From positions 23,212 through 87,211 of the IMG/VR virus record IMGVR_UViG_3300032334_000488: 64,000 nucleotides of DNA. One strand, given 5' to 3'. How positions within the stretch are numbered: the first letter of the stretch is position 1; each line of letters starts with the position of its first letter. This document shows, in pieces, positions 1 to 64,000 of this stretch. The DNA comes from a virus. The notes beneath the pieces were generated by a model. It searched no databases. It worked only from the letters and a program-made list of their open reading frames with translations, and was not told the origin of the DNA. A program made the translations under genes and the position numbers.

Positions 1-207
1 GGTAAGGCTACTGTTGCTCATAGAGTTATCTACTCCCTTGTTAAAGGGGAGATTCTTCAAGGACAAGTTATCGATCATCTTTGTAATGTAAAACTTTGTG
101 TTAATCCAGATCATCTTGAAGCAGTTTCCTATTCAACTAACACCCAAAGGGCTTGGGATCGTCAACATTGCTCTACCTGTACTTGTATTAACTTAACTCC
201 TTCTTAA
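1..207 (+). CDS. HNH endonuclease, 3' part (truncated by window edge)
   Basis: Frame 1 reads ...AHRVIYSLVKGEILQGQVIDHLCNVKLCVNPDHLEAVSYSTN..., the DHLC..CVNP.HL..V...N motif of HNH_3 nucleases. Stop TAA at 205-207. Confidence 0.8.
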   Translation, partial: GKATVAHRVIYSLVKGEILQGQVIDHLCNVKLCVNPDHLEAVSYSTNTQRAWDRQHCSTCTCINLTPS

Positions 208-406
208 TAGCCTGAATAGTTGGACAGGGATACAAATCTTGGCAAGCCCAGCAAGTTTCATCAGGTAAAGCGTGAATGATTGGCTTATGTAATTCCACTA
301 CTGCACGAAGGGCATTGGTGTTTGCAAGTAATTTTTCAAATAAATGTTCGTGCTTCAAGCCGTTGGTTGAATCATCTATGTAGGCAATTAACTCATCGTG
401 TGTCAT
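188..406 (-). CDS. hypothetical phage protein (C-terminal CxxC..YPCPT motif)
   Basis: 72-aa ORF with upstream AAGGAG RBS. LRAVVELHKP...CWACQDLYPCPT resembles small actinophage proteins. Confidence 0.65.
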   Translation of the reverse strand: MTHDELIAYIDDSTNGLKHEHLFEKLLANTNALRAVVELHKPIIHALPDETCWACQDLYPCPTIQAIKKELS

Positions 407-442
407 TATTACTCTCCTTTTGGTAGGGCTTTTGCTATTGCT

Positions 443-910
443 TTAGCAATCGCACTCTTCTCCTGACTGCAGAATGCCTTCACCTTGGCACTTATAACAT
501 GCTTCTGGTATGGCTTTGCAATCAGGCTCATGGTTTTTAATTATCTCGTTTACATACCCTGCCGTTGAAATCTTCTCTGCATCTGTTTGGTGAAGCCAAT
601 CCCAGATGTGCTGGTCTATTCTCAGATTGCATTGAGGACAGGGCAACACAATGTTCTTCTTCTCTTCACTGCCGCTAATGTAGGTGCTGATTCTCCAGCC
701 CAACTGAACTAACTTTCGCCAAAAGAGTCCTTCTACTTCAGTATCAGTAAGAGGCTTCTGTCTCCAAGGCTTATCGGTAAAGGGCAGTTCATCTTGAACC
801 CACTGCTTGTCCTTTTGGTATGGCTTTGGAAACTGCTCTTGCTTCTGGTATGGCTTTGCTTTCTTTGGCTGGTCTGACTGCCAGTCGTGAATACTTCTGC
901 CTTCCGCCAT
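443..910 (-). CDS. hypothetical protein with Cys motifs
   Basis: 155-aa ORF with GGGGAG RBS and CPQC / CYKCQGEG motifs. Confidence 0.6.
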   Translation of the reverse strand: MAEGRSIHDWQSDQPKKAKPYQKQEQFPKPYQKDKQWVQDELPFTDKPWRQKPLTDTEVEGLFWRKLVQLGWRISTYISGSEEKKNIVLPCPQCNLRIDQHIWDWLHQTDAEKISTAGYVNEIIKNHEPDCKAIPEACYKCQGEGILQSGEECDC

Positions 911-967
911 CTTGCTCCCCTAACTAACTAACTTCACCTGGCTGCCAGGTAGAGTTACTTCGAAGAT

Positions 968-991
968 AGCCCCGCCATTTCTGACGGGGCT
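968..991. terminator. hairpin, probable intrinsic terminator
   Basis: AGCCCCG(C/T)CA-type inverted repeat between the 1003 and 910 genes. Confidence 0.45.
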
Positions 992-1002
992 TCTCCTATT
1001 GC

Positions 1003-1587
1003 TTATGCTGTTCTTCCTAGTGCTTTCGCTTTCGCTTTTGCTAGGGCTTTTGCATGTGCTTCAGGGAATTGCTTCAGCCACTTCTTAACCACTGGGTTGC
1101 TGATGCCCTTCCATGATCTCCAGTCTTTGCCTTTTGCGCTCATGAAGTAAGCGATCTTGGCGTTCACCACAGGATTCAACAGTTGAGCGTTGTACTCTAA
1201 ATTGAACTTTTCCCTGCGATCTTGTCCCAATGAGTTAATCATGTTGACTTGGAACAACCCAAATGAGTTATCCCCTGTCTTACGATTGCCGTTATGGGAG
1301 AGAGGGTTTCCATGTGATTCTTTCATAGCGATTGCCCACGCATAGCGTAAGGCTTTGCCTTGAAACCCAACTGCGTGCAACAGGTCAACCAACTCAGTCT
1401 TAGTGAGGTGGTCGGCGTTATTGAACGGGGCTAGGGCTCGCTCTTGGTATTGCTTCTGCAAGACTTGCGCTTCGGCTCTTGAAGGTGAGAAGGCTGGTGG
1501 CATTACCACTAACCCACTACCAACAAACATCGCCGTAAATAGCGATCCGAATACGATCTTGCCTCTTCTTGTTAGATTCATCATCAC
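1003..1587 (-). CDS. lysozyme-like / lytic transglycosylase with N-terminal signal or TM segment
   Basis: AWAIAMKES (catalytic Glu)...GDNSFGLFQVNM...LLNPVVNAKIAY...W..W SLT motifs. Hydrophobic N-terminus. Confidence 0.8.
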   Translation of the reverse strand: MMMNLTRRGKIVFGSLFTAMFVGSGLVVMPPAFSPSRAEAQVLQKQYQERALAPFNNADHLTKTELVDLLHAVGFQGKALRYAWAIAMKESHGNPLSHNGNRKTGDNSFGLFQVNMINSLGQDRREKFNLEYNAQLLNPVVNAKIAYFMSAKGKDWRSWKGISNPVVKKWLKQFPEAHAKALAKAKAKALGRTA

Positions 1588-2846
1588 TCCAAAAAGTCAT
1601 TGACACTTTCTGATGCCTTTGACTGGTTGTGACGAAGGCGATGTAGGTATCGCTCTGTCGTCTTTATCGACTGATGCCCTAAGCGTTCCTTGACCTCATG
1701 CACATCTACCCCGCTTTTTAGAAGTTGGGTAGCGTTAGCGTGTCTGAGGTCATGGGTTCTAGGACTCCAGCCGATGCCTGACTTGGCTATTGCCTTGTTC
1801 CATGTAGTTCTCCATACATCTCGTGGTAGGTGGCTCGTATGGTCGATGAACCTCTGTTGCTTTTGGTATGGCTTTGTCTTTTGCCTGTGCTTTCGCACCG
1901 ACTCTCGACAAGCCTCGCATCGGCAACGCCCATGTGTATAGGCGTACAGAGTTCCATGCTGGAACAGTTTTCCGTCTTTGGCGAATGGTCGCCTAGACAT
2001 TTCTCCACGAGAAGTCTCTAGTTTACCTGTTGTTAAGATGATCGTTCTTGGGAACAACAGGTCATCTTTTGATAGGGCTTTTGCTATGACATAGCCCTGA
2101 ATCTCTTGTAGTAGGGCTTTGCTTAACATAAGGCTTCGCTTATGACCCGACTTTGTGGCTTCTACGACTAGAAACCTACTGGTATGGCTTGCCCCTAGAT
2201 CGCTGACTCGCCTTTGGACATAGACCTCGCCTGTCTTTAGGTTGATGTCTTTGACCCTGAGTTCTGTGGCTTCTCCGAATCGGCAACCTGATGCGACTAG
2301 GAATCGGGCGAATAACTGCGCCCCCTCAGTCGGTAGGTGCTGGATAATCGCCTTAAACTCTTCGGGCTCAACAACATTGGCGATGTCAGAATGCTTCGCC
2401 TTAATACGAATCCCATGTGTAGGGTTCTGAGTTAATTCTCCTGTATCGACTAACTGGGAGAGGGCAGACCCTAGCGATGCCTTGATCTGATTGAGGGTGG
2501 CTGAACCTATCCCCTGACCCCTGAGGGCTTGAAGTAACTCTTGAATCGCCCGTCTATCGATCGAAGTTACTTTGCGATCTCCGAGGGCTGGCAGGACATA
2601 GCGATCAAGGACTGACCGATAGCCCTTGCGAGTGATCGGCATGAGATCGGCGGTCGGAAGCCATGAATCGATGTAGGTCGATAGGGTAAATACAGCCCTA
2701 GAAGGCTCGCTAACGCCCGATACCTCTGCTTTTGAGGCGTGATACATAGCATCGATCTTCGTGTCCCATGTACCTGCTGAGAGGCGTTTTCCGCCCTTTC
2801 GGTAATAGCCTGTAAACCTATCCCCACGCTTTACGACATAAGCCAT
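1584..2846 (-). CDS. tyrosine recombinase/integrase with internal Cys/His insertion
   Basis: Catalytic R (GCRFGE), K (TKSG), HxxR (HDLRH), LGH and Y (ERYLH). SAM-like core-binding region present. Confidence 0.9.
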   Translation of the reverse strand: MAYVVKRGDRFTGYYRKGGKRLSAGTWDTKIDAMYHASKAEVSGVSEPSRAVFTLSTYIDSWLPTADLMPITRKGYRSVLDRYVLPALGDRKVTSIDRRAIQELLQALRGQGIGSATLNQIKASLGSALSQLVDTGELTQNPTHGIRIKAKHSDIANVVEPEEFKAIIQHLPTEGAQLFARFLVASGCRFGEATELRVKDINLKTGEVYVQRRVSDLGASHTSRFLVVEATKSGHKRSLMLSKALLQEIQGYVIAKALSKDDLLFPRTIILTTGKLETSRGEMSRRPFAKDGKLFQHGTLYAYTHGRCRCEACRESVRKHRQKTKPYQKQQRFIDHTSHLPRDVWRTTWNKAIAKSGIGWSPRTHDLRHANATQLLKSGVDVHEVKERLGHQSIKTTERYLHRLRHNQSKASESVNDFLE

Positions 2847-2860
2847 GATTCCCCCCTTCC

Positions 2861-2892
2861 ATGTTACTGGTGAGTAATGTTACTGGTGAGTA
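2861..2892. promoter_or_regulatory. tandem 16-bp repeat with internal palindrome upstream of integrase
   Basis: ATGTTACTGGTGAGTA occurs twice head to tail. Each unit forms TTACT-ggtg-AGTAA. Lies 15 bp from the start codon. Confidence 0.55.
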
Positions 2893-2903
2893 ACTTCGAA
2901 TGC

Positions 2904-2939
2904 AAAAAATAGCCCCTAGCCCGATTAGGGGCTAGGGGC
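2904..2939 (-). terminator. intrinsic terminator (minus strand)
   Basis: GCCCCTAGCCC/GGGCTAGGGGC stem with an A-run on the + strand, i.e. a U-tract on the minus strand. Confidence 0.7.
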
Positions 2940-3021
2940 GATAGTGACTGTGGGCTTAGGGAATCTGCTTATGTGCGCTTGAAGTAACTTCTACCAGCCC
3001 CAGATCAGGGCTGAAAGTTAG

Positions 3022-3252
3022 TTAGGGATAAAGAATCTCTTCCCAATCCGAATCTTCAAGATCAAGTAACTCGGTAGGCAGAACCTTCCAGCGATCATCG
3101 ATCGCAATAAAGTCCTCATTGATAAACCAATCAACATCAACGCCCCACTCACCAATAAATAATTTAGCGGTGTAGGTGTTTCCATTCATTGGAAACTCAA
3201 TCAAGTGTTCTGATGCGGTGTTTGCGCTACTAACAATTACATGAGCGACCAT
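3022..3252 (-). CDS. hypothetical acidic protein
   Basis: 76-aa ORF in the minus-strand operon. Confidence 0.55.
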   Translation of the reverse strand: MVAHVIVSSANTASEHLIEFPMNGNTYTAKLFIGEWGVDVDWFINEDFIAIDDRWKVLPTELLDLEDSDWEEILYP

Positions 3253-3256
3253 TTAT

Positions 3257-3448
3257 TTATTTCTCCATTTCTATTTGTGTTGTTCGATAAGAGTTCCACT
3301 CATCGATTGTTTCTTGCTTCCATAGTGGTCGATTGCCGATCATGTGATCGGGGTCGGGAAGGGTGTTTCGCTTTCGATAGGTGTAGATCGTGTCGATCTT
3401 TAGCCCTGTTTGTTGCGCGATGTCGGTAGTAGTGAGCCAGTCCTTCAA
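3257..3448 (-). CDS. AlpA/excisionase-like HTH protein
   Basis: WLTTTDIAQQTGLKIDTIYTYRKRNTLPDPD..IGNRPLWKQETIDEW is a typical AlpA/Xis winged HTH. Confidence 0.75.
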   Translation of the reverse strand: MKDWLTTTDIAQQTGLKIDTIYTYRKRNTLPDPDHMIGNRPLWKQETIDEWNSYRTTQIEMEK

Positions 3449-3930
3449 TTCGATGCACCAGTTTTCTGTTTAGTTTCATTAGGTTTTTTTCCAATCGTAA
3501 ACATTTTGAAATCGCCAAGCATTCGATCGAACCATAAATAAGGAAGATCGTTTTCAACATTGAAGTTGTAGTAATCAGCATCTTTGCGATTTAAGTTGCT
3601 CTGATGAGATTGATGAAATGACGAATCACCTAACCACACAGGCACTTCGCATTCAGGTAGTAACGAATGAACGGCAACGAATCGATCGAGCATGGTGTCT
3701 TTGTAACCACGATCAATCCACTCTTTGCAGATTGCGATTCCGTATTCACACAGAAGTCGTTCATGTCCACGCCACATCTTTGTAGCAGGGTGATTAGTCC
3801 AGCCCTTAGTCTCACCACGCAACGCTTGAAGTATTTGCCACGCCTCTACTCGTTGCTTGCCTAATCGTTTGTAATCGAGTGCTTTAGCAGTCTCTACGAA
3901 GTCAGGGAAAGGTAAGAATGTATTAACCAT
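3445..3930 (-). CDS. MSMEG_6728-like / pyrimidine-dimer glycosylase (endonuclease V) family protein
   Basis: TFLPFPDF...LDYKRLGKQRVEAWQIL...HPATKMWRG...HQSHQSNL.RKD..YY motifs. Confidence 0.8.
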   Translation of the reverse strand: MVNTFLPFPDFVETAKALDYKRLGKQRVEAWQILQALRGETKGWTNHPATKMWRGHERLLCEYGIAICKEWIDRGYKDTMLDRFVAVHSLLPECEVPVWLGDSSFHQSHQSNLNRKDADYYNFNVENDLPYLWFDRMLGDFKMFTIGKKPNETKQKTGASN

Positions 3931-4102
3931 TTGTAACCTCATCTAGTGTGTGCTTGATGAAATCATCGATTACTTCCCACATAGTGTCATTGGTAGTAAG
4001 CCATTCTCTGATCTTTGCCCACTCATCGTCAGTAAGTACTCTCCCTACTAGTTGAGTTGCTTCTTCACGAGTAAATAGCACGATGTCATTTGGATTAAGC
4101 AT
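3923..4102 (-). CDS. hypothetical protein
   Basis: Short ORF coupled to its neighbours. Confidence 0.5.
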   Translation of the reverse strand: MLNPNDIVLFTREEATQLVGRVLTDDEWAKIREWLTTNDTMWEVIDDFIKHTLDEVTNG

Positions 4103-4380
4103 TAGTTGTCCCTTCATAGTCCCAGTTTGATTTAACCCAGTTAAGTGCAGATAACCAATTAGTTAGATTTTCTTTGCCGAGATAAGGAAACTCATTGGCT
4201 TTTAGTTCATGTTCGATGAACGCAATTTCGTAATTGATGTCCTCAATAGTTTTCATTACTGATCTCCATTCATGTCGTTATCGTGATCGATGATGATTAC
4301 CTCTATGTCACTAGGGCAACGAGTTACTTCTGCAACGCCACCATTGACCTCTATTACTACCTGATTTTTTGCATACATAA

Positions 4381-4797
4381 CTACAACGCCCTTTCTTGAA
4401 TGTGTTGTGCATGAAGATCACACAAGATACTTCCTTTATCGTCACCTCTTGCATACCCTTCATACTTACAGATTTCGCAAGTGTGAACAGAACAACGATA
4501 CTTTCCGTCAGTACCGATCTTTAATTCTTCGGGAGTATCCCAACCACAAAAATCGCACTCCAATCGTTTGCCGTCTAGTTTTTGATTCTCTAGCAAGCGT
4601 TCAAGTCGTGCAATCTTTCTTTCTAATTCAAGATTAGTAAGAGTAGTTCCATGTTCTTTGGGAGGTTTAATTCCTAACTTCTCACACTCTTCTACAAGTG
4701 TTTCTCGATACTCCTGTGCATAACGCAGAGATAGTCGTTGCTTTGCACGAGAGACTGCTTTGTTACGAAGTTTTTTATCTTGTTCGTTTAGTTCCAT
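4381..4797 (-). CDS. hypothetical protein, coiled coil plus Cys-rich C-terminus
   Basis: 138-aa ORF, TAATG-coupled to whiB. Confidence 0.6.
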   Translation of the reverse strand: MELNEQDKKLRNKAVSRAKQRLSLRYAQEYRETLVEECEKLGIKPPKEHGTTLTNLELERKIARLERLLENQKLDGKRLECDFCGWDTPEELKIGTDGKYRCSVHTCEICKYEGYARGDDKGSILCDLHAQHIQERAL

Positions 4798-5072
4798 TAG
4801 TATTCTCCAATCACAGACACATACTGACGATACTTTCGATTCTCTCTACGGCGTAGCAACGCTCTCTCGTGATCTGTTAGACCACCGAAGATGCCGTACT
4901 GAACACCATTCTCTAGTGCGAATGTCAGACACTTATTCTTTGTGACCGCATCGCATTGACCACAGATTGATTTCGCTTCTCGAATCTTTTCATGCTCTGT
5001 TGGGTCAGGAAAAAAGATTTCAGGGTCGATACCTTTTGTCTGACATGGTGCATTGATAATCTCAATTTTCAT
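4797..5072 (-). CDS. whiB: WhiB family Fe-S transcription regulator
   Basis: Four Cys (C, CxxC, C), FFP, and GIFGGLT..ER turn with a basic tail. Confidence 0.9.
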   Translation of the reverse strand: MKIEIINAPCQTKGIDPEIFFPDPTEHEKIREAKSICGQCDAVTKNKCLTFALENGVQYGIFGGLTDHERALLRRRENRKYRQYVSVIGEY

Positions 5073-5403
5073 CTGTACTCCGATCTTTGTACTGCTCAGG
5101 ATTTGCGATCACATAATTAACGAACGAGTCCATGACATTTGTTAAGTCCTCAGGTTCTAACTCTGCATACTTCAAAAGAATCTCGATCATGTGCAGGAAT
5201 CCCCAAATAAGCATTTCGGGTTCGATCTCTTTATCTTCCATAACAGAGTTCAAGTGTTCATTGGCTAGATACTCTTTTACCTCTTGCGGAAGGCTATCTT
5301 TGCGATCAGAATCTACTTTGAATCCACGAACGATCTTTAGAAACTCGTTAGCGATCGTGATCGATTTAATTAAATCAGTTTGGTGTGATGATAGTTCAGC
5401 CAT
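5062..5403 (-). CDS. hypothetical protein
   Basis: 113-aa ORF with AGGAG RBS. Confidence 0.6.
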   Translation of the reverse strand: MAELSSHQTDLIKSITIANEFLKIVRGFKVDSDRKDSLPQEVKEYLANEHLNSVMEDKEIEPEMLIWGFLHMIEILLKYAELEPEDLTNVMDSFVNYVIANPEQYKDRSTDEN

Positions 5404-5629
5404 TTAATTTCTCCTTTAATTGATTGAGGTGTTCCATGTCTTTTTCGTACCCTTTAATCATGTGACTTTCTACTTTACGAATGATCTCTCGTGACACTCC
5501 GTAACGACCTGCAACGCTTGCTAACGATTCACCATTTATTCGTGATGAAAGAATGTCGTAGAGTTCGCCTAAAGTAAATGGGTGTATTTTTGATTTGATT
5601 TTGTTGAAGTTTTTATTGTTTGAAAGCAT
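5396..5629 (-). CDS. sigma-region-4-like HTH DNA-binding protein
   Basis: GESLASVAGRYGVSREIIRKVE. Confidence 0.65.
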   Translation of the reverse strand: MLSNNKNFNKIKSKIHPFTLGELYDILSSRINGESLASVAGRYGVSREIIRKVESHMIKGYEKDMEHLNQLKEKLNG

Positions 5630-5653
5630 TTGTAATCCTCTCTAGGTTATGGA

Positions 5654-5772
5654 ATCGAGTAGGGGCAGGTACGACTACGCCGTAACTATCGAATGCGATC
5701 ATGATCGCCCTTAGCAGGTAAGGAAGGGGAAATGATTAACCCCTATGAACCCTGCGTTGACCCCTACTCGAT
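5654..5772. ncRNA. candidate structured RNA / cis-element (multi-branch)
   Basis: Perfect 12-bp closing stem ATCGAGTAGGGG/CCCCTACTCGAT enclosing four short hairpins. Intergenic. Confidence 0.45.
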
Positions 5773-5946
5773 AAAGTTATTTTCTTATTACTTTCTGAAC
5801 ACAGTTAAAGCAGAACCACAACACATTCTGACCGCTTGAATCAGTTATGTATTTACCTGATGAAGTAACTTCATCATTGTTGCAATCATCGCAATTAGTT
5901 AGTTCGTGAGGTTGTACTTCACGAATGATCTGTGCGTATCCCATTG

Positions 5947-6132
5947 TTACACCTCTTCAATCTTCCCAGTTTGTTTGTACAACGCTTGTGCGAGTCTTGT
6001 TCCTTTTCTAACTCTTGGAGTTGCAGTTGACTTTACATCGCACCATACGAATCCCTCTTGGTGTCTAGTGATCTGACCAAGTATCTCGAACCATTGTTCA
6101 TCGACCTCAGCAGTTATTGTGTATTTAGCCAT
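5947..6132 (-). CDS. hypothetical protein
   Basis: 61-aa ORF with GGGGAG RBS. Confidence 0.5.
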   Translation of the reverse strand: MAKYTITAEVDEQWFEILGQITRHQEGFVWCDVKSTATPRVRKGTRLAQALYKQTGKIEEV

Positions 6133-6268
6133 GAGTTATCTCCCCTGCAAACAAGGTTCACAGATTAAGTATCCTTCTTTTGCATACATTTCATTGACAT
6201 CGTGCTGATCTCCACACTCGAAACAATCTCGAATGTGACGATACTTTTTGTCTAACAGTTTTGATTGT

Positions 6269-6502
6269 CTAAGAGTTATTGGCATCTAAATCTCCTTCAT
6301 CTAGCATTTTTGCATTCTGCCAAACAGTATCGTTGACATGACCCACACAGACATCGAGTGCATCATCACAGATGTTAATAGCATCGTCTGACAGTTCCTC
6401 GAAGTCTCTCGAATCCCACCAAGTAACTACGAGTGTCTCATCGAGTGCATTCCCATAGTTGCGTTGCAGAATCTCGATCGTCTCTTTTACAGTTGCGATC
6501 AT
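6269..6502 (-). CDS. hypothetical protein
   Basis: 77-aa ORF with AGGAG RBS. Confidence 0.55.
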   Translation of the reverse strand: MIATVKETIEILQRNYGNALDETLVVTWWDSRDFEELSDDAINICDDALDVCVGHVNDTVWQNAKMLDEGDLDANNS

Positions 6503-6669
6503 TTATTTTCTCCTGTCACTTCATCGATCATCTTTGTACATGAGCCATAGCCCAACCAGTTGCCACCCTCGCCTACATAGCAGACATCACGAGTTGCATA
6601 AGTAAATAACGACAACACAATAAGTGCAGGAATGATTACCAGCACAATCCAACCTCTACGAGTTAACAA

Positions 6670-7146
6670 TTAAGCATCTCCATTCTGTTTAGCCATTCGG
6701 TATTTCCATGAGTTACTAGCGATGTGAGTACGGATTCTGTGACACTTACCGCAACGAACATCGCACTTTGCGATTTCGTTTTCTAGTTTCTTGATTGTCA
6801 TGCCAGTCAGCATGAATGCGTGAGCGATGTTGTAACGCTTCTTTGCGCCTCGTACATGGTCGAAGTCGAGTGCCAGTACATCTCTCTCGCCACAGTCAAC
6901 GCATGGATTAGATTTCAAGTGATTGTAAATCCATTCCTTGATCTCTTTTCTTCGCTTCAAGTGCCACTCGACTTTGTAAGAATCTTCACAAGGTATGCAG
7001 TATGAAGTAACTCCCGACTTAGTTTTTGCAGATCGAAACTCACTTAAGTACTTTAATGAGTCACACCGCTTGCACTCCTTGATTCCGATAGCAAGAAAGT
7101 TTTCTCGCTCAATAGTCTTTGCAGACTTTCGGTTTCTAGTTGTCAC
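6670..7146 (-). CDS. HNH-family endonuclease
   Basis: CVDCGERD..ALDFDHV...IAKCDVRCGKCHRIRT plus an N-terminal Zn ribbon. Confidence 0.75.
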   Translation of the reverse strand: MTTRNRKSAKTIERENFLAIGIKECKRCDSLKYLSEFRSAKTKSGVTSYCIPCEDSYKVEWHLKRRKEIKEWIYNHLKSNPCVDCGERDVLALDFDHVRGAKKRYNIAHAFMLTGMTIKKLENEIAKCDVRCGKCHRIRTHIASNSWKYRMAKQNGDA

Positions 7147-7847
7147 GCAATCTCCTTCTTGTATAAGCGACTAAGTGGAAGTGTTTTGTATTTCAGATCG
7201 TGATGATTAGAAGGTGTCACATAAGCGACAATAAATCGTGACCCAGTTGTGTCAACGATTACGCCTTTACGCAAGCGACCATGACCCTGAATGAATACCT
7301 GATCGTTGATTACGGCGTTGTATGGAACGAAGTCACTCATGTTTGATGCGTAAGTCATTCGCTCAGTAGAGATCGAGATTAGTTGATCTTGAATCGCAAC
7401 GATCTTTGCTTCAAGATCGATTCGCTTCTTTGCGAGTTTGATTGTTTTCTCGATCTTGTCTGATGTGTGACTGCCACAGATAATTGCGTGTTCACTATTC
7501 CAGTTCAACGGCTTATCTGTGTGTTGTCCGTCAATACGCCAAGCCCATGCAAGAAAGATCGTATTGAATTGCAGATCACCACGAGATTTAATCTCTGATG
7601 CAGGTGCAGAATTAGGAAATGTGTTTCCGTTTACATCGAAGATGTCACACCACACATGATGAATGCCTTGCACAATGATTGAATGACCTTTGTACTCGAT
7701 CTCTTGATAGGTATTAGGTAATTGCTTTAGTTCAATCACATGATCGAATCTCTTGTTACGCAACCATGTTGAGTAGTGCGTACTACCTTGATAGTTCTTG
7801 TAGTACTTATCTTGAATCTCTACGAATCGATCTAGGAAGTAACTCAT
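7143..7847 (-). CDS. hypothetical protein
   Basis: 234-aa ORF, translationally coupled. Confidence 0.65.
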   Translation of the reverse strand: MSYFLDRFVEIQDKYYKNYQGSTHYSTWLRNKRFDHVIELKQLPNTYQEIEYKGHSIIVQGIHHVWCDIFDVNGNTFPNSAPASEIKSRGDLQFNTIFLAWAWRIDGQHTDKPLNWNSEHAIICGSHTSDKIEKTIKLAKKRIDLEAKIVAIQDQLISISTERMTYASNMSDFVPYNAVINDQVFIQGHGRLRKGVIVDTTGSRFIVAYVTPSNHHDLKYKTLPLSRLYKKEIA

Positions 7848-8465
7848 TTATGCCACCATGTCCTGTGCTTCGAGAACCTTCTCGATTAGTGATTGAAGAG
7901 TGCGTACATCGATGTAGCAACCACCACTTAATTTGATTTCGCCATTCTCTTGACGGCGATTGCGAATCTCGAAATCAAGTTTGTCTGCACGACTACCGAT
8001 GATTGATCGAAGAGATTCTTTTACTGCATCAATAGATCGTTGAGCGTTTGCTTGTTCGATCTTCTCTAGTTGTTCCTTCGCTTCGCGCTCTGCCTTCCAT
8101 TGAGCCTCACGAGCCTTCTCTTCGGCTTCTTCTTTAGTCCAGCGAGTTTCAAGAGTTGCGTAGTCAGCAACGATGTCCTGCGCTCTTGCAATCCAGTAGA
8201 TGTCACCCTGTGTAGTTCCAGCCCAATCAGAAGATTTGACTAGATAACCGACTGAACGACTTCCCTTAGGTGCAGAAGTAAATTGTGCATCAGAAGGATT
8301 ATCTGATCGATACACCTTGTATTCGTATTTTTCTAGTGACACTAACTCTGCGTTAGCAACGGCTCTGCGTTGTACACGATCAGGATTCTTTTTATCTTGT
8401 GATGAATAATCCCATGAAGGAATAACGCCGTACTTAATACCAATTTGTAGTTCTGCTGATTTCAT
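7848..8465 (-). CDS. hypothetical protein (coiled coil)
   Basis: 205-aa ORF with AAGGAG RBS. Confidence 0.65.
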   Translation of the reverse strand: MKSAELQIGIKYGVIPSWDYSSQDKKNPDRVQRRAVANAELVSLEKYEYKVYRSDNPSDAQFTSAPKGSRSVGYLVKSSDWAGTTQGDIYWIARAQDIVADYATLETRWTKEEAEEKAREAQWKAEREAKEQLEKIEQANAQRSIDAVKESLRSIIGSRADKLDFEIRNRRQENGEIKLSGGCYIDVRTLQSLIEKVLEAQDMVA

Positions 8466-8560
8466 TTATTAGTTTCTCCTTAGTTGTAATTGTTTAAGTG
8501 GTGTGGTGCGCCAGCCTTCCACGAATAACGCACCACACCGAGTCACCTAGAGAGTGACAG

Positions 8561-10558
8561 TTAGTTGTTTACAAGACGGCGAGAGATCGCGTACTTCACG
8601 ATTGATTTCGCCATGTAAACAAGATCGAATGGATTACGAATTACAGAAGCGATTTCGCAATAGTGCGATGTCTGATCTGTAAGAGGTTGCACCGCTTCTC
8701 CGTTTTCAGGAATGTAAGCGAATGCAGTAAGCACACCAGCACGAGCCATGCGCTTGATAGTTTCGTGATTAGCATCTTGATTGCCCGACCATTCTCCGTC
8801 AGTAATTGCGAAGAAGATTCGTACAGGTTTCTCAGTTTCAGCAAGCAATTTAGTTGCGTACTTAATTGCTTGATCTGCTGATGTACCGCCACCAGTACCA
8901 GCATCACGAATCGTGTTACCGACACGATCAGTTGCACGATAGAGAGTGTTTGCATGATCGTTGAAAGTGATAACAGTTGTATTTGCACTAACGCGATCAA
9001 GTGCCTTCTTAATTGCGTACATGGCTTTGTATGCACTAGAGGCTTTGTGTCCTGACATTGAACCTGAGTTGTCTAACAAGATCACGCATTCAATCTCAGT
9101 CGCATCTTCACGACCCTCATTCCATTGATCGAATACAGTATCGAGATCATCGCCACGTAAATAACGATGTGCAGATAAACGACCTTGTGACTCGTACTTA
9201 TCCCATGCAGGGTCGAACGATGCTCTCAATCGCTCTAACTCACGACCGAATGACAACGATGCTTGAAATGTATTTGCATCAGGTGCTAAGTCGTGAAAGC
9301 GATCTAGTTCAGGTTCTTTTGAGTTGTTAGTAGCAAGAGAAGGTAAGCCACCAATCTGTCGCAAGATGTCGTTGATTTCAGTTTCATTAGAATCAAGAAT
9401 GTTTTCTAATAGATCACCAATCAATGTGTCGATCATTTCGCCAGCAGAATTACCAGCAGAATCAGAAGAAGAAGGCGAATCAAAATCTTGATCTGAATCC
9501 TGATCTGAATCTGTATCATCGAAATCGAAATCGATGTCGTTGATGTCAACATCGATAACAGGTTTTGATTTCAGTTGTTCAGCCAGTTGTGCATCATCTT
9601 CTTTGTCGAGTTGTTGTGATCGATCACGATCTTTTTCTTGCTTCTTTGGTGGAACAGGTCGTGAGTTTGCAGAGGATTCCAAGCCCTCTTGTGGTCGCTT
9701 GCCATGACCGAATGGGTCATTGATGCGAACGATTACATCGCCCTCTTCACCAGCCTGTGCAGGGCGCACAGAGCCATTCTCGCCACTACCTGAACCATTA
9801 CCTGAGCCATTACCTTTTGGAAGTAACTCGTTAAATCGCGCAATTAGTTCCTTTCCTTTTTCAGTATCAGCAGGGAATAGAAGAGTGCGGTATTCATCGA
9901 CTACTGCACAGATTTCATCGATCTGATCTTGATGAGGATAGGCGTTACGAGATTGCGCTCTTAACTCCACAGGTAAGTATCTACGACCACGCAATAGCGG
10001 ATAAGAGTTAGTGAATGCCTCTTTGTTATCAACGAAGTGAATCAAGATTGTGGCAGTAAACCAATCAATCGTTGACGGATACTTTGAGGTAAAGAGAGTT
10101 TCGATTCTCTGATCTTCTAGTGCGTTGTATGCGGTGAAGTAATTGTTATCTCGTACATAATCGAAGAGTTCTGAACCCTCACGAGATGTGTAGAGAATGT
10201 GGCTGATCTCGTGAAGATCAAGCCCCTTGATACCAGCGATTGATTTAGCATCGTTGAGATCACCGATAGTGCGAGAGTTGAAAGTAACCGATGATGCACC
10301 TGACCAAGCAGGTGCTTCCATTGGTGAGTTCTCGACAGTCACAGTCACTTTGCGAAATGTGAATGCAGAATTAACACGACCGAAGAATTGTGTGAATCGT
10401 TCTAGTCGTTGCTTCTTCTCTTCTGCTTTCAACAGTTGTGATCGTAGTGACTCACGAGTCTCACCGAGAATGTCGAGTTCCCATTCTGCGACTGCATCGT
10501 TGTAATCCATTGTTACTCCATTTCGTTTACATGACGGACAATTACCACAAGCACACAT
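8561..10558 (-). CDS. vWA-domain protein with N-terminal HExxH metallopeptidase-like domain (start may be 10510)
   Basis: HEISH...NALED.RIE, acidic linker, MIDAS DNSGS...GGGT...TDG. Confidence 0.85.
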   Translation of the reverse strand: MCACGNCPSCKRNGVTMDYNDAVAEWELDILGETRESLRSQLLKAEEKKQRLERFTQFFGRVNSAFTFRKVTVTVENSPMEAPAWSGASSVTFNSRTIGDLNDAKSIAGIKGLDLHEISHILYTSREGSELFDYVRDNNYFTAYNALEDQRIETLFTSKYPSTIDWFTATILIHFVDNKEAFTNSYPLLRGRRYLPVELRAQSRNAYPHQDQIDEICAVVDEYRTLLFPADTEKGKELIARFNELLPKGNGSGNGSGSGENGSVRPAQAGEEGDVIVRINDPFGHGKRPQEGLESSANSRPVPPKKQEKDRDRSQQLDKEDDAQLAEQLKSKPVIDVDINDIDFDFDDTDSDQDSDQDFDSPSSSDSAGNSAGEMIDTLIGDLLENILDSNETEINDILRQIGGLPSLATNNSKEPELDRFHDLAPDANTFQASLSFGRELERLRASFDPAWDKYESQGRLSAHRYLRGDDLDTVFDQWNEGREDATEIECVILLDNSGSMSGHKASSAYKAMYAIKKALDRVSANTTVITFNDHANTLYRATDRVGNTIRDAGTGGGTSADQAIKYATKLLAETEKPVRIFFAITDGEWSGNQDANHETIKRMARAGVLTAFAYIPENGEAVQPLTDQTSHYCEIASVIRNPFDLVYMAKSIVKYAISRRLVNN

Positions 10559-10560
10559 TG

Positions 10561-11442
10561 TTAAGCCGTTGCGTGTTCTGTTGTGATCTTTTCAGCATCG
10601 AGTCCAAGTTCTTCTCGAATGTTGTATGAAGTACCTTCAAGAAGCATCTTGACTGCGGGGCGTTCTTCATCAGAGAAGTTGTTTATGAATACATCGCAAG
10701 CGAAATCGAATGACAATCCTTTTGCAACCTTCTCGAATGTTTTCAAGATACGAGGTGATACAGGTGTCTCGAAGATAGTGCCACGATCTGATGCGTGATC
10801 GTCTCTGCGAGATGTTGATCGCATTCCGTTTGCGAGTTCCAAGAGTGAAGAGGATTTGATGATCTTCTTCTCAATCGTTGTGTCGTAATCGAATCGCAAT
10901 TTAATTTCGAAGCGATCTTTCCAAGCCTCGTTAAGTAACTGAGTACCTCGATAGTTTGGATTCTGATCTGCAACCACTAATAGATCAGGGTGTGCGTTGA
11001 TTACTTCGTTGTCATGTGACATGAGAGTAATTGAACGGCGATCATCGAGAAGGCTCATTAAGTACTGTGAGAGGTTCTTAGGGGCGTTGTTGAGTTCGTT
11101 GATAAGTAGCAAGCCACCCTCACGAACGATCTTTGTAATTGCGCCGTCAACCCACTTTAGTTTGCCGTCAGCATCAGGGAACAAACCACCAATTAATTGT
11201 GTGAAGTCGATTGCAGAGTTACATGGAACAGCGAAGAAGTTCATGTGTCGCTTTGATGCGTAAGCAAGTGCCGATGTTGTCTTGCCAGTTCCAGCATCGC
11301 CTTCGATTAAGATGTTCATGTTGTGAGCAAGTGCGAAGTCGTACATGGCATCTTCTGTAACGCCACCAGTAAAGGTGCGTGGAATGTAGTGCGATGTCTT
11401 TTCTAGCGTTGGAATAAATAGTGATTTGTTTTCTGTAGTCAT
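10561..11442 (-). CDS. MoxR/CbbQ-type AAA+ ATPase
   Basis: Walker A GDAGTGKT, WVDG, Walker B LLLINE, NPNYRGT..LNEAWKDRF. Adjacent to the vWA gene. Confidence 0.9.
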   Translation of the reverse strand: MTTENKSLFIPTLEKTSHYIPRTFTGGVTEDAMYDFALAHNMNILIEGDAGTGKTTSALAYASKRHMNFFAVPCNSAIDFTQLIGGLFPDADGKLKWVDGAITKIVREGGLLLINELNNAPKNLSQYLMSLLDDRRSITLMSHDNEVINAHPDLLVVADQNPNYRGTQLLNEAWKDRFEIKLRFDYDTTIEKKIIKSSSLLELANGMRSTSRRDDHASDRGTIFETPVSPRILKTFEKVAKGLSFDFACDVFINNFSDEERPAVKMLLEGTSYNIREELGLDAEKITTEHATA

Positions 11443-11466
11443 GTTGTTTTCCGTTTCTCTAGGTGT

Positions 11467-11733
11467 TTAGTTTGTTTGGTAGTCGGTTGTTACTGCATCA
11501 GGGTTTTTAACGATGATCTTTGATGCGAGGTACAGATCATCGAGTTGTGTAGTTAGTTCCTGAAACTCGTTGAAGATGTTGCACTCTTCTTCAATACGAG
11601 ATTCGATCTTTGGTAGTACAGATTGAAGCACCGCAACGATCTGTGGTGGTGCGCCATTTTCAAGTGCGTTGTCGAGTGCCACCTCAACCATTGTGTGAAG
11701 TAATCCGAGTTCATCGAGATTGAATTGACTCAT
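11467..11733 (-). CDS. hypothetical protein
   Basis: 88-aa ORF. Confidence 0.55.
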   Translation of the reverse strand: MSQFNLDELGLLHTMVEVALDNALENGAPPQIVAVLQSVLPKIESRIEEECNIFNEFQELTTQLDDLYLASKIIVKNPDAVTTDYQTN

Positions 11734-11828
11734 TAGATACCTCGATTCGATTGCGATAGTTCGTGGAATAAGTTTTCGATCAGTACACCAACAACGCCAG
11801 CGATTACTGCAAGAATGAAAATAACCAT

Positions 11829-12116
11829 TTAGTCCTCATCTCTATCTATCCAAGCATTTAGGAATAGTCCGTCAACGGCGTTGATCGCAGTTACAGTTGT
11901 TGAATTACGAAATTGCACACCAGCAGGTAGTTCAATTTCGAGATCGTATTGCTCATTGTTAACCGCCTTGATTGCTTCCTTAGCAACGGCGATCATAAAG
12001 TCAGGAATCGGTGGATAGCAGTTATTACCGAAATGAATTGCTAATTGTTGTTCGAGATCAATAACAAACTCACCGCTTGCTAGATCGTTTGCGAAAGTAG
12101 AACCCATGTTATGCAA
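11829..12116 (-). CDS. hypothetical protein
   Basis: 95-aa ORF with HFGNNCYPPIP motif seen in actinophage proteins. Confidence 0.6.
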   Translation of the reverse strand: MHNMGSTFANDLASGEFVIDLEQQLAIHFGNNCYPPIPDFMIAVAKEAIKAVNNEQYDLEIELPAGVQFRNSTTVTAINAVDGLFLNAWIDRDED

Positions 12117-12402
12117 CCGCCTTTCTTACATAGTTTTGATGTTTTGATGTTGTAGTTGAGTATTTGCAGTTAGGCATAAACCAACCGCTATTAGAATGCC
12201 AAGCGATTGGTGTTGAGTATGAGTACACAATAAAGTCAGGTCGATCTAACTCCAGTTGATCTCGAAACTCTTGTGGAAGTCTGCCGAAATCGTAAGCGTA
12301 TTCATTTGGCGCAATAACAACGCCGTAGAGATTGTTACCTGTGAATGCAACGCGATCAACGATTAGATCGCCAGCCTTTGTGTTTGATGTTCTAGTTGTC
12401 AT
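12109..12402 (-). CDS. conserved phage hypothetical protein
   Basis: YSYSTPIAW...YSTTTSKHQN motif common in phage early regions. Confidence 0.65.
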   Translation of the reverse strand: MTTRTSNTKAGDLIVDRVAFTGNNLYGVVIAPNEYAYDFGRLPQEFRDQLELDRPDFIVYSYSTPIAWHSNSGWFMPNCKYSTTTSKHQNYVRKAVA

Positions 12403-12688
12403 TTAGTTTCTCCGTTACATAGTCGGCAGATAAGAGCAGGTTTGTCGTTTAGTTTTACGAACCATAGATCGGTTGAAGGTTTAGCGCAGATAGCGCAGTC
12501 AAGAATGATTGACATTTATTTCGCCACTTTTACAATGTCGAGTTGTTTGATGAAGTCGAGTGTGTAGTTATCTGATTTAGTTGAGTAGAAGCGAGTTCCG
12601 TCATTTAGTAGTAGATCGATAGCGATCTCTGTAATACGACCACGAGCAACGATGTTGCCCTTTGCATCTATGAATGTTTGTTGTTTCA

Positions 12689-12931
12689 TTAGTTGTTGTC
12701 CAATCCTGTAGTCAAAGCCTTTTGCAGTTCTGCATTAAATACTCGTGTTGTAGGTGCTTCTCCATAAGGAGTGAAGTTTGTTGAGAGATTGACACGAACG
12801 AATCCGTCTCTATAAAACTTGATTCGTTTTTTAGAACTTAGAAAACCTTCGTATGAATAAAGATACTTTCCTGTGTTGGTGTCATAGAAATCCCAAACAC
12901 CTGTTGTTCCAATTACTGTTTTGGTTGTCAT
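12689..12931 (-). CDS. hypothetical protein (first gene of left arm)
   Basis: 80-aa ORF starting MTT, like several neighbours. Confidence 0.55.
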   Translation of the reverse strand: MTTKTVIGTTGVWDFYDTNTGKYLYSYEGFLSSKKRIKFYRDGFVRVNLSTNFTPYGEAPTTRVFNAELQKALTTGLDNN

Positions 12932-12974
12932 TTTTTATTCCGTTTCCTTTTGTAGTTACTAGTGGAATTGAATA

Positions 12975-13870
12975 CATCGAGTTATGTATTCATAGCGATC
13001 GATCACCAAGATAGTTCGCTGACTATTTATGGTGATCGATCACTATTAACACATAAGCAGAAGTGCTGATCGTTGTTGTTGTAACTAGTTTCAATGTGCA
13101 ATCGGTTGGATTGATTACCACCTGCACTCACTAGTAGAGACATTCCGTCACTAGTTACATGACGATCTCCACACTTCAATTTCCCTAAGCCCTACTGCTA
13201 TTCACAATCAGTTTCTTGATCGTTAATCCGCGCCCTTGAAATACCGCTTGAATGTATTTACTAATTACATTCGCATCGCCGTAGCAAGCATGATCGAATC
13301 GATTATTTATTTCGGTGTTATTGCATCGTATAGTCCGACCGCACACTTTCTGCCTTAGTAACTGATTACTAGTTGTAATCAATACCGAATAAATAAATCG
13401 CAGTTTCTTAGTCACTATAAAAAATAAATAAATAAATTGATCGTCACCTAAGTACTGTCCCTAAGGAAATCTTTCGCAGGTTAGTTCACCGATGTTTATT
13501 TATTATTTAATTATTGTTAAAGCCTGTTACCAGTTTTAACGATTCGCTTTTTTCACTTTGAATGATTCACCAATTTGCCCCTAGAGGATTCTGAAATCGG
13601 TGGTCACACATCGAGTGCGCTACTAGGAGAATTGAACCACATCTGTACGACAAATTGGGACAGGCTGATAAGAGGGGTTTTTGGTGTCACGCTCAAAAAA
13701 TCCCACCCCACAGAATGGGCGCAGAAGAACGATCGCCCCATGAATAGGGTTCTTATTCCAGTATTGGGGGTAAAGCCCTGAGAGAGCCTATAGAAGCCGT
13801 ATAAGGGCTATTGAGCGTGAGGCTGATAGGGGCAGTTTGAGCGTGGGGTGTTGCGTGGGTCACACCTGCC
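12975..13870. ncRNA. candidate long structured non-coding element
   Basis: Successive long imperfect inverted repeats with G-U-type pairs. No credible ORF. Confidence 0.4.
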
Positions 13871-13945
13871 GAAGTAACTGCCAAGATCGCTAGTTCCGCC
13901 AAGTAAGTCCGAGCAAATAGTTGAAAGTTCAATTACATTACTCCG

Positions 13946-14323
13946 ATGCGAGAATGCCGAGAGTGCAGAGTTGAGAAGCCGTTAGATCGTTACGAGTTAA
14001 CAGGTCATGGCTATCACCGAAAGATTTGCATGAGTTGCAGATCGTCACGAAAGCGAATAAAGAGATTGCCACGACAATTTGGAATCAGTTACCAAGAATT
14101 GTTAGTGATGAAAGAAGAACAAGATTACAAGTGTGCGATCTGTGGAATACATGAAGAGAACACAACAAAAAAGTTAGCGGTAGATCACGATCACAAAACT
14201 AATCGAGTGCGTGGGTATCTGTGCAATAACTGCAACAGGGGAATTGGTTTATTGAAAGATGATGTAGAAGTGATGAAGAGAGCGATTGTTTATTTAGAGC
14301 GCAATTTATCGAATGATGTTTAG
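13946..14323 (+). CDS. endonuclease VII-like (probable homing) endonuclease
   Basis: CAICG...LAVDHDHKTNRVRGYLCNNCNRGIG. Confidence 0.85.
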   Translation: MRECRECRVEKPLDRYELTGHGYHRKICMSCRSSRKRIKRLPRQFGISYQELLVMKEEQDYKCAICGIHEENTTKKLAVDHDHKTNRVRGYLCNNCNRGIGLLKDDVEVMKRAIVYLERNLSNDV

Positions 14324-14359
14324 CCTGTATTCGGGGGTAATCGGGGGTATAAATAACCT

Positions 14360-14809
14360 ATGAAAATCTGCATAGTTTGTGAGAAAGAGTTGCCTCTTAG
14401 TAAGTTCGAGATGAACGGAAACACCCGAAGGAATCAATGCGTATCTTGTAGGTTTCAACAAAAAAAGAATCGCCCTTCTTATGATTCCGTAATAAAGCCT
14501 AAAATCAAGAATTATCGATTGAAGCAATACGGAATAACTATTGAGGATTACAACGAGATGTTAAGTAAACAGAACGGCGTGTGCGCTATCTGTAAAACTA
14601 ATCCGTATCCTGATAAAAAGTTCTGTGTAGATCACGATCACAATACAGGCGTAGTTCGTGGGTTGTTGTGCGATTTATGCAATAGAGGTATCGGGTTGAT
14701 GCGTGATGATGTCGTAATCCTAGCGTCTGCTATTGATTATTTAACGCCCCTCTTTTCTCAGAAGGAAGGGGTCACAGGGGAAACCTCGTTTCCCCTGATA
14801 AAAGAATAA
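14360..14809 (+). CDS. endonuclease VII-like endonuclease
   Basis: YGIT..Y...Q.GVCAIC...VDHDHNTGVVRGLLCDLCNRGIG. Confidence 0.85.
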   Translation: MKICIVCEKELPLSKFEMNGNTRRNQCVSCRFQQKKNRPSYDSVIKPKIKNYRLKQYGITIEDYNEMLSKQNGVCAICKTNPYPDKKFCVDHDHNTGVVRGLLCDLCNRGIGLMRDDVVILASAIDYLTPLFSQKEGVTGETSFPLIKE

Positions 14810-14892
14810 GTTGTTTATGACCAAAGTATTTAAGAGAGAATAGAGAGATAGATACATTGATTGGTTACTAGATTGCTTGCTGGTATTAAGTG

Positions 14893-15170
14893 TTGGTACA
14901 ACCTGATAATAGAGATCACTATCTGATTCACATAGCAACAGGTAACTAACTATGTGATGAAAAGGTACATTTGAAATAGTTAGTTAACTACCTGATAACA
15001 AGTGGCTGAGATGACTGACAGGCTGGTGGTATGCACACAGGCAATCTGTTTCAGAATGCAGTAGCCGAAGCGATCACGATGTCATGTCACCAAAATTGTC
15101 ACCAAACTATTGGTACAACCTGATAACAAAGCGTGTGTTAACAACATCGCACCTGATTAGTAGTCAGGTG
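14893..15170. repeat. iteron-like direct repeats and hairpins
   Basis: TTGGTACAACCTGATAA at 14893 and 15110. ACCTGATAACAAAG at 14990 and 15118. TGTCACCAAA at 15085 and 15097. Confidence 0.6.
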
Positions 15171-15703
15171 ATGATGTGAACATTGTAAAAAATAAATTGA
15201 CCCCCCCACCATTAACGCAAACACACACGATGAGCGGCCAGGTCGGAGCCATGATTGAGGGGTTTAGGCTGAGGCAGTAGCCAAAATGAGCAATAATCGG
15301 CCACATGAGCGAAATTCAGCCCCTATCTATGGCTTCTGAGCCTTGTTGCAGCACAAATTGCCCTTGTAAAGAGGAAAATGATGACAAATAGTCAAAATTT
15401 GTCGGCATCACAGTTTGGCAACACGGTAAGTGTGGCCAAGGCGTGAATATCGCCTTCATCATCGTTGCAATTGTCGTTGTTGGAGTTGCATTGTGGGCAT
15501 CAGAGCAGTAATCTAGTTCTACGACTGGTAGGCGAGCACGACTTAACTTCCAAAAGTGTAGGGGACTGTCGTGAGTCCACCTACGGCCAGTTGTCAGCCA
15601 AATCCCTGCACTGCTAAATGCAGGGCTTTGTGCTGTAAAGAGCCCCCTAAAATTTTTTCTCAGTAACAACTCAAGGCAGTAGCCTTAATGCAACAATACT
15701 CAC

Positions 15704-16078
15704 ATGAGCAAGAGTGAATTCAACCAAGGTCATAGCCCAATGTGCCCAGAGTTAGGGTGCAGCAAGCCAGCAGATAGCCACATCCACCTCAGTCGTGAGG
15801 ATGTCGACTCTATGCGTGGTATGGCACAGGCAGGCAAGATGGCTGCCGAGGTCGACACTCACATGAGAACTGCTCCAACAGACACCCGTGACCATGCCGC
15901 ATTGAAGGCACACATGCTCTCTTCTGGCCATTACGCCCATCCGATGGATGTGCACGAGATGACTCACGAGACATTGAAGGCCTATCACGATGAAGATCAC
16001 GCCAATATGGATGCAGGTCCAGCAGATGAGCGTGAGAATTACACAAACTTCGGCCACGAGCATATGCATAACGCATGA
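15704..16078 (+). CDS. His-rich hypothetical protein
   Basis: 124-aa ORF, first of an ATGA-coupled operon. Confidence 0.65.
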   Translation: MSKSEFNQGHSPMCPELGCSKPADSHIHLSREDVDSMRGMAQAGKMAAEVDTHMRTAPTDTRDHAALKAHMLSSGHYAHPMDVHEMTHETLKAYHDEDHANMDAGPADERENYTNFGHEHMHNA

Positions 16079-16452
16079 AGAATCCAAAGCCACATACCAC
16101 GCTAGTATCTGGTTCTCAGTTCCAGGGCTTCCTTACATCATCAGCAGCGGGTGTGAACACGCCATCACGCACAGGTGAGGGTACAGAGCCTCGCCCAGGT
16201 ATGAGCAAGCGTGATCACCGCAACATTATCGCCACAGAGTTAAACAACCATCCAAAGAAGATCGGCATGAGTATGTTTGTTGCAGGACTCACTCACATGG
16301 GTGTACAGCCTAACGAGGCTAACCTAGGTCACATCTCTGGATTAGTCAGAGGTGACAATGACAAATTTCATGAATTAGTCGGCCTTGCAAGAAAGACAGC
16401 AATCGGTGCAAAGCAGCGCAAGGTAGAGAAGAATCGTGGTATTCAAAAATGA
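16075..16452 (+). CDS. hypothetical protein (LVSGSQF motif)
   Basis: 125-aa coupled ORF. Confidence 0.65.
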   Translation: MKNPKPHTTLVSGSQFQGFLTSSAAGVNTPSRTGEGTEPRPGMSKRDHRNIIATELNNHPKKIGMSMFVAGLTHMGVQPNEANLGHISGLVRGDNDKFHELVGLARKTAIGAKQRKVEKNRGIQK

Positions 16453-16943
16453 AGCCACCAAAAGACTTAGGCAAGGCGATCGAGGCTGGCTATCAGCCTA
16501 TGTTCATGACAGGTGAAGAGATCAAGACTCACTTCGCACCTCTTGAGGGTGATAAGAAGATAGTTAAACTCCCACCCAACGAGAGAGCAAATCGCTACGA
16601 TCACGGTGAGCGCAAAGAGACTGATGATGAACTATGGGCTCGCAAGTTAAAGGAATCTAAGCAGACAGGATTAGAGCGCCACGGAGAGATCTCTTTTGCA
16701 TTTGGAGAGCCACAGAAGTACGGAATCTCACGTGAAAGCACTCTTGCAGATAAAGCCAAGAAGTCTGGCATGCCTGGAGCGATCCACGTAGCAGATAAGC
16801 CAGGATACCCATCAGACAAGCCGCAGATACTAGGTGGTCACCACCGTGTTGCATTATCGTCAGAGCAGTTCAAGGAGCACATCTTCCCTGTTAAGTATGC
16901 GAAGAATCTTGACGAGGCTAAGGCAGATCCAGGGTACCGATGA
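16449..16943 (+). CDS. ParB/Srx-like domain protein
   Basis: AIHV...PQILGGHHRVAL resembles the ParB-N GxHR motif. Confidence 0.55.
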   Translation: MKPPKDLGKAIEAGYQPMFMTGEEIKTHFAPLEGDKKIVKLPPNERANRYDHGERKETDDELWARKLKESKQTGLERHGEISFAFGEPQKYGISRESTLADKAKKSGMPGAIHVADKPGYPSDKPQILGGHHRVALSSEQFKEHIFPVKYAKNLDEAKADPGYR

Positions 16944-17101
16944 AGTGCAAGCACATCTACGAGGTAGTCGGGGCCGTCTTCTGCCCACATTGCGGTTCTA
17001 GCACTCACGAAGTGGACTGGGCCGATGTCAATGAACAGCATCGCGCCTGGAAAGAATTTATCATTGATAATCCACAAGAGTTAACTTGGTGGAGCATATG
17101 A
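16940..17101 (+). CDS. small Zn-ribbon protein (53 aa, not in ORF track)
   Basis: MKCKH...FCPHCG, ATGA-coupled at both ends. Confidence 0.55.
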   Translation: MKCKHIYEVVGAVFCPHCGSSTHEVDWADVNEQHRAWKEFIIDNPQELTWWSI

Positions 17102-17310
17102 GTCGTTCAGCAGAGTTTGAGTCATCCCACATCGCAGCACGAGAAATCGCCCCAGGTGATTATCTCGATCCATCAGTAAAGGTACGTGTACATGCGGCCA
17201 AGATGATTGGTAATGACTTCGTCGTAGCACATAAGTTACGTGGCTCTAAGTCACCTGGCGTGTCTATGTATAAGCCAGATGACAAGGTGAGAGTGTGGCG
17301 CAAGAAGTGA
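17098..17310 (+). CDS. hypothetical protein
   Basis: Starts MSRSAEF, coupled ORF. Confidence 0.55.
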   Translation: MSRSAEFESSHIAAREIAPGDYLDPSVKVRVHAAKMIGNDFVVAHKLRGSKSPGVSMYKPDDKVRVWRKK

Positions 17311-17630
17311 GCAACCTCAATCCTCAGCAGTTTGTATCTCTGACCCATCACGAGGGCAGGTACCTCCATCATATTGACGCACATGACCAAGATGGCAACA
17401 TGGTCGGATCTATGGATTGGAACAAGAGATCCAAGAGAGTGATGAACATCAGCGTCAGCACACGACTTCGTCGTCAAGGTATTGCAAGCCACATGTGGGA
17501 TCTAGCAAATCAAACCGCCCAAGAAAAAGGTCAAGTAGGACCTCAACACTCCTACGAGAGAACTGACCTAGGAGATGCATGGGCAAAATCCGTAGGTGGA
17601 CGTCTTCCACACAATAGGATGAAAAAATGA
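17307..17630 (+). CDS. GNAT acetyltransferase
   Basis: ISVSTRLRRQGIASHM acetyl-CoA motif A. GTG start overlaps the upstream TGA. Confidence 0.75.
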   Translation: MSNLNPQQFVSLTHHEGRYLHHIDAHDQDGNMVGSMDWNKRSKRVMNISVSTRLRRQGIASHMWDLANQTAQEKGQVGPQHSYERTDLGDAWAKSVGGRLPHNRMKK

Positions 17631-24221: not shown

Positions 24222-26846
24222 TTGAGACCATTGCGTTTATTCGCAACACTATTTCTCACAACAGTTCTTTATTTATTAGGTCAATCAACTTCGTATGCAG
24301 ATGATGTCGTGCCACCTGCCCCAGAACAGGTGGTCGTTAGTCCTGCCCAAGCAGCGGTAAACACTGCACTGGCTACAGCAACGGTTGAGGTTGCTCAAGC
24401 AGTTGCTGCATCAGATACAGCCACAGCAACAGTAGCAACAGCAGTAACTGCAGTTACAACCGCAAACACAGAAGTTGCTCAAGCAAATACCGCAGTAGCA
24501 ACAGCAGTTGCAGCGGTTGCAGAGGTTGCAAACACCAGTTCGATTGCACCAACTGCAGCCACAGTAACACAAGACGTTACTACTGCAGTAGCAGCAGTAA
24601 CCAATGCAGTCGCAGCAATACCTGCAAATGCAACAACAGCAACCTCAGAGGTTACAACTGCACAGACTACTGTTACAGAAGCAACAGCAACAGTAGCCGC
24701 AGCAACAACAACTTTGGTTGAGGCTGTAGTTGCAGCATCTACACCTGCAGCAAGCGCTACACCAACACCCGAAGTAACAATTACCCAGGTTGCAACTCAA
24801 GTAGCAACAGAGGCGGCACAAGCAGCAACAGCAACAACTGCCGTACAGAATGCAGCAACTCAAATACAAGAAGCAAGCACTGCAGTAACAGCCGCAACTA
24901 CAGCCGTTGCAGCAGTTTCTCCAGCACGTACGGAAGCACAAACTCAGTTAACACAAGCCAACGTAGCAATTAACAACGCACAAGATGCAGTCAACGCACT
25001 AGCGGCAACTATTGGTGCTTCAACAAACGTGTTAGCAAACACTGATGATGCTGGCGTTCGTATGAACCTACCGTTTAATTTACGTATGGGTAATACTGTT
25101 TACAACAATGTCTACGTAGGATCTAACGCAACTATTACTTTTGGCGTTAACGAAGGCGGAAACTACTACTCAACACCTTCTGCACCATCTATTTCTATTG
25201 CAGGATATGACTGGACCACATGGAGTAATGGCTCTGGCGTTACTTACTCAACAACTACTAATACCCTTACTGTTGCTTGGGATGTGCGTCCATACCCTCA
25301 AATGACTGCAGATACACAGATGACTCAAATTCGTTTTAACGCCGATGTCAATCCAGCAGATGGGGCATGGGCAGCCGACGTAAGCGTTACTGGCCCAATC
25401 CCAAACGGTGCTCGCTTTAACATTCGTCCAACTACTAACGGAACAATTATTCCAATTATTGACACAAACTCTGGTCCTGGATTTAACGGAACTATTAGCC
25501 AAGGTGCGCCATTTACACCAATTCCAGACCCAAGTACTGCTGCAGTTCAGTCTGCAATTGATACTGCAAATGCACAGATCGCAACTTTAAATGCTGCGAT
25601 TACAAACGTGGTTGCTGCTAATACTGCAACTGCAACAGCAGCATCACGAATTGCCCCAGTAACCGCAGTATCTGCAAACACGGTTACAGCATTAAACACA
25701 GCCACTACAGACTTGACTACTAAAGTTGAGAACCTTGCAGTTGTTTCTACTGCAGTTGACAAGGTAGTAACAGCGCCAACAGTTATTGAATCAGCACAAA
25801 CAACTATTACTGCTATTCCTGCTCCCGCTCCAGAACCTGCGCCCACTCCTGCTCCCACACCACAACCACAGCCAGAGCCACAACCCCAGCCAACACCAGA
25901 CCCAACACCATCCCCAGAACCAACACCTGAACCTCCTACTCCTGATCCAATTCCTGAACCACCTGTAAATCCTCCTGATACTGACACAGGTCCTGATATG
26001 CCTCCTCAACCTTCTGAAGAGCCTCCTGCACCTGCGGAGGAACCACCAGTACCTGTTGAGGAGCCACCAGCAACTGCTGAAGAACCACCTGCGACTGCTG
26101 AAGAACCGCCTGTAGCAATTCCTGATCCTGATGGTTCGATTGGTGAACCAGAAACTCCAGCCGAGCCACCAGTAGACCCAGCGCCTGAACCTGAACCTGA
26201 GCCTGCTCCTGAACCTGCTCCTGCGCCAGAACCAGCGCCTGAACCAAAGCCTGAACCTGCTCCTGCACCTGAACCTCCTGCTCCTGCTCCTACACCAACT
26301 GTAGCAGAGGCTGTTAAAGATGCGATGGCAGATGGAAAACTTACAAACGCTGAGAAGGCTGTTGTTGCTGAGGCACTTATTGCTGCAGTTGCACCAGGTC
26401 AAGCAGTCAGTGCTGCAGACATAAAAGAAGCAGGACTTGAATACAAAGATCTTCCTCCAGCAACTCCTGTAGAGGTTCGCACCGATGAGAAGGGTAATGA
26501 AGTTATCATTACTGCAGAAGTTGCGGCACAAGTTGAATTGTTACAAGATCCAGGCGCATTATTATCAACAGCACTATCTGATCCAGGCGCAGCGTTAGCA
26601 GCCCTTGGAAGTATCGGTGCAGATATGTCACCAGAAGAACGTGAAGAAGCGACAAAGATGGTTGTTGCAACAGTGATTGCATCTGGCGCTGCGTTGAACG
26701 CAGTAGGTGCAGCAGCAGGAGCAGCAACTGGTGGTGCCACTGGAGGATCACGAAGTGGTGGCGGTGGTTCTGGTGGCGGTAGCGGTGGCGGTGGAGGCGG
26801 TTCTAGTGAGAGCAAAGCAATGAGACGAAGAAAGGAAGCAATATGA
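24222..26846 (+). CDS. large secreted, membrane-anchored Ala/Thr- and Pro/Glu-rich protein
   Basis: Signal peptide (SYA|DD), A/T/V stalk, globular beta domain, PEPAP repeats, C-terminal hydrophobic segment followed by RRRK. Confidence 0.75.
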   Translation: MRPLRLFATLFLTTVLYLLGQSTSYADDVVPPAPEQVVVSPAQAAVNTALATATVEVAQAVAASDTATATVATAVTAVTTANTEVAQANTAVATAVAAVAEVANTSSIAPTAATVTQDVTTAVAAVTNAVAAIPANATTATSEVTTAQTTVTEATATVAAATTTLVEAVVAASTPAASATPTPEVTITQVATQVATEAAQAATATTAVQNAATQIQEASTAVTAATTAVAAVSPARTEAQTQLTQANVAINNAQDAVNALAATIGASTNVLANTDDAGVRMNLPFNLRMGNTVYNNVYVGSNATITFGVNEGGNYYSTPSAPSISIAGYDWTTWSNGSGVTYSTTTNTLTVAWDVRPYPQMTADTQMTQIRFNADVNPADGAWAADVSVTGPIPNGARFNIRPTTNGTIIPIIDTNSGPGFNGTISQGAPFTPIPDPSTAAVQSAIDTANAQIATLNAAITNVVAANTATATAASRIAPVTAVSANTVTALNTATTDLTTKVENLAVVSTAVDKVVTAPTVIESAQTTITAIPAPAPEPAPTPAPTPQPQPEPQPQPTPDPTPSPEPTPEPPTPDPIPEPPVNPPDTDTGPDMPPQPSEEPPAPAEEPPVPVEEPPATAEEPPATAEEPPVAIPDPDGSIGEPETPAEPPVDPAPEPEPEPAPEPAPAPEPAPEPKPEPAPAPEPPAPAPTPTVAEAVKDAMADGKLTNAEKAVVAEALIAAVAPGQAVSAADIKEAGLEYKDLPPATPVEVRTDEKGNEVIITAEVAAQVELLQDPGALLSTALSDPGAALAALGSIGADMSPEEREEATKMVVATVIASGAALNAVGAAAGAATGGATGGSRSGGGGSGGGSGGGGGGSSESKAMRRRKEAI

Positions 26847-27007
26847 GAATCCTAAAAGACATGGTTGACCAACTATGGACTCTCCTTGGAATGTTCATTG
26901 CATGGGTCGTACTCGACGGAAGTGCAAAGACTATCGTTGGATACGCCATTATTGGAACAATCTTTGCTTGGGTCATTACGTATCCCCTGCGTAATCGAGA
27001 CGAATAA
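26843..27007 (+). CDS. small 2-TM membrane protein
   Basis: MRILKDMVDQLWTLLGMFIAWVVL..., ATGA-coupled. Confidence 0.6.
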   Translation: MRILKDMVDQLWTLLGMFIAWVVLDGSAKTIVGYAIIGTIFAWVITYPLRNRDE

Positions 27008-27043
27008 GGGATTATTAGGCGAGGGCACTTAGTAAGGAGAAAC

Positions 27044-27235
27044 ATGGATATCAACGTACTTAAGGCTGCAGGAGCAACTTGGCTTCGTGCATCTGTTGCT
27101 GCAGTAGCAGCACTCTACATGGCGGGCATCACAGACCCAAAGACATTGGCTAACGCTTTTGTTGCAGGTCTACTTGGACCAGCAGCAAAGTTTGTAAATC
27201 CAAAAGACCCATCATACGGTTTCGGCAAGAAGTAA
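27044..27235 (+). CDS. holin-like protein
   Basis: TWLRASVAAVAALY...NPKDPSYG, two TM segments. Confidence 0.6.
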   Translation: MDINVLKAAGATWLRASVAAVAALYMAGITDPKTLANAFVAGLLGPAAKFVNPKDPSYGFGKK

Positions 27236-27253
27236 TTTAAAGGAGAAGCACCA

Positions 27254-27634
27254 GTGACAAATACCTTTGCAACTATTGGCATTGTTGCTGGTGCTCTCAT
27301 TAGCATCGGAGTGCTCTTGAGCCCATTGTACAAAAAACTAAAACGCTTTATGCAATGGATGGAACGATTCATGCGTGACTGGGAAGGCGAAGAAGCCTCA
27401 CCAGGACGTGATCGAGTTCCAGGTGTAATGGAGCGCCTTAATAAGATGGATGGCGAACTCAGCCAGAATGGCGGCTACACAACAGTCAAAGACCGAGTAG
27501 ATCGTCTCTATGAAAACCAGGCACGGGTGATTGAGACCCAAGAAAAGATGCTAGAAGCCTTTGTAGAGATGGGTGAGCGTCTTATTGCCATTGAAAATTG
27601 TTTGACAGACACAAAGACTGAACCCCGTATTTAA
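27254..27634 (+). CDS. membrane protein (actinophage lysis-associated type)
   Basis: N-terminal TM, then DWEGEE..PG...PGVMERL...NGG. Confidence 0.6.
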   Translation: MTNTFATIGIVAGALISIGVLLSPLYKKLKRFMQWMERFMRDWEGEEASPGRDRVPGVMERLNKMDGELSQNGGYTTVKDRVDRLYENQARVIETQEKMLEAFVEMGERLIAIENCLTDTKTEPRI

Positions 27635-27648
27635 GGGAAGATAGACCC

Positions 27649-28029
27649 ATGAATGAGATAAATCCTTTCCTATCTGTAAGCCGCATGATCGGTGACCAGT
27701 ACCGTAAGGGTGCTCGTCAAGCACGAGACATCAGCGTCCATCACGACCTTCAAACTGCACTAGCAACACATGCAGTTCAGTACGAGGCGGTAACTCGTCA
27801 AGCAGCACAACAGGCACGTTTGACTGAGCGCTCAGAAAAGAATCGCTCATCAAGAGCAACAGAGTTTTTTGGCATGGTTCATTCACACGCACAACCAGGA
27901 AAGCCAGTGTCAATTAAGCACGGAGACATTCACGCTAGTTACACACCTGCTGCTCCTGCAGTACCTGCTGCTCCTAAGCCAGGAAGAGTTCCTGTGAAGA
28001 AGAACAGGGGCGGAAAGAGCCCTCGCTAA
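27649..28029 (+). CDS. hypothetical protein
   Basis: 126-aa ORF. Confidence 0.55.
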   Translation: MNEINPFLSVSRMIGDQYRKGARQARDISVHHDLQTALATHAVQYEAVTRQAAQQARLTERSEKNRSSRATEFFGMVHSHAQPGKPVSIKHGDIHASYTPAAPAVPAAPKPGRVPVKKNRGGKSPR

Positions 28030-28379
28030 TGGCTGGCCAACTTGACAAGGGCCACGACTCTTACAGCCACTTTAACGACGGAGTCAACAGTCGTGTAAAT
28101 CCCATGACTGCAATCGATAAGAAGATTCTAAATTTTGCTGTTAAGATTGCAAACAACCCAGTAACAAAGACTCACGGTCAGATCCTCCGTAACTTCGGAA
28201 TGTATCCTCCAGAGTTTTGGACAAGGGCTCAGAATCTTTCTGGTCATCCAGAAGTTCCTGAAGAACACAAACAAAAACTTGCTGAAATGTTTCCAGACCC
28301 ATCACGTCCAGGACCTATGGGTGGCGGTGCTGATGTGAACACAGAGAGCAAAAAGTTTAGTCATGGATTGGAGTGGTAA
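28029..28379 (+). CDS. hypothetical protein, DUF3263-like
   Basis: MTAIDKKILNF...ILRNFGMYPPEFW..NL..HPE resembles actinobacterial DUF3263. Confidence 0.45.
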   Translation: MAGQLDKGHDSYSHFNDGVNSRVNPMTAIDKKILNFAVKIANNPVTKTHGQILRNFGMYPPEFWTRAQNLSGHPEVPEEHKQKLAEMFPDPSRPGPMGGGADVNTESKKFSHGLEW

Positions 28380-28630
28380 TGAAGTGTGTCAACTGCAGTA
28401 GACCAGCACTTTTTGAGTATCGCTTAACTGAAGAAACATCTATCTTTTATTGCGATAAAGATTTGCCAAAGTTCTTAGAAGAAAGAAAAAAGGCAGGTCT
28501 ATTAACTCTTACTCAAGAGTACAAAGATTCGGCCAAGACAGCGTTAGAGGCTGTAACTTATGAGCCTTCTATTCCAGCATCGACAGATGAGGCTCCTAAG
28601 AAGAAGACCATTAAAAAGTCGGCAAAGTAA
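28373..28630 (+). CDS. hypothetical protein
   Basis: CVNC...YC..LPKFL. Confidence 0.55.
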   Translation: MVMKCVNCSRPALFEYRLTEETSIFYCDKDLPKFLEERKKAGLLTLTQEYKDSAKTALEAVTYEPSIPASTDEAPKKKTIKKSAK

Positions 28631-28867
28631 ATGAAGGTCATACGCAAGTTTGCGATACAAGGCCATGAAATTCCATCATCTGCTCACAGTCCTAGAGGAC
28701 CATTTCCTCCAGAGGTTCTAGCAGGTCCTCAGATGGACCCTTCCGAATATCACTCTGATTCACTCCATGTAGGGTTAGATGACATCAGATTCTTCAAATG
28801 CAAGGAATGCCACACAGTTCTAGAAACAAATGAACTTGAAGACCATGATTGCGATGATTTTAAGTAG
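28631..28867 (+). CDS. hypothetical Zn-finger protein
   Basis: FKCKEC...HDC. Confidence 0.55.
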   Translation: MKVIRKFAIQGHEIPSSAHSPRGPFPPEVLAGPQMDPSEYHSDSLHVGLDDIRFFKCKECHTVLETNELEDHDCDDFK

Positions 28868-28925
28868 ACTTGTCATGCCTCTAAGCGCATGAGGCTTTAA
28901 CTTCTCTAGAGAAAGCAGACTATTC

Positions 28926-29582
28926 ATGGCAACAAATAACAACGGTAATCTTCTAGATTCCGCAGGTGAGGTCGCTATTGACTTCGTATGGGGTAACTTC
29001 CCTATTCAACCAAATGATGCTCGTCCAAACACAACAGCAGAGCGTCTAGATCCAGCATTAGATAGCCACATCATCGCTCTTTCAGGATGGAATGGCTACC
29101 CACAGTACACACCAGATACACCAGGAGAAGATGTAGCAGGTTCAACTGACTATATCCTTACTCCAAATGTTCTTGGTCTTACAACAGCACTTGCACAAGA
29201 TGCGTTGAAGGATGCGTCATTCGGAACAATCACTGTGAACACAGCAGCAACAAACGCTGCTAAGTCAATTACAGACGTTGACCGTGCTGAGGGCTCAACA
29301 ACTGCTCGCATTACAGCAACAGGTGCAACTGCAGCATACCCAGTTGGTACAAAGATCACAGTCGCTTCAACAGGAACTGTTGATGGAACTTGGACTGTAA
29401 CTGCAAACGAAAGCACCGATAAGGTTTACTTTGTTACAAATGCAAGCACAGCATTGTCTACAGGAACTGGTTCAGTAATTGGTGTTCCAGGAACAATCAA
29501 GGCACAGTCAATTGCAGCAGCACAGAACAACATTGTTCCAGGTTCTGTAATTAACATTACACCTTGGGCAGCAGCATCCTAA
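28926..29582 (+). CDS. protein with interrupted PASTA-like domain
   Basis: TPNVLGLTTALAQDAL ... GTIKAQSIAA..VPGSVINIT. Confidence 0.5.
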   Translation: MATNNNGNLLDSAGEVAIDFVWGNFPIQPNDARPNTTAERLDPALDSHIIALSGWNGYPQYTPDTPGEDVAGSTDYILTPNVLGLTTALAQDALKDASFGTITVNTAATNAAKSITDVDRAEGSTTARITATGATAAYPVGTKITVASTGTVDGTWTVTANESTDKVYFVTNASTALSTGTGSVIGVPGTIKAQSIAAAQNNIVPGSVINITPWAAAS

Positions 29583-29599
29583 TCTGATAGGATAAAACA

Positions 29600-30238
29600 A
29601 TGGTACGTCCAGTAGGCGGCAGGGCTGTAAGCGGTCAACGCACATCCCTGCCGTCTTCTGACGAACTGAACCTTGCTATTGGTAAACAATTTGGTCCAAG
29701 ACAAATAGCAGGTATTGAAAAGATTACAGGTCCTTCTTATGGCGGACTTCCAGCAGCAGCCTCTTATGGTGAGTTTGATGAGATCATCTCTGTAATAAAT
29801 GCAAATGACACGTTGGAGTACTACGATCCAACTACAGGCAATAACTACAACAACCTTGCTCAACTAGAAGGATCTCAAGATGGAGAAGATGAGACTCCAG
29901 CAGAATTGACTTTAGTTCCAACTTCAACCACTAACCCAGAACGTCCTCGTACCGTGGCCGCTGGTTACGACAAAATTGATAATAAAATTACAGTTGTATT
30001 CCGTGATGGAACCTTCTACAACTACTACCAAGTAACCCCAACAGAATGGCAGGCGTTTAAAGCCCGTGTATCAAAGGGACGTTACATCTACAGTTATTTA
30101 GACTCAAAGCCTCGTGGACCTGCCGATGTTGTTGGAATCTCTGCAACAGCACGCAAAGCATTTTATCGCCTTGCTCGTGGATCTCAGGTACACTACAAAG
30201 GCAAACCACAAAAACTCCCTAAACCAAAGAAACCGTGA
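29600..30238 (+). CDS. KTSC-domain protein
   Basis: AGYD...ITVVFRDGTFYNYYQV...W..F....SKGRYI. Confidence 0.75.
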   Translation: MVRPVGGRAVSGQRTSLPSSDELNLAIGKQFGPRQIAGIEKITGPSYGGLPAAASYGEFDEIISVINANDTLEYYDPTTGNNYNNLAQLEGSQDGEDETPAELTLVPTSTTNPERPRTVAAGYDKIDNKITVVFRDGTFYNYYQVTPTEWQAFKARVSKGRYIYSYLDSKPRGPADVVGISATARKAFYRLARGSQVHYKGKPQKLPKPKKP

Positions 30239-30239
30239 T

Positions 30240-30641
30240 ATGCCTAAGGTACACAACATCGGATCAGTATTCGTTCAAGTAACTCGGTTCCCGTATGAGT
30301 GGGGAAACAAGGTTGTTGTACGTGGTTGGTCCCAAGAAATTGAAGAACCATTTAGAACTGCTAAACCGTTCATAGTACGTTTACCCAAGTACCATGGACT
30401 AGTCTTAGGCAAGTGGGGAGCCATGAAGGACGAAGAAGAAGCACTAAGCGGAGCACTAGCAAGACGGGAAGTTACATATGAGGATTTTACGGAAGAAGCA
30501 GGTTGGACACCAGCCCCAGACTCGGATCGAGAAGCGAGTGTCGATGGTCTCTACTCCAGATTTGATCTCTTGGATGGAGCAAGCAATGTTTACAATCGGA
30601 AAGAGCATCTCGACATGGCAGAGGCACCAGAGCGAGGCTGA
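30240..30641 (+). CDS. hypothetical protein
   Basis: Starts MPKVHNIG just after the KTSC stop. Confidence 0.5.
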   Translation: MPKVHNIGSVFVQVTRFPYEWGNKVVVRGWSQEIEEPFRTAKPFIVRLPKYHGLVLGKWGAMKDEEEALSGALARREVTYEDFTEEAGWTPAPDSDREASVDGLYSRFDLLDGASNVYNRKEHLDMAEAPERG

Positions 30642-30723
30642 TCTTGATGAGGTAGTCATGGGCGCTGAAGCCTTCTACGCTATTGCCAAAGAATTAAAGC
30701 GACGTTCACAGAGTTCACTATGA
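30478..30723 (+). CDS. hypothetical protein upstream of terminase
   Basis: 81 aa, ATGA-coupled to the terminase gene. Confidence 0.55.
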   Translation: MRILRKKQVGHQPQTRIEKRVSMVSTPDLISWMEQAMFTIGKSISTWQRHQSEADLDEVVMGAEAFYAIAKELKRRSQSSL

Positions 30724-32300
30724 CCTTTGATGATGAGAAGTTTGAAGAGATAAGTCCTGAGTTCTATCAACAGGATGAACAGACTGAGCCTGAAGCAATC
30801 GATGAGCAGTTAGATGAACTGTCTCAGCAGTTTGTTGACAAACTCGTTGATAAAATTATGGACTTCCTCAAGGTTCTTGTAGGACACGATCTTCATCCTT
30901 ACCAAAAGCCTCTAGCACGTCGCATTATTGAGTCCGTCATCATTAACGATGGCGAAGAAATTACAGCGTTAGCATCTCGTCAGTCAGGAAAGTCAGAGAC
31001 TGTTGCTGACACAGTAGCCACACTCATGGTGTTACTTCCAAGATTGGCAAAGTTATACCCAGACTTACTTGGTAAGTTTAAAGATGGCTTATGGGTAGGG
31101 CTATTTGCTCCTACTGAAGGACAGGCAGAAACTTTATTTGGTAGAACAGTAACTAGACTTACCTCAGAGCGTGCAATAGAAATCCTTGGCGATCCAGAAA
31201 TTGACGATCAAACAGCACGTGTGGGTGGAGTAACTCGTCAGATCAAGTTAAAGAAGTCTGGCTCTAGCATCATGATGATGACTGCAAACCCTCGTGCAAA
31301 GATTGAGTCTAAGTCATTCCATTTGATCGTGATTGATGAGTGCCAAGAGGCTGATGACTTTGTAGTCTCTAAGTCAATCTCTCCGATGCTTGCGTACTAC
31401 GCAGGAACAATGGTAAAGACTGGAACACCTACAACTAGTAAGAACAACTTCTATAAAGCAATCCAAATGAATCGACGTCGTCAAACGACTCGTGGTAATC
31501 GTCAGAATCATTTCCAGTGGGACTGGAGAGATGTTGCAAAGTTTAATGACAATTACGAGAAGTTTATTAGAAAAGAGATGCTACGCATCGGTGAGGAATC
31601 AGATGAATTTCAAATGTCGTACAACTGCAAATGGCTTCTTGAGCGAGGCATGTTTGTTACTTCGAACATTATGGACGACTTGGGCGACACTTCTCAGGAA
31701 CTGGTTAAGGTATGGCATAAAACCCCAGTCGTTGTCGGCATCGACCCTGCTCGTAAAACTGACTCTACAGTCGTTACTGTGGTTTGGGTTGATTGGGATC
31801 GTCCTGATGAGTTTGGTTACTTTGATCATCGAGTCCTTAACTGGCTAGAGATGCAGGGAGACGATTGGGAAGAGCAGTATTTCCAAATCGTAAACTTCCT
31901 CAGTAACTATGACGTCCTCGCTATCGGCGTAGATGCCAACGGTGTAGGTGATGCGGTAGCGCAACGTCTCAAGTTACTTATCCCTAGAGCAGAAGTTATG
32001 TCCTTAACCTCCAGCCCTAGTGAGCAATCCAAACGATGGAAGCACCTGCAAGCCCTGATTCAAAGAAAAATGGTTTCATGGCCTGCTCATGCAAAGACAC
32101 GACGTCTAAGAACTTGGAAAAGGTTTTATCAGCAGATGGTTGATGCAGAAGTTTCGTTTAAAGGACCGAATTATTTGGTTGCTGCTCCTGATGAGTCTTA
32201 TGCTCATGATGACTTTGTAGACAGTCTAGGAATAGCCTGCAGTCTTACCCAAGACCTAGTGATGCCTGAGGTCGTTGCTTCTAGCAATCCGTTTTTTTAA
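30720..32300 (+). CDS. terL: terminase large subunit
   Basis: Walker A SRQSGKS, Walker B LIVIDE, GTP coupling motif, nuclease GIDPAR and HDDFVDS. Confidence 0.92.
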   Translation: MTFDDEKFEEISPEFYQQDEQTEPEAIDEQLDELSQQFVDKLVDKIMDFLKVLVGHDLHPYQKPLARRIIESVIINDGEEITALASRQSGKSETVADTVATLMVLLPRLAKLYPDLLGKFKDGLWVGLFAPTEGQAETLFGRTVTRLTSERAIEILGDPEIDDQTARVGGVTRQIKLKKSGSSIMMMTANPRAKIESKSFHLIVIDECQEADDFVVSKSISPMLAYYAGTMVKTGTPTTSKNNFYKAIQMNRRRQTTRGNRQNHFQWDWRDVAKFNDNYEKFIRKEMLRIGEESDEFQMSYNCKWLLERGMFVTSNIMDDLGDTSQELVKVWHKTPVVVGIDPARKTDSTVVTVVWVDWDRPDEFGYFDHRVLNWLEMQGDDWEEQYFQIVNFLSNYDVLAIGVDANGVGDAVAQRLKLLIPRAEVMSLTSSPSEQSKRWKHLQALIQRKMVSWPAHAKTRRLRTWKRFYQQMVDAEVSFKGPNYLVAAPDESYAHDDFVDSLGIACSLTQDLVMPEVVASSNPFF

Positions 32301-32324
32301 CTAACATGTGATACCATTATTGGT

Positions 32325-32912
32325 ATGAATAAAACAAGCAACTTGTGTGAAGTAAAAGAATGCGTAAAACAGGCCAAATCAGTAGGCCTATGTTCTATGC
32401 ACTACGCTAGAAAACGCCGTCATGGAACTGTGGGATTGGCTAAGGAACAGAGGGAAAAACCTAATCAAGTTTGTTCAGTTGTAGAGTGTGGAAAAAAGGC
32501 ATATGGGAAGTCTTTATGCTCTAAACATTGGCAAAGACTTCGTGCAAAAGGTACTTTGGAGGATCCTCCATCCCCAAAAATTGGTTGTAAAATTTTGAAG
32601 TGTACGAGTAACCACTTTGCGAAAGATATGTGCGAAAAGCATTACATGAGGCAAAATTGGTTGATAAAAGCATACGGAATAACTATGGATGACCTACTTG
32701 AGAAAATAAAGGTACAAGACAATAGATGCAGTATTTGTAAGAACGAGTTTGACCTAAGTGCCCCTCAGTTTATCCACGTGGACCACAGCCATTCTACTGG
32801 GAAAGTACGGGACATCCTATGTCACTACTGCAACACTGGGCTTGGGATGTTCAAGGAAAACTCAGACTTTTTAAAGTCAGCAATTAAGTACCTAAAAAAG
32901 CACAGCAATTAG
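32325..32912 (+). CDS. endonuclease VII-like homing endonuclease with three CxxxxC..CxxH repeats
   Basis: HVDHSHSTGKVRDILCHYCNTGLG. Confidence 0.85.
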   Translation: MNKTSNLCEVKECVKQAKSVGLCSMHYARKRRHGTVGLAKEQREKPNQVCSVVECGKKAYGKSLCSKHWQRLRAKGTLEDPPSPKIGCKILKCTSNHFAKDMCEKHYMRQNWLIKAYGITMDDLLEKIKVQDNRCSICKNEFDLSAPQFIHVDHSHSTGKVRDILCHYCNTGLGMFKENSDFLKSAIKYLKKHSN

Positions 32913-32988
32913 CAACATCGACTCTTACAAAAGGTGGAAACTATGTACTAAGGAAAAGGCCTTTCCAATACATCCTTAAGGAGTAAAT

Positions 32989-33384
32989 ATGACAATCTCA
33001 CCAGCACCTCGCTTTCCAGAGCGTGCACCTCAGATCTACGAAATGAAAGAGTCTGGCAACGCAACTCGTCGTGGACCACTACGTTTTGAAGAAGGAATCG
33101 CAACTGACACAGATGTGCCAAACGATTTCCAGACAGGAATGATGTCAGGTTCTGCAACAGCACCTGGCCGTCCAAACCGCAACGCACCAGTGTGGCAGAA
33201 GTCTGCTGCTGAAACTCTTTCAGAGCGTGCACATGTAGGATCAGCATCATGGGTAGAAGCACCAACATATCTTGGTGAGTTTGCACATGGAACAATGAAC
33301 GATTACTCAGGTGCTCAGATTGAGACTGCAGTTCGTTCAGGTGGACGTACACAGCGTATGTCTCCAACAGTCGTAAACGACTAA
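32989..33384 (+). CDS. hypothetical (probable virion) protein
   Basis: 131 aa, AAGGAG RBS, in the head module. Confidence 0.6.
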   Translation: MTISPAPRFPERAPQIYEMKESGNATRRGPLRFEEGIATDTDVPNDFQTGMMSGSATAPGRPNRNAPVWQKSAAETLSERAHVGSASWVEAPTYLGEFAHGTMNDYSGAQIETAVRSGGRTQRMSPTVVND

Positions 33385-33453
33385 TAGTTTAGTAAGCACG
33401 CCGACCCACCCTTACACTAGTGTGAGGGTGGTTAGGCTATCCTTGGAGGAGAT

Positions 33454-33702
33454 ATGAGAAAACCAGCAAACCCAAAGTTGTACGCAACTATTGTTGCTAT
33501 GGCTCGTGCGAAGTACTCGTCGTATCCAAATCCAGGTGCATCAGCATGGGTGCATAAGAAGTACGTACAAAGCGGTGGACAGTTTATTGAGACCACTGAA
33601 GCAACACGTCGTGCAGGTATGGAAAAGAAGAAAGCCGACAAAGAAAAATCAAAACACTTGGAAGAGAAAAAAGACGTTAAGAAAGATAAGAAGAAGAAGT
33701 AA
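33454..33702 (+). CDS. basic hypothetical protein
   Basis: PANPKLY...YPNPGASAWVHKKY..GG with a Lys-rich tail. Confidence 0.6.
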   Translation: MRKPANPKLYATIVAMARAKYSSYPNPGASAWVHKKYVQSGGQFIETTEATRRAGMEKKKADKEKSKHLEEKKDVKKDKKKK

Positions 33703-35441
33703 TGTCATTTCTTGACTTTAGTCCTCCATCGTATAGAGCAGCCTCTAGCGACTTAACTATCTCTATTTCACCACTTGGTTTGGTGGAACTTGCTGATGAA
33801 GAATTTGAAGTACACGGTCCACGCCTCAATCGTTACTCGCTGAACTGGGCGATGTACCTTGGTCATCACTGGGGTTACCGCCGTGAACAAGGCGAAATGC
33901 AGATTGCAGTTAACTACTATCGTGCATTTAATGACTATCTTTCACGTTTTACATTTGGTAACGGATTACATTTTCGTTCTCCTAAGGCAACAGAAGCAAT
34001 TGTTCCAGACCGCTTAGAGCGTATCTGGGAAGTAGACAACGACAAGATGCGTGTACTACTTGAGATGGGTCAACAAGGCGGCATCACTGGTGACGTATTT
34101 GTTAAAGTTGCCTACGAAGAACCATGGACTGACTCTGCTGGACACTTCCATCCTGGTCGTGTTCGTTTACTACCAATGAACTCTTCATTCTGCTTCCCTG
34201 AGTTTCACCCACACGATCGAACACGCCTATTGCGTTTTAAGCAGAAGTATCGTTTCTGGGGAACATCACTAGAAGGTACACGTCAAGTGTTTACCTATAC
34301 TGAGATTTTGACTGACGACGTTATTGAAGAATACGTAAACGACGAGTTGATCGACTCTCGTCCAAATCCACTTGGACTAATTCCAGTGGTACACATACCT
34401 AATGTTCCTGTTTCAGGATCGCCGTGGGGTCTCTCGGACGCACACGACATCATCACTATCAACCGTGCATATAACGAAATTAGCACTGATGTCGCTGACA
34501 TCATTAACTACCACGCATCACCAGTAACGGTGATCGTGGGTGCTAAAGCCTCTAACTTGGAAAAGGGTGCTAAAAAAGTCTGGGGCGGTCTTCCAAAAGA
34601 TGCTCAGGTTTTCAATCTTGAAGGTGGCGCCCAAGGTATTGACGGTGCTTTGAAGTATCTTGAACTTCTAAAGCGCTCAATGCATGAAATTATGAACATC
34701 CCAGAAACCGCACTGGGACAAGTTCAAGCAATCTCTAACACTTCAGGTGTTGCACTTTCTATTCAGTATCAGCCATTGATGAACCGCTACTCACAAAAGG
34801 TAGCGCAGTACGGCAAGGGACTAGAAAGAATCAATGAACTTGCACTTCGTACTCTGTTCCTCAAAGAGCCAGAGACTATGCTCTACAACCCAGAGTTTGA
34901 TGGTCCAATCAAAGAAGGTCAGTTACCACAACTAGATCCTAATGACCCAATCTCTTACATGAATTACGCTCACTTCCCACAACCACTGCCTCTTGACAAG
35001 TTGATTGCGCTTAACGAAATCCAGACTAAGTTGGGTATGGGTCTTGAGTCTAAGGAGGGTGCACTCCGTACTCTTGGTGAGGAATTCCCAGAGGAGAAGT
35101 TGGAAGAGATTCGTCAAGAACTTATCTCTGATGCCCAAGCAGATGGCGCTCTACAACTTGTTAAGATTCAAATTCAGAAGCAGATTATGGACATGACTGG
35201 CATGATGCCAGGACCTGATGGCAACTCTGCTATCCCAATGCAGCCTACCCAACTAGGAGATGGCGACGTTATGGGTGATGGAGTTATTGGTGCAGAAGAT
35301 CCAAAGAACCCAGAGAACGCAGCAAGCCAAGAGACTAAGGGAATCGAAGTCCAGGCTGAAGCAGACCTGCGTAACAAACTTGTCACCGATGCCTATGGAA
35401 CCAAAATTCCACAGCGCAGAACAGTAGACAGGAAAGAATAA
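33702..35441 (+). CDS. portal protein (SPP1 gp6-like)
   Basis: IPVVHIPN...WGLSD, NTSGVALSIQYQPL. Position after terminase. Confidence 0.85.
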   Translation: MSFLDFSPPSYRAASSDLTISISPLGLVELADEEFEVHGPRLNRYSLNWAMYLGHHWGYRREQGEMQIAVNYYRAFNDYLSRFTFGNGLHFRSPKATEAIVPDRLERIWEVDNDKMRVLLEMGQQGGITGDVFVKVAYEEPWTDSAGHFHPGRVRLLPMNSSFCFPEFHPHDRTRLLRFKQKYRFWGTSLEGTRQVFTYTEILTDDVIEEYVNDELIDSRPNPLGLIPVVHIPNVPVSGSPWGLSDAHDIITINRAYNEISTDVADIINYHASPVTVIVGAKASNLEKGAKKVWGGLPKDAQVFNLEGGAQGIDGALKYLELLKRSMHEIMNIPETALGQVQAISNTSGVALSIQYQPLMNRYSQKVAQYGKGLERINELALRTLFLKEPETMLYNPEFDGPIKEGQLPQLDPNDPISYMNYAHFPQPLPLDKLIALNEIQTKLGMGLESKEGALRTLGEEFPEEKLEEIRQELISDAQADGALQLVKIQIQKQIMDMTGMMPGPDGNSAIPMQPTQLGDGDVMGDGVIGAEDPKNPENAASQETKGIEVQAEADLRNKLVTDAYGTKIPQRRTVDRKE

Positions 35442-35569
35442 GATTCTGATAAAAAATCAGAGTATACCGAGATTTTTGTATTGAAATGTAATGCAATTAT
35501 CTCGTAATAAAACCCAGTGGCACGCCGCAAGGCATTCGGACAAAGACCCAGAAAATATAGGTGATTACT

Positions 35570-36343
35570 ATGGAAAACCAAGTAGAAACCGCTGACCTAC
35601 TGTCTCCGCAACTAGCAGAAGCAGTAACAGCACAAGAAGTTTTTCAGAATGAGGTGAGTTCTGTGTATACCGCAGATGACATTGCTAAGGCTCGTGAGCA
35701 AGAAAAGGCAAAGTTATATCCTCAGATGGAAAAGATGAAAGAAGAACTTGCAGCAGCAAAGGCTCGTGCTGAAGAAGCAGCAGCCAAAGAAGCAGAGCGT
35801 GAAACCCTTCGTATTGCTCTTGAAAAAGATGCAGAGGCAAAGCGCAAGCAAGAAGAAGAAAGTGAACTATCGTTCAAAGAACTCCTCGCAAAGAAGGAGC
35901 AAGAATTTAATTCTCAACTAGAGAATGAACGTCTTGAAAGAGAACGTGCATTTGCTCTACTAGAGCAAGAGCGCAGGTTCCAAGAACTAATGAATTACCG
36001 TCAAGATCGTCTGGAACAAGAGCGGGATAACATCGTTCCTGAACTAATCGACTTGATCCAAGGTAATACTCCCGATGAAATTGAGAGCAGCATCGCTACT
36101 CTCAAAGACAAGTCTTCAAGTATCTTGCAGTCTGCTCAAGCAGCCATGCAGAATGCGAAGCAACAAATGGCAGGTACTCGAATTACCGCACCTGCCTCAG
36201 GACCCCTCGATAATGACTCGTCACAACAATCGTATACACCCGATGCAATTCGGGACATGACAATGGCCGACTATGCGAAACAAAGAGCCAAACTACTTGG
36301 CACTGCAGCCAGCAATCGTGGTCAGGGACTGTTCGATCAGTAA
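35570..36343 (+). CDS. capsid scaffolding protein
   Basis: Acidic coiled coil just before the capsid gene, C-terminal IRDMTMADYAKQR. Confidence 0.75.
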   Translation: MENQVETADLLSPQLAEAVTAQEVFQNEVSSVYTADDIAKAREQEKAKLYPQMEKMKEELAAAKARAEEAAAKEAERETLRIALEKDAEAKRKQEEESELSFKELLAKKEQEFNSQLENERLERERAFALLEQERRFQELMNYRQDRLEQERDNIVPELIDLIQGNTPDEIESSIATLKDKSSSILQSAQAAMQNAKQQMAGTRITAPASGPLDNDSSQQSYTPDAIRDMTMADYAKQRAKLLGTAASNRGQGLFDQ

Positions 36344-36382
36344 TCCCTTCCAACTAACCCATTAAGAAAGGACTTGACCTAA

Positions 36383-37510
36383 ATGGCAAGTGCAATTACA
36401 GGTACTGGGCAACTCGCAGGAGCGCCTACAGCGTACTCAGGTTCAAACTCATCTTTGAACCAAGCAATTCAAACAATCTGGAGCAAGGAAATTTTGTTCC
36501 AGGCAATGCCAATTCTTCGCTTCGAGCAATTCGCAGTTAAGAAGACAGAACTAGGTGTAGCACCTGGTCTCCGTGTGAACTTCCTCCGTTACAAGAACTT
36601 TGGTATCGATCCAACACCTCTAACTGAAGGTGTTCGTATGACAACCAACGCTCTAACAGCAGAGCAGATCGCAATCACAGTTGCAGAACACGGCTACGCA
36701 GTAGCAGTTTCTGAACTACTTCTTAACGCATCATTCGATGACGTTATGGCGTCAGCATCACGTCTTCTAGGTCGCCACATGGCACAGTACCTAGATGTAC
36801 AGGCTCGCAACACACTATCAGCAGCAACATCAGCAGTATTTGGTTACGACCGTACTGGCCTACAAGGTGTTAATGACTGGTACAACGAAGGAACACCTGC
36901 ATCATCAATCTCAGCACTAGATGGTAACTACAAGTTGTCAACAGGTGCTGTAAAGGATGCTGCTCTTACCCTTGCTGGTAAGAACATCCCTCGCTTAGGT
37001 GAGACATACGTACAGTTCGTACACCCAAAGCAGTCACGTGACATTCGTTCGAACCCAGAGTTCATCGAAGTTACAAAGTACGCTGCTCCAGGAAACTTCA
37101 TGCTCGGTGAAATCGGTCGTCTATACGACGTAGTATTCATCGAAACAACACAGGTTAAGAAGTTGGCTATCAATGCTGCTTACACAACATCAACATCTGT
37201 TGGTGTTCCAGCAGATCAGTACAGCGTTCCTGTCAAGGCTAACACAGCCCCAGGTAACGGTGGAAACCCAGAGTCTGCAGATTTCACAGCAGAAAAGGGT
37301 TACCTAACTAACGCTACTGGTAACGGTGCTGAAGTTTACGAATCAATCATGATTGGTGACAACGCATTTGGTCACGCAATCTCTCTTCCAGTTGAACTAC
37401 GTGACGGTGGAGTTCTTGACTTCGGTCGTGAGCACGCTCTTGCATGGTACGCAATCTGGGGCCTAGGTGTAATCACCGATCAGGCTATCGTCAAGGTTTA
37501 CACAAACTAA
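36383..37510 (+). CDS. major capsid protein (N4-gp56-like family)
   Basis: PLTEGV, EHGYAV..SELL, FVHPKQ..D, GEIGRLYDVVFIET, DFGREH..AWY. Confidence 0.88.
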   Translation: MASAITGTGQLAGAPTAYSGSNSSLNQAIQTIWSKEILFQAMPILRFEQFAVKKTELGVAPGLRVNFLRYKNFGIDPTPLTEGVRMTTNALTAEQIAITVAEHGYAVAVSELLLNASFDDVMASASRLLGRHMAQYLDVQARNTLSAATSAVFGYDRTGLQGVNDWYNEGTPASSISALDGNYKLSTGAVKDAALTLAGKNIPRLGETYVQFVHPKQSRDIRSNPEFIEVTKYAAPGNFMLGEIGRLYDVVFIETTQVKKLAINAAYTTSTSVGVPADQYSVPVKANTAPGNGGNPESADFTAEKGYLTNATGNGAEVYESIMIGDNAFGHAISLPVELRDGGVLDFGREHALAWYAIWGLGVITDQAIVKVYTN

Positions 37511-37596
37511 GACAAGTTTTACAGATGTCTGGGGACCCTACTCCTTCCTGGGTCCCCAGGCATCAATAACCAATCTACTTTAGGAGAATAAATACC

Positions 37597-37968
37597 GTGG
37601 CAAATACACCAGTAAGTCCTTTAGACGCAACAGGTCGTGCTAAAGAACAAGCAACAAAGAAGAACGCAGCAGAGTTAAAGAAGCGTGCAGAAGAAATCTC
37701 AATCGCTACGCAACTTGAGGCAGAGAGTCTGGAGAAGGATGTCTTTGATCCTAAGAATCCAGATGCCCCACTCGTACTAGACGAGATCGAAAATGTTGGA
37801 GTATCAACTGCAGGTGACATGGTCGTCATCCGTACAATCACTGACATTGAAGATATGACTTACGGTGTAGGAAACTCTTACACCTTCAAAGCAGGCGTTA
37901 AGTATCGAGTCCCATCAGGTCTTGCGGCTTACCTTGAGCAACTTGGATATATTTGGCGTCCTAACTAA
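37597..37968 (+). CDS. virion protein
   Basis: Follows the capsid gene, AGGAG RBS. Confidence 0.6.
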   Translation: MANTPVSPLDATGRAKEQATKKNAAELKKRAEEISIATQLEAESLEKDVFDPKNPDAPLVLDEIENVGVSTAGDMVVIRTITDIEDMTYGVGNSYTFKAGVKYRVPSGLAAYLEQLGYIWRPN

Positions 37969-37987
37969 ACACTAGACGTCACAAGTA

Positions 37988-38042
37988 GTCCGACCCTCAA
38001 CTGGTTCCCGCCCTCCTCCCAGTTGGGGGTTGGACCTTTTTT
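37988..38042 (+). terminator. intrinsic terminator
   Basis: 17-bp stem followed by CTTTTTT. Confidence 0.7.
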
Positions 38043-38100
38043 GTGCTGTGTAAATCTTAATTACACGAGATGATAAGGGCAGTAATTTAACGGAGGTTTT

Positions 38101-39159
38101 GTGGCTACTATAGATGGTATGGCAGACCGCCTACGTTATGAGATAGGCGACATCGGTCGTTCGTTTGTCTATCAGTTTATTGCTGATGGCACCACTAACC
38201 GTTTTCTTATTCCGTACTCTCCTCTTGATGGTGCTAACTTGGTTGTAAACCAAGAAGGCGATGACGTCTCTGCAACTGTTGAAGTAGAAGAAGCAACTGG
38301 CTACATTGTATTTGACACTGTGCCTGCTCCAGGTGACACCATTATTGTTGCTGGAAACTACTACAAGTATTTTACAAATGTTGAAATCTGCCAATACGTT
38401 ACAGACGCATTTGAGCAACACACAACTTTTCATACAGACTCTTATGGTCGAGTAATGAGTGTCTCTACTTTACCTACAGTCGAAGAATACCCAGTAGTTA
38501 TTTATGCATCTACTTTAGCCATGTACACACTGGCTACCGATGCCTCTTTTGACATTGACATTACAGCACCAGATGGAGTGATGATTCCTCGCTCTGAGCG
38601 TTATCGTCAGTTAATGCAGATGATTGATGTTCGCAAAAATCAATACAAGGAACTCTGCTCTCAACTTGGTATTGGTCTTTACAAGATCGACGTGTTTTCT
38701 TTGCGCCGTATCTCAAAGACCACCAACGAATATGTACCAGTCTTTGAACCACAAGAAATTGATAATAAGTCTCCTAAGACACGAGTTCGTCTACCTATTC
38801 CTACCTATGGAAATGTTAAGCCAACTCCAACGACTGTTGTACAAGACTTGAATATCTACGAAGGCGATGACTATGAGTTCTCTATTCGTTTAGACTTTGA
38901 AGTTGATAACCTCACTCCATTGGCAGAAATTAGATCACTTCCAGGTGCAGCAGTTGTAGTCACTGAGTTTACTGTAACAAAACCAAACATCACTGAAGAT
39001 GGCGATAACCAACGAACACTGGTCCTTTCACTTACTGGTGAACAGACTCGTTTACTTCCTGGAAAGTCTTACTACGACGTACAATTAACTGATGCAGAAG
39101 GCGTAACTCACACTTACGTCTCTGGAATAATCTTCGTTACCAAAGAGGTAAGCCAATGA
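38101..39159 (+). CDS. head-tail adaptor-like virion protein
   Basis: 352 aa, position in module, C-terminal YYDVQL Ig-like segment. Confidence 0.55.
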   Translation: MATIDGMADRLRYEIGDIGRSFVYQFIADGTTNRFLIPYSPLDGANLVVNQEGDDVSATVEVEEATGYIVFDTVPAPGDTIIVAGNYYKYFTNVEICQYVTDAFEQHTTFHTDSYGRVMSVSTLPTVEEYPVVIYASTLAMYTLATDASFDIDITAPDGVMIPRSERYRQLMQMIDVRKNQYKELCSQLGIGLYKIDVFSLRRISKTTNEYVPVFEPQEIDNKSPKTRVRLPIPTYGNVKPTPTTVVQDLNIYEGDDYEFSIRLDFEVDNLTPLAEIRSLPGAAVVVTEFTVTKPNITEDGDNQRTLVLSLTGEQTRLLPGKSYYDVQLTDAEGVTHTYVSGIIFVTKEVSQ

Positions 39160-39809
39160 CCCCAAATCAATACACCCGTCCAGGGTCTAATACTGTTCCA
39201 ATCGCCGTAAACGATGTTGTATTAATTACAACTCCAGAAGGCACTACTCATCCATCAGGTTGTGGATGTGGTAGTTGTTCTGGTGGTGGTGGAGCAGTCA
39301 CTGGTGCACAAGGTACCCAAGGCGTTAGAGGCGCCCAAGGAATACAAGGCGTACAGGGAACTCAGGGCGTTATCGGATCTCAAGGTATCCAGGGTGTTCA
39401 AGGAAGAGCAGTACAAGGTACACAAGGAACGCAGGGTGCTGGAACTCCAGGAACTCAGGGTCTTCAAGGAACACAGGGCCTTGACGGTGCTTATGCAGCC
39501 CAAGGTATTCAAGGAGTACAAGGAACCGCAGGTTCTCAAGGTATTGGTGGAGCAACTCTTGACAACACCGATGACCTTACAGAAGGCACTACAAATAAGT
39601 ACTTCACAGTTGGTCGTGTATCATTTGAGCATACCCAGGGAGCAGCAAGTGCTACCTGGAATGTTGTTCACAATTTAAATTTTTATCCTAACGTTACAGT
39701 TCAAGATTCGGCTGGTAATATAGTCGAAGGTGAAATCGCTTACACTAATTCGGACTCCTTAGTAATAACCTTTTCAGCAGCGTTCTCAGGTACAGCCTAC
39801 TTATCTTAA
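39156..39809 (+). CDS. collagen-like fibre protein
   Basis: G-X-Q triplets, C-terminal W..VHNLNFYP.VTV. Confidence 0.8.
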   Translation: MTPNQYTRPGSNTVPIAVNDVVLITTPEGTTHPSGCGCGSCSGGGGAVTGAQGTQGVRGAQGIQGVQGTQGVIGSQGIQGVQGRAVQGTQGTQGAGTPGTQGLQGTQGLDGAYAAQGIQGVQGTAGSQGIGGATLDNTDDLTEGTTNKYFTVGRVSFEHTQGAASATWNVVHNLNFYPNVTVQDSAGNIVEGEIAYTNSDSLVITFSAAFSGTAYLS

Positions 39810-39821
39810 GGAGATAACCGA

Positions 39822-42815
39822 ATGGCAAGAAAGTTTTTAACCCCGATTGATTTAGGCAAACTTGAACTTCAAAATGCCCGAATTCAAAACCTTTCAACAG
39901 CACAAAAGCCAGTCAACCCAGTCGAAGGTCAGATCTACTATGACACTGACGATAAGGTTGTAAAGACCTGGAATGGTACTGCGTGGATTAACGCAAGCCA
40001 AGGTACACAAGGTGTGCAAGGCACTGTTGGTGCTCAGGGTGTACAAGGAACTCACGGTACACAGGGCGTACAAGGTACAGAAGGTCAACAGGGAACTCAA
40101 GGCACTGATGGTACCCAAGGTACTCAAGGTACCGATGGAACTCAAGGTACTCAAGGCACTGATGGTACACAAGGAACTCAGGGTACCGATGGAACCCAAG
40201 GTACACAGGGAACTGAAGGACAACAGGGTACTCAAGGTACAGATGGAACTCAAGGTACACAAGGTACTGATGGTACACAGGGCACACAAGGTACTGACGG
40301 CACACAAGGTGTGCAAGGAACCGAAGGTCAACAAGGAGTTCAAGGTACTGAAGGACAGCAAGGTACACAAGGAACAGAAGGCGCCCAAGGTACACAGGGA
40401 ACTGACGGTACACAAGGAACCGAAGGATCACAGGGTACACAGGGTGCTGAAGGTAACTTTGGTGGTATCACAGTTGTTTACAACTTTGATGATACTGTCA
40501 CAATGGCAGACCCAGGCGACAATAATGCTCGTCTAAACAATGCTAACCCAACTCTAGTTACACACCTGGCATTGGATGATAATCCTGCTGATGGTAACTA
40601 TGACATCTCTAACTTTTTACAAACAATCGATGACTCAACATCACCAATTAAGGGTCACGTAAAGGTATCTAGAAAATTTGATACTGCTACTTTTTACCTC
40701 TACACAATCTCTGGTGTTACAGATTCAGCGCCAAACTGGTTTGATGTAGAAGTTGCTTATGTCTCTGGTCAAGGAGCATTTACTGACGGAGAAGAACTTC
40801 TCTTTACATTTGCTCGTACTGGTGATGTTGGTGCTCAAGGTACACAAGGTACTGAGGGAGCCCAGGGCGTTCAAGGCACTGTAGGTTCTCAAGGAACTCA
40901 AGGCACATTAGGTGCACAAGGAACTCAAGGAGTCCAAGGCGTACAGGGCACTGAAGGTCAACAAGGAACTCAGGGCACACAAGGTACTGACGGTACCCAA
41001 GGTACTCTCGGTACTCAAGGTGCGGTTGGTACTCAGGGTACAGTTGGTGCTCAAGGCGCTCAAGGAACTCATGGAACCCAGGGTGTACAAGGTACGCAGG
41101 GAACACAGGGAGTTCAAGGAACCGAAGGCCAACAGGGAGTTCAGGGCACCGAAGGTCAGCAAGGAACCCAGGGTTCAGAAGGTGCACAGGGTACTCAAGG
41201 AGTACAGGGCGCTGAAGGAACTCAGGGTACTGAGGGTACACAAGGTGCTACAGGTACATTTGGTGGAGAAACCTTCGAGTACAACTACCTAACTAATACC
41301 GCAGATACAGACCCAACTGCAGGTAACTTTAAGTTTGACTTTACAACATTCTCATCTGTTACTGAACTTTACATCGACCCAATCGATGCAAACGCAACTA
41401 ACATTAGTTCTTTCCTACAGACTATTGATGACTCAACATCAGGTATTAAGGGAACAATTAAAGTAACAGATATTGCTGACCCTCTTAACTATGCCTTCTT
41501 CCAAATCATTGGTACTCACAATGAGAATGGTGGCGCTTACTTTACAGTGCCAGTCGCATATGTATCAGGTCCGCTATCACTTGGTAACAACGATAACGCA
41601 TACCTAACATTTGCAAGAGTTGGTGACAAGGGTGATACTGGTGCTCAAGGTACTACTGGTGCACAAGGCGTACAAGGTACTGTAGGTTCTCAAGGTACAC
41701 AAGGAACACTTGGAGCCCAAGGTACACAAGGAACTCAGGGTGTACAGGGAACTGACGGTACACAGGGAGTCCAAGGCTCTGAAGGTACTCAGGGAGTCCA
41801 AGGAACCGAAGGACAGCAGGGTACACAGGGAACTGAAGGCCAGCAGGGAACTCAAGGTACAGATGGTACCCAAGGAACCGAAGGTACAGCAGCCCTCTGG
41901 AATTTTGCTGGCCCTTATAGCGGCGGAGTTATCTATACCGAAGGTGACGTAGTTACCTACAACGGTCAAACTTGGTATCGCAAGATTTACGGTGCAGCGG
42001 GACATACACCAACAGAAGATACTTGGTGGACACTACTTGCTGCACAAGGTGTACAGGGAACTGAAGGCCAACAAGGTACACAAGGCACCGATGGTACTCA
42101 GGGTACTCAGGGTACAGACGGAACTCAAGGAGTTCAAGGTACTGAAGGACAGCAGGGCACACAGGGTACAGATGGTACCCAAGGTGTCCAAGGTACAGAA
42201 GGTACTCAAGGTACTGAAGGCCACTCCGACCGTTACAAGACGACCTCTACTACCTCACGTTCAATTGCGGTAGCAAACAACGTAAGTTTTGTACTGGCTG
42301 ATCCAGATCTTTCATACTCAGTTGGTCAGGATGTAGTAGTTGCTTACGATGTAAACAACCACATGTCCGCAACTGTAGTCAGTTACACATCAGGCACTAA
42401 TACACTTGTTGTAAATGTTAACGACATCAAGGGTTCAGGAACATACGCTGTATGGTCAATCAACCTAGATGGTGCTACTGGTGTACAGGGTACAACTGGT
42501 ACCCAAGGCACACAAGGTACAGATGGTATTCAAGGCCTTGACGGTGTTCAAGGTACACAAGGTACATCTGGTCAACTTGGAACCTATGCAACAACTATCA
42601 CTGGTGATTCAACCGATGGTGGAGCAACAGGAACTACATCGTTCCCAGTTACTCACAACCTCGGAACTACAGACATCATGGTCACAGTCTGGGATGCGGC
42701 TTCTAAGATGGAAGTTGTAACAGATGTAGCCTACGTAACTACTACCTCAGTAACGATTGGATTTGCAGTAGCGCCAATCACAACTAAGTCTTACAGAGTG
42801 GTAGTCAAGGCTTAA
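39822..42815 (+). CDS. long collagen-like fibre protein with repeated globular domains
   Basis: [12 protein letters not shown] runs interrupted by ~125-aa domains and a CBM5/12-like W..[11 protein letters not shown]..W module. Confidence 0.85.
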
Positions 42816-42818
42816 TCC

Positions 42819-43034
42819 ATGAGCAAAAAAGCACTCGTCCCAGTTAACGTATTGGCTAAGGCGTCAGCGCCCTCTGGCCAGTACGCTGGTGACGTGTACT
42901 ACGACTCAACAGATACATCGCTGTTTGTCTACACAGGCTCTGTGTGGACTGCAGTAGGTGCAGGCGCTATCGATGGTGGAACGCCAACAAGTAATTACAC
43001 AAGCAATCCTGTGGTAAATGGAGGAACTCCGTAA
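42819..43034 (+). CDS. small fibre-associated protein
   Basis: GDVYYD....VYTGSVW and IDGGTP. Confidence 0.6.
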   Translation: MSKKALVPVNVLAKASAPSGQYAGDVYYDSTDTSLFVYTGSVWTAVGAGAIDGGTPTSNYTSNPVVNGGTP

Positions 43035-46000
43035 TGGCATCAAAGATTCAAGTTCGTCGTGGATCGTCTTCACAGTGGAATGCTGTCTCATCAGTAGTCC
43101 TATCTGAAGGTGAAATCGGCTTTGAAATCAATACTGGAAAGTTCAAGATTGGTGATGGAACTTCTACTTGGGCCGCTCTTCCTTACTTCATTGACGAAGA
43201 TGCAGTTGCTTCTCTTGTTAGCGGCGCAGCATTAGCAAACACTGATGATCTTCCACAGGGAACTACTAATCTTTATCACACAGTTCAGCATGTCTATGAA
43301 GCACTAGATAGCGGATCTCTACAAAATATCTTTATCTCATATGTAGATGGTGCTATTGATATCTCAGTACCAACTGTTCAAGGAACTCAAGGTACACAGG
43401 GAGCAAGCATCCAGGGTGTACAAGGTACACAAGGAACACAGGGCTTTTATGGTACTCAAGGAACTACAGGAGCACAAGGAACTGCAGGCTATGTCGGTGC
43501 AGATGGAGCGCAAGGCACACAGGGAACTCAAGGAGTTCAGGGTGTACAAGGAGTCCAAGGCGTACAAGGCGTACAGGGAACTACTGGTAGCCAAGGCGTA
43601 CAAGGAGTTCAGGGCGTTCAAGGTGTGCAAGGCGTACAAGGACTGCAGGGTGTTCAAGGAACACTAGGCGCCCAAGGTGCGGCAGGTAACTTTGGTGGAG
43701 CAACCTTTGACTACACATTCAGCACAAGCACAACAGCGGCTGATCCAGGAACTGGAAACATTCGCTTTAATGCGACACCTACTTCAGCAACTGCTATGTA
43801 CATCGATAGTAGCAATGATGCTGCAACTGACATCTCAACATTCTTAAACACAATCGGCGGATCAACATCAACTATCAAGGGACACTTCCGTGTATCCAAG
43901 AAGTTTGATGACAGCGTCTTTAAACTTTACACAATCTCATCTGTCACAGATAACACTGGCTGGTTCACTGTTAACTGCTCTTATGTATCTGGTAACGGAA
44001 CACTCTCAAACTCTGACGACATCGTAGTCACCTTTGCTCGCACTGGTGATAAGGGTGATACAGGTATCCAGGGTGTACAAGGACCAGAAGGTACTCAAGG
44101 CGTACAAGGCACACAGGGTGTACAGGGTGTGCAGGGAGTCCAAGGAACTGAAGGACAACAGGGAACCCAGGGTATACAGGGCACCCAGGGCACTCAAGGC
44201 ACTCTAGGAGCGCAAGGCGCTGTTGGTGCACAAGGTGTACAGGGCACACAAGGTACCCAAGGTACTCAGGGAGTTCAGGGCGTACAAGGTACAGAAGGAA
44301 CCCAGGGCGTACAAGGAATCCAAGGTACACAGGGTGTACAAGGAAAAGAAGGTGTTGGAACTCAAGGAACTGACGGTACACAGGGTACTCAGGGTGTTAT
44401 GGGTACATCAGGATCTTCTTCCTCTAACTTTAACTACTCAGTTGATAGCAATACAGCAGATGCAAAACCAGGAAATGGTCAACTACGATTTAACAACGCG
44501 ACACAAACATCTGCTACTTTCCTATACATAGATCACATTAACGACTCAGGCGTTGATATCGATGTTCTTTTGGGACTTCTTAAGACAGACGACAGTGTAA
44601 TTGTTCAAAAGAAATCAGATTCAAATGTTTACATTACTTTTAGAGTAACTGGCGCTGTAACTGTTGTATCAAACAGTTATGTAAAGGTTCCAGTAACGAG
44701 CACTGGCGATGGTGGAACAGGCAACAACTCATTTACTGGTGGACAAGCGATTGAAGTTATCACCTTTACAACTGGTCTTCAAGGACCAGTTGGTGCACAA
44801 GGTGCAGTTGGTCCTCAAGGCACACAGGGTGTACAGGGCACAACTGGCGCACAAGGCACACAAGGTACTCAAGGTACTCAAGGCACTCAAGGCACCCTAG
44901 GTGCACAAGGTGCAACAGGTGCTCAAGGAGCAACTGGTGCCCAGGGAACCCAAGGCACTCAAGGCACCACAGGAGCGCAAGGTGCTACAGGAGCCCAGGG
45001 TGTGCAGGGTACACAGGGTGTACAAGGCACACAGGGAACTACTGGCGCGCAAGGAGTACAGGGAGTCCAAGGCCTACAGGGTGTACAAGGTACTCTAGGT
45101 GTGCAGGGTGCTGCTGGTAACTTTGGCGGTGCTTCATTTGACTACACCTACAGCACAACTATCACCGCTTCAGATCCAGGTACTGGAAATGTTCGCTTTA
45201 ACTCTTTGACTTTATCTTCTGCAACTGCGGTCTACTTAGACGCAAGTAACGATGCAGCAACAGATATCACATCCTTCCTTAATACTATCGGAACATCGAC
45301 CTCTACAATCAAGGGTCACTTCCGTATGTCAAAGAAGTTTGACGATAACTCATTTGCGCTCTTTACAATCTCATCAGTTACAAACAACACTGGCTGGTTT
45401 ACTGTAAGTGCATCTTACGTATCTGGCAACGGAACATTTGCAAATTCAGATGACATTGTTATCACATTTGCCCGTACAGGTGACAAGGGTGACACTGGTA
45501 CACAGGGTGTACAAGGACCTACAGGTACACAGGGAACCCAAGGCACTCAGGGTACGCAAGGTACCCAAGGTACACAGGGAACTACTGGAGCCCAAGGAAC
45601 ACAAGGAACTCAAGGTCTACAGGGTCCTGGCGGTACATACGCTAACTCTGCTGCACTAGCAGCGGCTCTTAGCGATGAGACTGGTTCTGGTGCTGCTGTA
45701 TTCGGTACAAGCCCAACTCTAAAGGGACCTATCTACTTCCAGAGCGGTGGCGGTGCTGGTGGATCTGCTAACACACTTGATGTTAACAATTCAACAGGAG
45801 CGGTAACTCTTACAAGCGGTTATCCACTCAACCTTACTGCAACAGGTGATGTGACAATCACAGCAACTGGTGGAGCAGCAAAGGTTGGCTCTGACACTAT
45901 CGCAACTCTTACAGCGTCACAGACACTGACTAACAAGACACTCACTTATCCAGCAATTGACAATCTAAAGTTAGGTTATGCAACTACTGCAACAGCAGCG

Positions 46001-46462
46001 GGAACAACAACCCTCACTGTGTCAAGTGCTAGACAACAACTATTTACTGGTTCTACAACACAGACAATTGTTCTACCAGTAACAAGCACTCTGGCAACAG
46101 GTGTTAGTTACGAGATTGAGAACAACTCAACTGGTAACCTAACTGTTAACTCATCAGGCGGTAACTTAGTAGCAACAGTAATTTCTGGAACTACAGCACA
46201 CGTCTTGTGTATTGGAACTACTCTGACTACTGCCGCTGATTGGGATGTTGATTTTATCGCTTTCAGTACTCTTAGCGGTACTGGCGCAAATGTATTAGGT
46301 ACTGCACCATCGATCTCTAACTTAACTATCACTGGAACATTAACTGCAGGTGGTGGAGCAGGTACTAACGGCCAGGTACTAACATCTACAGGATCTGGAA
46401 CTCAGTGGGCTGCGGCTGCATCTGATGCAACTCCTACAGTGTTGATGCTAGGTGGAATGTAA
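43034..46462 (+). CDS. collagen-like fibre protein with Mtd/hyaluronidase-type N-terminus
   Basis: IQVRRG...W...VLSEGEIGFE..TGKFKIGDG, G-X-Q runs, SDETGSG..VF..SPTL and QTLTNKTL fibre motifs. Confidence 0.85.
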   Translation: MASKIQVRRGSSSQWNAVSSVVLSEGEIGFEINTGKFKIGDGTSTWAALPYFIDEDAVASLVSGAALANTDDLPQGTTNLYHTVQHVYEALDSGSLQNIFISYVDGAIDISVPTVQGTQGTQGASIQGVQGTQGTQGFYGTQGTTGAQGTAGYVGADGAQGTQGTQGVQGVQGVQGVQGVQGTTGSQGVQGVQGVQGVQGVQGLQGVQGTLGAQGAAGNFGGATFDYTFSTSTTAADPGTGNIRFNATPTSATAMYIDSSNDAATDISTFLNTIGGSTSTIKGHFRVSKKFDDSVFKLYTISSVTDNTGWFTVNCSYVSGNGTLSNSDDIVVTFARTGDKGDTGIQGVQGPEGTQGVQGTQGVQGVQGVQGTEGQQGTQGIQGTQGTQGTLGAQGAVGAQGVQGTQGTQGTQGVQGVQGTEGTQGVQGIQGTQGVQGKEGVGTQGTDGTQGTQGVMGTSGSSSSNFNYSVDSNTADAKPGNGQLRFNNATQTSATFLYIDHINDSGVDIDVLLGLLKTDDSVIVQKKSDSNVYITFRVTGAVTVVSNSYVKVPVTSTGDGGTGNNSFTGGQAIEVITFTTGLQGPVGAQGAVGPQGTQGVQGTTGAQGTQGTQGTQGTQGTLGAQGATGAQGATGAQGTQGTQGTTGAQGATGAQGVQGTQGVQGTQGTTGAQGVQGVQGLQGVQGTLGVQGAAGNFGGASFDYTYSTTITASDPGTGNVRFNSLTLSSATAVYLDASNDAATDITSFLNTIGTSTSTIKGHFRMSKKFDDNSFALFTISSVTNNTGWFTVSASYVSGNGTFANSDDIVITFARTGDKGDTGTQGVQGPTGTQGTQGTQGTQGTQGTQGTTGAQGTQGTQGLQGPGGTYANSAALAAALSDETGSGAAVFGTSPTLKGPIYFQSGGGAGGSANTLDVNNSTGAVTLTSGYPLNLTATGDVTITATGGAAKVGSDTIATLTASQTLTNKTLTYPAIDNLKLGYATTATAAGTTTLTVSSARQQLFTGSTTQTIVLPVTSTLATGVSYEIENNSTGNLTVNSSGGNLVATVISGTTAHVLCIGTTLTTAADWDVDFIAFSTLSGTGANVLGTAPSISNLTITGTLTAGGGAGTNGQVLTSTGSGTQWAAAASDATPTVLMLGGM

Positions 46463-47197
46463 TTAATTAAGTAGTTCAGTACTGCCACGATGTATCTGGC
46501 TGTACTGGGCTGCTTCTTGTAGGAATTTAATTGGGCGATATTTGCCTGGCTTTAGTGTGTAGGTAAAGAAGGTCTGCTTGTTATCTTCTTTCTTCATTCT
46601 GAAGTTAAAGATGTACCAATCTACTGGGCAGTTAATTCCTCTTGACTCGATGTCTGCAACCGCTTTGCGTGCTCCTGATTTGCTAACCATGTAACCAGCG
46701 CATGACCATTGCTGATAAGAGACGCAGACATTCTCTGCCCCTATGTTGTGGTCATTATCGTTGTAAGCGAATAAGGAATCATCAGGAACAAAGAACGAGA
46801 AGAAGTCCCAGTCAGCAGGTAACTCCCACATGTAGGTCTCTACTACAGTCTTAAAGTTCTTGCTCATAACAATGTCATCTTCAAACAAGACCAAGGTGTC
46901 GTAATCAGACTCTAAGAACTTCTTGTATGCAAGGTAGTTACTAGCCCACACACCAACCACACCAGCACTAGGTGGGAATGTCTCACCTGGTTGGCAGTAA
47001 TCTTCAACGGTGTTGACCTTGAACTCTGGTCGTGTGTTTACAAAGTTCTCAACCTTGTCAACGGTATTGAGGTACATCGTTGGAGAACCTAGTCGTGGCA
47101 GAAAAGAAATGCCCTTGAGAATTCCTTCATAAGATTTATTACGGAGGTTATTTCCAGTATCAGTATGAAAGACTTCAAAGCAGGCATTACCTAGCAT
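46463..47197 (-). CDS. glycosyltransferase, family 25-like
   Basis: G.WASNY...LVLFEDD...AGYMVSKSGARK...PVDW. Confidence 0.7.
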   Translation of the reverse strand: MLGNACFEVFHTDTGNNLRNKSYEGILKGISFLPRLGSPTMYLNTVDKVENFVNTRPEFKVNTVEDYCQPGETFPPSAGVVGVWASNYLAYKKFLESDYDTLVLFEDDIVMSKNFKTVVETYMWELPADWDFFSFFVPDDSLFAYNDNDHNIGAENVCVSYQQWSCAGYMVSKSGARKAVADIESRGINCPVDWYIFNFRMKKEDNKQTFFTYTLKPGKYRPIKFLQEAAQYSQIHRGSTELLN

Positions 47198-47727
47198 TTG
47201 ATAAACCACATCTGATAGCCATCTTCTAGGCAGAGTATCTCCCCTTCACAGATGGAGAAGAAGGCATCAATGCCTCTCTTAGGCTCTAGGAACTCTTTAC
47301 CGCCCTCTGTCCACCCGTAATCATCAAAGGCGATAACTCCACCCTTCTCAAGGACTTTGAAGGCGTTGAGGCCATCTAGGGCGGTCTGTAATGCTGTGTG
47401 ATCTCCATCAATGTAGATGAAGTTATAGGTCTTGGTGTTGATGTTGAAGAACTCATCACTAGTCATCTTGTGCTTGATGACTCTAGGGTTATCACTAAAT
47501 CGTGAGTCGTAATACTGCTCGACAGATGAGAAGTCTAGATCCTCGTGTTGATCTTCTTGGCTACCTTCCCAGGTGTCTACATCATCAATCGTTACAACAG
47601 TCCTGTTGTCTAGCAGCCACTGTGTGGCATCACCTGTGTAGGTGCCGATCTGTAGAGCACGGATAGGCTCACGAGGACATTTGCGATCAAAGTATGGAGA
47701 TACATTCTTAAACCAGTTAGGAAACAT
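47191..47727 (-). CDS. class I SAM methyltransferase (Methyltransf_24-like)
   Basis: LQIGTYTG, VDTWEGS, FIYIDGDH, GGVIAFDDY. Confidence 0.85.
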   Translation of the reverse strand: MFPNWFKNVSPYFDRKCPREPIRALQIGTYTGDATQWLLDNRTVVTIDDVDTWEGSQEDQHEDLDFSSVEQYYDSRFSDNPRVIKHKMTSDEFFNINTKTYNFIYIDGDHTALQTALDGLNAFKVLEKGGVIAFDDYGWTEGGKEFLEPKRGIDAFFSICEGEILCLEDGYQMWFIKC

Positions 47728-47728
47728 A

Positions 47729-48289
47729 TTAGAACAACTTCAAGTTGTTGATGCAGCCATTAACATACTCCTGCGACATCTCAACATTATCTAGTAGGTG
47801 ATCAAACAACTCTTTACTCTCCTCTTTACGGCCTAGCCACCAGCCCGCTACAGCCTTCTCAAATAGTAGGACATAGGGTCCGTTGTACTCCACATACACG
47901 GGCAGTGGATTGTTATAGCCAGCAATGGTGTGCACCAGACCAATCTCTGCAAAGGTGTAGGCCTTCTGCCACTCCTTATTGCGCTCATGGATTCTGGAGA
48001 TTAAGAAGTACGCCTCTGGTCGTCCAGGCAGCAGAGTAATAGCGTGCAGGATTGTCTGATACACAGTCGCATTGCGATCGCCCTGCTTTGAAAAGCACAG
48101 AGCCATTCGTAGCAGCGATGTGTAGGCAATGATCGGATGAGTCTTGTATCCACGATCTGCCGCTCTTAGATAGAAGCCAGCAGCAGATGCAAACTGCCCC
48201 TGATCAAAGTATGCGTTAGCAAGGGCGAAGTTCTTCTCTGGGTTGTAGGAGTCAAAGGAGACATCTACTGCAAGATCTTTAATTGACAT
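47729..48289 (-). CDS. TPR-repeat protein
   Basis: NFALANAYF..GQFASAAGFYLRA and PGRPEAYF. Confidence 0.7.
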   Translation of the reverse strand: MSIKDLAVDVSFDSYNPEKNFALANAYFDQGQFASAAGFYLRAADRGYKTHPIIAYTSLLRMALCFSKQGDRNATVYQTILHAITLLPGRPEAYFLISRIHERNKEWQKAYTFAEIGLVHTIAGYNNPLPVYVEYNGPYVLLFEKAVAGWWLGRKEESKELFDHLLDNVEMSQEYVNGCINNLKLF

Positions 48290-49283
48290 ATGTTTTTGCC
48301 TCCTCAATCAGTTCATTAACCACACTGTTAGGAACCTCTAATACAAAGGCTGAGTTGTCTTGCACACCAAAACTCACCAGCATATTGTCATTGATAACCG
48401 TTGCTCCTACGCAGAACTCAATAGGTGTATCCATAAATGCAAACTCTTTACTGAGCCCGACAAAGTTAAACTCTTTATCCCAGACAAGTAGTCGATGGCG
48501 ATAGGTAGAGTCTTTCTGGTTGAGGTAATTTCTCCACAACTTTACTTCGTGAGTAATGCAGAGGTAGTAATCTCCCCACGCAATAACGTGAGAACCACCA
48601 CGCTGGTCAATAGGTGGACGAGGCACGTTGTCATTGACTACAACCTGCTTTGTCTCTGGCTCATTAGGGTTAGACCACACCACCTCGGTAGGCATAGCCC
48701 ACTTCACAAAGTGATACGGCTTATCAATGATGGGCATATGGTTCTTCTCACAATACGAAGTGGCCTCATGCAGCGGTGCAGGCATACGAACTCGTTGGAC
48801 CTCTTTGACAGTCCAGTTCTTCTTGTCGATCTCTACCTTGCTGTACTCCATACGTCCAACGCCATTAGTCGTGGTATCACGACGAACACCGACCATGTAG
48901 TAGTCGCCATCCCACTGAACAACACGGGCATCTTCAAGACCAACAAACTCCCAGATAGGTTTGTGCAACTCCATCATCTCCACCTTGGTGTAGTTGATGA
49001 CGTTGTAATCTTTGTCTAAGCGACAGAGGAAGTTGTTAGTTACAAGACGCTGGTCCTTCTCTGGATGCAGATAAGTAAGCGGCCCCCAAGGACTAAAGAA
49101 GCGCTTGTCATTCTCACTTATGTACAGCGTGTAGTTGACCTGGCGAAGGTTAACTAAGATGTCCCCATCATCGTCAATATAGACCGATGGATTCATAAGT
49201 CCTAGGCCATTACTGAGAGAGTTGGGTATGACTATGGGCGCTAATTTTCCGCCCTGAGAAACCGATTTCTGCACCAAATTCAT
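48279..49283 (-). CDS. beta-propeller glycosidase/phosphorylase-like protein (GH130-like fold)
   Basis: MNPSV, GLEDARV, EKNH.P, RGGS, IEFCVG, SFGVQD. Confidence 0.6.
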   Translation of the reverse strand: MNLVQKSVSQGGKLAPIVIPNSLSNGLGLMNPSVYIDDDGDILVNLRQVNYTLYISENDKRFFSPWGPLTYLHPEKDQRLVTNNFLCRLDKDYNVINYTKVEMMELHKPIWEFVGLEDARVVQWDGDYYMVGVRRDTTTNGVGRMEYSKVEIDKKNWTVKEVQRVRMPAPLHEATSYCEKNHMPIIDKPYHFVKWAMPTEVVWSNPNEPETKQVVVNDNVPRPPIDQRGGSHVIAWGDYYLCITHEVKLWRNYLNQKDSTYRHRLLVWDKEFNFVGLSKEFAFMDTPIEFCVGATVINDNMLVSFGVQDNSAFVLEVPNSVVNELIEEAKTYVN

Positions 49284-49355
49284 GAGGTTACTTTAGCCCA
49301 CATAAGGTTTCTGTACCAGTTAACCTATGTACATCCCCTTCGAAGGAGTCTAATT

Positions 49356-49685
49356 TTGGCAACAGCATACAAGGTTTTGGGTCAAGCAGCACCAGCGGCT
49401 ACCACCCTCACAACTCTCTACACAGTACCTTCATCAACATCTACTGTTGGTTCTACCATCGTGATCTGCAACCAGGCAGCCTCTGCTGCTACCTACCGCA
49501 TTGCGGTTAGCCCAGCAGGTGCGACAGCAGAAGCAAAGCACTACATCGTATACGGTGCGACTGTCGCAGCCTCAGATACGACCGCTTTGACTCTCGGAAT
49601 TACTTTGGCCACAACAGATGTGGTTCGTGTATACGCTTCTACTGCAACTCTTTCATTCTCACTATTTGGCAGCGAAATTTCCTAA
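49356..49685 (+). CDS. virion structural protein
   Basis: YKVLGQ..P....LYTVP...FGSEIS, AAGGAG RBS. Confidence 0.65.
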   Translation: MATAYKVLGQAAPAATTLTTLYTVPSSTSTVGSTIVICNQAASAATYRIAVSPAGATAEAKHYIVYGATVAASDTTALTLGITLATTDVVRVYASTATLSFSLFGSEIS

Positions 49686-49708
49686 TTAACTAGTTAGAGG
49701 TAACTTAA

Positions 49709-50842
49709 GTGACTATCACTAACAAGGTTTCATTAAAGAGCGTCATGGCGGGTAACACGCCTATTGCTGACGTTCCTGATGCGCCTACCATTGGAGCAGC
49801 AACTAACGTAGGAACATCTCGTGCCTACAATAACGGCTCTGCAACTGTTGCTTACACCGCAGCAGCAACTGGTGGAACTGCTACTACATTTACTGCAACA
49901 AGTACACCAGGCTCATTTACTGCTACTGGTGCTTCCCCTATTACAGTCACAGGATTACAGTCTGCTACCTCTTACACCTTTACAGTCTCTGCTGCTAATG
50001 CCAATGGCACACTGACCTCTGCTGCTTCATCTAGTATTACTGCTACTACTGTTCCTAATGCTCCTACTATTGGAACATTTACTGATGGTGGCACAGGAAC
50101 AACTGGAACTCTATCTTTTACCGCCCCAGCAACTGGTGGTTCATCAATTACTAACTATAAGTACTCAACTGATAGTTCTACCTATACAGCCCTATCTCCC
50201 GCTCAGACATCGAGTCCACTATCTCTAACAGGTCTTACAGCAGGAACGTATAACTTCTCTGTCAAAGCCGTAAATGCTAACGGTGATTCTGCAGCCTCTG
50301 GCACTGTCTCTGGAACTGTTATTACTCCAAGTTCATTTGAGTCTATTGCTACTGCAACTGGTACTGGTTCGTCTGGAGTGATTACTTTTTCTAGTATTCC
50401 TAGTACCTATAGCCACCTACAGATTAGAGTACTTGGAAGAACTACTGCTGCTCAAACAAATACGGATTTATATGTTCAATATAACTCATCTACATCTGGG
50501 TATGCAAACCACGCAATACAAGGCAATGGATCAATTACTGAAACAAAAGCAGATGCAAGTGGTTCTTATATTATTATATATCAATCACTAACTGGCGCAT
50601 CGGCCGCTTCTTCAATAATGGGTGCCGCAATTATAGATATCCCTGACTATGCATCAACTACAAAAAATAAAACCTTGCGCTGTCTATCTGGTCAAACCAG
50701 ACCAGCGGATGCTCAAGGCGCTATTTGGTTGCAAAGTGGTTTCTTAAATAACACTGCTGCACTCTCTAGTCTTTCATTCACACTTGGTAGTGGAAGTTGG
50801 ACTACTAGTTCAGTTATTTCACTCTATGGGATTAAGGGGTAG
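49709..50842 (+). CDS. FN3-repeat tail/fibre protein
   Basis: VPDAPT..YTFTV.A.NANG FN3 units, C-terminal ITFSSIP..LYGIK domain. Confidence 0.8.
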   Translation: MTITNKVSLKSVMAGNTPIADVPDAPTIGAATNVGTSRAYNNGSATVAYTAAATGGTATTFTATSTPGSFTATGASPITVTGLQSATSYTFTVSAANANGTLTSAASSSITATTVPNAPTIGTFTDGGTGTTGTLSFTAPATGGSSITNYKYSTDSSTYTALSPAQTSSPLSLTGLTAGTYNFSVKAVNANGDSAASGTVSGTVITPSSFESIATATGTGSSGVITFSSIPSTYSHLQIRVLGRTTAAQTNTDLYVQYNSSTSGYANHAIQGNGSITETKADASGSYIIIYQSLTGASAASSIMGAAIIDIPDYASTTKNKTLRCLSGQTRPADAQGAIWLQSGFLNNTAALSSLSFTLGSGSWTTSSVISLYGIKG

Positions 50843-50844
50843 CA

Positions 50845-51339
50845 ATGCCATTAACGTATGAGCCAATCGCTACTTTTACTGCATCAACTGCTACAGGTTC
50901 TGTAAGTTTTTCTAGTATACCTAATACTTACACTGACTTAACACTTGTTATAAATGGGTCCTTAAGAGATTCAGGAGATAATCTTTTACTAAGGTTTAAT
51001 GGTGATAGCAGTAGTTTATACGCTCAAACTGACATAAGTGCTAGTGCAGCAACACTTGCTACTCAAAGAACTTCAGGAGTTAGACTATATGTTCCTTTCA
51101 CAAACCAGTTTGTTCAAACCTCACCCTTTTTGGTAATTTTAAATATCTTTAGTTACGCTGGATCGCAATTTAAGACTTGTTTGGTATCAACAAATAATGA
51201 TGCAAATGGTTCTGGACGCATATCCAGCGGTGTTTTATTGTATAGAAGTAGTGACGCTGTAACCAGCCTAGAACTTACTGCCAGTGGAATTTACAATGCA
51301 GGAACAACCGCTACTTTGTATGGGATAAAAAATGCCTAG
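50845..51339 (+). CDS. fibre-tip-like domain protein
   Basis: TYEPIAT..VSFSSIPNTYTDL...LYGIKNA. Confidence 0.7.
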   Translation: MPLTYEPIATFTASTATGSVSFSSIPNTYTDLTLVINGSLRDSGDNLLLRFNGDSSSLYAQTDISASAATLATQRTSGVRLYVPFTNQFVQTSPFLVILNIFSYAGSQFKTCLVSTNNDANGSGRISSGVLLYRSSDAVTSLELTASGIYNAGTTATLYGIKNA

Positions 51340-51859
51340 TACTTACACACTCATCGCCAGCAATGTTCTATCCTCTAGCGCATCAAGCGTCACTTTTAGT
51401 TCTATTCCATCTACTTATACTGACTTAATGATGAGAGTTAGCGGAAGAAGCAATGATAGTTCAAACAGTTCAAATTCTATACGATTTTTTATAAACAGTA
51501 ACACAGGAACTGTGTACTCTTTTACTAGAATTCTAGGTAGTGGAACTGCAGTTACTTCTTATTCAGCGCCAGCAAATACAGACGAACTTTACTTTAACAA
51601 TGGGTTAAGCAGCGCTCTTTCAACCGCTAATACGTTTGGAAATGCAGAGATTTACATCCCAAACTATACAAGTAGTGCTAACAAGCCTGTAGGATCATTC
51701 CAAACAGCAGAAACAAATAGCACGTCTGTCTCTGTAGGTATGACTGCTGGTTCAATAAGAATTACTTCTGCAATTACTACTATACAGGTAACCCTAAATC
51801 CTACTTATTCTTTTGTAACAGGTTCATCTTTCTATCTATACGGCATCAAAAACTCATAA
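51332..51859 (+). CDS. fibre-tip-like domain protein (paralog)
   Basis: TYTLIAS..VTFSSIPSTYTDL...LYGIKNS. Confidence 0.7.
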   Translation: MPSTYTLIASNVLSSSASSVTFSSIPSTYTDLMMRVSGRSNDSSNSSNSIRFFINSNTGTVYSFTRILGSGTAVTSYSAPANTDELYFNNGLSSALSTANTFGNAEIYIPNYTSSANKPVGSFQTAETNSTSVSVGMTAGSIRITSAITTIQVTLNPTYSFVTGSSFYLYGIKNS

Positions 51860-51868
51860 GGAGATACA

Positions 51869-52102
51869 ATGACAACACCAACCAAAGTAATCGTAGACTG
51901 CTCAACAGGAGAAGAAACAATTCTTCCTCTGACAGCAGAAGAGATTGCAGACATGGAAGCAGCAGCAGCAGAAGCCGCTGAAGCACAGGCTGCTCGTGAG
52001 GCAGAGGCAGAGGCACTTGCTGCTCTCAAGGCATCTGCACGAGCCAAGTTAGTTGCGGGTACCCCGTTGACAGAGGAAGAAGCGGCAACACTCGTCATCT
52101 AA
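51869..52102 (+). CDS. small fibre assembly/chaperone-like protein
   Basis: VDCSTGEE...LTAEEIA...LTEEEA. Confidence 0.6.
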   Translation: MTTPTKVIVDCSTGEETILPLTAEEIADMEAAAAEAAEAQAAREAEAEALAALKASARAKLVAGTPLTEEEAATLVI

Positions 52103-52152
52103 ATTCGGCGCTTAACCAATTTTTCCAGTAACCATAGGAGACAATAGGCAAC

Positions 52153-54198
52153 ATGGCTAATATCAAGCGTGCTAATACATCAGGCATCACCAAGAGCGGT
52201 GTGGCTATCCCTGATGTACCTGATGCACCCACTATTGGCGCTGCTACAAATGTAGGTACCTCTAGAGCCTACAACAATGGATCTGCGACTGTTGCTTTTA
52301 CTGCCTCTGCTACTGGTGGTACTCCTACCTCCTATACAGCCACTAGTACACCTGGCTCATTTACTGCCACTGGTGCTGGTTCTCCTTTAACAGTTACTGG
52401 ATTACAATCTGCTACTTCTTACACCTTTGCCGTTACTGCTACTAATACAACTGCTACTGGGGCGGCTTCTGCTGCTTCATCTTCTATTACTGCTACGACT
52501 GTTCCTAATGCTCCTACTATTGGTACACCTACCAATGCAAGTGGTCAGTCTTACACGGGCTCTGCCTCTGTGTCAGTGCCGTTTACTGCATTAACATCTC
52601 CAGGTACTGGTGGTTCTACGGTTACTGGATACACCGTTACCTCTTCTTCGGGTGCAACAGGTACAGGTTCTTCAACCCCAATTTCTGTGACAGAAACTGT
52701 TGGTAACCCAACTACAACTGCAAGAACTTATACAATCACTGCTACAAATGCTAACGGTACTGGTAGTGCTTCTAGTGCATCAAGTTCTGTAGTCCCTGCA
52801 TCTGTTCCTCAGACCCCAACTATTTCTTCTGCTACACGAGGCAGTAATACAACCGTTTCTATTGCTTTTAGCGGTGATACAGGTGGTTCAGCGTTGACGG
52901 CAGTGACCATTACTAGTTCCCCTTCAGTAAGTCTTTCATACTCAGGTACTTCTTCACCTATTACCGTTACTGGAACTTTTGTTCAGGGAACTTCTTACAC
53001 CTTTTCAATGACAACGACTAACGCCAATGGAACCACTGCATCTAGTGGCTCTTCTAACTCTGTGACTCCGTTTGCTGCTACTGCACCCTCTGCTCCTACT
53101 ATCGGTACCGTCACAAGAACAAGTAATACAGTAGTTTCTGTTCCTTATACAGATGGCTCCGCTAACGGTTCTGCAATTACCTCTCGTACAATTACTTCAA
53201 GCCCGTCAATTTCTTTAAGTTACACCAATACTTCGGCAAGTCCGATTGCGGTTACTGGCTCTTTTGTTCAAGGTACGGCTTACACATTCTCTATAACAAC
53301 AACAAATGGAGTTGGAACATCTTCGGCAAGTAGTGCTTCTAACTCAGTAACTCCTTATCCTCAACCTACTCTTGGTGCTTTCTCAGCGGCTACTGCGTAC
53401 CCAACTGTTGTGGCTGTTTATGCTAGAAACATTGGTGCTGGTGCATTAAGTTCAAACATAGTTTGGGCGGGTACGGGTTACAGAGGCGATAACTTTTCAT
53501 CTCTTGGTACGGGTTATTATTGGAATGGCTCTAACTGGACACAACAAGACTACTATAATGCTTCTTATGTAGGTATGGGCCGCGTTTCAACTACTCAATT
53601 TTTAGGTGCTTCAGGCTACACAGACCTTGACCCAGGTAACCAAACACGGTCAGTTTATTATGGTACAGGCACTTCGGCCTTTACTAATGGAACTAGTTAT
53701 CCGTTAAACGCGCCTTCTGTTGGACTTGCAAAAATTTCTGATGGAGTGATGTTTGTTGGAGGGCAGGGCCTTGCCGCTACTAGAGATGTTTATTACCAAA
53801 CTACTATAGGCGGTAGTTTTACATTAAGGTCTGGTGCTTTTCCAATTATTGCTCCTTCCAACATTGGTGTGGACATTGGATTTTCAACAGGTTATTGGGT
53901 AGTAAATCAAGTTACTTCCGTATATTCTTTAACAAGTGTTACTGGGGCCTTTTCAGTAGCAGCAACGCTTGCTGCTTCAAAAAATGGAGCGCCCGCATCT
54001 GTTCTTGCTAACATAAATGATACTATTTTTTATGCTGGTAATGATGGCAGTACTAGTAATACTTACCTATTTAATGGTTCAACATTTACTGCCTCAACAG
54101 CAAGTCCAATCAATTCAGACAGTATGTCTGCTGGCTCAAGAGGCAGTGTTTTAAGTATTACAAGACAGACAGTTCACTACACAGCAACGTTAAGTTAA
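52153..54198 (+). CDS. FN3-repeat fibre protein with propeller-like C-terminus
   Basis: Four FN3-like units. N-terminus shared with the 49709 gene. Confidence 0.8.
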   Translation: MANIKRANTSGITKSGVAIPDVPDAPTIGAATNVGTSRAYNNGSATVAFTASATGGTPTSYTATSTPGSFTATGAGSPLTVTGLQSATSYTFAVTATNTTATGAASAASSSITATTVPNAPTIGTPTNASGQSYTGSASVSVPFTALTSPGTGGSTVTGYTVTSSSGATGTGSSTPISVTETVGNPTTTARTYTITATNANGTGSASSASSSVVPASVPQTPTISSATRGSNTTVSIAFSGDTGGSALTAVTITSSPSVSLSYSGTSSPITVTGTFVQGTSYTFSMTTTNANGTTASSGSSNSVTPFAATAPSAPTIGTVTRTSNTVVSVPYTDGSANGSAITSRTITSSPSISLSYTNTSASPIAVTGSFVQGTAYTFSITTTNGVGTSSASSASNSVTPYPQPTLGAFSAATAYPTVVAVYARNIGAGALSSNIVWAGTGYRGDNFSSLGTGYYWNGSNWTQQDYYNASYVGMGRVSTTQFLGASGYTDLDPGNQTRSVYYGTGTSAFTNGTSYPLNAPSVGLAKISDGVMFVGGQGLAATRDVYYQTTIGGSFTLRSGAFPIIAPSNIGVDIGFSTGYWVVNQVTSVYSLTSVTGAFSVAATLAASKNGAPASVLANINDTIFYAGNDGSTSNTYLFNGSTFTASTASPINSDSMSAGSRGSVLSITRQTVHYTATLS

Positions 54199-54219
54199 CC
54201 AACTAAGGAGAAAAAATAA

Positions 54220-54522
54220 ATGGCAGTGTACACAGTAAGAACAGAACAAGTAGATGGTGGATGGGTAGCCCATATTGACCAAGACGGTTTAGTTTGCATT
54301 ATGCAGCCAAACCTTCCAGGTTTACAAGGAAACTTTGCTTCTCAAGCAGATGCAAAAGCATGGGCCGATGGTCACGCTGCTGATTTAACAGCACAAAACG
54401 AAGCGTCAATTGCAGCAGCGGCTCTTGCAGCAGAGAGAGCAGCAACACAACATGCGGCTAATCTTGCGGCTATTGATACAGCAGAGGCTTTGAAAGCCCT
54501 TGTTGCTCATCTAGCACGATAA
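54220..54522 (+). CDS. small fibre-associated protein
   Basis: Follows a fibre gene, AAGGAG RBS. Confidence 0.6.
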   Translation: MAVYTVRTEQVDGGWVAHIDQDGLVCIMQPNLPGLQGNFASQADAKAWADGHAADLTAQNEASIAAAALAAERAATQHAANLAAIDTAEALKALVAHLAR

Positions 54523-54572
54523 ATATCGCCCTTATCAATTTTTTCCAGTAATGATAGGAGATACTAGACACT

Positions 54573-64000: not shown

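Follow-up and report, generated by a model that had tools for sequence, protein, structure and literature searches.

A restriction-site-free region of 14 kb at a predicted genome end of a freshwater actinobacterial phage, the probable leading DNA of staged genome entry

To our knowledge, staged genome entry has been shown experimentally in only a few laboratory phages; entry of the T7 genome is slow and linked to transcription. According to one report, the first-step-transfer DNA of T5 and BF23 is a terminal segment of ~10 kb that carries early genes and is free of restriction sites, the rest of the genome tolerates such sites, and T5 DNA is cut by EcoRI only if the site lies in this segment (10.1101/866236). 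For the Autographiviridae, another report states that the leading region is the only part of the genome where type I motifs have an effect (PMC12455610).

The window that we analyzed comprises 64,000 nucleotides (positions 23,212 to 87,211 of IMG/VR record IMGVR_UViG_3300032334_000488); the full contig has 87,211 bp, the record is 87% complete, and the genome is ~95 kb long. Our sequence data were assembled contigs, the form in which all 20 sequencing runs found are stored, and our relatives are 18 fetched IMG/VR records with 52-92% identity in the VWA (CobT-like) protein, the query used to find them. The phage is a relative of Streptomyces phage BRock: its TerL is 52.5-53.3% identical to those of BRock-like cultured phages over 94-100% of its length, its portal protein has 60% identity to this lineage, and 12 genes upstream of the window are collinear. 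Judging from the related terminase and portal and the collinear genome, it belongs to the BRock-like group (Borockvirus and allies), a lineage it has in common with BRock, LuckySocke, and GiJojo, together with collinear replication genes. The phage is not T5-like; it is related to BRock (TerL 52.5% identity) and belongs to an unrelated actinophage lineage.

The central feature of the window is the following:
950..15233, unstranded: site-free island of 14,284 bp, with exact counts of 0 for GGCC, CCWGG, GCNGC, GGWCC, and ATAT and 1 for ACGT

The initial annotation had claimed that these six words are missing between ~950 and ~15,230 and that GGATC/GATCC are missing after ~1550. Our exact counts over 950-15232 bear this out for GGCC, CCWGG, GCNGC, GGWCC, and ATAT, all with 0 copies, and for GGATC (0 copies) and GATCC (a lone copy at 1544); in the case of ACGT the depletion stood but the absence did not, as one copy occurs at 9155. 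Sites reappear on the right as abruptly as described, with GCNGC at 15234, GGCC at 15236 and 15299, and CCWGG at 15238, followed by GCNGC at 15348, ATAT at 15447, and ACGT at 16730. Across the complete contig of 87,211 bp, there are gaps of 14,293 bp each in CCWGG (945 to 15238) and in GCNGC (941 to 15234).

Codon or GC composition, which the initial annotation had named as the explanation to exclude, does not account for the depletion. Composition alone predicts 30 GGCC, 93 ATAT, and 53 ACGT in the island. When synonymous codons were permuted among the island genes in 300 runs, with proteins and codon usage preserved, the expected counts were 17.2±3.5 for GGCC, 8.8±2.8 for CCWGG, 10.7±3.2 for GCNGC, 39.6±4.9 for ACGT, and 45.0±4.6 for ATAT, and the observed counts of these five words were matched in none of the 300 shuffles; the case of GGWCC is weaker (3.8±1.9 expected, and the observed 0 reached in 9 of 300 shuffles). 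Because both calculations predict many more sites than are found, codon use and GC content are not the cause, and the depletion operates on words and not on codons.

At least 16 distinct short words are banned from the island. The five rarest of its 256 4-mers are all palindromes, and 51 of the 64 hexamer palindromes are absent, compared with 10.2±2.3 in the codon shuffles and 23-31 in other parts of the genome. Two factors indicate that particular sites are avoided, not palindromes in general. First, eleven pairs of 5-mers with 13-23 expected copies are absent from the island, among them the asymmetric GGATG/CATCC and CCATC/GATGG, as well as CGWCG. Second, certain palindromes are enriched, including ATCGAT; GATC, TCGA, CGAT, and ATCG are ~2.5-fold enriched. 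AGCT and CCGG are absent from the whole contig and not from the island alone, a likeness to genome-wide restriction-site avoidance, where both the selective agent and the types of words avoided are the same. In the pattern seen here, by contrast, most of the avoidance occurs in a single compartment that makes up one sixth of the genome and has edges defined to within a few bases. As neither AGCT nor CCGG occurs in the genome outside the island, the phage must have some protection besides staged entry.

The same zone was identified in all 18 relatives, as a gap in CCWGG/GCNGC/GGWCC of 10.1-13.7 kb with flanks that carry several of these sites per kb. GGATG/CATCC has 0-1 copies in each of the 19 islands. 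Other bans are specific to lineages: those on ACGT, ATAT, and GGCC switch on or off between relatives, and three of the four most divergent contigs (L017-L019) have also lost GTAC and TGCA, with 57-60 of the 64 hexamer palindromes absent there. Because every lineage bans extra words of its own, the selection is ongoing, and the island is neither a chimera nor a recent import.

The right, outer edge of the island coincides with a predicted genome end, at which we identified these elements:
14794..15126, plus strand: repeated CCTGAT(A/T)A words, all on the same strand, which may serve in packaging or end binding; ACCTGATAA occurs at 14901, 14990, and 15118
15024..15239, plus strand: predicted short direct terminal repeat of 216 bp, by landmark homology with the repeats of LuckySocke, GiJojo, and BRock; the right end of the virion DNA is predicted at its right edge
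15150..15170, plus strand: conserved hairpin CACCTGATT(A/G)(A/G)TAGTCAGGTG (fold -18.8 kcal/mol, z -6.2)
15199..15215, plus strand: C-tract GACCCCCCCACCATTAA; in the cultured relatives, 25-26 nt separate the end of this tract from that of the repeat
15234..15242, plus strand: junction motif GCGGCC/AGG (slash, repeat end) with the first restriction-type sites, aligning with the ...GCC/TAGT repeat end of the cultured relatives

This edge is abrupt (27.9 sites per kb in the first kb, n=13), and the tetranucleotide spectrum shifts at 15214 (z 3.5). It falls within a conserved non-coding element (15024-15290) whose ordered landmarks match the terminal repeats of three cultured relatives, deposited as linear records with exact direct terminal repeats of 344 bp in LuckySocke, 197 bp in GiJojo, and 221 bp in BRock. 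In these three, CAGTAGCC begins at repeat position 37, here at position 36; the hairpin varies among relatives at two loop-side positions only, and the repeat end reads CC/WRGT in this phage and in the cultured relatives. The homology predicts a right terminus at ~15239, ~6 nt from the last site-free base (15233), and lends independent support to the genome end near 15.2 kb proposed in the initial annotation, as a predicted terminus. The outer edge lies at the homologous column of the element in all 14 of the 18 relatives that hold it, and the distance from the element hairpin to the first CCWGG/GCNGC/GGWCC site beyond it is 58-69 nt in 30 of 33 related loci. Contigs from four runs bridge both island edges, and the assemblies of three complete relatives are circular and have the element in their interior; these observations fit short repeats or concatemers and prove no end. 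The contig ends of the relatives do not cluster at the predicted terminus.

The inner edge is of a different kind:
937..991, unstranded: inner edge, with the palindrome CCTGGCTGCCAGG (937-949, the last sites) followed by a hairpin at 970-991 (-25.3 kcal/mol, z -5.4)
417..2190, plus strand: same-strand TGGTAKGGCTT array across the inner edge, with 6 copies at 421-2180, present in 12 of the 16 relatives holding this edge

Here the edge is sharp for CCWGG and GCNGC and lies further left for ACGT (-1339), GGCC (-3492), and ATAT (-5094), and recovery is gradual (14.9, 18.6, and 21.4 sites per kb; n=17, 15, and 12). The strong hairpin closes the leftward operon as the terminator of the early region; it has no T-run and is absent from the terminator-scan list. 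Of the 16 relatives that hold the inner edge, 7 have a hairpin no more than ~100 nt from it, and in 3 of these 7 the left neighbor is a different one.

The genes of the island and their signals are as follows:
1003..13415, minus strand: leftward operon of ~28 ORFs, reading inward from the predicted end (ORF calls)
1003..1587, minus strand: SLT lysozyme-like protein, the last island gene (family match)
1584..2846, minus strand: tyrosine recombinase (integrase family), in 17 of 18 relatives (family match)
2912..2939, minus strand: strong intrinsic terminator that precedes the recombinase gene within the operon (-25.9 kcal/mol, z -5.2)
3445..3942, minus strand: pyrimidine-dimer DNA glycosylase (family match)
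4797..5072, minus strand: WhiB-like regulator (family match)
6670..7146, minus strand: HNH endonuclease, in 18 of 18 relatives (family match)
8561..10558, minus strand: VWA (CobT-like) protein of 665 aa, core, in 18 of 18 relatives (family match)
10561..11442, minus strand: AAA_5 (CobS/MoxR-like) ATPase, core, in 18 of 18 relatives (family match)
11467..12116, minus strand: two small acidic proteins (88 and 95 aa, both with pI 4.1 and a net charge of -11), DNA-mimic candidates by sequence properties
13502..13539, minus strand: two overlapping matches to sigma-70-like promoters, immediately 5' of the leftward operon (consensus match only)
13946..14809, plus strand: two endonuclease VII-like genes (13946-14323 and 14360-14809), transcribed toward the end (family match)

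The promoter matches lie 1.7 kb from the predicted end, in a leader rich in AT and in hairpins; the operon starts with 2 kb of variable small genes, followed by a core kept in 18 of 18 relatives. As the site-free zone also covers the two outward-facing genes and the terminal non-coding DNA beyond the promoter, its extent depends on where the end lies, not on the limits of any single transcription unit. The WhiB-like regulator points to an actinobacterial host; the phage is a freshwater actinobacterial phage. Our Pfam and PHROGs scan covered 20 of the 33 ORFs in 950-15233, leaving out 13 small ones. No anti-restriction gene was recognized, and an ArdA search had no match; ocr (PF08684) and a single-subunit RNA polymerase (PF00940) also gave no match in this 87% complete record, but the controls matched in no genome. 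The 88-aa acidic protein has a predicted fold, a helical hairpin, without a PDB match, and neither of the two modelled early proteins had PDB neighbors. Early-looking small genes, including GNAT acetyltransferases, also occur at the other end of the genome.

The island resembles T5 and BF23 first-step-transfer DNA in that sites are absent from a segment with early genes and a defined inner boundary and tolerated elsewhere. It differs from T5 in three respects. It lies outside any long terminal repeat (~10 kb in T5), and contig depth shows no two-fold excess; it has no DnaA-box stop signal (0 TTATCCACA in the contig, and 7 scattered matches to a relaxed pattern, none clustered at the inner edge); and its banned vocabulary is far wider than one enzyme. 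No family annotated A1 or A2 was found among the 20 of 33 island ORFs scanned with Pfam and PHROGs. It resembles the T7-like Autographiviridae in having early genes that read inward from the presumed leading end and a terminator that closes the early region; a short terminal repeat, as in these phages, is predicted here, and in them restriction motifs matter only in the leading region (PMC12455610). Unlike in T7, the region measures 14 kb in a ~95-kb genome, and two outward-facing genes separate end and promoter. The cultured BRock, LuckySocke, and GiJojo share the terminal-repeat landmarks and likewise have genes at that end that read inward. In LuckySocke and BRock, these genes form a block of ~10-12 kb that starts at the same physical end, so the gene order agrees with the predicted end. 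However, the terminal block of LuckySocke shows no depletion of palindromes (it has 152 hexamer palindromes, where the rest of the genome predicts 103), and LuckySocke and GiJojo carry beside the block an ArdA-like gene, of which none was found here. By tblastn, no protein homology was found between the island and these terminal blocks; the lone match of island ORFs is the WhiB-like gene to the LuckySocke WhiB at ~84 kb, outside its terminal block.

We consider it rather likely that the island is the leading DNA of a staged or slow genome entry, which must survive host restriction until early products act. In this reading, the virion DNA would be linear and have short direct repeats at its ends, and the island would form its last 14.3 kb on the right, with a terminus whose position is predicted by homology. 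It most likely enters the cell first and would stay there unprotected for some time, while host RNA polymerase would express the inward-reading early operon. A restriction site anywhere in the island would be lethal, and selection would thus remove the words of the enzymes met by each lineage; the remaining genome would enter later, or already protected by early products, and could keep a normal word density. The inner-edge hairpin, perhaps with the same-strand repeat array, may mark a stop of early transcription and possibly of entry. We infer entry order, the entry pause, and the neutralization of restriction by early products from the depletion pattern alone, and the polarity of entry is deduced from the depletion itself.

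Among the other explanations, the one that survives best is that the phage modifies the bases of the genome bulk and leaves the early terminal block unmodified for host polymerase and regulators, and hence site-free. The normal site density outside the island does require some protection, and a DpdA-like transglycosylase is annotated in the cultured relative GiJojo (gene 181), with a syntenic 501-aa gene just left of the island. However, the 501-aa protein has neither a Pfam match nor a PDB sequence match, no DNA methyltransferase family was found in the record, and ATAT, which has no G, is banned in the island only. Moreover, the zone passes the transcription unit and stops only 6 nt short of the predicted end, an extent not expected if transcription were the reason, and no known mechanism spares one 14-kb segment; we regard this explanation as unlikely. 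Self-sparing, in which early phage nucleases destroy host DNA and any phage DNA already in the cell has to be free of the words they cut, is clearly less probable still. It would suit the HNH and the two endonuclease VII-like proteins of the island, and a similar idea was proposed for T5 protein A1 in 10.1101/866236, but the size of the banned set and its differences between close lineages with the same nuclease genes fit many host enzymes better, and staged entry would be needed here as well. That the island is a long terminal repeat of T5 or SPO1 type, assembled as one collapsed copy, is very improbable. The circular assemblies are compatible with it, and GCNGCCAGGT is common to both edges in the window and three close relatives, but this motif is absent in more distant relatives, the repeats of the cultured relatives (197-344 bp) and the predicted one here (216 bp) are short, and in the source run the depth of contigs wholly inside the island (11.9 and 10.8) shows no two-fold excess over contigs lying 39-62% outside it (11.6). 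A foreign module, integrated element, or assembly chimera with a composition from another history, to which the recombinase gene near the inner edge and the tetranucleotide change at 15214 might point, is hardly credible for a block that 18 of 18 relatives, with protein identities as low as 52%, carry in the same position, each with a banned set of its own and normal flanks; in addition, no flanking direct repeats >7 nt were found, and contigs cross the edges.

More tentatively, it is possible that this freshwater actinophage family, whose contractile-tailed cultured relative LuckySocke encodes a tail sheath, delivers its DNA in stages, that the banned words of the leading 14 kb are a lineage-by-lineage readout of the restriction enzymes of uncultured hosts, and that the graded inner edge reflects the order in which these enzymes are disarmed during entry. 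The case suggests that staged entry is common in abundant freshwater actinobacterial phages and recognizable from sequence alone, its signature being a terminal compartment without restriction words, bounded by the genome end on one side and by a terminator on the other. Lineage-specific banned words would predict the restriction enzymes of uncultured hosts, and the variable genes at the operon start offer a defined place to seek new anti-restriction proteins. The cultured Streptomyces relatives, which share the layout and lack the depletion, provide a natural comparison. If the family does deliver its DNA in stages, the sequence of an uncultured phage would by itself show which end goes in first, where entry stops, and which restriction enzymes the host has.

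Exact counting over the window confirms a long block, here called the island (positions 950-15233), from which short restriction-type words are missing. GGCC, CCWGG, GCNGC, GGWCC and ATAT have no copies in it, and ACGT and GATCC occur once each, at 9155 and 1544, respectively. The initial annotation had described the stretch from ~950 to ~15,230 as free of the first five words, of ACGT and, after ~1550, of GGATC/GATCC; this description stands except for the single ACGT, and the positions it gave for the first sites to the right agree with our counts. Counted over the whole contig, the CCWGG gap runs from 945 to 15238 and the GCNGC gap from 941 to 15234. The window covers bases 23212-87211 of a single IMG/VR record of 87,211 bp, classed as linear and 87% complete, whose ends are assembly breaks because both sit within genes. 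The words considered in our study include the recognition sequences of HaeIII (GGCC), EcoRII (CCWGG), Fnu4HI (GCNGC), AvaII (GGWCC), FokI (GGATG), BccI (CCATC), AluI (AGCT), and HpaII (CCGG).

Base composition leads to an expectation of 30 GGCC, 93 ATAT, and 53 ACGT in the island. Our null model used 300 permutations of synonymous codons among the island genes, with proteins and codon usage kept; it gave 17.2±3.5 GGCC, 8.8±2.8 CCWGG, 10.7±3.2 GCNGC, 39.6±4.9 ACGT, 45.0±4.6 ATAT, and 41.9±5.3 AGCT. None of the 300 shuffles matched the observed counts of these six words, and for GGWCC (3.8±1.9 expected) zero was reached in 9 of 300, which argues against codon use or composition as the cause of the depletion, the explanation that had been named as fatal to the original claim. 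In addition, 51 of the 64 hexamer palindromes are missing from the island, compared with 10.2±2.3 in the shuffles (maximum 17) and 23-31 in five equal-sized pieces of the remaining genome, and, among all 256 tetramers, each of the five rarest is palindromic. It is particular words that are banned, not palindromes as a class, because asymmetric words are missing and some palindromes are over-represented. For example, GGATG/CATCC and CCATC/GATGG are among 11 5-mer pairs with 13-23 copies expected and none found, while GATC, TCGA, CGAT, and ATCG are enriched about 2.5-fold (GATC: 140 copies vs 105±6 in the codon shuffles) and ATCGAT is also over-represented. The restricted vocabulary may by itself produce this enrichment.

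A union of 18 word classes occurs at 0.4 per kb in the island vs 25-38 per kb outside, a contrast of which only the sharpness is informative, not the size, since the set was picked from the island itself. Of the change-point analyses, proposed earlier as a check, a tetranucleotide divergence scan with no words chosen beforehand found the outer edge at 15214 (z 3.5, the second-highest peak of the genome) but missed the inner edge, the nearest listed peak being at 3464 (z 2.1). A two-change-point fit to all 80 palindromic 4- and 6-mers misplaced the segment (-4011 to 2389, negative positions lying left of the window), because the excess of GATC and TCGA cancels the losses. The strongest tetranucleotide change-points in the genome, at 39214 and 46364, flank two collagen-like tail-fibre genes (39822-46462).

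Using as a query the 665-aa VWA protein of the island (CobT-like gene, 8561-10558, minus strand), we found 18 related IMG/VR contigs with 52-92% identity. In all 18, the largest CCWGG/GCNGC/GGWCC gap measures 10.1-13.7 kb between flanks that carry several such words per kb; the zero within each gap holds by construction, the gap length does not. GGATG/CATCC has 0-1 copies in each of the 19 islands. The group closest to the window bans both ACGT and ATAT; L007, L011, and L016 ban ACGT alone; and L008, L009, L012, L013, and L014 ban neither, with GGCC kept even in L012 and L014. GATC is missing throughout seven relatives, and the GATC-type enrichment of the island holds in the 11 that have it. 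L017-L019, three of the four contigs that diverge most, additionally ban GTAC and TGCA in the island; they lack 57-60 of the 64 hexamer palindromes there, with 1.0-1.1 per kb vs 6.6-8.6 in the flanks. AGCT and CCGG show a second, genome-wide layer of avoidance: the 87-kb contig has no AGCT anywhere, nor do the islands and flanks of any of the 18 relatives, and CCGG is missing everywhere but in L008 and L019. Outside the island, CGCG is rare, yet it has seven copies inside. No near-identical phage DNA was found for the island, and the sole phage DNA match of the right arm covers 330 bp at 75% identity. In four Streptomyces phages, part of a gene annotated as major capsid protein is 75% identical in DNA to the stretch 21161-21493, which lies within an ORF (20605-21489) with CHAP and peptidoglycan-binding domains; the capsid gene of the window itself is located at 36383-37510.

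The packaging genes are uninformative on the genome end because they are distant: the terminase gene (30720-32300), with portal and capsid genes alongside, is 15 kb to the right of the outer edge. The closest cultured phages are the Streptomyces phages BRock, LuckySocke, Alone3, GiJojo, and pSt2308 (TerL 52-53% identity). The ends of SEA-PHAGES records are determined experimentally, and exact terminal repeats are present in the linear records of LuckySocke (344 bp), GiJojo (197 bp), and BRock (221 bp). Upstream of the window, 12 genes show collinearity with LuckySocke 83.5-99.3 kb. Past that segment, LuckySocke has a 10-kb block reading inward from its right physical end; BRock, whose record was deposited in the opposite orientation, has the equivalent inward-reading block at its left end. 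Synteny would therefore place the end of the window phage between 13.4 and 15.3 kb. The three cultured repeats share four landmarks: first, a GGGTGG-like start; second, CAGTAGCC from repeat position 37; third, a C-tract, ...CCCCCC(T/C)ACCTTTAA, ending 25-26 nt before the repeat end; and fourth, an end that falls between ...GCC and TAGT. Some 40-110 nt past the repeat end, LuckySocke and GiJojo have a further CAGTAGCC, and BRock has CAGTATC only. The same series is found in the window.

Window counterparts of the landmarks in the cultured terminal repeats
15024: TGGTGGTATGC
15059: CAGTAGCC
15199-15215: GACCCCCCCACCATTAA
15234-15239: GCGGCC, with AGGT following from 15240
15275: CAGTAGCC

This match predicts a 216-bp terminal repeat (15024-15239) with the right terminus at ~15239, in keeping with the earlier proposal of a physical genome end near 15.2 kb. 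With this terminus, the first restriction-type words (GCGGC 15234, GGCC 15236) would fall in the last six bases of the molecule, and CCAGG at 15238, which spans the predicted end, would exist nowhere but at the inner junction of the left-end copy. Of the 18 relatives, 14 have a locus that includes the outer-edge element, and it is conserved in all of these. A search with the pattern of its hairpin (15150-15170) returned 34 loci, 22 of them new contigs and 33 with sequence to the right; the first CCWGG/GCNGC/GGWCC site comes 58-69 nt past the hairpin in 30 of the 33 and 225-226 nt past it in the other three. To the left, 30 of the 34 loci are site-free to the locus end (59-11,658 nt available), and the remaining four have a site at 323, 714, 714, and 11,942 nt. 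The contig ends among the 34 loci do not cluster at the predicted terminus, six related contigs end at differing places 2-3.5 kb upstream of the CobT-like gene, and no continuation of the region is seen at the far end of a 76-kb contig. Three complete relatives (94.7-97.4 kb) circularise with the hairpin in a single internal copy, which is what short repeats or concatemers would give.

At 15274-15310 and 15676-15710, preceding the first two rightward ORFs, GGCAGTAGCC is followed ~20 nt on by CACATGAGC, with ATG as the start codon; the pairing looks like a candidate phage-specific promoter with leaderless starts. The first of these ORFs (15305-15388) encodes a predicted 27-aa Cys-rich peptide. 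Sigma-70-like promoter matches are scarce in window 1-16500 (10 vs 31.8±6.4 in shuffles), a probable consequence of the avoidance of TATA and ATAT, and Rfam gave no match in window 500-16500. The genes of the island and its neighbourhood are as follows.

Genes of the island and its left neighbourhood
13415 to 1003, minus strand: leftward operon of the island
13946-14809, opposite to the operon: two endonuclease VII-like genes, also site-free
19246-20751 of the whole contig (G000:C1), just left of the window: 501-aa protein, syntenic with a GiJojo gene annotated as a DpdA-like transglycosylase

The genes in the first 2 kb of the operon are small and poorly conserved, and two encode strongly acidic proteins. 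The operon core is present in 18 of 18 relatives (AAA_5 ATPase, VWA protein, two unknown proteins, HNH nuclease, 56-aa protein, and WhiB regulator), and two genes lie at the far end, one for a tyrosine recombinase (17 of 18 relatives) and one SLT lysozyme-like (16 of 18). Structure models of two early proteins (pLDDT 84.5 and 87.0) had no PDB neighbours at E <= 0.001. The WhiB gene and the identity of the closest cultured relatives suggest an actinobacterial host; of four sequencing runs compared with the region, the three not from the source sample are labelled freshwater metagenome.

At the inner edge, the window and three close relatives have their last sites in the palindrome CCTGGCTGCCAGG, followed by a hairpin (970-991, -25.3 kcal/mol, z -5.4); three more relatives, in which the left neighbour differs, also have a hairpin no more than ~100 nt from the edge. 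This edge is less abrupt than the outer one, with GGCC, ATAT, and ACGT gone for a further 1.3-5 kb in this genome. Across relatives, lineage-banned words reach 14.9, 18.6, and 21.4 per kb in the first three kb past the inner edge (n=17, 15, 12; the 14.9 is lowered by a stray island site that shifts the edge as defined in four relatives), vs 27.9, 26.3, and 26.9 beyond the outer edge (n=13, 12, 11). A same-strand TGGTAKGGCTT array lies over the inner edge, with six window copies (417-2190) around the recombinase gene; it occurs in 12 of the 16 relatives that hold this edge and is gone from the most divergent clade. Copies of this motif may serve as binding sites for the recombinase or contribute to an entry stop. 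DnaA boxes are absent.

We consider it reasonably probable that the island makes up the last 14.3 kb at the right end of the virion DNA and that this end would enter the cell first, the remainder following only once early products neutralise host restriction. T5 and T7-like phages are known cases of staged entry in which the rest of the genome follows after early products act. As a rule, DNA packaged last leaves first. The depletion follows distance from the end rather than the transcription unit, because the zone passes the operon promoter region and reaches the end of the molecule. The abrupt outer edge agrees with a physical end there, and the graded inner edge with a stop that is leaky or depends on time. 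The polarity of entry is deduced from the depletion itself. Several observations count against staged entry. Early-looking genes, GNAT acetyltransferases among them, are found at the opposite end too, and avoidance of AGCT and CCGG extends to the whole genome. Searches for known anti-restriction families were negative, with no match to ArdA or ocr. RNA polymerase had no match either; the controls for ocr and RNA polymerase were uninformative, matching in no genome. Furthermore, the LuckySocke terminal block (100-114.5 kb), which has the same layout, does not show this depletion, and palindromes are not reduced in it; it is distinct in composition (GC 0.57 vs 0.53, CGCG raised, GAAG/CTTC four-fold low) and adjoins an ArdA-like gene.

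The main rival, that the bulk genome is chemically modified and the early block left unmodified, is unlikely in our view: it explains neither the extension of the zone to the terminus nor the ATAT ban. The record has no match to methyltransferase families PF01555, PF00145, and PF02086, and the 501-aa TGT-like protein has no Pfam or PDB sequence match. Self-sparing from the phage's own nucleases fits more poorly and has little probability. A collapsed long repeat is a still poorer candidate: depths in the source run are 11.9 and 10.8 for contigs wholly within the island and 11.6 for contigs 39% and 62% outside it, so a long terminal repeat lacks the expected two-fold excess, at a resolution of one depth figure per contig. 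An integrated element was also rejected, its flanking direct repeats not going beyond a shared 7-mer. A foreign or chimeric origin is scarcely credible, since a fixed island position with a shifting banned vocabulary makes a chimera or recent import impossible.

That restriction-site avoidance is needed only in the DNA entering first is already known, the requirement having been placed in the first-entering DNA of T5 (10.1101/866236) and in the leading region of Autographiviridae (PMC12455610). In contrast to these systems, the window phage comes from an actinophage lineage unrelated to them, the banned short words number at least 16 and form lineage-specific sets, and both island edges can be tied to sequence features; unlike in T5, the compartment is not a long repeat. 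We found no description of a multi-word site-free terminal block in actinophages in the literature searched. New here is the proposal that ties the outer edge to the terminal repeat seen in cultured relatives. The compartment keeps its place while its banned vocabulary changes, and is thus under continuing selection.
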